A stretch of 32,000 nt of DNA from Candidatus Methanophagaceae archaeon (lineage in GTDB: Archaea > Halobacteriota > Syntropharchaeia > Alkanophagales > Methanospirareceae). The translations under genes were made by a program, and so were the position numbers. The notes beneath the pieces are model-generated. The model saw only the letters and a list, made by a program, of their open reading frames with translations, was not told the origin of the DNA and ran no database searches. Positions 1 through 32,000 of this stretch are shown here, in pieces. The DNA lies in NCBI GenBank assembly GCA_003194425.1, contig PQXB01000001.1, positions 760,444 through 792,443 of the forward strand, given 5' to 3'. How positions within the stretch are numbered: position 1 is the first letter of the stretch; each line of letters begins with the position of its first letter.

Positions 1-392
1 GAGGGAGAGCAAGAAATGTTTGAGACCACGACGAGCAGGAGAGTAGCCAAAAGAGAGAGCGAGTACGAGGGTGTTGCTACACCCAACACCTTGCCGAGCC
101 AGAACGCCCGCAGGCTGACCGGGGCGCAGAGCAGGGTCTCCACGACCCGCTCCTGCTTCTCTCTGAAGAAGACCTGCCCTGTGAAGAGGTAGCCTGCGAA
201 GAGACCGATCGTAAGCGAGAGGTAGAAGATTGAGTTGTTCAGGAAAGTGGTCGGGTTCTCTGCCTTGCTGACTCCGAGAGCAGGAAGCGAGCCGAAGTAG
301 AGGGCGAGGAACGAGGTAAAGATTAGAGTGCTTTTGCTCTTTAGCAACTCCCGAACCTCCTTCCTCCAAACCACCAACACTGCTCCTTTCAT
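1..392 (-). CDS. ABC-2 type transporter permease, N-terminal part (gene runs off the window start)
   Basis: Absent from the ORF track because the window edge truncates it. A reverse-strand ATG at 392-390 lies 4 nt after the stop of the upstream ATPase. My translation MKGAVLVVWRKEVRELLKSKSTLIFTSFLALYFG...LLATLLLVVVSN is hydrophobic with TM-like stretches. This is the expected position for the permease partner of a COG1131-type ATPase. Confidence 0.55.
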   Translation of the reverse strand, partial: MKGAVLVVWRKEVRELLKSKSTLIFTSFLALYFGSLPALGVSKAENPTTFLNNSIFYLSLTIGLFAGYLFTGQVFFREKQERVVETLLCAPVSLRAFWLGKVLGVATPSYSLSLLATLLLVVVSNISCSP

Positions 393-395
393 TTT

Positions 396-1415
396 CTACT
401 CTTCCCCTCCTCCGTCTCTGTCTGTCTCTGTCTGACGCACAATTTCCAAATAAACTTCTTCCAACGACTTCTCAACCCTCTTCAACTCCTCCACCTTCAC
501 CCCCGCTCTCACCAGCCGCTCCAAGAGCCTTGAAGGGCTCTCTGCTCCCTGTCCTTGTCCTTGTTTCTGTTTCAGAGCCACACGCAGCCTCACACCCTTT
601 CCCCTTCCTTCTCGCTCTAGCTCGCAGTCAGCCACGAAGTCCTGCTCCAGCGAGCCAACGACTTGCAACGCTCTTGCAGCCTCCTCGCTGTCTGCGAACG
701 CGACTTCAACCACCGGTCTGCTGAACCTTCTCCGAAGGTTTTCGACCGAGTCGTAGGCTCTCAGCTCGCCGTTCTGCAGGATCGCGATTCTCGTGCAAAT
801 TCGCTGCACCTCGTCCAAGTCGTGTGAGTTCAGGAAGACCGTCCTCTTCTCCTCCTTCGAGAGTTTGAGAATGAGGTCGCGGACCATTCGCTGCGCCTCA
901 GGGTCGAGACCGGTGGCGGGCTCGTCGAGGAAGAGAATTTCGGGCTCGTGAATCAGCGCTCTCGCGAGTGCGAGTTTGCGTTTCATTCCTGTTGAGAATT
1001 TCCCGACCTTCTCGTTCCTTCTCTCCGAGAGCCCTACAAACTCCAGCAACTCTTCTACCCTCTCTCCTTCTAACCGCCGCCCTGCTCTGCTCCTACTCCT
1101 TGCAGCGACGCCGTAAAGCCGTGCGTAGTAGTCCAAGTTCTCGTGAGCAGTCAGTCGCTCGTACAGCCCGTCGCTCTCCAGAACGACCCCCACTCGTTGC
1201 CGCAGTTCCTCGTCCTCACCCAAATTCCTGCCCTCTACCAAAGCCGTCCCTGAGGTCGGCTTCAAGAGACCGAGAATAATTCGGAGTGTCGTGGTCTTGC
1301 CCGCTCCGTTTGGACCCAAATAGCCGAAGACCTCTCCCTCTTTCACCTCAAAGCTGACGCCGTTGAGCACCGTTCTCCCGTTGAACTTTTTCGTTAGATC
1401 CTGTATTTTTATCAT
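396..1415 (-). CDS. ABC transporter ATP-binding protein (ABC-2/COG1131 type)
   Basis: Walker A GPNGAGKTT, signature FSTGMKRKLALARAL, Walker B ILFLDEPATGLD, H-loop NSHD. A C-terminal accessory domain is present. There is a low-complexity insert ARSRSRAGRRLEGER. Confidence 0.9.
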   Translation of the reverse strand: MIKIQDLTKKFNGRTVLNGVSFEVKEGEVFGYLGPNGAGKTTTLRIILGLLKPTSGTALVEGRNLGEDEELRQRVGVVLESDGLYERLTAHENLDYYARLYGVAARSRSRAGRRLEGERVEELLEFVGLSERRNEKVGKFSTGMKRKLALARALIHEPEILFLDEPATGLDPEAQRMVRDLILKLSKEEKRTVFLNSHDLDEVQRICTRIAILQNGELRAYDSVENLRRRFSRPVVEVAFADSEEAARALQVVGSLEQDFVADCELEREGRGKGVRLRVALKQKQGQGQGAESPSRLLERLVRAGVKVEELKRVEKSLEEVYLEIVRQTETDRDGGGEE

Positions 1416-1418
1416 TTT

Positions 1419-1454
1419 TTACTCGTGCCTTTACTCGTGCCTTTACTCGTGCCG
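1419..1454. repeat. 12-bp tandem repeat x3 (TTACTCGTGCCT/TTACTCGTGCCT/TTACTCGTGCCG) spanning the FtsX permease stop codon
   Basis: Read directly. On the minus strand it reads CGG CAC GAG TAA | AGG CAC GAG TAA | AGG CAC GAG TAA, followed by AAA ATG, the start of the next gene. Confidence 0.95.
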
Positions 1455-2576
1455 CAGCGCCTCGATCGGCTTCAGCCTCGACGCTCGCCACGCGGGGTAA
1501 AGCCCGCTCAGCACGCTCGTCCCGATTCCGAACGCGACCCCTGCGAAAATATACAAAACGCTGGAGGGGGCGAGCAAATAAGACGCCTCCTGCAAAACCA
1601 AAACATCCACCAAGAACCCCGCGCCAAAGCCCAGAACCGCTCCTGCCACGCCGCCGACCGTGCCGAGAATTAGCGACTCAAACAAAAACATTCTGAGAAT
1701 CCCGCTCCTTGAAGTCCCGATTGCACGCATCACGCCGATTTCCTTCGTCCGCTCAACCGTCGACATCAGCATCACATTCAGAATGCTCACACCCGCGACG
1801 AGGAGCGAAATCGCCCCGATTCCGAGCAGGAAGACCGAAATCGTGCTGAACAACTTTTTTATGCCCTCCACAATCTGCTTCAATTCCATCACCCTTACGA
1901 CCTGCTCCCGCTTGTTCAGGCGGTCTTCAATCTCCCTCCTCACCTCCTCAACCTCCTCTACTTTCTCAACTTTCACAATCACCGAGTTGTAGCCCGACGC
2001 CGACGCCGAAGAGTTAAAAAGCGATTCAAACATCTTCTCCGAGACGATCACAGCGTTGTCAGGATTTATGTCGAACCCAATTCCCCGCTCCTTCAGGATT
2101 CCCACGATTCTCGGCTTCTGACCTCGCACCGCCACTCGCTCGCCCACTCGCAGCTCGTAATTCTCGGCGAGCCTTGACCCAACCAGGCAGTTCAGAGAGC
2201 CGTGCTTGAGAAACTGCCCCTCCTCTTTCTCCACCAACTTCGAAATGTCCTCGCTCCGCATCCCGTAAATCATCACGAGACTTTGCTCGCCGTTTAGAGT
2301 TGCTTTCTCGGTTCGTGAATTTATCGGGATTGCGACGGCTGCTGCTTTGTCTATTTGCTTGAAGTTCTGCTCTGAAATCGGTTCCTCACCGTAGGGAAAG
2401 ACCACGAGCTCGTTCCCGATCATACACAACTGCTCCGACGCGGAGAGTCGGACGCTGTTGCCGAGAATTCCGAGTGCGGTTATCGCGAGCACGCCGATCA
2501 CGATTCCGACGACCGCGAGGACGGACCTGAACTTGTGCCTTGCGAGGTTCCGCTTCGCAAACTCGAAGAAAATCAT
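1443..2576 (-). CDS. FtsX/MacB-type ABC transporter permease (COG0577)
   Basis: 377 aa. It has an N-terminal TM helix (FRSVLAVVGIVIGVLAITALGIL), a large extracytoplasmic domain, then three C-terminal TM helices with the FtsX-like motif TKEIGVMRAIGTSR. Confidence 0.85.
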   Translation of the reverse strand: MIFFEFAKRNLARHKFRSVLAVVGIVIGVLAITALGILGNSVRLSASEQLCMIGNELVVFPYGEEPISEQNFKQIDKAAAVAIPINSRTEKATLNGEQSLVMIYGMRSEDISKLVEKEEGQFLKHGSLNCLVGSRLAENYELRVGERVAVRGQKPRIVGILKERGIGFDINPDNAVIVSEKMFESLFNSSASASGYNSVIVKVEKVEEVEEVRREIEDRLNKREQVVRVMELKQIVEGIKKLFSTISVFLLGIGAISLLVAGVSILNVMLMSTVERTKEIGVMRAIGTSRSGILRMFLFESLILGTVGGVAGAVLGFGAGFLVDVLVLQEASYLLAPSSVLYIFAGVAFGIGTSVLSGLYPAWRASRLKPIEALRHE

Positions 2577-2581
2577 CCGTT

Positions 2582-2621
2582 TTAATCCTTTTAGTTATCT
2601 TATTAATCCTTTTAGTTATCT
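2582..2621. repeat. Tandem duplication, period 21 (TTAATCCTTTTAGTTATCT x2), directly upstream of the FtsX permease start
   Basis: Copies at 2582-2600 and 2603-2621 are identical. A related sequence ATACTTTTAGATCTAGATTTA occurs at 6001-6021, next to the MacB-type ATPase stop. Confidence 0.9.
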
Positions 2622-2640
2622 AGTTTAGAGGAGAGGAAAA

Positions 2641-2865
2641 ATGGCAGAAACAAAAACAAGAATGAAATGGAAATTAACCATAAGCCCAGAGGTCTTTAAT
2701 ACTTTAGTCAAATTGAGAGAGGAGCTCGAAGATGTGATCGAAACGATTGAGATAATGAATGACAGGGAGTTAATGGAAGGGCTGGAGAGGTCCAAGAAGG
2801 ACTTTGAAGAGGGGAGGGTTTACGAATTGAAAAATGTCGGCGACCTCGATGAAATTTGGAAATGA
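2641..2865 (+). CDS. Type II antitoxin (Phd/YefM/RelB-like)
   Basis: 74 aa. The motif IEIMNDRELMEGLERSKKDFEEGRVYEL resembles antitoxin C-terminal regions. Its stop overlaps the ancestral start of the downstream RelE-like gene (ATGA at 2862-2865). GGAGAGG RBS upstream. Confidence 0.6.
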   Translation: MAETKTRMKWKLTISPEVFNTLVKLREELEDVIETIEIMNDRELMEGLERSKKDFEEGRVYELKNVGDLDEIWK

Positions 2866-3123
2866 AGGTAATTTATACAGAAGGTAATTTATACAGAGGA
2901 GTTCAAAAGGGATGTGAGGAAAGTGAAGGACAAGAAGGTTCAAGATAGAATAAGGAAAATGGTCAAGAAGATAAAAGAGAATCCAGGGGTTGGAAAGCCC
3001 TTGAGATACGACCTTTCAGGACTTAGAAGTATTAAACTTCCTCCCTTTAGGAGATTGTATGAAATCAGGGAGGAGTTGATAATTTTGCACAAATTCGAGC
3101 ATAGGAAAGAGGTGTATATTTAA
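2862..3123 (+). pseudogene. RelE/ParE-family toxin, frameshifted near the 5' end by a 16-bp tandem duplication
   Basis: Removing one repeat copy restores MKVIYTEEFKRDVRKVKDKKVQDRIRKMVKKIKENPGVGKPLRYDLSGLRSIKLPPFRRLYEIREELIILHKFEHRKEVYI, a typical RelE/ParE length and pattern. As sequenced, the ATG at 2862 reads 28 codons to a TAG at 2946-2948. The rest survives only as a GTG-initiated ORF at 2914-3123. Confidence 0.65.
2864..2897. repeat. 16-bp tandem duplication (GAAGGTAATTTATACA x2.1) at the antitoxin/toxin junction
   Basis: Read directly. Positions 2864-2879 equal 2880-2895, and the match extends 2 nt further. Confidence 0.95.
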
Positions 3124-3194
3124 GGAATAAATTAAAAAGGAGAAAGAAAGAAGAAACGAAAACAAGAGCAAGAATAAGAGGGGAAGGAAAAGGT

Positions 3195-5648
3195 TTGAAA
3201 CACCTGAAGACGCAGGCAGCAGTTCTAACCGCGGTGCTGGTGCTTTCTTTGTTTGCAGGCACGACTTTAACAGCCGCTTCTGACGGAGAGAAAGGGGAAG
3301 AAACAAAGACAGAGACGGCAATCGCCGAAGGCGCGGACTGGCTCGTAGCGCGTCAAAGCGAGAACGGTGGCTGGACGCCTTTCTCGGTTTCAAAAAATAA
3401 CGCGTTGGCGGTTAGGGCGTTCGTTGCCACCGGGAACACTTCGTCGCCAAAATACGCTCTTCTTCTGAGCAAACTAAAGGCGCTTCAAGCCCCTGACGGC
3501 AGTTGGGACGAGAATGTGAGGGCGACAAGTGAAGCAATCTGGGCGTTGGTTGAGGCTGGGGAGGAGCCGGACTCACCGATTATGCTTAACGCTGTGACGT
3601 GGCTTAAAGACCATGTTGATTTTAGTGACACGACTGAAGGAAGTACAGCGACTGTCTCAATAATTCTTATTGCACTGATAAAAGCAGGCGAGCCAAAAAG
3701 TTCCCAGGTTATTATGGATGGCGTGAATTGGCTGAAGACAAATCAGAATGACGATGGCTACTGGGGTGGTTATCAAGGAGATGTAAGTACGTGGGCTGGT
3801 CACGGAAGCTCCCCAATTATAGCATTATGTTTAGCAGATTCTCCGTCATCATCTGAAGTTCAAAAAGCCGTGAGTTGGTGGGAATTACGCCTCCCTACTG
3901 ATAATTGGCCGGATATACATGGATTAGAGGCATTTATAGCAGCTGGATCAGAATCTAATATTCAAACTGCAATAAGCTACGTATTATCTAATCAACATTC
4001 GGATGGAGGATGGCCCCATTGCTGGGATTGGCCAACTCGAAATGGCGAGACTGCAAAAGCTGTAACAGCATTAACAGATGCTGGATATACAAATGGTGCG
4101 GTAGACAAAGGTATGTCTTGGATTGAAGATCATATAACAGAGGAAGGAGTTTATGTGGGTGAATATGAGCATCCCGGTGTTATTTCATGGTGTAGTTCTG
4201 GACTACTACAGGTAAATACTACAAATGCGAGTTCATCAGTGCAAAAGGCTGTGGATTTACTCAAAAGCATTCAAGGGTCTGGCGGCAGCTGGGCGTGGAC
4301 AATTTATCATTCAGGACATGTGGACATAACGGGCTTGGTGCTTTGGTCGTTAAATAATTATGGACTTCCTTCTTCTTCTCCAATAATTCAGCAGGGAGCA
4401 TCTTTCATAATAAAAGCCCAAAACTCCGACGGTGGTTGGGGAGTTTATCCAACAGGAACAGCAAGCACAGTTAGCAACACAAACTACGCCCTGCTCGGCT
4501 TAATCTCCGCGGGCTACACAACCTCTAACCCAAGCCTCGTCAAAGGACTGGACTACCTCTCGAGAGAAAGCACCGCCGGAAACTGGGGCAACACCTTCGA
4601 GACCGCACTCGCAACAATCATCTTCCAGGAGACAGGCTACAACGAGACCCTGCTCAACCACTCGACCGGCTGGCTCCGGGCGAACCAGAACGAAGACGGG
4701 GGCTGGGGTTCTGCAAAAGGCGAGACCAGCACCACTTCAAGCACTGCACTCGCACTGGTCGCACTGAACCAAACCGGAGAGACAGGACTGAAAATTGCAA
4801 GAGGAGCGGCGTGGCTCGTCGCAGCACAGAACGAAGACGAAGACGGCGGTGGCAGAGGTTGGAGCAACCTGCCCGGAATTCCGTGCAGCAACCCTGGACA
4901 GACCGCGCAGGCAGTTTGGGCACTCTCGGTCGCGAACTACACGCTTGAAATCGAATTGAACTTGACACTGGACAAGGAGACCTACTACCCCGGCGAGACG
5001 GTAAAAATAAATGTCAGCTCGCCCGACGCCGACGAGATTGCAACCCTGAACGGCACGGTAACAGACGCAGAAGGGAATTTCACAAACCTCTCTTTCGACT
5101 CAAATTTCACCGCGAACTACGAACTCACCGCGGACGCAGCTCCGGGGACTTACACCGTAAATGTGGTCGCACGGTCGCAGAACGGCACGGGAACGGCAAC
5201 CGCGAACTTCGATGTCCTGCGTCTGTTTCCGCCGACTGTCTCGGTTGCGACTGACAAGACCGAGTACCGCCCAGGCGAGACGATGAACACAACGATTTGT
5301 CTGGCGAACCCGTCTAACACCTCGCAGCCGGTGGTGTTCCGCTGGTGGCTCTCGATTCCAAAGTTCGACTACTACTCGCTGGGGGTTGCGACCTCGCCGC
5401 TCTCCCTGCCCACAGAGTACGACGAGTGCTTCTCGTTTCCGGTTACTGTTGGTGACTGGGGTGGTGCTGGCTTCGGTGCGTTCTGGTGCGTTGGTTTGTT
5501 CGACCCGGAGACAGACGCGATTATTTGCTACGACACAAGCGGTTGGAATTACACGCCTGCACAGGAGAAGGGAAGAGAAGCGGTAACACCCGCAGAAATC
5601 GCAGATGCGTTAGTGAAAAGAGTGGAAGAGGTAGAGTTCCCGATTTAA
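3195..5648 (+). CDS. Secreted surface protein with about 11 prenyltransferase/squalene-cyclase-like (QW-type) repeats and C-terminal Ig/CARDB-like domains
   Basis: TTG start and signal peptide (LKTQAAVLTAVLVLSLFAGTTLTAA). Repeats follow the pattern xxWLxxxQNxDGGWG (QSENGGWT, QAPDGSWD, QNDDGYWG, QHSDGGWP, QGSGGSWAW, QNSDGGWG, QNEDGGWG, QNEDEDGGGRGWS). Two beta-rich modules follow (DKETYYPGETVKINVSSP, DKTEYRPGETMNTTICL). Many N-x-S/T sequons are present. Confidence 0.7.
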   Translation: MKHLKTQAAVLTAVLVLSLFAGTTLTAASDGEKGEETKTETAIAEGADWLVARQSENGGWTPFSVSKNNALAVRAFVATGNTSSPKYALLLSKLKALQAPDGSWDENVRATSEAIWALVEAGEEPDSPIMLNAVTWLKDHVDFSDTTEGSTATVSIILIALIKAGEPKSSQVIMDGVNWLKTNQNDDGYWGGYQGDVSTWAGHGSSPIIALCLADSPSSSEVQKAVSWWELRLPTDNWPDIHGLEAFIAAGSESNIQTAISYVLSNQHSDGGWPHCWDWPTRNGETAKAVTALTDAGYTNGAVDKGMSWIEDHITEEGVYVGEYEHPGVISWCSSGLLQVNTTNASSSVQKAVDLLKSIQGSGGSWAWTIYHSGHVDITGLVLWSLNNYGLPSSSPIIQQGASFIIKAQNSDGGWGVYPTGTASTVSNTNYALLGLISAGYTTSNPSLVKGLDYLSRESTAGNWGNTFETALATIIFQETGYNETLLNHSTGWLRANQNEDGGWGSAKGETSTTSSTALALVALNQTGETGLKIARGAAWLVAAQNEDEDGGGRGWSNLPGIPCSNPGQTAQAVWALSVANYTLEIELNLTLDKETYYPGETVKINVSSPDADEIATLNGTVTDAEGNFTNLSFDSNFTANYELTADAAPGTYTVNVVARSQNGTGTATANFDVLRLFPPTVSVATDKTEYRPGETMNTTICLANPSNTSQPVVFRWWLSIPKFDYYSLGVATSPLSLPTEYDECFSFPVTVGDWGGAGFGAFWCVGLFDPETDAIICYDTSGWNYTPAQEKGREAVTPAEIADALVKRVEEVEFPI

Positions 5649-5729
5649 TGAATAGATTATGAAAATATAACGCTTGGGGATTTAGAGGTAGGAGAAGAGA
5701 TTGAAATAGAGCCTCATCCAGAGGGTGGA

Positions 5730-5993
5730 ATGCCGGTTTACTGCACTATTTGTGATGTCGAAATGGAGAAGACAAAAATTAATGTGAAGCGCGGGAATAT
5801 TATGCTTCTCGACATAGAGGCTTACAAGTGCCCACAATGTGGAGAAGGAGTTTTAGACATTGACACTGCATCACAGTTGGAGCGTGAGTTTGGATTGCGA
5901 GATCAGGAAAATAGCACGAAATATGAATTGAAATTGTTAAAAGAGGGTGCGAATTATTTGCTGCCTCTTCCGAAAGAGTTTGTTAATAAATGA
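5730..5993 (+). CDS. Small zinc-ribbon protein (YgiT/MqsA-type CxxC...CxxCGE) with a possible AbrB/SpoVT-like C-terminus
   Basis: 87 aa with CTIC...CPQCGEGV. The C-terminal KEGANYLLPLPKEFVNK resembles the swapped-hairpin xxxVxIPKEhxxxL motif. The gene is low in GC. Confidence 0.45.
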   Translation: MPVYCTICDVEMEKTKINVKRGNIMLLDIEAYKCPQCGEGVLDIDTASQLEREFGLRDQENSTKYELKLLKEGANYLLPLPKEFVNK

Positions 5994-6018
5994 AATAAAG
6001 ATACTTTTAGATCTAGAT

Positions 6019-6708
6019 TTACTCCACCACTTTCCCGTCCACGAGCCTGAATGTCCTGCCGGTGTAGGAGGCGACCTGCGGGTCGTGCGTCACCACAATG
6101 ATTGTCTTTCCACGCTCGTTCGTGGCTTTCAGGAGTTTCATAATGTCCTGGCTCGTCTTTGAGTCGAGGTTCCCGGTGGGTTCGTCGGCGAGAATTAAAT
6201 CCGGGTCGTTTGCGAGTGCCCGCGCGACTGCGACTCGCTGCTGCTCGCCACCTGAAAGTTCGTTTGGTCGGTTCTCGCCGAGCTGCTCGTCCAAGCCGAC
6301 CGCCCGCAGGAGTTCCCTGCTCCTTCTCCCGTGCCCGTCCTGGCGGTTCACGCCTTTGCCCTTCTTGCCTTTAAGAAGCATCGGGTACTCGATGTTCTCG
6401 AGAGCGGTGAGCGTGGGAATGAGGTTGAACTGCTGGAAGACGAAACCGATTTTGTCTCGCCGCAGTCTCGTCAGTTGCTCGTCTCCAAGCCCGCCGACCT
6501 CCTCGCCGCCAACGACGACCCGACCGCTCGTGGGCGTGTCCAGGCAGCCGACGATGTTGAGCAGGGTTGATTTTCCGGAGCCTGAGGGTCCCATTACAGA
6601 GACGAACTCGCCTGCCTCGAGGCTCGCAGTCACGCGGTCGAGTGCCTTAAAACTCCCTCTCGGCAGTTCATAAATTTTCGTCACCTCCTCAAGCTCCACC
6701 TCATTCAT
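6019..6708 (-). CDS. MacB/LolD-type ABC transporter ATP-binding protein (COG1136)
   Basis: Walker A GPSGSGKST, signature LSGGEQQRVAVARAL, Walker B LILADEPTGNLD, H-loop VVTHD. I place the start at MNEVELEEVTKIY (ATG 6708), which has AAGGAGAGAG upstream. The ORF-track start at 6765 would overlap the upstream gene. There is a low-complexity insert KGKKGKGVNRQDGHGRRSRE. Confidence 0.9.
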   Translation of the reverse strand: MNEVELEEVTKIYELPRGSFKALDRVTASLEAGEFVSVMGPSGSGKSTLLNIVGCLDTPTSGRVVVGGEEVGGLGDEQLTRLRRDKIGFVFQQFNLIPTLTALENIEYPMLLKGKKGKGVNRQDGHGRRSRELLRAVGLDEQLGENRPNELSGGEQQRVAVARALANDPDLILADEPTGNLDSKTSQDIMKLLKATNERGKTIIVVTHDPQVASYTGRTFRLVDGKVVE

Positions 6709-6739
6709 CTCTCTCCTTCTCTCTACTTTCCCCCCTTCT

Positions 6740-8038
6740 TTACCGCTTCTTCCACGAGTACGCAATCAGCCCGACGACCACTGCGACCACAAAGAGCAGA
6801 ACGACCACGACCGAGAGCGGCAACTCGCCGACGCCAACACCGGAACTTCCCGTTCTCTGCCCCTGCTGACGTTCGATCGCGATGTATTCGGTTTTTGAGA
6901 AGAGAAAGCCGTCCTCGTCCTTGTACTCGATGCGAAGCGGCACCTTCGTCCCTTCTCCTTCGTTTTCTCTGTCTTCAGAGACCTTTACATCGAGTTCAAA
7001 ACTGCTGAAGTCGTCAGGACTGAGCAGACCCACGAAATAGGATTTGTAGGGGTGCGTTGCTTCTACACCCTCTGCGTCTCCGATTTTCATAACCACGCCG
7101 TTTGCGTCCTCCAAGCCCGCGTTGTTTATGTCGCCTGTGATTTTGTAGTTGTAGATTCCCGAACTTCCCGAACCGCTTGCACTTGGCTCCACCTCAATTC
7201 CAGTGAGCACGAGTTCTGGCTTCTTCTTGCTCTCCGTCACTTTTAGGGGCAGGCTCAACTCCGCAGAGTGCAGGTTCTCGCCGTTCTTGAACTCCAACTT
7301 GAAATTGAGGAGACGAGTGCCGTTCGTTTGCGGTGTGAAGTTAAAAGAGGCGGTTTTTGTCTCGTCCCGCGAGAGTGCTCCAACGAAGACTTCTGAAGGC
7401 ACCAGTTCCTCTCCTCCTGCCACTCCTTCTCCTCCTTTCTCTTCTTCCTCTGCCTCTTCTCGTCTCTCTGCTACCGCGGTGATTTTCACGCCCGTTGCGG
7501 TGTTCGGTCTGGGGTTACCGACTGCGAGTTCGATTCTCGCCCGCTCTCCCTTAAAGATGTCCTCTGGAACGTCCTTGACCGCGAGGGTCAGCAGTGTGCT
7601 GTCCACTCTTACAGGAAAGGAATATCGTATGTTTTGGGCGTCTTCCCCTTTCACCAGCACTCGGGGGTAGTAAATGCCGTCAGGACAGGCGGTCGCTTTT
7701 AGCGTGAATGTCAGGTCCAGGCTCTCTCCGTGTCCCAGCCTGCCGATGTTGAAGTAGGAGTCGCTCGCCACTTTGAGCTCCTTGCTCAGCAGCCGTGCCT
7801 CTTTTATGTTCACGCTCTTCGCAAGTTCCGCGTTCTTCACGGTCACGGTTACCGTGCCGAGATCGTTGGGCATCAGCACCTCGGGAGTCAGCTGGTAGCC
7901 TGTAATTTGGATTGAAGTTTTCTGCTCTTCTCTTGCAACCTGTGCCTGTGCCTCTGAGACGCCAGAGCCAGCGAGTCCTACTACACCGACTACGAGTAGG
8001 GCTAAAAAGAGTAGAGAAAGAGAAGAGGGAAATCTCAT
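6740..8038 (-). CDS. Cell-surface protein, COG1361/CARDB-like beta-rich domains, signal peptide plus C-terminal TM anchor
   Basis: N-terminal signal peptide LSLLFLALLVVGVVGLAGSG and C-terminal anchor LPLSVVVVLLFVVAVVVGLIAYSWKKR. Repeated beta-strand-rich modules are present. This protein type is commonly encoded beside COG0577/COG1136 ABC pairs in archaea (recollection). Confidence 0.55.
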   Translation of the reverse strand: MRFPSSLSLLFLALLVVGVVGLAGSGVSEAQAQVAREEQKTSIQITGYQLTPEVLMPNDLGTVTVTVKNAELAKSVNIKEARLLSKELKVASDSYFNIGRLGHGESLDLTFTLKATACPDGIYYPRVLVKGEDAQNIRYSFPVRVDSTLLTLAVKDVPEDIFKGERARIELAVGNPRPNTATGVKITAVAERREEAEEEEKGGEGVAGGEELVPSEVFVGALSRDETKTASFNFTPQTNGTRLLNFKLEFKNGENLHSAELSLPLKVTESKKKPELVLTGIEVEPSASGSGSSGIYNYKITGDINNAGLEDANGVVMKIGDAEGVEATHPYKSYFVGLLSPDDFSSFELDVKVSEDRENEGEGTKVPLRIEYKDEDGFLFSKTEYIAIERQQGQRTGSSGVGVGELPLSVVVVLLFVVAVVVGLIAYSWKKR

Positions 8039-8043
8039 TCACA

Positions 8044-8805
8044 TCACACCCCTAACGAACTGGGATTTCTCAACAAAAGGACGAGGATATAAATCGCTAC
8101 AGGAATGGCAACGGTGAGGACTGCGTCCCTCGTCGAGAGGTTCCGTGCGTGCTTCAGCCCGAAGATCCAAATGTTCGCACTCCAAAGCATAAAGAGGATG
8201 CCAACAGCGGAAGAGAGCCGCAGCAGCGGACTTGTCAGCAGCGGTGCGAGCGCTTTTTGAATCTCTGCTGGGTCTGCTACGTTTGTTACTACTGGAATCT
8301 GCGTGGTTGAGACGAAATTGTAGACGAGCACTGCACTTACGAGTCCGCTGAAGATTGTAGGAATGTAGCCGTAGCCCACGAACTCGAGCGTCCGCTTGAA
8401 CTTCCCCTCGCCCTTGAAAAGGCAGGACACGGCGAAGAACAGGGCAGCAGCGACGACCCAAATGACGAATGAACTGACCACTGCACCCACAAAAGCACCT
8501 ACGCCTCCAACCGCCGAAACGACACCCAGAGCCTCTTGCGGAAGCGTTTGCGATTTTCTGAGCATTTCAAATGTTACACCTGCCATCAAAAAAAGAGAGA
8601 TTCCGCCGACTAACCCGCTTGTCAGGACGATGAGCGCCGGTATTTTCAGACTCGGCTCTCTCTCCCCTCTTCCCCATTCTCCTTCTCCGCCTCCTTTTCC
8701 TTCTCCACCTCCTTTTCCTTCTCCGCCTCCTGCTCCTTTTTCTTCCCTCTCCCCTTTCGCCTTCGCTTCAAAAAATCTGTTCGGATTTGTCAAGACTTCC
8801 AACAT
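8044..8805 (-). CDS. Yip1-domain integral membrane protein
   Basis: 253 aa. The N-terminus LTNPNRFFE is followed by about 5 TM helices. A G/E/K insert lies after residue 16. Confidence 0.55.
   Translation of the reverse strand: MLEVLTNPNRFFEAKAKGEREEKGAGGGEGKGGGEGKGGGEGEWGRGEREPSLKIPALIVLTSGLVGGISLFLMAGVTFEMLRKSQTLPQEALGVVSAVGGVGAFVGAVVSSFVIWVVAAALFFAVSCLFKGEGKFKRTLEFVGYGYIPTIFSGLVSAVLVYNFVSTTQIPVVTNVADPAEIQKALAPLLTSPLLRLSSAVGILFMLWSANIWIFGLKHARNLSTRDAVLTVAIPVAIYILVLLLRNPSSLGV
8681..8734. repeat. In-frame 18-bp tandem repeat x3 inside the Yip1 gene (encodes GEGKGG units)
   Basis: CCTTCTCCGCCTCCTTTT / CCTTCTCCACCTCCTTTT / CCTTCTCCGCCTCCTGCT, read directly. Confidence 0.95.
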
Positions 8806-8831
8806 TTTTCCTCTCTTCTACAGACCTCTTT

Positions 8832-9473
8832 TTAAATATTTTTAATTTTTGCGGTTTGCAGTTGTTTCAGCCTCGCACGCATATTTTTCCAGTGGCTGCC
8901 TTTCCAGTAAACCCTGCCACACCGCTCGCAAACCCAGAACTCCCTCTTCCCTTCCCCTTCTCTTTCTCCTCCTTCTTCCCCTTCTCTTTCTCCTCCTTCT
9001 TCTCCTTCTCTGACCCCGACCCTACCCGCAGGCACATAATTTTTTTCCTTGAGCATTGCCTCTTCTTCTTTCCCGCTCCCGACCAGCCTCAGCCTCGCGT
9101 TGCACTCGCTACACCTCGCAGGGACTGGTTCGAGGTTCAGGTGTGAGGTAAGGTCGTGGCGAAGCAACTCCTGCAACTGCTCCATCGCGTTGTCGGTTTT
9201 TATTTGAACGCACTGGACGCCCTTTTTCGTCGCCGCTGCCGCGAGGTTCTTGTCTCGGGTGAGCAGTATTCGTGCCTCGTGCTCCGCCAACGCGGTGAGG
9301 CTTCTGTCCTCTTCTTCTCCCTTCTTCTCCTTCTTCCCCTCCTCCCCCTCCTCCCCCTCCTTTCCTTCTGCTTTCACCTCCGCAGCGTAAACGGTGTCGT
9401 ACCCAAGGACACGAAGCCAAGTGGTAAGTTTTCCCAACATTCTGTCGGTTACGAATTTTTTTTCCGCAGCCAC
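8832..9473 (-). CDS. Mut7-C RNase domain (DUF82, PIN-like plus Zn-ribbon) protein
   Basis: N-terminal FVTDRMLGKLTTWLRVLGYDT and C-terminal CSECNARL...CERCGRVYWKGSHW. Two G/E-rich inserts are present. The start overlaps the coaBC 3' end by 25 nt. Confidence 0.8.
   Translation of the reverse strand: MAAEKKFVTDRMLGKLTTWLRVLGYDTVYAAEVKAEGKEGEEGEEGKKEKKGEEEDRSLTALAEHEARILLTRDKNLAAAATKKGVQCVQIKTDNAMEQLQELLRHDLTSHLNLEPVPARCSECNARLRLVGSGKEEEAMLKEKNYVPAGRVGVREGEEGGEREGEEGGEREGEGKREFWVCERCGRVYWKGSHWKNMRARLKQLQTAKIKNI
8952..9010. repeat. In-frame 24-bp tandem repeat x2.4 inside the Mut7-C gene (encodes [21 protein letters not shown])
   Basis: Positions 8952-8975 equal 8976-8999 exactly. A partial third copy has one mismatch. 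Confidence 0.95.
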
Positions 9474-10747
9474 TCTTTCTCCTCCCTTAGGAGTGTTTTC
9501 GCCAACTCCTCCACCACTGCCTCTGCGATTAAATTCTTCGCACCCCGCACGTGCTTCTCTTTCTCCCCCTCCCGAATCACAAACACCTCGTTCTCCTCTG
9601 TCCCGATTCCGCCCTTTCCGACATCGTTCGCGACGACCAGTGCGAGGTCGTACTCCTGCATTTTTTCCCGCGCCCTTCGCAGCAGTTCCGCCTCCGAAAC
9701 ATTCGTCTCTGCCTTGAACCCCACGATTGCGAGTTCTGACTTGGGAAACTCCGCCCGCACCGCCGCAATCAATTTCGCAGTAGGAACGAGGTGCAAGTAA
9801 AAATCCTCCCCCGACGGAATTTTCTGCTTCGCCACCGCCGACGACGGCTCAACCGTGAAGTCCGAGACCGCGGCTGCGGAAATAAGCACGTCGTAGCCGC
9901 TACCGCTGCGAAGCTCGCTTAAGCAAGCCTCAAGCATTTCGCGTGCCGTCTCCACCTGGACCTCGTTTAACCCTGCCAATTTCAAATTCAGTTCTCCGCT
10001 GTGCACGAGCGTTACTGCCGCAGCGTCCTGCCTGTACGCCTCTTTCGCGAGTTCTACTCCTGTCCGACCGGAACTTCGGTTTGTCAGAATTCTGATGGGG
10101 TCGAGTGGCTCGCTGGTCGCTCCGCCTGTGATAAGAACGCGTTTGCCAGCAAGCCGCTTCGGCGAGAGCACGCGCTCAACCGTGAGAAGAATCTCCTCTG
10201 TCGAGACGATCTTCGCAAGCCCCTCCTCAAACCTCGGTCCCACGACGGTCACGCCGAGCCTCCGCAGTTTCTCAAGGTTCGCCACCAAAACCGGGCTTCT
10301 AAAAATCGTCTCGTGCATCGCGGGCACCACGACAATCGGAATTCCAGAGCCGAAGGCAGTGGTCGCAAACGCGGTCACGGTCGTGTCCGAGACGCCAGTG
10401 GCGATTTTGCTGAGCGTGTTCGCAGTGCAAGGAGCGACGACAAAAATGTCCGCCGAGCCCTCCATTCCGAGAAACTCCACATGCTCAATGTTGCCCATCA
10501 ATTTCGTTATCACGGCGTGCCCTGTTGCGTAGTGCAGGGTGTAGGAGTGAATTATTTCGGTCGCCGCCTCGCTCATCACGCCGAAAACATCCGCACCGTG
10601 TCTTATCAAATCGCGTGCGAGTTCAACGGTTCTCACCGCTGCGATTGAGCCTGTAACGCCCAAAACAATTTTCTTGCCCCGCAGCGAACGGCTCTTCGTC
10701 CCTTTTATCCGCAGCGTCGGGTGCGGTCCCCTTTCCCGCTCCTTCAT
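9449..10747 (-). CDS. coaBC: Bifunctional phosphopantothenoylcysteine decarboxylase / phosphopantothenate-cysteine ligase
   Basis: 432 aa. The flavoprotein N-domain has KKIVLGVTGSIAAVRTVELARDLIRHGADV. The DFP C-domain has KRVLITGGATSEPLDPIRILTNRSSG. Confidence 0.9.
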   Translation of the reverse strand: MKERERGPHPTLRIKGTKSRSLRGKKIVLGVTGSIAAVRTVELARDLIRHGADVFGVMSEAATEIIHSYTLHYATGHAVITKLMGNIEHVEFLGMEGSADIFVVAPCTANTLSKIATGVSDTTVTAFATTAFGSGIPIVVVPAMHETIFRSPVLVANLEKLRRLGVTVVGPRFEEGLAKIVSTEEILLTVERVLSPKRLAGKRVLITGGATSEPLDPIRILTNRSSGRTGVELAKEAYRQDAAAVTLVHSGELNLKLAGLNEVQVETAREMLEACLSELRSGSGYDVLISAAAVSDFTVEPSSAVAKQKIPSGEDFYLHLVPTAKLIAAVRAEFPKSELAIVGFKAETNVSEAELLRRAREKMQEYDLALVVANDVGKGGIGTEENEVFVIREGEKEKHVRGAKNLIAEAVVEELAKTLLREEKEWLRKKNS

Positions 10748-10757
10748 AAATAATTAA

Positions 10758-10830
10758 TGGACCGGTCGGGATTTGAACCCGAGGCCTCTCGCACGCCAAG
10801 CGAGTGATCTTCCAACTGATCTACCGGCCC
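10758..10830 (-). tRNA. tRNA-Ala (anticodon GGC)
   Basis: Hand-folded 73-nt cloverleaf. Acceptor GGGCCGG/CCGGTCC with a G3:U70 pair; D arm GATC-AGTTGGAA-GATC. Anticodon arm CTCGC-TTGGCGT-GCGAG; T arm TCGGG-TTCAAAT-CCCGA. CCA is not encoded. Confidence 0.9.
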
Positions 10831-10861
10831 TCCCTTCCCCCCTCCCCTCCTGCTCTTCCTT

Positions 10862-11122
10862 TTACCTACTGTCCCTTCGTTTTACGGTTATCGGAATAGC
10901 GTCTTTCTCGAACTCCTCGACCGCTATTTCTATCGAGTCCATCTTCTCGGTTTTTATGAGCACTGGCGCCCCAGCTGCTATTTGCAACGCTCTCGCACCG
11001 ATGATCCGTGCTTTTTCGTACTTCGTGTAGTTCTTTTTCACTCTTTCCTCCTCCTTTTCCTCCTCCTCTTCTTTTCCTCTTCTTCCCTTCTTCCCTTCTT
11101 CTTTTACTGCTACTTCTACCAA
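10862..11122 (-). CDS. rpoK: DNA-directed RNA polymerase subunit K (Rpo6)
   Basis: Core [24 protein letters not shown]...[11 protein letters not shown] start with GGGAGGGT 8 nt upstream. A K/E-rich N-terminal extension of about 30 aa makes the start uncertain. Confidence 0.85.
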
Positions 11123-11167
11123 GACTTTTACCCTCCCTTCTGTTGCGTGCGGAGAATAGGATAAAAA

Positions 11168-11242
11168 TGGGGTCGCTGAGATTTGAACTCAGGTCACGGC
11201 GTCCCGAACGCCGAAGGATCGTCCAAGCTACCCTACAACCCC
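11168..11242 (-). tRNA. tRNA-Pro (anticodon CGG)
   Basis: Acceptor GGGGTTG/CGACCCC, anticodon arm CGGCG-TTCGGGA-CGCCG, T arm CTGAG-TTCAAAT-CTCAG. My hand fold leaves 2 nt at position 26 and a 4-nt variable loop, so the exact fold needs tRNAscan. The position between rpoN and rpoK matches the classical archaeal operon (recollection). Confidence 0.75.
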
Positions 11243-11244
11243 CT

Positions 11245-11466
11245 TCATTCATACGGCGCAATCTCGTCTACCAACTCCGCGTGCGTTAAAAGCATTCTCC
11301 GGCAGCAGTACCTCTTTACCCCCAACTCATCCAGCACCTTTCCCGGCTCCTCTCTCTCTCGCTTTCTCCCTTCCCCTGCTTCTGCCTCTTCCCCTGTCCG
11401 CTCTTTGTACTCTTCCCAGACGCTTGAAATTACTTTTCCGCAAGTAAAACACCTGACTGGAATCAT
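11245..11466 (-). CDS. rpoN: DNA-directed RNA polymerase subunit N (Rpo10)
   Basis: [13 protein letters not shown]...[17 protein letters not shown]. An internal insert [19 protein letters not shown] is present. Confidence 0.9.
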
Positions 11467-11469
11467 CGC

Positions 11470-11958
11470 TCACCTGTAAGACTTCTGCCTGTGTGCCCTC
11501 GCGCCCTTCGCACCGAACTTCTTTGACTCCTTCTGCCTCGTGTCGTTGACCAGCAAGTTCCTGTCGTACTCAAAGTAGGTCTCCTTAAGTTCCTCGTTTC
11601 CCGTCCACTCCACCAGCCCTCGAGCGATTGCGGTTCGCACTGCCTCTGCCTGTCCCATAAAACCACCTCCTTTCACATTTACATTCACTGAAATTCCTTC
11701 GCCCTCAATGTCAACCGCCGCCCCCTCGGGAAGCTGGGCTGCGACGACCAACGGCTCTGATATTTTCTCTCTCACCACGTCCGGCTCGATTATTTCTAAC
11801 GGCTTCTTGTTTATCCGCACTCCGCCCTTTCCCCCGTCCTCCCTCTTCTGCAGGGTTACTCTCGCAATCGCCGTCTTCCGCTTTCCTACTTGCGTTACTA
11901 CCTTCTTCGGCTTCGCTTTTGCTTTTGACTTCACTTTTGCTGTTGTTTGGGCGACCAT
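11470..11958 (-). CDS. rps9: 30S ribosomal protein S9 (uS9)
   Basis: GKRKTAIARVTL...C-terminal ARAHRQKSYR. K/A-rich N-terminal extension. The gene overlaps the rpl13 end by 28 nt. Confidence 0.92.
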   Translation of the reverse strand: MVAQTTAKVKSKAKAKPKKVVTQVGKRKTAIARVTLQKREDGGKGGVRINKKPLEIIEPDVVREKISEPLVVAAQLPEGAAVDIEGEGISVNVNVKGGGFMGQAEAVRTAIARGLVEWTGNEELKETYFEYDRNLLVNDTRQKESKKFGAKGARAHRQKSYR

Positions 11959-12380
11959 CCTAATTTTTTACTCACCTCCTCCAGTGTTACAAATTTAGCA
12001 ACTGACAACCTCTCTGAACTCGCGTTTTTAAACTGCTTCATTTTTTCCTGCCTCATTTTTTCGCACTCCTCAGGAACGCCAAGGTAAACGCGCAGTCTTG
12101 AAAAGGCGTCTCTGCCTCTCGCACGCTTGTAGGGCAGCATTCCGCGAATTGTGCGCTTCACGATTCTGTCGGGCATTTTAGGGAAGTAGGGTCCCTGCTC
12201 TCTCGAGCCTCTGTCCTTCCGCTGCTTGTACTCCTTAAACACCGAGACTTTGGAGCCGCTTACGACCACCTGCTCCGCGTTTACGATTGCGATTCGCTTG
12301 CCCTCTTCTTTGAGCAGCCGTTTCGCAACCTCGCTCGCCAGCCTCCCCAAAATCTGCCCTTCGCCGTTAATTATCTCCAT
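11931..12380 (-). CDS. rpl13: 50S ribosomal protein L13 (uL13)
   Basis: INGEGQILGRLASEVAKRLL...IVNAEQVVVSG...RTIRGMLPYK. Confidence 0.92.
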   Translation of the reverse strand: MEIINGEGQILGRLASEVAKRLLKEEGKRIAIVNAEQVVVSGSKVSVFKEYKQRKDRGSREQGPYFPKMPDRIVKRTIRGMLPYKRARGRDAFSRLRVYLGVPEECEKMRQEKMKQFKNASSERLSVAKFVTLEEVSKKLGWSPKQQQK

Positions 12381-12416
12381 TTTTCCTTTTTTTGATAAAA
12401 CTTTTTTTTAAGTTTT

Positions 12417-12791
12417 TTAAACTAAAATCTTCACGCCCGACCCTTTCGGGTTGCTCTCCGCCAACTCCTCAACGCTCACGCACTTCCCTCCTACCTGCCC
12501 GCCGATTTTCTCAACCTTCTCAACCGCCCGCTCACTGAACCCCAGCGCTGCAACGGTTACCGGCTTCTCGAGCGCCCCCGCACTCAGCACCTTCCCCGGC
12601 ACCAGAACCGTCTCGTTCGCCGCGGAATACCTGTTTATTTTGCTCAAGTTCACCTCAGCGTAGTTCCGCCGCGGCTTCTCCAACCGCTCCGCCACCGCCC
12701 GCCAAACGGGTGCGTTGTTCTCCCGCGCAAGCCTCTTCAAATCTTTTATTAGCCCAGCAATCTTCGGATTCGTCTTCTTTCTTCTTCGCAT
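12417..12791 (-). CDS. rpl18e: 50S ribosomal protein L18e (eL18)
   Basis: KTNPKIAGLIKDLKRLARENNAPVWRAVAERLEKPRRNYAEVNLSKINRY. It is the first gene of the L18e-L13-S9-rpoN-tRNAPro-rpoK block. Confidence 0.9.
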   Translation of the reverse strand: MRRRKKTNPKIAGLIKDLKRLARENNAPVWRAVAERLEKPRRNYAEVNLSKINRYSAANETVLVPGKVLSAGALEKPVTVAALGFSERAVEKVEKIGGQVGGKCVSVEELAESNPKGSGVKILV

Positions 12792-12820
12792 CTTTTCGCC
12801 CTCGCCTCGCTTTGTCTTTG

Positions 12821-12848
12821 AAGATTTTAAATACTTCTTTATAAATTG
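12821..12848 (-). promoter_or_regulatory. Candidate TATA boxes for the L18e operon
   Basis: A palindromic TTTATAAA sits at 12838-12845, about 50 nt upstream of the ATG at 12791. An ATTTAAAA (minus strand) sits at about 12824-12831. Both lie in an AT-rich spacer. This is a position-only argument. Confidence 0.35.
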
Positions 12849-12932
12849 TGCTTTGTCTAAAAATTAACAAGTCAGCGTAGTTTTACCTGTCTAATCTAAT
12901 CAAGCATAAACAAACTAAACTTTCTTACCCCA

Positions 12933-12987
12933 CTCATAATCTTCTCTCATAATCAAATCACATAATCTTGCACTCATAATCAAAATC
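12933..12987. repeat. Array of four CTCATAATC-type direct repeats (minus strand GATTATGAG), spacing 13/13/14 bp
   Basis: Repeats at 12933-12941, 12946-12954, 12959-12967 (CACATAATC) and 12973-12981. The array reads as a roughly 27-bp unit duplicated, and that unit is itself an internal duplication. Confidence 0.85.
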
Positions 12988-13194
12988 TGAACAAGGCAGT
13001 TCGAATCTGCGTTTAAACAAGAGAACATGAACTCTGCAACCCACCTCATTTCTAATCCCTGTAGACAAAAATCAAAAAAAAACTTCACGAACCTCTTGAC
13101 CATGCCTTTATAAACTTCCACTCTTTTTTTACCATAAAATTACTTGTTTTATTTTATCCGACAATCCAAACTCATTTCAAAACAATAAGAATAA

Positions 13195-13839
13195 ATGAGC
13201 GAAGACACGGAGAACGGGGAGAGCCTAAAAAGGCAGGCACTGCTGTTTCGGGATTTAGTTGGCGACGAACTCTTTGGGTTTAGCGTAGCACAAAACATCG
13301 CGGCACTCGAGAGAGACAGGTGCAGGTTTGAGCAGTTGGCACAGGCGATTTTGGCGTTCTTCGAGTGCGAACGGTGCTGCAAGTGCTGTAGCGAAATGCC
13401 GATTCATTTGAGCGACGCTGACTTGGAGCGGCTCGGCAAACTCGACGGAGCGGCTCTCTTTGGCAAATTGGACGAGAAAGAGGTGGACAACTACTTGAAG
13501 ACGCCGTGCCCGTATTTGAGTGCGGGGGTGTGTAGCTGTGCGATTTACGAGAGCAGACCCACCTCCTGCAGAATGTTCCCGTTCGTCGTCCTTCGCCCTG
13601 TTCCGACGCTGCAGTTGTGCCCGTTGGGGAAGAAGGTCTTTGAGGAGTTCAAGAGGTTGAGTCGGAAGTACGGTAAAAAAGAGGTGAAGGAGAAGTGGGA
13701 GGAGGGGAGTGAAAAGAGTGAAAGAAGAGGAAGTGGGGGGGAAAAGGCGGTGTACGTCGCACTTCCCCTCAGGGTTTTAGAGAAGTTTTTAAAATATTTA
13801 CAGGCGGAGAAAATGTTAAATGTTAAGGTCAGAAATTAA
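13195..13839 (+). CDS. YkgJ-family (UPF0153/COG0727) cysteine-cluster protein
   Basis: CERCCKCC cluster and CPYLSAGVCSCAIYESRPTSCRMFPF. A K/E/G-rich C-terminal region is present. Confidence 0.7.
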   Translation: MSEDTENGESLKRQALLFRDLVGDELFGFSVAQNIAALERDRCRFEQLAQAILAFFECERCCKCCSEMPIHLSDADLERLGKLDGAALFGKLDEKEVDNYLKTPCPYLSAGVCSCAIYESRPTSCRMFPFVVLRPVPTLQLCPLGKKVFEEFKRLSRKYGKKEVKEKWEEGSEKSERRGSGGEKAVYVALPLRVLEKFLKYLQAEKMLNVKVRN

Positions 13840-13854
13840 GGTTAAGGTCAGAAA
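13822..13854. repeat. 19-bp tandem duplication (GTTAAGGTCAGAAA core) spanning the stop of the YkgJ-like gene and the cobT RBS
   Basis: Positions 13822-13835 equal 13841-13854. A nested AATGTTA x2 lies at 13812-13825. A second in-frame TAA lies at 13843-13845. Confidence 0.9.
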
Positions 13855-14961
13855 ATGAGCAGGCTAAAAGAAGTTTTAGAGAGGATTGGACCGCTTGACC
13901 GGGCGGCGATGGAGTCCGCACGGGCACGACAGGCGACGCTCACAAAGCCGCAAGGCAGTTTAGGCGTTCTCGAAGACCTCTCGGTGCGGGTTGCGGGAAT
14001 TACCGGGAACCCGGCGCCCGAGGTGAAGGAGAAGTTGATTGTAACAGTGGCAGGCGACCACGGGGTTGCAGAGGAGGGCGTGAGTGCGTTTCCGAGCGAA
14101 GTGACGCTGCAAATGCTCTACAATTTCTTGAACGGCGGCGCTGCGATAAATGTCCTCGCAAGGCATGTCGGTGCGAGGGTGGTTGTCGTGGATTTGGGCG
14201 TGGCAGCAGAGGTGGCTGCGAACGCAGCGGCGGACGCAGAGAACTTCGTTGACAAGAAGGTTGGCTACGGAACCGCGAATATTTCAAAGGGACCCGCAAT
14301 GACCTACGAAGACGCCGTGCGGTCTGTAGAAGCTGGAATAGAAGTCTTGGAGCGCGAGTTAGAGAACGCGGGACAGAGACGCGGTGTTGGAACAGGCGTT
14401 GACATCGTTGGCGTCGGCGATATGGGAATTGGAAACACGACGCCGAGCAGTGCGGTTGTCGCGTTCGTGACCGGCGAGCCTGTTGAGAAGGTAACCGGGC
14501 GAGGCACGGGCTTGGACAACGAGGGGTTCGCAGCGAAGATAAAAACGATAAAAAAGGCGTTAGCGGTGAACAAGCCGACGAGGGGCGACGGAATTGACAT
14601 TCTCGCGAAGCTCGGCGGGTTCGAGATCGGCGGAATGGCAGGCGTAATGCTCGCAGGTGCGGCTCACCGAATTCCTGTCGTCGTGGACGGGTTTATTTCC
14701 GGCGCCGCTGCACTTCTCGCTTACGAACTCTGCCCCCCTGTGCGGGACTACCTCGTCGCCTCGCACCTCTCGGTCGAGAGCGGGCACCGTGCAATTTTAG
14801 AACACCTCAGACTCGAACCCCTGCTTGACCTTAATTTGCGACTCGGCGAAGGCACGGGTGCGACACTCGGAATAAGCGTCGTCGAGGCTGCTTGCAAGAT
14901 TCTGCGTGAAATGGCGACTTTTGCAGAGGCGGGCGTCTCGGAGTCAGAGAAGGTTAGATGA
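13855..14961 (+). CDS. cobT: Nicotinate-nucleotide--dimethylbenzimidazole phosphoribosyltransferase
   Basis: LTKPQGSLGVLEDLSVRVAGITG and GVGDMGIGNTTPSSAV. The full-length 368 aa follows the bacterial-type CobT pattern. Confidence 0.9.
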   Translation: MSRLKEVLERIGPLDRAAMESARARQATLTKPQGSLGVLEDLSVRVAGITGNPAPEVKEKLIVTVAGDHGVAEEGVSAFPSEVTLQMLYNFLNGGAAINVLARHVGARVVVVDLGVAAEVAANAAADAENFVDKKVGYGTANISKGPAMTYEDAVRSVEAGIEVLERELENAGQRRGVGTGVDIVGVGDMGIGNTTPSSAVVAFVTGEPVEKVTGRGTGLDNEGFAAKIKTIKKALAVNKPTRGDGIDILAKLGGFEIGGMAGVMLAGAAHRIPVVVDGFISGAAALLAYELCPPVRDYLVASHLSVESGHRAILEHLRLEPLLDLNLRLGEGTGATLGISVVEAACKILREMATFAEAGVSESEKVR

Positions 14962-14964
14962 GAA

Positions 14965-15480
14965 ATGGCGGACAAAAATAAGCTTGACGAACTGATAAAA
15001 GAAATGGAGGGGGCGGTTCTCGAAGAGGCGAAGGAAATCTACACTGAAAGGACGCTCGAGGAGGCGTACAACCCGAAGAACGTTGGCGAGTTGGAAAATC
15101 CAAGCGGCACCGCCAGAATAACAGGTCCCTGCGGCGACACTTTCCAAATTCATCTTAAAGTTGAAGGAGAAGGAGAAGCAGGCGAAGCCAAAGGCGAGAA
15201 AATCCTGGACTGCAAATTCCTAACAGACGGCTGCGGTGCCTCGATCGCGTGTGGCAGCGTGGTTACCGAGTTGGCGAAGGGGAAGACAGTGGCAGAGGCG
15301 TCAAGACTCACTGCCGAGGAGATTTTAGCGGTCTTGGGTGGGCTGCCAGAAGAGCACCTCCACTGCTCTACGCTCGCTACCGAGACGCTGAAGGCTGCGA
15401 TTCAGGACTACCGAAACCAAACTCGGATTCACACTCGCGCTCGCACTCGCGCCCTCCGCAGCCAGTCAATGTCCGGCTGA
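14965..15480 (+). CDS. NifU/IscU-like Fe-S cluster scaffold (N-terminal-domain type)
   Basis: YNPKNVGELENPSGTARITGPCGDTF, LTDGCGASIACGS and EEHLHCSTLATETLKAAIQDY supply the three conserved Cys. There is an insert EGEGEAGEAKGEK. The last 52 nt overlap the pheS 3' end on the other strand. Confidence 0.8.
   Translation: MADKNKLDELIKEMEGAVLEEAKEIYTERTLEEAYNPKNVGELENPSGTARITGPCGDTFQIHLKVEGEGEAGEAKGEKILDCKFLTDGCGASIACGSVVTELAKGKTVAEASRLTAEEILAVLGGLPEEHLHCSTLATETLKAAIQDYRNQTRIHTRARTRALRSQSMSG
15429..15452. repeat. 12-bp tandem duplication at the pheS 3' end (minus strand GCGCGAGTGCGA / GCGCGAGTGTGA)
   Basis: Read directly. The copies differ only at CGA versus TGA, giving ...RARV RARV stop. Confidence 0.9.
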
Positions 15481-16973
15481 TACAAATCTCGGATGTCGGT
15501 CAGTCCGAGCTGAATCATTGCGAGCCGCCCGACGCCGAGCCCCCAAGCCAAAACCGGGTGTTTCACGCCCACCGGATTCGTTACCTCCTCCCTGAAAATC
15601 CCTGCACCGCCCAACTCCAACCACCCCCGCTCTGCCACGAAGACCTCGACCTCAACCGACGGCTCGGTGTAGGGGAAGTAGCCGGGTCGGAATCTGACTT
15701 CGGGAAAGCCCATTTTCTTGTAAAACGCTGAGAGGCAGCCCAGCAGGTTGCAGAAAGTCACGCCCTCGTCCAAAACAATTCCTTCCAACTGGTCGAACTC
15801 GGGAATGTGCGTTGCGTCAATCGTCTCGCGGCGGTAAACGCGGTCAATGCAAAAGACTTTAACCGGCGGCTCTGGGTGGTCGGCAAGATATTTTAAAGTA
15901 ACCGCCGTAGTGTGCGTCCTCAAGAGCAGCTCCTCTCCTAACTCCCTCCGCCACGCACCGCCCCAACCCGCGGAATTCAGCGAACCGCCGTGCTCGTGCA
16001 TTTCTTTTACATTTTTTACTAACTCCTCTGGGGCGTCGGTCGGCTGCCTCGCTCCCAAGTAAAAAGTGTCCTGCATCTCGCGTGCGGGGTGGTCTTGCGG
16101 CACGAAGAGGGCGTCGAAGTTCCAGAACGCGGACTGAACGATTTCGCCTTTTATTTCCGCGAAACCCATCTCGGTGAAGATTCGCCGCATCCTGTCCAAA
16201 ATCCGCTGGTAAGGGTGCACCTTCGCAGGAAAAACCTCTTTTGACGGCAGATTTACGTCGTAGCGCTTGAACCTCACGGTTCGCCACGAGCCTGTTCTCA
16301 GGTGCTCGGGCGTGAGCTGTGCGACCTCTTCCTCAACCTCCTCCGCTGAAATGCCTTGCGACAGAACTTCTCTTCCTGCCTCTGTAGCCACTACTTTTCT
16401 CTCCACGCGTGAGTAAGTCTCCAGCAAGTTCCGCGAGACCAACTCCCGCTCTTCAGCCGAGACCACCCTCTCTGCCTCTCCTCCCTCTCCTCTCTCTCCT
16501 CCCTCTTCACTCTCTCCGCCTTTAGCCACAATTTCCAGCAGTTCCTCGTCCGCACCTAAAGGCAACCCCTCCAAGACCTCGGTCGGCACCAAGAACCTCG
16601 CTGCACCCCGCTTTTCAAACCTTGCCCACCTCTTCTTCAGCAGCCAAATTATCGCAATTTTCGCCTCCTGCTCGTCGAACGCGGCTTTGAGCTCTTCAAC
16701 AGTTGCACCCTTCTTTGCTCTCAAGAACTCCAGCGCTCTCCGCTCCGGCAGCCCTTTCTCCGCGTACTCTCTCCCCTCCGCGGTTAAACGACAAAACTCC
16801 TTCTTCTCCTCCTGCACCTCGCAAAGCCTCTTCTGAGCGAGGAAAAACGCGGTCTGCATCACCGCGTCCTCGTTCACGCCTGTCTTCTCGGAGAGACTCC
16901 TTTGGTCGCAGACCTCCCCCTCACCAAGAGCCAGCAGAACTCTCTTCTCGCTCGCAGTCAATTCTTCTTTCAT
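15429..16973 (-). CDS. pheS: Phenylalanine--tRNA ligase alpha subunit
   Basis: 514 aa. Class II motifs are HPYQRILDRMRRIFTEMGF, FVPQDHPAREMQDTFYL and GLGVGRLAMIQLGLTDIRDLY. Insert GGESEEGGERGEGGEAER. ATGA overlap with the hisB stop. Confidence 0.92.
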   Translation of the reverse strand: MKEELTASEKRVLLALGEGEVCDQRSLSEKTGVNEDAVMQTAFFLAQKRLCEVQEEKKEFCRLTAEGREYAEKGLPERRALEFLRAKKGATVEELKAAFDEQEAKIAIIWLLKKRWARFEKRGAARFLVPTEVLEGLPLGADEELLEIVAKGGESEEGGERGEGGEAERVVSAEERELVSRNLLETYSRVERKVVATEAGREVLSQGISAEEVEEEVAQLTPEHLRTGSWRTVRFKRYDVNLPSKEVFPAKVHPYQRILDRMRRIFTEMGFAEIKGEIVQSAFWNFDALFVPQDHPAREMQDTFYLGARQPTDAPEELVKNVKEMHEHGGSLNSAGWGGAWRRELGEELLLRTHTTAVTLKYLADHPEPPVKVFCIDRVYRRETIDATHIPEFDQLEGIVLDEGVTFCNLLGCLSAFYKKMGFPEVRFRPGYFPYTEPSVEVEVFVAERGWLELGGAGIFREEVTNPVGVKHPVLAWGLGVGRLAMIQLGLTDIRDLYQPDIDWLRRARVRARV

Positions 16974-17581
16974 TTTCTCCCTTCCCTTCTCGCCTCCAGC
17001 CTCGTAGCGTGGTCTAACGCAATTCCCAAGGCTTTAAAAATCGCCTCTACTTTGTGGTGCTCGTTTTCGCCCTTTGCAGAGAGGTGGAGGGTGAAGTTTG
17101 CGTGAGTTGCGAAGGAGTGGAAGAAATGAGGAATGTCTTCGGTGCAAAAATCTTCTACTCGCTCTCTACCAAACTCCGCCTCGAAGACGGAGTAGCTTCG
17201 CCCTTCTCCGCCGATGCCACCAATGTCCACTGCGCACCTTGCGAGCGACTCGTCCATCGGCACGGCGGCAGAGCCAAACCGCACACTCCTCTCTCGTCCA
17301 CTCTCTCCAGATCCAGCACTCTGACCTCCAAGTGCTTTTTTAAACGCCTTGCCCAGCACGATCGCAGTGTCTTCAACGATGTGGTGGCTCAAGTCCCCCT
17401 CTGCCCGCACGACCAAGTCAAAAAACCCGTGCCTCGAAAATGCAGCGAGCATGTGGTCAAGGAATTTTATCGTCGTGCTTACCTCGTGCCTTCCAACGCC
17501 GTCAAGGTTCAATTCCACCTCAACCTCCGTCTCCTCGGTCTTCCGTTTTACGCCCGCTGTTCTCATTTTTTTCGCCGCCAC
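16970..17581 (-). CDS. hisB: Imidazoleglycerol-phosphate dehydratase
   Basis: RKTEETEVEVELNLDG, FLDHMLAAFSRHGFFDL, GDLSHHIVEDTAIVLGKAF, ENEHHKVEAIFKALG. Confidence 0.92.
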   Translation of the reverse strand: MAAKKMRTAGVKRKTEETEVEVELNLDGVGRHEVSTTIKFLDHMLAAFSRHGFFDLVVRAEGDLSHHIVEDTAIVLGKAFKKALGGQSAGSGESGRERSVRFGSAAVPMDESLARCAVDIGGIGGEGRSYSVFEAEFGRERVEDFCTEDIPHFFHSFATHANFTLHLSAKGENEHHKVEAIFKALGIALDHATRLEARREGRK

Positions 17582-17615
17582 CCACCCCGCGTTCTCTTCT
17601 ACGCCTGCTTTTTCC

Positions 17616-18233
17616 CTATTCCTCTTCCTCTCTCTTTAATTTCACCACTTTAAAGCCTGGTACAGGTGCGTCTCCCAACACCTCCAAAATCGTGCACCTC
17701 TCCCCCTTTTTTAGACCCAACGGGTTGCACAATTCAAATAACTCGTACTCCCCTTCTTCTCCTCCTCCTTCCCCCTCTCCTCCTCCTTCCCCCTCTCCTC
17801 CTCTCTCACCTTCCGCCTCTCCCTCCCTCTCTCCTTCTTCCGCTTTACCGCTGCCACGCAGAGCAGTCGGCTCAAAAATAATCTTGGAACCCTTCAAAGC
17901 ACGCTTCGCCTCTACCAACGCTTTTACCGCCGGCTCCCTTACCTCCACAACTCGCACACCGTCCTCGTGAACCTCGCAGTCGTGCTTTATTTCTTCTCTC
18001 ACCTTCTCAACCAAGTACCTCCTGCCAACCTCAAGGTTCGTGCAAGAGTTTTTCAACTTACACTGCCTGCACTTCTCAGCAGCCCCTAAAAACACGAACT
18101 CCTCGCCCACCTTCGCTAACTTGCTGCCAACTAAGGTCACGATTTTTTCGTCTTCGTCTTTCTCTTTTCCGTTCTCTTTTTTTCCCTTCTCAGCTTTCGC
18201 GTCCCCTCTTAGCCTGTTCCACAGTCCGTGCAT
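17616..18233 (-). CDS. UPF0179-family protein with a large G/E insert
   Basis: IVTLVGSKLAKVGEEFVFLGAAEKCRQCKLKNSCTNLEVGRRYLVEKVRE..CEVHEDGVRVVEV matches my recollection of UPF0179. A GTG at 18140 would give the family-typical N-terminus MTLVG. The 40-aa insert is GKAEEGEREGEAEGERGGEGEGGGEGEGGGEEGE. Confidence 0.65.
   Translation of the reverse strand: MHGLWNRLRGDAKAEKGKKENGKEKDEDEKIVTLVGSKLAKVGEEFVFLGAAEKCRQCKLKNSCTNLEVGRRYLVEKVREEIKHDCEVHEDGVRVVEVREPAVKALVEAKRALKGSKIIFEPTALRGSGKAEEGEREGEAEGERGGEGEGGGEGEGGGEEGEYELFELCNPLGLKKGERCTILEVLGDAPVPGFKVVKLKREEEE
17761..17796. repeat. In-frame 18-bp tandem repeat x2 (CCTCCTCCTTCCCCCTCT) inside the UPF0179 gene
   Basis: Positions 17761-17778 equal 17779-17796 exactly. 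Degenerate copies continue on both sides. Confidence 0.95.
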
Positions 18234-18278
18234 TTTATTTTAGTTTAGAACTCTCTTCTTTCTATTTATTTGTTAATT

Positions 18279-18307
18279 GTTTGTTAGTCAAGTAGTTGGT
18301 CAGTCAA
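18279..18307. repeat. Imperfect duplication spanning the egsA stop (minus strand TTGACTGACCAAC / TTGACTAACAAAC, period 16)
   Basis: 11 of 13 positions are identical. One copy contains the TGA and the other a TAA. Confidence 0.6.
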
Positions 18308-19448
18308 TTACGCCCGTAGCCACTGCGAGCCGTTCTGCAGCCTCAGAAGTGAGCCCCGAGTCGCCCAAGATTGTGTAGCGGGCAGGGTTAATTTTGTGTG
18401 CCAAGGTCAGTGCAGCGATTACAAACTCGTCTTTCACGCCCAGCTCTTTTGCAGTCGTCGGCGCACCGATTTCTTTCAGCGTCTCTCGGATTCGTCGCCA
18501 GTTCTCGCCGTACAGGTAAGACATCATTATTGTGCCGACGCCACACTGCTCGCCGTGCAGAGCACGCGCAGCCGAGTTCTCCACAAGTCGGTCAAGGGCG
18601 TGGCTGAATTTGTGCTCGGAGCCGGAGGCGGGGGCGGAGGTGCCGGCGATGCTAATTGCGACACCGCTGGAGACCAACGCCTTTAGCACTGTCCAGGCGG
18701 ACTGCTCGTCTTTTACGCTGATTTCCTTGACTCTCTCAATTACCATTTCAGCAGTCTTTTCAGAGAGGGCCGCGGCGGAACTGCTGAACTCCGCGTTCCT
18801 CAGGCGTCGTGCAAGCTGCCAGTCCCGCACCGCGGTGTAATTTGCGAGCAGGTCTCCGCAGCCGGCAGCGGTAAAGCGGAAGGGCGCCGAAGAAATTATC
18901 TCGGTGTCTGCGACGACTGCGAGCGGTGCGTCTGCCTGCACTGAGAAGGAAGTGCCTCCGTCCTCGCCCTCGCCTTCACCCTTGCCCTTGCCTTCACCCT
19001 TGCCCTTGCCTTTTACCGAGGCTCTTGGCGAGGCGATTCCGTCGTGCGAGGCAATTGTAGGCACAGAGACGAAAGGAACGCCGAGCTCAAACGAGGCTAT
19101 TTTCGCGGTGTCAATTACGCTGCCCCCTCCCACGCCGAGCAGGAACTTCGCTCTGGCTTTGGCTCCGACTCTGGCTCGGGTCTCTTTCACTTGCTCTACG
19201 ACCCTTTCTACGCTCTCTCTGCTTATTCCCGGCACCTCCACCAACTTGACTTCGTAACCCGCGTCGGACAAAATCTCAACCACCCGCTCGCCTGCTACTT
19301 TTCTCGTGTAGTGTGACCCTGTAACGACAACCGCCTCCTTCTCCACACCCAAGTGCCTGCAGACCGTGCTGATTTCGTCAAGGACGCCGTGCCCAACTAA
19401 GACCTCTCGAGGCAGTTGCGTCCATTTCACCTTCTTAAATCTTTGCAT
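18300..19448 (-). CDS. egsA: Glycerol-1-phosphate dehydrogenase [NAD(P)+]
   Basis: Start set at MQRFKKVKWTQLPREVLVGHG (ATG 19448, 2 nt after the upstream stop). The ORF-track extension to 19601 is R-rich and overlaps the Memo-like gene. Motifs GVGGGSVIDTAKIAS and SHDGIASPRAS are present. The insert is KGKGKGEGKGKGEGEGEDGG. Confidence 0.88.
   Translation of the reverse strand: MQRFKKVKWTQLPREVLVGHGVLDEISTVCRHLGVEKEAVVVTGSHYTRKVAGERVVEILSDAGYEVKLVEVPGISRESVERVVEQVKETRARVGAKARAKFLLGVGGGSVIDTAKIASFELGVPFVSVPTIASHDGIASPRASVKGKGKGEGKGKGEGEGEDGGTSFSVQADAPLAVVADTEIISSAPFRFTAAGCGDLLANYTAVRDWQLARRLRNAEFSSSAAALSEKTAEMVIERVKEISVKDEQSAWTVLKALVSSGVAISIAGTSAPASGSEHKFSHALDRLVENSAARALHGEQCGVGTIMMSYLYGENWRRIRETLKEIGAPTTAKELGVKDEFVIAALTLAHKINPARYTILGDSGLTSEAAERLAVATGVID
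18972..19007. repeat. In-frame 18-bp tandem repeat x2 (GCCTTCACCCTTGCCCTT; encodes KGKGEG) inside egsA
   Basis: Positions 18972-18989 equal 18990-19007 exactly. Confidence 0.95.
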
Positions 19449-19450
19449 TT

Positions 19451-20308
19451 CTATTTGAAAATTACGACACCGCCGTACCCGACGACGTTGGATTTGTCGC
19501 CAGTAGCGTCCCCGCTCGTTGCGTATTTTACAAGTTCGCCTGTAGTTGCGCCGAGTTTCTTCGCTGCGTGCAGCATTGCCGCGATCGGACCAACGCCGCA
19601 CGCCGTCACATTTCGCTCGTACACCCTCTTGTAGAACTTCGGGACGTCCAACTCGGTCACCGCCTCAATCACATATTTGTCCTTCTCCCTCGCTACTCGG
19701 TCGGGTTCGTAGTGCGTGAAATCCGAAGACGCAACCACAACTATTTTTTTGTTTTCGCTAAATTCAGCAACCGTCTCAACCGCCTCCGCCAAGTCTTCCC
19801 CGACCTCTCTCACCGTCTCCTCGTCGCTTAAGCCAACGCAGACAGGAACAAACTGGAATTTCTTGCCGAACAGGAACTGCAGAAACGGGAGTTGTACTTC
19901 TACAGAATGCTCGTACTTGTGCGCGGTCTCGTCCAAATCAATAATTCGCTTCGGCAGTGCGTCCACAAAGGCTCTGTCCACCTCGACTTCGCCCAACGGC
20001 GTTACCCAAGTCTCGGTCGAGACTGCGACAGGTGAGCCCAAGCCGTGGTGGTTGGGACCAAGAATGACGAAAGTGTAGGTCGTCTCAGTCTCTGTGTTTG
20101 GCAGTTTGGCGTAGACCGCTGCCGCTACGCTGCCTGAGTAAAAATACCCCGCGTGCGGGACTACTGCTCCGAGAACGCCCGCTCTCTCTCTTTTTACTTC
20201 TCTTTCTTTCTCCGCCCTTACTACACCTGCAAAGCATTCTTTCAGCTGCGCCTCCAGCCTGTCCTTCTCCGCTTCGTAAAAACCCCCTGCTACCGCCGGT
20301 CTTCTCAT
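19451..20308 (-). CDS. MEMO1-family protein (AmmeMemoRadiSam system protein B-like)
   Basis: MRRPAVAGGFYEAEKDRLEAQLKECF and GAVVPHAGYFYSGSVAAAVY. 285 aa. Confidence 0.8.
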   Translation of the reverse strand: MRRPAVAGGFYEAEKDRLEAQLKECFAGVVRAEKEREVKRERAGVLGAVVPHAGYFYSGSVAAAVYAKLPNTETETTYTFVILGPNHHGLGSPVAVSTETWVTPLGEVEVDRAFVDALPKRIIDLDETAHKYEHSVEVQLPFLQFLFGKKFQFVPVCVGLSDEETVREVGEDLAEAVETVAEFSENKKIVVVASSDFTHYEPDRVAREKDKYVIEAVTELDVPKFYKRVYERNVTACGVGPIAAMLHAAKKLGATTGELVKYATSGDATGDKSNVVGYGGVVIFK

Positions 20309-21060
20309 TCGTATATTTCCGCCTCAAAATCCTCCACGCTGTAACCGAACACGAACTCCTCCTCTTCTCCTTCTCGGCGGTGCCGCTCTCTCAACACCTC
20401 CCGAGCAAGCAGCCAGTAGACGGTGGCAAGTGCTTTTCTGCCGTGGTTGTTCGTAGGAATGACGAAGTCCACGTTGGTGGTTGAGTTGTTGGTGTCGCAG
20501 AGAGCCAGGATTGGAATGCCCGTGCTCACGCCCTCGAGCAACGCTTGCGCATCCGTCATCGGGTCGGTCACGACCAAAATCGCAGGCTCACGGAAATATT
20601 CCGAGCCGGGGTTTGTTAAAGTGCCGGGGATAAATCGCTCGACTATTGACGCTGCTCCCGTCGCCTCGGCGAACCTGCTCACGGGGTGGTGTCCGTACTC
20701 CCGCGCCGAGACGACCAAGACCGAAGAAGGCTCATAATTCGCCAAGAACCTTGCAGCAATCAACAGCCTTGCATCAATTTTTTCTACATCCAGCAAATAC
20801 AGCCCGTCCGGTCTTGTTTGGTAAATAAATCGCTTCATATCGCCGGTTTTTTGCTGCGTTCCGATGTGGACGCCGTTTAAGAAGTAAGTCTCACTCGGCA
20901 GTAGCACCGTCTTTTCGGTTCCTGCTCTTGCTCCTACTCCTCTTTCTCCCCCTACTCCTCTTTCTTTCTTTTCTGCTCTTTCTCTCTCCTCTCCACCTTC
21001 GTCCTCCTTCTCCCTCTCCTCTCCTTCCTCTTCTGCCATCATTTCTTTATCTTCGTTCAT
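20305..21060 (-). CDS. rps2: 30S ribosomal protein S2 (uS2) with an acidic/G-rich N-terminal extension
   Basis: GVHIGTQQKTGDMKRFIYQTRPDGLYLLDVEKIDARL...AILVVTDP. About 45 aa of low-complexity N-terminus makes the start uncertain. Confidence 0.88.
   Translation of the reverse strand: MNEDKEMMAEEEGEEREKEDEGGEERERAEKKERGVGGERGVGARAGTEKTVLLPSETYFLNGVHIGTQQKTGDMKRFIYQTRPDGLYLLDVEKIDARLLIAARFLANYEPSSVLVVSAREYGHHPVSRFAEATGAASIVERFIPGTLTNPGSEYFREPAILVVTDPMTDAQALLEGVSTGIPILALCDTNNSTTNVDFVIPTNNHGRKALATVYWLLAREVLRERHRREGEEEEFVFGYSVEDFEAEIYE
20929..20964. repeat. In-frame 18-bp tandem repeat x2 in the rps2 N-terminal extension (encodes ERGVGG ERGVGA)
   Basis: TGCTCCTACTCCTCTTTC / TCCCCCTACTCCTCTTTC, read directly. 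Confidence 0.9.
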
Positions 21061-21071
21061 TTTTCAATTTT

Positions 21072-23917
<2,846 letters not shown>

Positions 23918-24100
23918 ACCTTTTTAAGAGGAACGAGTCAAAAAAGGGCGAGGGCAGAAGAAGAAAAGAGAGGAGAACAAAAAAGCAGGAGGTGAAAAAA
24001 GAAAAAATGAAAACCAAACCAGACTCATTTTTACCTGTATTTATTTTTTATGAAGAAGCAGGCAGGAGAGACACGGGTTTAGCTTTCTTTTTAGCCTGGC

Positions 24101-24110
24101 TTTAATTATA
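24101..24110 (+). promoter_or_regulatory. Candidate TATA box (TTTAATTATA) for the chaperonin-like gene
   Basis: Centred about 38 nt upstream of the ATG at 24143. GAAAGGAAA lies just before the start. This is a position-only argument. Confidence 0.4.
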
Positions 24111-24142
24111 CAAAAACAAAGTTGTAACGGGAAGAAAGGAAA

Positions 24143-25951
24143 ATGACGATAAAGGAGGAGTTGCCGCCGGGGGAAGTCTCGCCAGAGGAGATTCAGGAGG
24201 CGAATGTAGAGGTTTCTGCGGCGTTTTCTGAAATGTTCAAGCCTGTTCTCGGTCCGTTTGGATCGAAGATTTTGGTGTCGCAAGGAGCAACGAAGGTGGA
24301 GGCTGCAGACCTCGTCTCGAGCAACGCGCTCAGCCTGGTGAAGGAATTGAAATACCAGCACCCCACCGCGGAGATTTTGATAAACGCGGGTTTAACGCAG
24401 GGAGAGCGGGTGGGGGACGGCGTTGCTACAGTGATGATTTTGACCGGCGAGTTAGTGCGGCGGGGTTTTGAGCTGAAGAACGCGGGTGTGCATCAGAACA
24501 CGGTGGTGAAGGGCTACGAGCAGTCGCTGGCGTTCGTGAAAACGGTTTTGGACGAGACAGCGACTGCAGTTGCTGTGCGAGGGGTAGGAGGAGAAGGCGA
24601 CGAGATTTTGAGGTGCGTGGCGAGGACGGCGTTAAAGAGCGGTGCGTTCTGCGAAGAAGACGAGTTGGCGGAGGTAGTGGTAGAGAGCGTAAAACGAGTA
24701 AGCGAGGGCGAGGAGGGTGCCGTCGGTAGCGGTAAAATAGATGTGGACGATGTGGCGATCGAGACGAAGAGCGGGAGCAGAGTGAGAGAGACGAGATTTG
24801 TAGAGGGCGTTGTCGTGGACCGGGCAGTTCTGGACGCTCTTCCTACGGAAATTGAGAATGCGAGGGTGGCACTCCTCGACTTCTCGCTCGAGCACAAGGA
24901 GCCGAAGGTGAAGGGGCGGAAGGAACTCCCGACCGGGACAGGTGCAAGAGAACGGAGTAAGGCTGGAGAGACGCTCGGAGCACTTGATTTTCATGTGAAA
25001 TTCTCAAAGCCTGCACACTTCCGCGAGTTCCGCGAGACGAGGGCGAGGCTCTTCGACGAGATCGTAGACCCTGTTGTGAAGTCGGGTGCAAACGTGGTCT
25101 GCTGTCGCTGGGGTGTGGACGACGAGGCACTGCGTAAGTTCCGCGACGCCGGAATAATGCTGATAAAACGCGTGAAATTGACGGATTTACGGCGGCTGGA
25201 ACGGTCGACAGGCGGTAAAATCGTGAAAGATGTCAGCGACTTGAGCGCTGAGAAATTCGGGTTTGCAGGAAGGGTAGTGCAGCGAGAAATCGGCGGAAGT
25301 GGCGAGAAGGATAAATTCGTCTTCTTTGAGGACTGCAAGCACAAGCGGTCGGCGACGATAATTTTGCGTGGCAGCTCGCTCCGAGTTTTAGAAGGGCTCG
25401 TTGGCGAAGTAAAGAGCGCCCTGCACTCCGTTGCACAGCTCTTTAAGGACAACCGCGTGGTGCCGGGGGGAGGTGCTGTTGAGACCGAGTGCGCGGTTCG
25501 GTTGAGGAAGTTTGCGAGGACAGTAGCGGGCAAGGAGCAGTTGGCGATTGAGGCGTTCGCCGACGCTCTTGAGTCCGTTCCGCGGGCGTTAGCGAAGAAC
25601 TGCGGGCTTGACCAAATTGACACTCTCGCAAGGCTGAGGGCAGAGCACTTCAAGGGCAACAAGAACGCAGGCGTCTCGGGAGCAGGGGGCGAGAAGTGCG
25701 TAAGGCAGGACGTCGTGGCGGAGGCGGGAATTTTAGACCCCCTCCGAGTGAAACAGCAGGCGTTCGTCTCTGCTACCGAAGCGGCTGTAGGAATGATGAA
25801 AATTGACGACCTGCACATCGCGAAGAGTGCAGTTAGGGAAGAGGCAGAGGACATTGAGACGCGAATTGTGGGTAGAACGCGGGAATTGATCGAGACCGAA
25901 AGGCGACCTGAGGAGTTTAAATATGTTAAGGGCGGGCGGGTGAAGTACTAA
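24143..25951 (+). CDS. Divergent group II chaperonin (thermosome/CCT family) paralogue
   Basis: Family blocks QHPTAEILINAGLTQGERVGDGVATVMILTGEL, TIILRGSS, VPGGGAVE and ILDPLRVKQQAFVSATEAAVGMMKIDDL. At 602 aa it is longer than a typical thermosome subunit and lacks a GGM tail. Confidence 0.75.
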   Translation: MTIKEELPPGEVSPEEIQEANVEVSAAFSEMFKPVLGPFGSKILVSQGATKVEAADLVSSNALSLVKELKYQHPTAEILINAGLTQGERVGDGVATVMILTGELVRRGFELKNAGVHQNTVVKGYEQSLAFVKTVLDETATAVAVRGVGGEGDEILRCVARTALKSGAFCEEDELAEVVVESVKRVSEGEEGAVGSGKIDVDDVAIETKSGSRVRETRFVEGVVVDRAVLDALPTEIENARVALLDFSLEHKEPKVKGRKELPTGTGARERSKAGETLGALDFHVKFSKPAHFREFRETRARLFDEIVDPVVKSGANVVCCRWGVDDEALRKFRDAGIMLIKRVKLTDLRRLERSTGGKIVKDVSDLSAEKFGFAGRVVQREIGGSGEKDKFVFFEDCKHKRSATIILRGSSLRVLEGLVGEVKSALHSVAQLFKDNRVVPGGGAVETECAVRLRKFARTVAGKEQLAIEAFADALESVPRALAKNCGLDQIDTLARLRAEHFKGNKNAGVSGAGGEKCVRQDVVAEAGILDPLRVKQQAFVSATEAAVGMMKIDDLHIAKSAVREEAEDIETRIVGRTRELIETERRPEEFKYVKGGRVKY

Positions 25952-25971
25952 AACTAAAACCTTCAAAACCT
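25948..25971. repeat. Stop-codon microrepeats filling the convergent chaperonin/hemD spacer (CTAAAA x2; minus strand AGGTTTTGA/AGGTTTTAG)
   Basis: The plus strand reads TAC TAA AAC TAA. The minus strand reads AGG TTT TGA AGG TTT TAG TTT TAG. Confidence 0.85.
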
Positions 25972-26799
25972 TCTCTTCAATGCCTCCAGAACGCCCTCAA
26001 AAGTGCTTCGCCCCGCAACCAAATCCACCCGCACACCTTCCTCTGAAATGCTCTCGGCGGTCAAGTCCCCAATCGCAACAACCTTCGCCCGCTCCAAAAC
26101 CGCCAAGACCTCCCTTCTCAACCCCTCCTCCAACCGCTCTGCAAGCCCAAAAAATGTCTTGAAGGTTAGCGAACTCGTGAAGACGACAAAGTCCGGGTTG
26201 TAGGCTACGAGCGCCGAAAATCGCTCCTTCTCCTCTCCTCCCTCCCCCCAGTCCTTCACTGCCACTTTGTACACCGAAATGTCGCGCACGAAAGCACCCC
26301 TTCCGCGCAGGAACTCCAAAATCTCCCGCCCGCCCGCCGAACTTCGCAAAAAAACAATTTTCTTGCCACCCACCTCAACACCGCCTCGTTCCTCAATCAG
26401 CCGCATTAGCCCTCTCGCACTGTACTCCTCGGGGGGCATAAAATCCACCCGCACTCCCCGCCGCTCAAGTTCCGCCCTCGTGACCGGACCAATTGCCCAG
26501 ACCTCGACACCGCCGTCCAAAAGCCTGCCTTTCAAGTCAAATTTACCTTCGCAGAGGCTAAACGCTTTCTTTACGCCGTTCAAACTCGTGAAAACGACTG
26601 CGTCCACTCCCACTCCCTTTCCACCCTCAAAATCTCCCTTTCCGCCCTCAAAAGCCCCCTTCACCTCCTTCAACGCCTCCTGCCGCTCTACCAGCTCAAA
26701 CACAGGAAACCCGAAGAAGTCAAAGCCGTGCCTCTCTGCCTCCTCTTTCGACCGCTCAAGCACGCTCTCGGGCCGAAAAGCCGCTACCCTCTTTCTCAC
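25963..26799 (-). CDS. hemD: Uroporphyrinogen-III synthase
   Basis: 278 aa, GTG start. Two-lobed HEM4 pattern with VVFTSLNGVKKAF and DFVVFTSSLTFKTFF. Insert GAFEGGKGDFEGGKGVG. Confidence 0.78.
   Translation of the reverse strand: MRKRVAAFRPESVLERSKEEAERHGFDFFGFPVFELVERQEALKEVKGAFEGGKGDFEGGKGVGVDAVVFTSLNGVKKAFSLCEGKFDLKGRLLDGGVEVWAIGPVTRAELERRGVRVDFMPPEEYSARGLMRLIEERGGVEVGGKKIVFLRSSAGGREILEFLRGRGAFVRDISVYKVAVKDWGEGGEEKERFSALVAYNPDFVVFTSSLTFKTFFGLAERLEEGLRREVLAVLERAKVVAIGDLTAESISEEGVRVDLVAGRSTFEGVLEALKRRF
26614..26655. repeat. In-frame 21-bp tandem repeat x2 inside hemD (encodes FEGGKGD FEGGKGV)
   Basis: CTCCCTTTCCACCCTCAAAAT / CTCCCTTTCCGCCCTCAAAAG. Confidence 0.9.
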
Positions 26800-26802
26800 A
26801 GC

Positions 26803-26826
26803 AAAAAAAGAAAAAAAGAAAAAGAA
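26803..26826 (-). terminator. Oligo-T tract (minus strand) downstream of hsp20
   Basis: The minus strand reads TTCTTTTTCTTTTTTTCTTTTTTTGC within 45 nt of the hsp20 stop. Archaeal termination typically uses oligo-T. The tract also lies just upstream of the hemD GTG, so its role is ambiguous. Confidence 0.35.
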
Positions 26827-26846
26827 CGAGGAGAAATTAAATTGTT

Positions 26847-27353
26847 TTATTTCACCTCGATCTTCTTCACCTCTTCCCCCTCCTTCGTCTTCGGCAACTC
26901 TACCTTGAGCACGCCGTTCTCGAAACTCGCTTTCACCTTCTCCTTGTCCACCTCCGTCGGCAGCGGAACAGACCGGTAGAACCTCGTGTAACTCCGCTCT
27001 CGCCTGATGTAGCCCGCTTCCTCGTCCTTCTCTTCCTTCTCCTTCTTCTTCTCAGCGCTGATTTCGAGCGTGTCGCCGCGGATGTTTATCGAGATTTCGC
27101 CCTTCTCAACGCCCGGCAAATCCGCAGCCACGACGATTTCCCCTTTTTTGTCCTTTATGTCCACGTACGGTGTCGCTGTCTCTCCAACTGCGAGCTCCTC
27201 GCCAGCACCAGCACCACCAGCTTCTGGCAATGCCCACGCCCGCCTGTCCCCCCAAAAGAAGGGTGCTGTCTCCCGAAACGCCTTTTCCATCCACTCTTCC
27301 ATCCTTCTCAACTCTTCAAGATCCCACACATTGTGCCTTCTTCGCCAAACCAT
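26847..27353 (-). CDS. Hsp20/alpha-crystallin small heat-shock protein
   Basis: The ACD core is PYVDIKDKKGEIVVAADLPGVEKGEISINIRGDTLEISAEKK...YTRFYRSVPLPTEVDKEKVKASFENGVLKVELPK. Confidence 0.92.
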   Translation of the reverse strand: MVWRRRHNVWDLEELRRMEEWMEKAFRETAPFFWGDRRAWALPEAGGAGAGEELAVGETATPYVDIKDKKGEIVVAADLPGVEKGEISINIRGDTLEISAEKKKEKEEKDEEAGYIRRERSYTRFYRSVPLPTEVDKEKVKASFENGVLKVELPKTKEGEEVKKIEVK

Positions 27354-27380
27354 TTCTCTTTTCTCCTTTCCTTTTTATTG

Positions 27381-27428
27381 ATTTTCAATTTATTTCAATT
27401 TAATATACTATTTTAAATATTAAATAAA
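27381..27428. promoter_or_regulatory. AT-rich divergent promoter region between hsp20 and atwA, with TATA-like boxes and a 10-bp tandem repeat
   Basis: TTTCAATTTA x2 at 27383-27402. TATATTAAAT (minus strand) sits about 50 nt upstream of the hsp20 ATG. TTTTAAATATTAAATAAA lies at 27411-27428. Confidence 0.35.
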
Positions 27429-27552
27429 CATTTCCTCCCGCTACGCTAACGAAAATTTCGAAAAGTTTTTAAATGCGGTTTTTTTTCTAAAAACAGGGTA
27501 AAAGAGGAAGAGAAGGGGTGAAGGAAGAGGAAAAAGAAAGAAGGGGCGAAGG

Positions 27553-27630
27553 AAGAGGAAAGAGGAAAAAAATGGATGGAGTGGGGGAAACAAGAGGAAA
27601 GAGGAAAAAAATGGATGGAGAGGGGGAGAC
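27553..27630. repeat. 39-bp tandem duplication x2 containing the purine-rich RBS and ATG of atwA
   Basis: AAGAGGAAAGAGGAAAAAAATGGATGGAG(T/A)GGGGGA(A/G)AC. Copies at 27553-27591 and 27592-27630 have 2 mismatches. Confidence 0.95.
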
Positions 27631-29212
27631 ATTTGTGGAAATTCGGAATGTTAGTAAGGCGTTTGAGGGTAAAGTGGTCTTAAAGGATGTGAGCTTGAAG
27701 GTAAAGGAGAAGGAGCCGTTGGGCTTGCTCGGGAAGAGCGGTTCAGGGAAGTCTGTCCTGCTCCGAATGCTTCGCGGCACTGACGAGTACGCACCTGACA
27801 GTGGCGAGATAATTTTCAGGCTCGCGTACTGCCCTAGGTGTAGTTGGCTGGAGGGACCGAGCAAGGTAGGGGAGAAGTGTCACAAGTGCGGTGCGGAGTT
27901 CGAGTTTAGGGAAGTGAATTATTGGAAGGACCAGAAAATGAAGCGGCTGCTGAAGAGTGCGATCGCAATTATGCTGCAGCGCAGTTTCGCGCTCTACAGC
28001 GACGAGGGCGTGATTTGGAATGTTTTAGAGGCGTTGGAGCGAGCGAAATATCCGAAGAGCAAGCAGCTGAAAAAAGTCTATGAAATTCTGGAGTCTGTGA
28101 AAATGCTACACCGCGTAAATATGCCAGACACGAGGGATTTGAGCGGTGGCGAGAAACAGCGAATGGTTCTGGCACGGCAGTTGGCGTTGGCGCCGGTTCT
28201 GCTCCTTGCTGACGAGCCGACGGGAACTTTGGACCACGAGACTGCGAAGGTGGTGCACCGCGCACTAATTGACACCACACGAGGCGGGACGACTTTCCTC
28301 GTTACTTCGCACTGGCCGTACGTGATTCGCGAGTTGGCGGAGAAGGTGGCGTGGCTTGATAAGGGCGAAATCGTCGAGTACGGCGAGGCGGACAAAGTAG
28401 TAACCGAGTTTGAGAAGGAGGTGGGAGAGATTGAGCGAGAGGACTACAAGAAGTTCGGCGACCCTAAGATACGAATTGAGGGGCTGAAGAAGTACTACCT
28501 CTCGGCCTCGCGGGGCGTTGTAAAGGCGGTGGACGATGTCTCGCTCACGATAAATGAGAACGAGATTTTTGGGGTCGTGGGGCACAGCGGTGCTGGGAAG
28601 ACGAGTTTGATGAAGATTGTAAGTCATTTAGAGTCGGGAACAGGCGGTTCCGCGTGGGTGCGGATCGGAGACAGGTGGTACGAGTCGTCAAAAGCGGACG
28701 CAGGGACTTTCGTGAAAGACGGCGTAATTCAGGGCGGCACGACCGAGTGGAGATCGCATTTCGTCGGCGTGCTGCACCAGGAATACACGCTGATTCCGAA
28801 ACTCACGACCTGGGAGAACCTCACGCACGGGATCGGTCTGAATATGCCCGAGGACTTGGCGAAGATGAAAGTGAAGTTCGTGCTTGAAGGCGTGGGGTTC
28901 AGCGACGAGGAGATAAAGGAGATTCTGCCGAAGACGCACCAAGAACTGAGCGTTGGCGAGAAGCAGCGGATTCTCATCGCACAGCTGCTGATGAAAGAGC
29001 CTAATATCGCGGTGCTCGACGAGCCGACGGGGACGATGGACCCGGTAACAAAGAAATATGTCGGCGAGACGATAATTAAGGCGCGAGAGAATTTGGGCAT
29101 TACTTTCGTGATCGTCACGCACGACCTTGACTTCGCGGAGAAGGTCTGCGACCGAGTAGCAAAGATGGAGAACGGCAAAGTAACTGAGATTGAGGATTTG
29201 AGAGTAGGGTAA
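27572..29212 (+). CDS. atwA: Methyl-coenzyme M reductase system component A2 (double ABC ATPase)
   Basis: Two ABC cassettes: GKSGSGKS...LSGGEKQRMVLARQL...LLLADEPTGTLD and GHSGAGKT...LSVGEKQRILIAQLL...AVLDEPTGTMD. A Zn-ribbon insert CPRCSW...CHKCG lies in cassette 1, typical of A2. The start is ambiguous: GTG 27518, ATG 27572, or ATG 27611. ATG 27611 is the duplicated copy and gives MDGEGETFVEIRNVSKAF. Confidence 0.85.
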   Translation: MDGVGETRGKRKKMDGEGETFVEIRNVSKAFEGKVVLKDVSLKVKEKEPLGLLGKSGSGKSVLLRMLRGTDEYAPDSGEIIFRLAYCPRCSWLEGPSKVGEKCHKCGAEFEFREVNYWKDQKMKRLLKSAIAIMLQRSFALYSDEGVIWNVLEALERAKYPKSKQLKKVYEILESVKMLHRVNMPDTRDLSGGEKQRMVLARQLALAPVLLLADEPTGTLDHETAKVVHRALIDTTRGGTTFLVTSHWPYVIRELAEKVAWLDKGEIVEYGEADKVVTEFEKEVGEIEREDYKKFGDPKIRIEGLKKYYLSASRGVVKAVDDVSLTINENEIFGVVGHSGAGKTSLMKIVSHLESGTGGSAWVRIGDRWYESSKADAGTFVKDGVIQGGTTEWRSHFVGVLHQEYTLIPKLTTWENLTHGIGLNMPEDLAKMKVKFVLEGVGFSDEEIKEILPKTHQELSVGEKQRILIAQLLMKEPNIAVLDEPTGTMDPVTKKYVGETIIKARENLGITFVIVTHDLDFAEKVCDRVAKMENGKVTEIEDLRVG

Positions 29213-29255
29213 GATTTGAGAGAAGGGTAAGGGGAGAAGATTTGGAGTAGGGTAA
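29195..29255. repeat. Three copies of the atwA 3' end including its TAA (GATTTGAGAGTAGGGTAA / GATTTGAGAGAAGGGTAA / GATTTGGAGTAGGGTAA)
   Basis: Copies at 29195-29212, 29213-29230 and 29239-29255, read directly. Confidence 0.92.
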
Positions 29256-29309
29256 GGAGAAAAGAAAGGGGAGAAGAGAGGAGAAGAGAAAAAGAGGGGG
29301 TGTTTACGG

Positions 29310-30977
29310 CTACCCTTTCTCTTTCACATAAATTACATCCCCCTCTTTCAGCCTGCCGAGAAAAGACAAGGTTGCAGGGGAGAGGTCAGAGAACGAGAGG
29401 ACGATGTTGGCACCGTTGAAAGTCTCGCCGGTGGGTCCGTATTCCTCGCTGTCGGTCAGTCTAATTCCCATCATCCCTCGGTTCGCTCTTGACATATTTG
29501 TAACTCCCAGAATTCCCTTTTTGACCCCTCCCCCTTTCCCCCCCTCTCCTGCCTCTGCCAAGTTCTCAGGCACAAGTGTCCCTGCTTCCTCCGCACTGCC
29601 GTAAAATAGCACCATCACTCCTGGAAGAGTGAAATAGACCTTTAAAATCCCTATCGGTCTGTTAATCAGACCCGTAATCTTTTTAAAGTACCACACGGTC
29701 TTGGGTGCCTCCTTGTGAAACAACTCAACCTCAAAGACCCCGCTGGCGTCAACGCCGACTGTCCTTACTTCCCCAAGTTCTGCAATTTCCATCGTCAGTG
29801 CGGGCTTCAAATCCACAACCACCGCGTCGTCCGCCACATTTCCCTCTCGAACCTGCCCGATGTTTTCGCGCTCAAAAAACGCTTCCGCCTCCTTCTGCGT
29901 CTTTCCCACAACCATCATCCAACGCGGCTCGGTCACTGTGTAAATCGTGTCGCCTGCCCGAGCGTAGTCCAGCAATTCCCAGCCCTGCACCGCCTCGCCA
30001 AAAACATTGTGCGACGGGTGTGGCAGCCTGCTCTCCTTGTACGCAAAGACCTTCCCCTTCTCTGTCCCCGCGTTCCGCACCGACAGGTAATTCTTTGACC
30101 TGTAGTGAATATTTTCGGCGGGCAGGCTAAGCCCTTTCAAGGCGTCCGAAGCAAAATAAGTGTGCGAGAGGTCGTCTGCGTGAAAAAGCCCGTCTCTCGT
30201 GAGCGAGAGGAAATGCTCGCTTGACATCGGCGCTTCTCGGAACAGCCGCACCTTTGCGAAGGTGAAAATTTCCTGCCCCTCTTTTATCTCGGTCTCCAAG
30301 TCAGAGGTGGCGAACCCCGCCCGCTCCGCCTTCGTTACAATCGGAGTTATTTCCACAATTCTGTCGCCCTCCTGCAGCCCAGAAATAATGCTTCGCCCCC
30401 TCGTCAGCCGTCCAATCACGGCGTCGGGACCGGTCCCGTAGGCAGCCTCGTGCTCCCGCTTGCTCACCATTAAGTAGGTCTTGCTGGGGTCAAACCCGCC
30501 GAAGCCGAAGAAAACATCCCATTTTTTGTATTTCTGCTCGCCCCGCTGCACGCTCAGATTCGTCTTTATCGGTCCGATCGCAGTTACATTCTCGGTCTTC
30601 CAACTTACCTCTCCACTGCCCTCTCCGCTGCCCTCTCCACTGCCCTCTCTACTGCCCTCTCTACTGCCCTCTCCGCCACTCCCGCCCCCGCGGAAGTTCT
30701 TGTAATTCTCGTAAAATGCCTTTATTCCTGCTCCTGCCCCTTCTCCTTCTGCTTGGACGATTTTTATCCTTGCCTCTCTGCCTGCGCCTCTGCCTCTGCT
30801 TCTGCCTGCGGTCTTCACTGCGAATTCGTGTTTTAACTCAACGCTCTCTTTTTCTGAAGTAACGGCTACTGCACAGCCCTGCTTGTAGCCCTCTTTGTAA
30901 GCACCGAGTTCTGCGATAATCTCGCCCAACCTTCTACCTCGGACCTCCCGTGTCTCTCCGTTGAACTTGATTTTCAT
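29310..30977 (-). CDS. Probable methanogenesis marker protein 3 (UPF0288-like), with G/S/E-rich inserts
   Basis: 555 aa with a beta-grasp-like N-terminus MKIKFNGETREV. The size and its position beside atwA fit my recollection of marker 3. No motif was recognised with certainty. Confidence 0.45.
   Translation of the reverse strand: MKIKFNGETREVRGRRLGEIIAELGAYKEGYKQGCAVAVTSEKESVELKHEFAVKTAGRSRGRGAGREARIKIVQAEGEGAGAGIKAFYENYKNFRGGGSGGEGSREGSREGSGEGSGEGSGEVSWKTENVTAIGPIKTNLSVQRGEQKYKKWDVFFGFGGFDPSKTYLMVSKREHEAAYGTGPDAVIGRLTRGRSIISGLQEGDRIVEITPIVTKAERAGFATSDLETEIKEGQEIFTFAKVRLFREAPMSSEHFLSLTRDGLFHADDLSHTYFASDALKGLSLPAENIHYRSKNYLSVRNAGTEKGKVFAYKESRLPHPSHNVFGEAVQGWELLDYARAGDTIYTVTEPRWMMVVGKTQKEAEAFFERENIGQVREGNVADDAVVVDLKPALTMEIAELGEVRTVGVDASGVFEVELFHKEAPKTVWYFKKITGLINRPIGILKVYFTLPGVMVLFYGSAEEAGTLVPENLAEAGEGGKGGGVKKGILGVTNMSRANRGMMGIRLTDSEEYGPTGETFNGANIVLSFSDLSPATLSFLGRLKEGDVIYVKEKG
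30609..30680. repeat. In-frame 12-bp tandem repeat x6 (CTCTCCACTGCC variants; encodes GSGE/GSRE units)
   Basis: Six contiguous units read directly, encoding GGEGSREGSREGSGEGSGEGSGE. Confidence 0.95.
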
Positions 30978-31087
30978 AACAATTTCTTTTGGTGCGGGGT
31001 CTTTTTAAAGTTTTTCGTTTTTGTCTAAATAATGCTTTGAAGGTAAGGGCTTTAGAGAGTAAGTAAGTACGAGGGGTGTGAGTGGCG

Positions 31088-31145
31088 GGGGAGAAGGAGA
31101 AAGGTAGGGGAGAAGGAGAATGGCAGGGGAGAAGGAGAAGGGGTA
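31088..31145. repeat. Intergenic 19-20 bp tandem repeat x3 (GGGGAGAAGGAGAA-NGG-NA) upstream of thyX
   Basis: Copies at 31088-31106, 31107-31125 and 31126-31145, followed by GGGTAAGTTGC/GGGTAAGTGC. Confidence 0.9.
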
Positions 31146-31248
31146 AGTTGCGGGTAAGTGCAGGAGAGGAGAGCTTTACAGGCGAGAAGTTGAGGATTTT
31201 GTTAAGGCTGTAGCGGGTCTGAAAACGGAAGCAGCGGTTTAAAAAGAA

Positions 31249-31947
31249 ATGAAAGTGAAACTGCTCAGGGTAACGGAAGACGGGGTAGATTTGGTGGCGG
31301 AAACGGCGAAGGTAAGCGGTAGTCTGTCGGAGCAGAGTGCGGAAGAGATTCTCGGGCTAATTACGGAGAACGACTACTCGTCGGTTCTTGAGCACATTTC
31401 TTTCACCTTTGACATTTCGGAAATTAGCGTAGCGTTGAGCCGGGAACTGCTGGAGCACCGTGTAGGAGTGTCGCACACAGCGAGGAGCACGCGGTACAAC
31501 GAAGAGGAGGGCTTCGGCTACTTCGTGCCTGACGAGTTGAGCAAGAAGCAGAACTTTAACGCAAATCTGGCTTTTACGGCTGCGATGAGAAATGCAAAAG
31601 AGAGTTACAAAAAGTTGCGGAGGCTCGGCGTTGCGAGGGAGCAGGCGAGGTACGTTCTGCCGTTGGCTCTGCACACGCACTACGTGGTGACGATGAACGC
31701 TCGGAGCCTGATAAACTTTTTTATGCTTCGGCTCTGCGTTCGGGCGGCGCCAGAGATGCAAGCACTTGCAAAACGGCTGCACGAAATTTGTGTAGCAGAG
31801 TATCCAGATATTTTTTCGCGGGTCGGGTGCCGTGGGGTCTCTTGGGGTGTCTGCCCGGAGAACGAGGTCAGACCCGCGGGGTGCCCGTTCAAGGAGTGCG
31901 TGCCGACGAAGAGCGAGGTGAAGGCGAAAATGAAAAACCAAAAATAA
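31249..31947 (+). CDS. thyX: FAD-dependent thymidylate synthase
   Basis: EHISFTFDISEISVALSRELLEHRVGVSHTARSTRY carries the ThyX RHRxxSxxxxSxR-type motif. LPLALHTHYVVTMNARSLINFFMLR is also present. 232 aa. Confidence 0.88.
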   Translation: MKVKLLRVTEDGVDLVAETAKVSGSLSEQSAEEILGLITENDYSSVLEHISFTFDISEISVALSRELLEHRVGVSHTARSTRYNEEEGFGYFVPDELSKKQNFNANLAFTAAMRNAKESYKKLRRLGVAREQARYVLPLALHTHYVVTMNARSLINFFMLRLCVRAAPEMQALAKRLHEICVAEYPDIFSRVGCRGVSWGVCPENEVRPAGCPFKECVPTKSEVKAKMKNQK

Positions 31948-32000
31948 TTTAGAGCAAATGAACGCCACAAATCCTCAACTTCACGCAATTGGAAAATTCC

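Follow-up and report, generated by a model that had tools for sequence, protein, structure and literature searches.

In-frame tandem repeats and strain-variable G/E/K/R-rich stretches in core genes of an ANME-1c archaeon

Results

Inserts in translation, transcription, and replication genes

The window, i.e., the whole stretch of 32,000 nucleotides analyzed here, is DNA of a methane-oxidizing ANME-1c (Methanospirareceae-like) archaeon. About 60% of its genes carry G/E/K/R-type repeats. Eight tandem repeats had been reported in conserved genes by a first-pass annotation; TRF and a frame check found each of them in its place and in frame. Seven of the eight gene identities were upheld by Pfam; the marker-3-like gene had no Pfam match, and its assignment as Mmp3 is based on chain 8s7v_J, which it matches, and on named homologues. 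Strain alleles were determined with about 20 near-identical contigs of 97–99% identity (ENA, JGI, and NCBI samples).

The DNA ligase gene ligA (+) contains a GE/K-rich insert of 13 aa in the nucleotidyltransferase domain (22520..22576; 18-bp array, TRF) and a 27-bp unit present 2.0 times in the loop between the Zn-finger Cys pairs (23132..23185). Alignment with E. coli LigA 2owo gave additions of 13 aa and 15 aa. Strain alleles of the 27-bp repeat comprised two copies (712 aa), one copy (703 aa), and a 69-bp deletion (689 aa). The rps2 product (20925..21034, −) is extended N-terminally by about 45 aa as compared to 1vi5, the extension being built of 18-bp and 30-bp units (ERGVGG and EREKEDEGGE). 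The 18-bp repeat (2.5 copies, 20925–20965, TRF) shows a match of only 84%; the 30-bp unit occurs once, twice, or three times, corresponding to 251, 261, and 271 aa, and other alleles are longer by 18 or 48 bp; the frame is kept in every case. The insert proposed for rpoN (11329..11394, −) proved real: 11 additional aa, rich in E/G/R/K, lie between two Zn-binding Cys pairs in the alignment to 4qiw_N. Strain indels were looked for in rpoN among the strain contigs and none was seen, the insert being fixed in all strains. The low-complexity stretch of pheS is present in the N-terminal domain as an 18-bp array rich in GE (16475..16517, −), but it is not inserted between motifs; alignment with 13 relatives revealed that it overwrites ordinary sequence of about the same length. 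PheS occurs in at least five lengths among strains (508–517 aa), and a 9-bp indel was observed relative to L028.

Inserts in other proteins

In egsA (glycerol-1-phosphate dehydrogenase; 18962..19012, −), 2.8 copies of an 18-bp unit (KGKGEG) form an 18-aa insert directly after the DGIASP motif as compared to M. jannaschii G1PDH 4rgq; the alleles of 382 aa and 376 aa differ by one unit. TRF and the frame check gave 2.3 copies of a 21-bp unit (A/DFEGGKG) for hemD (26613..26661, −), with alleles of one, two, and three copies (271, 278, and 285 aa), and 2.9 copies of an 18-bp unit (GGGEGK) for Yip1 (8680..8731, −) in the N-terminal region preceding the first membrane helix. The Yip1 unit is present three times in the window and twice in five strains; four strains are 24 bp shorter.

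The Mut7-C gene (−) contains two such stretches. Immediately ahead of the Zn-ribbon (8940..9011), a 24-bp unit (REGEEGGE; 2.5 copies, TRF 8951–9011) is embedded in a 72-nt pure polypurine tract of the sense strand; the protein has 22 aa more here than two ANME-1 homologues, P0001 and P0002 lack the insert, and strain alleles contain one, two, or three units or an additional 9 bp. The first K/E/G-rich stretch (9301..9369), a 63-nt polypurine tract of 6- and 9-bp units (TRF), is 7–13 aa longer than in relatives, and its strain alleles differ by 0/6/12 bp and 0/3/6 bp.

UPF0179 (17748..17841, −) comprises 205 aa as compared to a family median of 145 aa. Its GE-rich stretch of about 34 aa includes an 18-bp unit (GEGEGG) in 2.6 copies with 100% match (TRF 17758–17803), present once in six strains and twice in four sequences including the window. 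The repeat was thus confirmed, but its supposed position between conserved motifs was not, because the stretch takes the place of the C-x5-6-C part of the family Cys motif. The nifU/IscU-like gene (15163..15201, +) indeed has a 9-aa insert (EGEGEAGEAKG) in the alignment to 7c8m_A, and the gene for the 432-aa surface protein contains an E/G-rich 18-bp array (7402..7451, −; TRF) with alleles in which 18 bp are present or absent. The K/E stretch of hsp20, also listed as an insert, aligns gap-free to a solved Hsp16 and was dismissed.

The mmp3 gene (−) carries a 12-bp unit encoding a GSxE repeat about six times (30608..30680; 5.6 copies at 30608–30674 by TRF) in a predicted disordered loop; alleles of three to seven copies correspond to 543–559 aa. 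A 7-aa insert, GEGGKGG (29525..29550), is lacking in 8s7v_J, occurs among the aligned homologues only in the nearest relative, P0066, and is fixed in all strains. Mmp3 has 555 aa as compared to 495–551 aa (mostly 504–524) in 98 of 100 homologues, the other two being fragments; the inserts are shared only with one nearest relative, to which Mmp3 shows about 99% identity across its whole length. In the AlphaFold2 model, pLDDT drops below 50 only at inserts (residues 99–119 have values <50), and local pLDDT at GEGGKGG is about 70. For Mmp3, these low values support the assignment of the inserts to surface loops in the predicted structure.

Leaders and noncoding arrays

Two N-terminal inserts are probably untranslated leaders. 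Upstream of rpoK, a 65-nt polypurine tract of 8-bp units (11041..11105, −) has strain alleles of 8, 16, and 24 bp; because the strain indels measure 8 and 16 bp, the stretch was classified as a noncoding leader. Other gene callers give RpoK 59 aa, and tRNA-Pro adjoins the tract upstream. In the corresponding stretch of ABC2, a 1-bp indel occurs. For atwA (27553..27631, +), the N-terminal repeat exists as two copies of 39 bp (TRF), with a duplicated ribosome-binding site and ATG, but it may likewise be a leader; called starts give 533, 546, or 564 aa, relatives begin at the last ATG, and translation of the repeat is possible but not probable.

Noncoding DNA harbors six arrays in about 2.9 kb as compared to 16 coding arrays in about 29 kb. 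Their periods are 12, 21, 16, 13, 25, and 19, and several of them lack purine richness. Both the array at 29211..29300 (+; period 25) and that at 31084..31139 (+; period 19, 2.9 copies) are intergenic and purine-rich (TRF); the former is hypervariable, with seven length alleles among 11 sequences.

Repeat statistics and lineage specificity

The 16 non-overlapping coding arrays scoring ≥50 compare with 0.35 ± 0.55 (maximum 2) expected from 100 codon shuffles. All 16 have periods divisible by three, as had been claimed (binomial p = 2e-8), and nine have period 18. Pure purine/pyrimidine tracts of ≥15 nt numbered 65 as compared to 30.5 ± 3.4 in shuffles, those of ≥25 nt 17 as compared to 2.0 ± 0.85. 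All eight reported repeats are purine-rich on the sense strand, and 49 of 51 genic tracts consist of purines on that strand irrespective of gene orientation (p = 1e-12); purines make up 0.60 of the sense strand overall and up to 0.75. The repeated sequence is local to each locus, and no cassette is common to them.

Comparison with orthologues revealed that the inserts are lacking in solved structures and in other ANME-1. Residues in G/E/K/R-rich segments amount to 6.2% as compared to 0–0.4% in other ANME-1, Methanosarcinales, and bacterial loci. Tract density is 2.0 per kb (≤1.05 in longer ANME-1 loci); if only tracts of ≥25 nt are counted, it is 0.53 per kb (≤0.06). G/E/K/R-rich segments also occur outside the window, in 6 of 16 additional proteins from this lineage, among them PolD DP2.

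Strain variation and reading frame

All eight repeats vary in copy number among strains, in agreement with the recent and ongoing expansion that had been proposed. Pairwise comparisons gave 24–36 gap openings and 65–110 mismatches per 15 kb. Only in-frame alleles were found in 21 of 22 genic indel regions as compared to 4 of 23 noncoding or leader regions (Fisher p = 7e-8); this conservation of frame suggests that the inserts are translated. Of 48 gap blocks of ≥6 bp, only 22 reached ≥80% identity to the adjacent stretch in an automatic test; the alignment breaks up nested alleles, which leaves the proportion of purely tandem events approximate. Out-of-frame events do arise as well: the LonC-like gene is truncated in two strains by a perfect tandem duplication of 17 bp, a 28-bp duplication spanning the stop codon adds 8 aa to cobT, and a 15-bp duplication lies across the stop codon of the thermosome gene.

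Discussion

We regard it as probable that short tandem duplications and deletions are in excess throughout the lineage and that selection then retains, in loops that tolerate them, those products that are in frame and hydrophilic. The ANME-1c lineage would generate, or fail to purge, tandem duplications of about 3–48 bp and matching deletions throughout its genome, most likely by strand slippage or template switching during replication, and the affected sites would behave like minisatellites. Any unit length would survive in noncoding DNA; within genes, selection would discard almost every event that disrupts the reading frame or the folded structure, and in-frame units would accumulate at loops and termini that tolerate them. 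All-purine codons number eight (GAR, GGR, AAR, AGR); they specify no amino acids other than E, G, K, and R and are free of stops in any frame. With a coding strand purine-loaded to about 60%, the tolerated products would therefore be flexible hydrophilic G/E/K/R loops. Each expansion would add internal direct repeats and thereby promote further slippage. The inserts appear to be nearly neutral, and the high standing level of indels could reflect weak purifying selection instead of a high input rate. The preference for period 18 is not predicted by simple slippage.

An origin of the repeats in assembly or polishing of the metagenome-assembled genome is highly improbable. Assemblers evidently struggle at the repeats, as N runs fall exactly there in three scaffolded contigs (egsA in L050, rps2 in L051, the LonC-like gene in L053). 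However, two independent Logan assemblies match the window gap-free over 10.8 kb and 6.3 kb, the ENA, JGI, and NCBI contigs contain the same repeats and differ by whole units, and units of 12–39 bp are far below sequencing-read length; at the level of assemblies, an artefact is refuted. It is unlikely, too, that longer loops are favored for the protein itself, as solubility-promoting 'entropic bristles' or surface supercharging against aggregation at >70°C or high ionic strength. ANME-1c is predicted to be thermophilic and to grow optimally at >70°C (PMC9894754). The inserts are uniformly hydrophilic and net acidic, frame is kept in most genic alleles, and the rpoN insert and GEGGKGG of Mmp3 are fixed, as such selection would have it. 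However, copy number moves up and down among near-identical strains without a preferred length, the same process is denser in noncoding DNA, the stretches in UPF0179 and PheS overwrite conserved positions, a portion of a Cys motif among them, and the sampled thermophilic relatives (G60 ANME-1 and Methanoxibalbensis) have no inserts. Moreover, loops of thermophile proteins tend to be shorter, not longer.

Slightly less likely still is selection on the nucleic acid, with the amino acids as a by-product: polypurine inserts would form DNA or RNA structures or purine-load the mRNAs, as is reportedly the case in thermophiles according to Lao and Forsdyke (Szybalski's rule). The strong sense-strand purine excess in either gene direction and the nearly pure purine composition of the inserts are in line with this. 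However, a filter at the protein level also accounts for the strand bias, because all-pyrimidine codons encode F, L, S, and P. Pyrimidines occur in several units (hemD, ligA, mmp3), and noncoding and disruptive repeats are AT-rich and of mixed composition. Composition alone is insufficient, because relatives whose PheS genes are equally purine-loaded (0.55–0.595 as compared to 0.592 here) have no tracts; purine loading would thus set the composition of the ANME-1c inserts, not their existence.

Low-complexity inserts in housekeeping proteins are familiar from Plasmodium falciparum and Dictyostelium. There, as in ANME-1c, conserved enzymes are broken by lineage-specific, compositionally biased, length-polymorphic loop segments which orthologues lack, and segment composition matches the base bias of the genome. 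These organisms are, however, eukaryotes with AT-rich genomes and Asn/Lys/Gln-rich inserts, whereas ANME-1c is an archaeal thermophile whose genome is small; its G/E/K/R inserts stem from polypurine codons, and their repeat units are still near-perfect and segregate among strains. Bacterial coding VNTRs and contingency loci, e.g., surface genes of Neisseria and Haemophilus or PE_PGRS of Mycobacterium, share the slippage-driven, strain-polymorphic copy-number change of short in-gene units. They mostly concern surface or virulence genes and often switch a frame on or off, whereas the ANME-1c repeats lie in core enzymes (DNA ligase, PheRS, G1PDH, uS2, RpoN) and preserve the frame in nearly all regions. 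In Sulfolobus acidocaldarius pyrE, short tandem duplications and deletions constitute about 10–15% of spontaneous events (PMC7785828), and tandem duplication is a recognized, regular mutation class in a thermophilic archaeon; those are laboratory loss-of-function events in one reporter gene, whereas ANME-1c has genome-wide tolerated in-frame alleles.

The survey of Ntountoumi et al. (2019) assigned about 0.07% of archaeal proteome residues to low-complexity regions (PMC6821194); the 6.2% found here was obtained by a looser measure. The surveyed prokaryotic regions likewise affect ribosomal proteins, chaperonins, and nucleic-acid enzymes, often at termini or surfaces, but they show enrichment of T, D, and P and are reported to be conserved (PMC6821194), whereas the G/E/K/R segments are not conserved even within the family. 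Together with the 0–0.4% in the comparison loci, these figures support the claim that such expansion is unusual for a prokaryote. A published description of these in-frame core-gene repeats was not found in the literature. Many essential enzymes of this lineage have floppy G/E/K/R-rich loops whose length depends on the strain, probably as a result of repeated short DNA duplication and deletion, and the available comparisons support the view that such loops in essential enzymes are rare among prokaryotes.

Tandem arrays in conserved genes

Pfam searches identified Yip1, Mut7-C, UPF0179, Fe-ADH-type EgsA (glycerol-1-phosphate dehydrogenase, G1PDH), ribosomal protein S2 (uS2, encoded by rps2), NAD-dependent LigA, HemD, PheS and NifU/IscU in the window. 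The marker-3-like gene gave no match in the Pfam search and was identified as Mmp3 by its match to chain 8s7v_J and by named homologues. Tandem repeat detection (TRF) located all eight repeats listed in the first-pass annotation at the places and with the periods claimed there, and a frame check found each of them in frame with its host gene. The repeated peptides are GGGEGK x3 in Yip1, REGEEGGE x2.4 in Mut7-C, GEGEGG x2 in UPF0179, KGKGEG x2 in EgsA, an imperfect ERGVGG x2 in uS2, RGKGREGPV / RGKVREGPV in LigA, AFEGGKG / DFEGGKG in HemD and (GSxE) x6 in Mmp3.

Altogether, 16 non-overlapping coding arrays with a TRF score of at least 50 were detected as compared to 0.35 ± 0.55 in codon-shuffled genes. 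They are arranged head-to-tail with periods of 9–39 bp and 1.9–6.7 copies, and the period is divisible by 3 in 16 of 16 (p = 2e-8). Six more arrays, with periods of 12, 21, 16, 13, 25 and 19, lie in the non-coding DNA, which makes up 9% of the window.

A period of 18 occurs in nine of the 16 coding arrays (perm, surf2, Yip1, rps9, pheS, UPF0179, egsA, rps2 and ligA) and may reflect a preferred duplication length; non-coding unit lengths cluster at 12–25 bp.

Pure purine or pyrimidine tracts were also in excess: 65 tracts of at least 15 nt, the longest of 72 nt, were counted as compared to 30.5 ± 3.4 in shuffles, and 17 of at least 25 nt as compared to 2.0 ± 0.85. The described purine-richness of the sense strand was found in 49 of 51 genic tracts. 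Internal Shine-Dalgarno-like GGAGG motifs were not enriched (130 observed, 148 ± 12 in shuffles).

Copy-number variation among strains

Alleles were surveyed in members of the protein clusters and in about 20 syntenic strain contigs. All eight repeats vary by whole units among strains that are 97–99% identical, as expected from the proposed recent and ongoing expansion, and live copy-number polymorphism was seen at every site examined. The Yip1 repeat (18-bp unit) occurs as x3, x2 and shorter alleles and the Mut7-C repeat (24 bp) as x1, x2 and x3; UPF0179 and EgsA (18 bp each) both occur as x1 and x2. For rps2 (30 bp), x1, x2 and x3 alleles were found together with 18- and 48-bp variants, for LigA (27 bp) x2, x1 and a 69-bp deletion by which the whole insert is gone, for HemD (21 bp) x1, x2 and x3, and for Mmp3 (12 bp) x3 to x7.

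Comparison of a JGI contig with the window revealed 0.7% substitutions and seven indels, six of which are tandem copy-number changes. Within genes these measure 18 bp (one UPF0179 unit), 30 bp in rps2, 9 bp in pheS and 3 bp in UPF0179; the others are 32 bp of intergenic DNA (two 16-bp units) and 28 bp across the cobT stop codon. Repeat-free control proteins were constant in length: ThyX has 232 aa in 10 of 10 cluster members, and every full-length thermosome subunit has 602 aa except one call of 607 aa, which is taken to be a start-site difference. Strain pairs showed 24–36 gap openings per 65–110 mismatches; typical prokaryotic gap/mismatch ratios are several-fold lower.

The pheS and nifU genes converge and overlap at their 3' ends in an (ACTCGC) x5 hexanucleotide repeat (15421–15450), so that a 6-bp copy change alters both C-termini at once. 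The corresponding alleles end in ...RVRARV or ...RVRV for PheS and in ...HTRARTRA or ...HTRTRA for NifU. Between UPF0179 and egsA, a 16-bp intergenic unit (AGTCAAGTAGTTGGTC, 18282–18300) is present in about one to three copies depending on the strain. This unit is not purine-rich; hence, the duplication process is independent of polypurine sequence.

Reading frame and leader sequences

Genic indel regions carried only in-frame alleles in 21 of 22 cases, non-coding or leader regions in 4 of 23 (Fisher p = 7e-8). A cruder count of gap blocks gave 33 of 46 genic and 9 of 39 non-coding blocks in frame (p = 1e-5); the automated tandem-origin test on gap blocks splits nested alleles, and the region-level count of allele lengths is more reliable. 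The only frame-breaking genic indel is a perfect 17-bp tandem duplication (AACACTTTTATTGAGTG) in the LonC-like gene of the strain contigs L046 and L049. This gene (21072–21743, duplication at 21263) is called with 170 aa in these two contigs as compared to 223 or 227 aa elsewhere.

Allele lengths also allowed us to correct two N-terminal inserts of the first-pass annotation, those of rpoK and ABC2. The supposed rpoK insert is a 65-nt polypurine tract that is non-coding because it carries 8-, 16- and 24-bp alleles, and the real RpoK is the 59-aa form (10862–11041). The N-terminal extension of ABC2 carries a 1-bp indel. In atwA, a 39-bp repeat duplicates the ribosome-binding site and ATG; relatives begin at the last ATG, and the repeat may be leader sequence instead of coding sequence. 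The leader repeats that precede rpoK and atwA could influence expression. The rps2 extension is probably translated, since its alleles are all in frame (18, 30, 48 and 60 bp).

The rpoK gene is flanked by tRNA-Ala(GGC) at 10758–10830 and tRNA-Pro(CGG) at 11168–11242, and both spacers contain hypervariable polypurine tracts (10828–10851 and 11041–11105). Duplications also reach stop codons. At the cobT stop (14936–14961), a 28-bp tandem duplication leads to an 8-aa frame-shifted CobT tail; in the cluster listing, this tailed version of 376 aa outnumbers the shorter one, and CobT of the window has 368 aa. At the thermosome stop (25942–25951), contig L048 carries a 15-bp duplication that includes the stop and leaves the protein unchanged.

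Inserted residues in the encoded proteins

Extra residues were placed by alignment to solved structures and homologues, and the view that the stretches are inserts held for most proteins. LigA contains 13 additional aa in the nucleotidyltransferase domain and 15 in the loop between two Zn-finger Cys pairs as compared to E. coli LigA (2owo). EgsA carries 18 aa immediately C-terminal to the DGIASP motif (M. jannaschii G1PDH, 4rgq), RpoN 11 aa between Zn-binding Cys pairs (4qiw_N) and the IscU-like protein 9 aa (7c8m). Relative to 1vi5, uS2 is extended at the N-terminus by about 45 aa and has 8 more residues close to the C-terminus; Mmp3 differs from its M. maripaludis counterpart in the MCR activation complex (8s7v) by about 42 additional residues at the N-terminus and an insert of 7 aa. 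HemD aligned only partially with solved structures, and the insert was not covered. For UPF0179 and Mut7-C, the search of solved structures yielded no real homologue, the weak matches being due to low complexity.

Among 100 Mmp3 homologues collected with a single low-complexity-masked protein query, 98 have 495–551 aa, most of them 504–524 aa, and the remaining two are fragments. Mmp3 of the window has 555 aa; its inserts are common only to the single nearest relative (about 99% identity across the whole protein) and are missing from two further Mmp3 proteins of Methanospirareceae, which have 507 and 512 aa. UPF0179 has 205 aa as compared to a family median of 145 aa (149 representatives). The 22-aa insert of Mut7-C is missing from two ANME-1 homologues, which were the sole yield of an unmasked query with UPF0179, Mut7-C and Yip1 because low-complexity words filled the candidates. 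Judged from the structure alignments and the homologue comparison, the inserts are not ancestral.

Three further claims had to be modified. The K/E-rich stretch of Hsp20 aligns ungapped to a solved Hsp16 and is not an insert. PheS does contain a GE-rich stretch, but it replaces an ordinary stretch of about equal length instead of being added. Likewise, the GE-rich stretch of UPF0179 exists, but stands in place of the C-x5-6-C part of the family Cys motif.

In UPF0179 (17616–18233), the first two cysteines of the C-terminal Cys cluster are gone, with low-complexity sequence instead, and another Cys near the C-terminus is also replaced by such sequence; metal binding may have been lost. The Mut7-C protein of the window (8832–9473) is a stand-alone protein of 213 aa whose start falls inside the 3' end of coaBC. 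Its two homologues from other Methanophagales are fused to an N-terminal HisA/HisF-like domain (PF00977) and measure 420–438 aa.

The suggestion that the inserts form surface loops is borne out for Mmp3 by an AlphaFold2 model; those of LigA, G1PDH, RpoN and IscU were placed by alignment to solved structures. The Mmp3 model has a mean pLDDT of 88.2, with values <50 only at residues 60–64, 77–79 and 99–119. All three segments are coil and all three are inserts, which are predicted to be disordered surface loops. We infer from frame conservation that the inserts are translated.

Lineage and abundance of G/E/K/R segments

The closest species representatives in the genome collection share no more than 75% identity with PheS of the window; all of these best matches are MAGs of Methanophagales (ANME-1). 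Protein clusters at 90% identity contain members labelled 'ANME-1 cluster archaeon ex4572_4', 'Candidatus Methanospirareceae archaeon' and 'Methanophagales archaeon'. The family Methanospirareceae (ANME-1c) branches deeply, has small genomes and is predicted to grow optimally at >70°C; the paper describing them makes no mention of low-complexity inserts (PMC9894754). The window also encodes a bacterial-type NAD-dependent DNA ligase LigA (21779–23917, E = 2e-196 as compared to E. coli LigA) and ThyX (31249–31947), for which a viral route into ANME-1 has been proposed (PMC9894754).

G/E/K/R segments, defined as stretches in which these four amino acids occupy at least 10 of 12 positions, were found in 19 of 30 window proteins and account for 6.2% of residues, both figures including three doubtful N-terminal cases. 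By comparison, such segments make up 0–0.28% of residues in seven further loci of ANME-1, 0.40% in one locus from Methanosarcinales and 0.08% in loci from bacteria, which agrees with the claim that this is unusual for a prokaryote. Synteny with other ANME-1 genomes comprises only pheS, plus nifU in four loci; these loci served as composition controls, not as sources of orthologues for the remaining genes. Of 16 additional proteins from this lineage that are encoded outside the window, 6 contain such segments, including PolD DP2, a lactamase-B protein and an LPG synthase with KKNEG x7. The affected core proteins comprise LigA, PheS, G1PDH, uS2, RpoN, HemD, Mmp3, IscU and PolD DP2. In 102 archaeal proteomes, about 0.07% of residues were of low complexity by stringent criteria, with enrichment in T, D and P (PMC6821194).

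Assembly and structure of the locus

Over stretches of 10.8 kb and 6.3 kb, two independent Logan assemblies agree with the window except for a single mismatch apiece, and neither alignment contains a gap; therefore, an assembly artefact as the origin of the repeats is ruled out as far as assemblies can show. Runs of N lie exactly on repeats in three strain scaffolds, at egsA (L050), rps2 (L051) and the LonC-like gene (L053), which fits within-sample strain heterogeneity.

Homology to the window ends at 12874 in 10 of 10 strain contigs (L055–L064), which past rpl18e carry Cas4-like and other genes in place of the window sequence. Contigs L001, L002 and L028 all terminate at 13002–13126, and a 13-bp x3.7 repeat lies at 12933–12981. 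The junction at about 12874–13126 either varies among strains or was wrongly joined in the source assembly. The gene of an 817-aa surface protein with prenyltransferase/alpha-2-macroglobulin-like repeats (3478–6015) is present in L056 and L062 and missing from L055, L057 and L059; in L055 and L059, a ParE-like toxin pair occupies this position. This locus is a variable island adjoining the ABC transporter genes.

Discussion

The observation of the first-pass annotation was confirmed and its interpretation is supported, with the corrections for rpoK, ABC2, atwA, hsp20, PheS and UPF0179. The repeats are coding minisatellites (VNTRs): their units are in tandem, strains differ by whole units, and lengths keep the frame. 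Phase-variable contingency loci do not describe them, as the genic alleles keep frame with the LonC-like 17-bp duplication as sole exception, and as the repeats lie in core enzymes and are not concentrated in surface, virulence or restriction genes. Inteins or other self-removing insertions are likewise rejected, the inserts being 7–45 aa of G/E/K/R as compared to >130 aa, with no splicing residues. Nor is a mobile cassette or miniature element shared, since units differ by locus, each derives from its own local sequence and terminal inverted repeats are lacking; likeness between the loci is one of composition only.

The simplest account combines an excess of tandem duplication and deletion with a selective filter. 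Short tandem duplications and deletions would arise in excess genome-wide, via slippage or template switching; selection would filter these events for frame, hydrophilic flexible products and tolerant positions, and each expansion would add internal repeats and thereby make the process self-reinforcing. Tandem arrays are denser in non-coding DNA, where their periods are arbitrary and they are often not purine-rich. The eight all-purine codons encode G, E, K and R and no other amino acid, and they contain no stop codon in any frame. We infer slippage as the mechanism and near-neutrality of the inserts. Among the spontaneous mutations of Sulfolobus acidocaldarius, tandem duplications and large indels form a known class (PMC7785828).

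Charged loops might instead have been selected because they aid protein solubility at high temperature. Such adaptation is possible for fixed inserts, but it is hard to reconcile with copy numbers that drift, motifs that are overwritten, arrays in non-coding DNA and thermophilic relatives that are free of inserts. Selection for purine loading at the nucleic-acid level explains the strand bias, and the coding strand is 60% purine; a filter at the protein level accounts for this bias equally, however, and the non-purine repeats are left unexplained. Moreover, purine loading is not a sufficient cause, as the PheS genes of relatives are equally loaded (0.55–0.595 as compared to 0.592) and lack the tracts. 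In composition, the lineage stands apart by its higher G and GC content (53% as compared to 42–47%).

Going beyond an excess of duplications under a selective filter, the ANME-1c lineage might be a natural mutator for short tandem duplications through a change in replication or repair, with a signature of about 16–19 bp (period 18 in 9/16); we regard this as rather unlikely. Candidate causes would be flap processing, PolD and the bacterial-type NAD-dependent LigA, which itself bears inserts. If true, new disordered segments would be built in core enzymes within the time of strain divergence, and the lineage would provide a prokaryotic model for the origin of low-complexity and disordered regions.

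Prokaryotes, and thermophiles in particular, are considered to have compact proteomes with little low-complexity sequence. Here, in-frame minisatellites segregate in about 60% of genes across 32 kb, including those for DNA ligase, PheRS, G1PDH, uS2, an RNA polymerase subunit and the MCR-activation protein Mmp3. Our literature search retrieved no prior description in ANME-1 or Methanospirareceae, none on purine loading together with low complexity in thermophiles, and no report of such density in core genes of a reduced-genome thermophilic archaeon. The components (coding VNTRs, low-complexity inserts and purine loading) are known; their combination is not. In practice, the repeats break metagenome assemblies (runs of N), make strains look more diverse than they are, lead to wrong start-codon calls and overwhelm homology searches that are based on words. 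The natural allele series (LigA with 0, 1 or 2 units, Mmp3 with 3–7) can be used to probe how essential enzymes tolerate loop expansion at high temperature. The locus also offers a tractable case of disordered regions arising from mutation bias and a selective filter, and its repeats point to a peculiarity of replication or repair in ANME-1c.

Follow-up and report, generated by a model that had tools for sequence, protein, structure and literature searches.

Results

Tandem duplications at gene ends

The window, that is, the whole stretch of 32,000 nucleotides that was analysed, carries short tandem duplications at the ends and junctions of genes for, among others, an FtsX-type permease, PheS, a YkgJ-like protein, CobT, EgsA, a chaperonin-like protein, HemD and AtwA; it also encodes a bacterial-type NAD-dependent LigA. 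In the initial annotation seven of these duplications were listed as spanning stop codons. We read each directly and all are present, at most 2 nt off the positions first given; six of the seven do span the stop, the exception being pheS, where CGA takes the place of the first "stop". Three stop-spanning cases were added: the LonC/S2 and L13/S9 junctions and a cobT allele found in other strains. The gene-end features in the window are:

1418..1453, minus strand: FtsX-type permease gene end, TTTACTCGTGCC in 3.0 copies, 100% identical (first given as 1419-1454)
15429..15452, minus strand: pheS 3' end, GCGCGAGTGCGA/GCGCGAGTGTGA, 12 bp in two copies, 11/12 matching
13822..13859, plus strand: YkgJ-like/cobT junction, 19-bp tandem duplication (first given as 13822-13854)
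18279..18307, minus strand: egsA 3' end, 16-nt period with a TTGACTRAC core, over the TGA at 18300-18302
25946..25973, no strand: chaperonin/hemD convergent spacer of 11 nt with nested duplications, CTAAAA twice and AAAACCTTC twice
29195..29265, plus strand: atwA 3' end, three copies of GATTTGAGAGTAGGGTAA, each with TAA; atwA stop at 29210-29212 (first given as 29195-29255)
21059..21076, minus strand: Lon_C-domain gene/S2 junction, 8-bp unit in 2.2 copies (TGAAAAAT)
11911..11945, minus strand: L13 3' end/S9, 18-bp unit in 1.9 copies over the L13 stop (11931-11933)

Specifically, the 12-bp FtsX unit, GGCACGAGTAAA (read as ..HE-stop), is present three times across the FtsX stop (1443-1445), reads CAC GAG TAA three times on the minus strand (RHE-stop) and occupies the whole 27-nt spacer up to the ATG of the ABC ATPase gene (1415). 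The YkgJ-like duplication, with a period of 19, consists of 14 exact bases followed by TTAAG vs ATGAG, and covers the YkgJ stop (13837-13839) together with the cobT RBS and start (13855); in copy 1 the ATG is gone (AAAATGAG to AAATTAAG), and a 7-bp unit in 2.3 copies (13811-13826) lies immediately 5' of it. Similarly, the Lon_C/S2 repeat spans both the stop of the Lon_C-domain gene (21072-21074) and the start of ribosomal protein S2 (21060), while the L13/S9 repeat is in frame inside the Lys/Ala-rich N-terminus of S9. In the convergent spacer, the perfect hemD repeat (AAAACCTTC in 2.0 copies, 25956-25973) lies over the hemD TGA (stop 25963-25965), and the chaperonin stop (25949-25951) falls in the doubled CTAAAA at 25948-25959; the latter repeat and the egsA 13-mers (11/13 matching) are weak on the window sequence alone. 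The atwA copies follow each other with a period of 18 and then of about 26, and the GA-rich tract 3' of this stop offers many microhomologies. The extra in-frame stops noted earlier for FtsX, hemD, the chaperonin, atwA copy 2 and 13843-13845 are correct.

The pheS repeat was rejected as a stop-spanning repeat, since copy 1 has CGA where copy 2 has TGA, and it is instead a terminal in-frame repeat (RARV RARV-stop), which on the plus strand is also read as the C-terminal tail of NifU. In ANME-1 relatives pheS ends in ...ARIFR-stop or ...ERVFR-stop, and the two 12-bp copies are fixed in the strain contigs L031 and L032.

Arrays were also found elsewhere in the window:

2864..2897, plus strand: ParE-family toxin gene, perfect 16-bp duplication at codon 8
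414..434, minus strand: ABC ATPase C-terminus, 10-bp unit in 2.1 copies, frame-shifting, 18 nt 5' of the stop
27553..27631, plus strand: atwA RBS and start, 39-bp duplication in two copies (95%)
2582..2621, no strand: intergenic, 6 nt 5' of the FtsX start, perfect 21-bp unit in 1.9 copies
8680..9011, minus strand: Yip1 N-terminus and Mut7-C protein, in-frame 18-bp unit in 2.9 copies (Yip1) and 24-bp unit in 2.5 copies (Mut7-C)
17758..17803, minus strand: UPF0179 protein, in-frame 18-bp unit in 2.6 copies, GEGEGGGE repeat
30608..30674, minus strand: Mmp3, in-frame 12-bp unit in 5.6 copies, EGSG/EGSR repeat
31084..31139, no strand: Mmp3-thyX intergenic region (divergent genes), 19-bp unit in 2.9 copies

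The ParE gene is a pseudogene because its duplication shifts the frame, and taking out one 16-bp copy gives an intact 81-aa ParE. The ABC ATPase repeat changes only the C-terminal tail, and in the long atwA ORF the TIGR03269 match starts at residue 40. The Yip1 and Mut7-C arrays encode G/E/K-rich inserts.

Strain polymorphism

The duplications recur, with differing copy numbers, in over 20 independent contigs of the ANME-1 species to which the window belongs (98-99% identity). Contigs drawn from ENA, NCBI, JGI and Logan match the window at 97.6-100% identity and depart from it at these loci by entire units; over the first six loci (FtsX, pheS, YkgJ, egsA, chaperonin and hemD) the Logan contigs of SRR6664617 and SRR6664622 agree with it at 99.98-100%. 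Copy-number polymorphism, which had been proposed as a check, is directly visible in the strain assemblies at FtsX, egsA, the chaperonin/hemD spacer and atwA. FtsX has three copies in the window, L026, L041 and L043 and two in L039 and L057-L060; egsA has two in the window and a third in L031 and L032 (a 16-nt insertion, tandem identity 0.94). The chaperonin/hemD spacer comes in alleles of 11, 23 or 38 nt; every strain but the window and L035 carries an extra 12-bp hemD unit, and L031 and L034 have a perfect duplication of 15 bp, AAGTACTAAAACTAA, over the chaperonin stop. At the atwA 3' end we find a single copy in L031, a different doubled 12-bp unit in L032 and a different doubled 19-bp unit in L034, i.e. 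at least four independent events at this stop among five strains. Other strains show a 28-bp tandem duplication event at the cobT stop, and the L031 flank has a perfect 17-bp unit in two copies over a TAATG stop/start overlap. The YkgJ/cobT duplication is regarded as fixed because the spacing is the same in all strains, and the Lon_C/S2 repeat is fixed among the strains compared.

The other arrays vary too. The ParE duplication is present in the window only and absent from four other strains, and L046 has an independent 23-bp duplication in this gene. Yip1 and Mut7-C are hypervariable, L032 is without the 18-bp UPF0179 copy, Mmp3 copy numbers differ by 24 and 36 bp, the region of the intergenic repeat 5' of FtsX varies in length, and an 11-nt length difference adjoins the Mmp3-thyX array.

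Between the window and L031 (17.9 kb) there are 33 gap openings, 107 mismatches and 171 gapped bases, that is, about 0.3 indel events per substitution and more bases differing by indels. By hand tally, approximately 17/20 indel events of at least 3 nt are tandem copies with an identity of at least 0.9. Polymorphic indels inside CDS are all multiples of 3, except two in ParE (16 and 23 bp) and the 28-bp event at the cobT stop.

Position, period and microhomology

Stop coverage was scored with a uniform criterion (TRF score ≥30, period ≥6), of which the YkgJ, egsA and chaperonin loci fall short. In the window, arrays cover 6/33 stops, atwA being included through an array at 29195-29231 (5/33 in the merged set), 23% of the intergenic bases and 5.1% of the CDS bases; in 27.8 kb of flanking sequence unseen in the initial annotation the corresponding figures are 4/27 stops, 18% and 6.3%. 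Taken together (about 60 kb, one species), arrays cover 10/60 stops (16.7%), which does not differ significantly from the intergenic coverage of 21% (p=0.53) and exceeds the coding coverage of 5.7% (p=0.002); start codons are depleted (5/59, p=0.016). The stops in this sample are thus not enriched over intergenic DNA, and therefore, by the refuting criterion set in the initial annotation, the stop-specific genomic signature suggested there falls away: stops simply behave as unconstrained DNA does. Under a geometric model the expected stop coverage is about half that of intergenic DNA, roughly 10%, so that the observed value is a nominal 1.6-fold excess (p about 0.09, a hand estimate), perhaps due to promoter constraint or to a genuine if mild hotspot; the repeated events at the atwA stop suggest local hotspots.

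The period filter is seen directly in the arrays with a score ≥40: periods are divisible by 3 in 17/19 CDS arrays (p=6e-7) and in 4/9 intergenic arrays (Fisher p=0.02 for the difference). Only two CDS arrays depart from this rule, one in the ParE pseudogene and one lying 18 nt from a stop; in CDS, frame-breakers are limited to a dispensable toxin gene or last codons. Moreover, 12 clean one-to-two-copy events have microhomology arms of 2, 3, 0, 9, 2, 7, 0, 4, 10, 11, 2 and 2 nt. Arms of at least 2 nt are thus present in 10/12 events vs about 7% expected (p=2e-10), and of the seven events lying away from low-complexity tracts, five have arms of 2-3 nt.

Alternative explanations

The repeats might be functional, contingency-locus-like modules of variable copy number that tune stop-to-start spacing and translational coupling or add termination signals. 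Repeats do lie exactly on operon junctions (FtsX-ABC ATPase, YkgJ-cobT, LonC-S2 and the TAATG of L031), where a spacer of about 3 nt is extended to 15-27 nt, and each hemD unit adds one TTTT run. However, repeats of the same kind also occur in plain spacers and where genes converge, and their units have neither a common motif nor a visible tie to particular gene classes; the last copy always puts back the sequence that originally preceded the downstream start, and initiation is therefore expected to be unchanged. We consider this explanation improbable.

Still less probable is the alternative, raised in the initial annotation, that the duplications are kept as fail-safe in-frame stops catching read-through ribosomes. 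An in-frame stop occurs within four codons downstream in 13/32 genes vs 6/32 for each other frame (13/32 vs 12/64, Fisher p=0.028), and FtsX, hemD, the chaperonin, atwA and YkgJ gained such stops from repeats. Yet without the five stops that stem from duplications the excess is gone (8/32 vs 12/64, p=0.59), and the periods of stop-spanning repeats are in frame in 6/13 cases only (p=0.24 vs one third), those off frame being 8, 13, 16, 19, 19, 26 and 28. The extra stops are not conserved between strains: L031 has a single atwA copy, L032 and L034 have other units there, and FtsX has two or three copies. Copy number varies freely, and arrays are just as dense in stop-less intergenic DNA. A survey of bacteria reports no selection for additional stop codons (PMC6764699).

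With period ≥6, the window has 31 TRF arrays with a score ≥40, compared with 0.5 in dinucleotide shuffles and 8.0 in 60-nt local shuffles, and 15 with a score ≥60, compared with 0.03 and 2.0, respectively. An origin of the arrays in errors of assembly or sequencing, or in fortuitous similarity within purine-skewed sequence of low complexity, is practically negligible as an explanation despite the weakness of the egsA and chaperonin repeats in themselves and the eight arrays in local-composition shuffles, since the shuffle maximum is 12, the same arrays and alleles recur in assemblies of over 10 samples (MEGAHIT, SPAdes, JGI and Logan), and strains differ by insertions of exact units. The array load is only some 3-8-fold above that of control loci, and some GC-rich bacterial loci (L016 and L017) come near it; the higher load in this lineage is mildly interesting.

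Discussion

Our data argue for microhomology-mediated tandem duplication or replication slippage, combined with purifying selection, as the explanation of the arrays, the stop-spanning ones included (probability about 85%). The "simplest reading" of the initial annotation, a high duplication rate filtered by selection that leaves survivors over stops and starts, between genes and as in-frame units in proteins, is supported by all tests made, among them the strain changes and the in-frame periods in CDS as opposed to intergenic DNA. In the host, a thermophilic, methane-oxidising Guaymas-type ANME-1 (Methanophagales), the main length-changing mutation would be such a duplication or slippage event of 6-40 bp, and once two copies are present slipped-strand mispairing would gain or lose copies. 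Purifying selection would then set which duplications persist. In CDS the expected survivors are in-frame units in tolerant regions, mostly purine-rich and encoding Gly/Glu/Lys/Arg. A unit containing a stop would be neutral at any length, as the first copy would retain the full ORF and its stop and the last copy the native sequence 5' of the downstream RBS/ATG; stop-spanning duplications would therefore build up at the density of other unconstrained DNA, and the extra in-frame stops would be by-products. Stop-spanning duplications are real and strain-variable, and most probably harmless survivors of ordinary slippage.

The duplications, their variation among strains, the microhomology arms and the filter on period and position are observed directly; replication slippage itself, and a raised rate in this lineage beyond mere retention, we infer. 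It is possible, but in our view doubtful, that microhomology-mediated tandem duplication proceeds at an abnormally high, lineage-specific rate and surpasses point mutation as the main maker of spacers (splitting TAATG and ATGA junctions), of G/E/K-rich inserts and of inactivated genes, ParE among them. A raised rate might stem from changes in the replication machinery or in the enzymes of Okazaki-fragment maturation.

The duplication process is already known, and no new mechanism related to stop codons is revealed here; what the loci provide is a clean natural-population view of a compact archaeal genome being moulded by short tandem duplication together with selection. Being neutral, stop- and junction-spanning duplications can make or extend intergenic spacers and part overlapping genes, while in-frame duplications are seeds of low-complexity protein inserts and frame-breaking ones inactivate dispensable genes, ParE having been struck twice independently. 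For uncultured ANME-1, the polymorphic loci offer VNTR markers with which strains can be typed; they also fragment short-read assemblies and affect gene lengths and start/stop calls in MAG annotation (cobT 368 vs 376 aa, Mut7-C 206-222 aa and atwA 546 vs 564 aa).

Comparison with known systems

Slipped-strand mispairing at short sequence repeats underlies bacterial contingency (phase-variation) loci and VNTRs, and the whole-unit copy changes between close strains seen here (FtsX 2/3, egsA 2/3, hemD spacer) are of this kind. Classical contingency loci lie in ORFs or promoters and toggle expression on and off, whereas the variable units here lie past the stop or in frame with no switch evident, and the ParE events are one-off inactivations. 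Copy number at these loci was not found to toggle a frame or promoter, the downstream start context being regenerated by the last copy.

Compared with fail-safe stops, as treated in the bacterial survey, those here appear to be duplication by-products, with no in-frame period bias and no conservation of copy number (PMC6764699). The genome evolution of Plasmodium falciparum is indel-rich and low-complexity-rich, and as here tandem-repeat indels rival substitutions and many low-complexity protein inserts are strain-variable (PMC5052046). That organism, however, is a eukaryote with an AT-rich genome, whereas the present case is an archaeon with 53% GC, purine-rich coding strands and G/E/K/R inserts, measured over about 60 kb only.

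With microhomology-mediated tandem duplication (MTD) the loci share short single-copy segments duplicated head-to-tail at a few bases of microhomology, later multi-copy states, variability among isolates and coding constraint. MTD was reportedly first described in Schizosaccharomyces pombe. A preprint finds it to be universal, occurring in bacteria and archaea as well as in fungi and viruses (bioRxiv 10.64898/2026.02.28.708716). Exact head-to-tail copies relative to a single-copy allele are found here for ParE (16 bp), cobT (28 bp), the chaperonin (15 bp), hemD (12 bp) and CDS (9-30 bp), with tandem identities of 0.92-1.00; microhomology exceeds chance in the 12 clean events, and two-copy loci have turned multi-copy or variable (FtsX and egsA, two vs three copies; three hemD spacer alleles; Mmp3). 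In the MTD paper, stop codons, intergenic regions and frameshifts have zero occurrences each and archaeal data are sparse (bioRxiv 10.64898/2026.02.28.708716). MTD would be expected to yield de novo events at sub-clonal frequency within a population, whereas the duplications here were seen in assemblies; in contrast to that paper, the load here is exceptionally high among prokaryotes, and a filter on position is directly observed and explicit, with stops like intergenic DNA, starts depleted and CDS in frame.

Sequence source, gene content and repeat prediction

The window, which derives from an ANME-1 (Methanophagales) archaeon, carries approximately 33 protein genes and two tRNA genes, has a GC content of 53%, and is gene-dense with purine-rich coding strands. 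The gene names in the initial annotation were borne out for the FtsX-type permease, ABC ATPase, YkgJ-like CxxCxxCC protein, CobT, NifU, HemD, Cpn60/TCP-1 chaperonin, AtwA (TIGR03269) and Mmp3. PheS was identified by alignment and by the Pfam family tRNA-synt_2d assigned in the supplied gene calls, and the EgsA identity held with Fe-ADH family matches as its sole basis. Tandem repeats were called with TRF at one uniform threshold; exact-run and X-drop finders overlooked imperfect arrays. Window and flank (27.8 kb of same-species DNA) statistics are based on manual annotation or supplied gene calls.

In a contig search with the window PheS, GTDB representative genomes showed ≤75% amino acid identity, which is too diverged to read indel polymorphism, and same-species strains were obtained through exact look-ups of window proteins. 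Exact matches were present in Guaymas-type ANME-1 MAGs, including PXF51538.1 'Ca. Methanophagaceae archaeon', 'ANME-1 cluster archaeon ex4572_4' and 'Ca. Methanospirareceae'; the look-up with Mmp3 gave no match. More than 20 same-species contigs, 97.6-100% identical to the window, were recovered in this way; they originate from separate samples and were assembled independently (ENA MEGAHIT and SPAdes, NCBI MAGs, JGI and Logan).

Repeats at gene ends

The microduplications reported at seven gene ends in the initial annotation are all present, at most 2 nt from where they had been placed. Four are strong from the window sequence by itself:

FtsX: 12 bp x3, perfect
YkgJ/cobT: period 19, 14 bases exact
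hemD: 9 bp x2, perfect
atwA: three copies, TAA in each

On the window alone, the repeats at egsA and at the chaperonin gene are weak; other strains validate them. At pheS the terminal repeat stands (11/12 match) but does not span a stop, as its first copy reads CGA; hence it lengthens the protein (RARV RARV*) rather than trailing a stop codon. NifU and pheS are convergent with a 52-bp overlap (15429-15480), and the NifU tail (…HTRARTRALRSQSMSG*) reads through the pheS terminal repeat on the other strand. Five further repeats had not been listed:

414-434: 10-bp x2.1, frame-shifting, 18 nt before the ABC ATPase stop
2864-2897: 16-bp x2.1, frameshifts the ParE toxin gene
11911-11945: 18-bp x1.9, over the L13 stop, within the S9 N-terminus
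21059-21076: 8-bp x2.2, spanning the stop of LonC and the start of S2
27553-27631: 39-bp x2, over the atwA start

Mmp3 (TIGR03268; 29310-30977) is convergent with atwA and has an EGSG/EGSR insert that varies by strain; its NCBIfam match starts only at residue 123 and it has no Pfam hit. Divergent from Mmp3 lies the flavin-dependent thymidylate synthase gene thyX (31249-31947; Pfam Thy1), which in the same-species contig L031 is followed by a 1357-nt insertion. Among rpoN and rpoK are the genes for tRNA-Ala(GGC) (10758-10830), the 5' end of which adjoins a strain-variable 12-nt C-rich repeat, and tRNA-Pro(CGG) (11168-11242), predicted by ARAGORN and not by Rfam at the gathering threshold.

Polymorphism among strains

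The repeats are not artefacts. The six loci other than atwA are near-exact in two Logan assemblies (SRR6664617 and SRR6664622; 99.98-100% identity), and other strains differ from the window by whole repeat units. The FtsX unit is present in three copies in four assemblies and in two copies in five. At egsA, contigs L031 and L032 have one more 16-nt copy, making three. Between the chaperonin gene and hemD, strains have spacers of 11, 23 or 38 nt, which differ by a 15-bp duplication over the stop of the former and a 12-bp unit over that of the latter. At the atwA stop L031 is single-copy, L032 has a different 12 x2 repeat, contig L034 a different 19 x2 repeat and the window an 18/26-nt triple, and hence at least four independent events have occurred at one stop. 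Three repeats (YkgJ, pheS and LonC/S2) do not vary among the strains seen.

At the cobT stop (14951-14964), which is TGA in the window, five other strains (L031, L032, L049, L050 and L053) have GGA plus a perfect 28-bp duplication, giving a CobT of 376 instead of 368 residues. The GGA by itself would give an in-frame cobT-NifU fusion; with the duplication the frame is shifted onto TAG and the NifU start context is regenerated.

Two regions differ among strains on a larger scale:

3479-6014: variable island encoding an 817-residue secreted protein (prenyltransferase/squalene-cyclase-like repeats and an A2M_BRD domain) and an 87-residue zinc-ribbon-like ORF; missing in contigs L039 and L043, replaced in contig L041
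12875-13027 (junction region 12792-13194): 153 bp found in the window alone, including a 13-bp x3.7 repeat at 12933-12981

The strain alignment over 2572-6000 (variable island, replaced sequence) was left out of the event tallies, save for clear ParE and 6-bp events. In all other strains Cas4 precedes L18e and PCNA precedes YkgJ, unlike the window junction, near which both Logan contigs stop (approximately 13124-13126); the 153-bp stretch reflects either a rearrangement particular to this strain or a chimera introduced when the source genome was assembled.

Coverage of stops, starts and intergenic DNA

Coverage by tandem arrays (TRF ≥30, period ≥6 throughout)
Window: intergenic 23%, CDS 5.1%, stops 6/33, starts 2/33 (the atwA stop was added separately)
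Flanks (27.8 kb, outside the DNA covered by the initial annotation): intergenic 18%, CDS 6.3%, stops 4/27, starts 3/26
Pooled: intergenic 21%, CDS 5.7%, stops 10/60 (16.7%), starts 5/59 (8.5%)

In the pooled data stops are covered more often than CDS (p=0.002), and starts are under-covered relative to intergenic DNA (p=0.016). The enrichment over stop codons implied by the initial annotation was not recovered, as stop and intergenic coverage do not differ in the pooled window and flanks (10/60 vs 21%, p=0.53); leaving boundary arrays out of the window's intergenic tally (approximately 18%, hand arithmetic) gives the same conclusion. On a geometric argument the expected stop coverage is approximately half of the intergenic, roughly 10%, and the nominal excess is at most 1.6-fold (p≈0.09, hand estimate), which would easily be explained by constraint on promoter-bearing intergenic DNA or by GA-rich hotspots, e.g. 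after atwA. A stop-codon-specific signature is absent. Examples from the flanks are:

L031 20874-20907: 17-bp x2, perfect, across a TAATG stop/start overlap
L041 5130-5153: 8 bp x3.1, across TGA
L041 7721-7756: 10 bp x3.6, over the junction of a stop and a start

We find no evidence for the alternative that the duplications are selected as fail-safe in-frame stops. An in-frame stop lies within four codons downstream in 13/32 genes compared with 6/32 in each other frame (p=0.028), but this excess vanishes without the five duplication-derived stops (p=0.59), just 6/13 stop-spanning periods are in frame (p=0.24), and the extra stop copies vary among strains without conservation; on these grounds the extra stops are treated as by-products. 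Selection for in-frame periods was rejected on the same 6/13, and a general terminator role on the presence of T-runs in the hemD units only.

Mutational spectrum and selection within genes

Alignment of the window with L031 over 17.9 kb gave 107 mismatches, 33 gap openings and 171 gapped bases, and other strain pairs have 0.2-0.35 gap openings per mismatch; bacteria typically show approximately 0.05. Approximately 17/20 indels of ≥3 nt are tandem copies of adjoining sequence (hand tally). Microhomology arms, measured at 12 clean one-to-two-copy events, were 2, 3, 0, 9, 2, 7, 0, 4, 10, 11, 2 and 2 nt, i.e. ≥2 nt in 10/12 vs a chance expectation of approximately 7% (p=2e-10). The spectrum matches microhomology-mediated tandem duplication.

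Periods of CDS arrays (score ≥40) are divisible by three in 17/19 cases (p=6e-7) compared with 4/9 for intergenic arrays (Fisher p=0.02), the two exceptions being the ParE pseudogene and a site 18 nt from a stop. Strain-polymorphic indels within genes, net of alignment splitting, are all multiples of three, mainly in purine-rich tracts coding for G/E/K/R repeats, and protein length consequently varies by strain (e.g. Mut7-C, 206 to 222 residues). Frame-breaking events were seen in three settings only: gene ends, across stops, and ParE, which belongs to an antitoxin/ParE toxin pair (2641-3123). The window ParE is frameshifted after seven codons by a private perfect 16-bp duplication, and deleting one copy in silico gives back an intact 81-residue protein, as retained in other strains; in contig L046 the same gene is inactivated by an independent 23-bp duplication. 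The 3-periodicity within CDS and the strain polymorphism support the initial reading of high duplication input followed by a selective filter.

Repeat load relative to chance and other genomes

TRF predicted 31 merged arrays in the window at score ≥40 and period ≥6, compared with 0.5 in dinucleotide shuffles and 8.0 in shuffles keeping composition in 60-nt blocks; at score ≥60 the numbers were 15, 0.03 and 2.0, respectively. Array density is 0.97 per kb in the window, 0.1-0.6 per kb in most other fetched loci, and a comparable 1.33 per kb in a locus of the thermophilic ANME-1c 'Ca. Methanoxibalbensis ujae'. With a crude ORF-based gene caller that mis-called several genes, making these baselines suitable for rough use only, arrays cover 1.9% of CDS and 2.7% of non-coding DNA in bacterial control loci (141 kb), and 1.5% and 4.3%, respectively, in lower-GC ANME-1 relatives (113 kb), which gives an approximately 3-8-fold higher repeat load in the window species. 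This elevation falls short of orders of magnitude, and certain GC-rich bacterial loci come near.

The window also encodes a bacterial-type NAD-dependent DNA ligase, LigA (21779-23917; Nlig-Ia, DNA_ligase_aden, OB, HHH and BRCT), in an archaeon. No LigA homologue turned up in the stretches fetched from related ANME-1 loci, a result uninformative on a link to repeat load.

Proposed route and comparison with known processes

When a unit containing a stop is duplicated, the first copy preserves the upstream ORF, and the gene downstream keeps its native context through the last copy, operon junctions included. Judging from the locus sequence, the ancestor of YkgJ/cobT probably had an ATGA stop/start overlap that underwent a 19-bp duplication, after which two substitutions in the first copy would have removed the spurious ATG and changed TGA to TAA. 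At FtsX, LonC/S2 and the L031 TAATG overlap, spacers would have grown from approximately 0-4 nt to 11-27 nt; junction-spanning duplications would thereby make new intergenic spacers de novo.

A literature search returned no description of repeats or indels of this kind in ANME-1. The gene-end microduplications of the window represent a known mutational process, well documented here at raised intensity in an uncultured archaeal lineage; microhomology-mediated tandem duplication has lately been described as universal across life (bioRxiv 10.64898/2026.02.28.708716).
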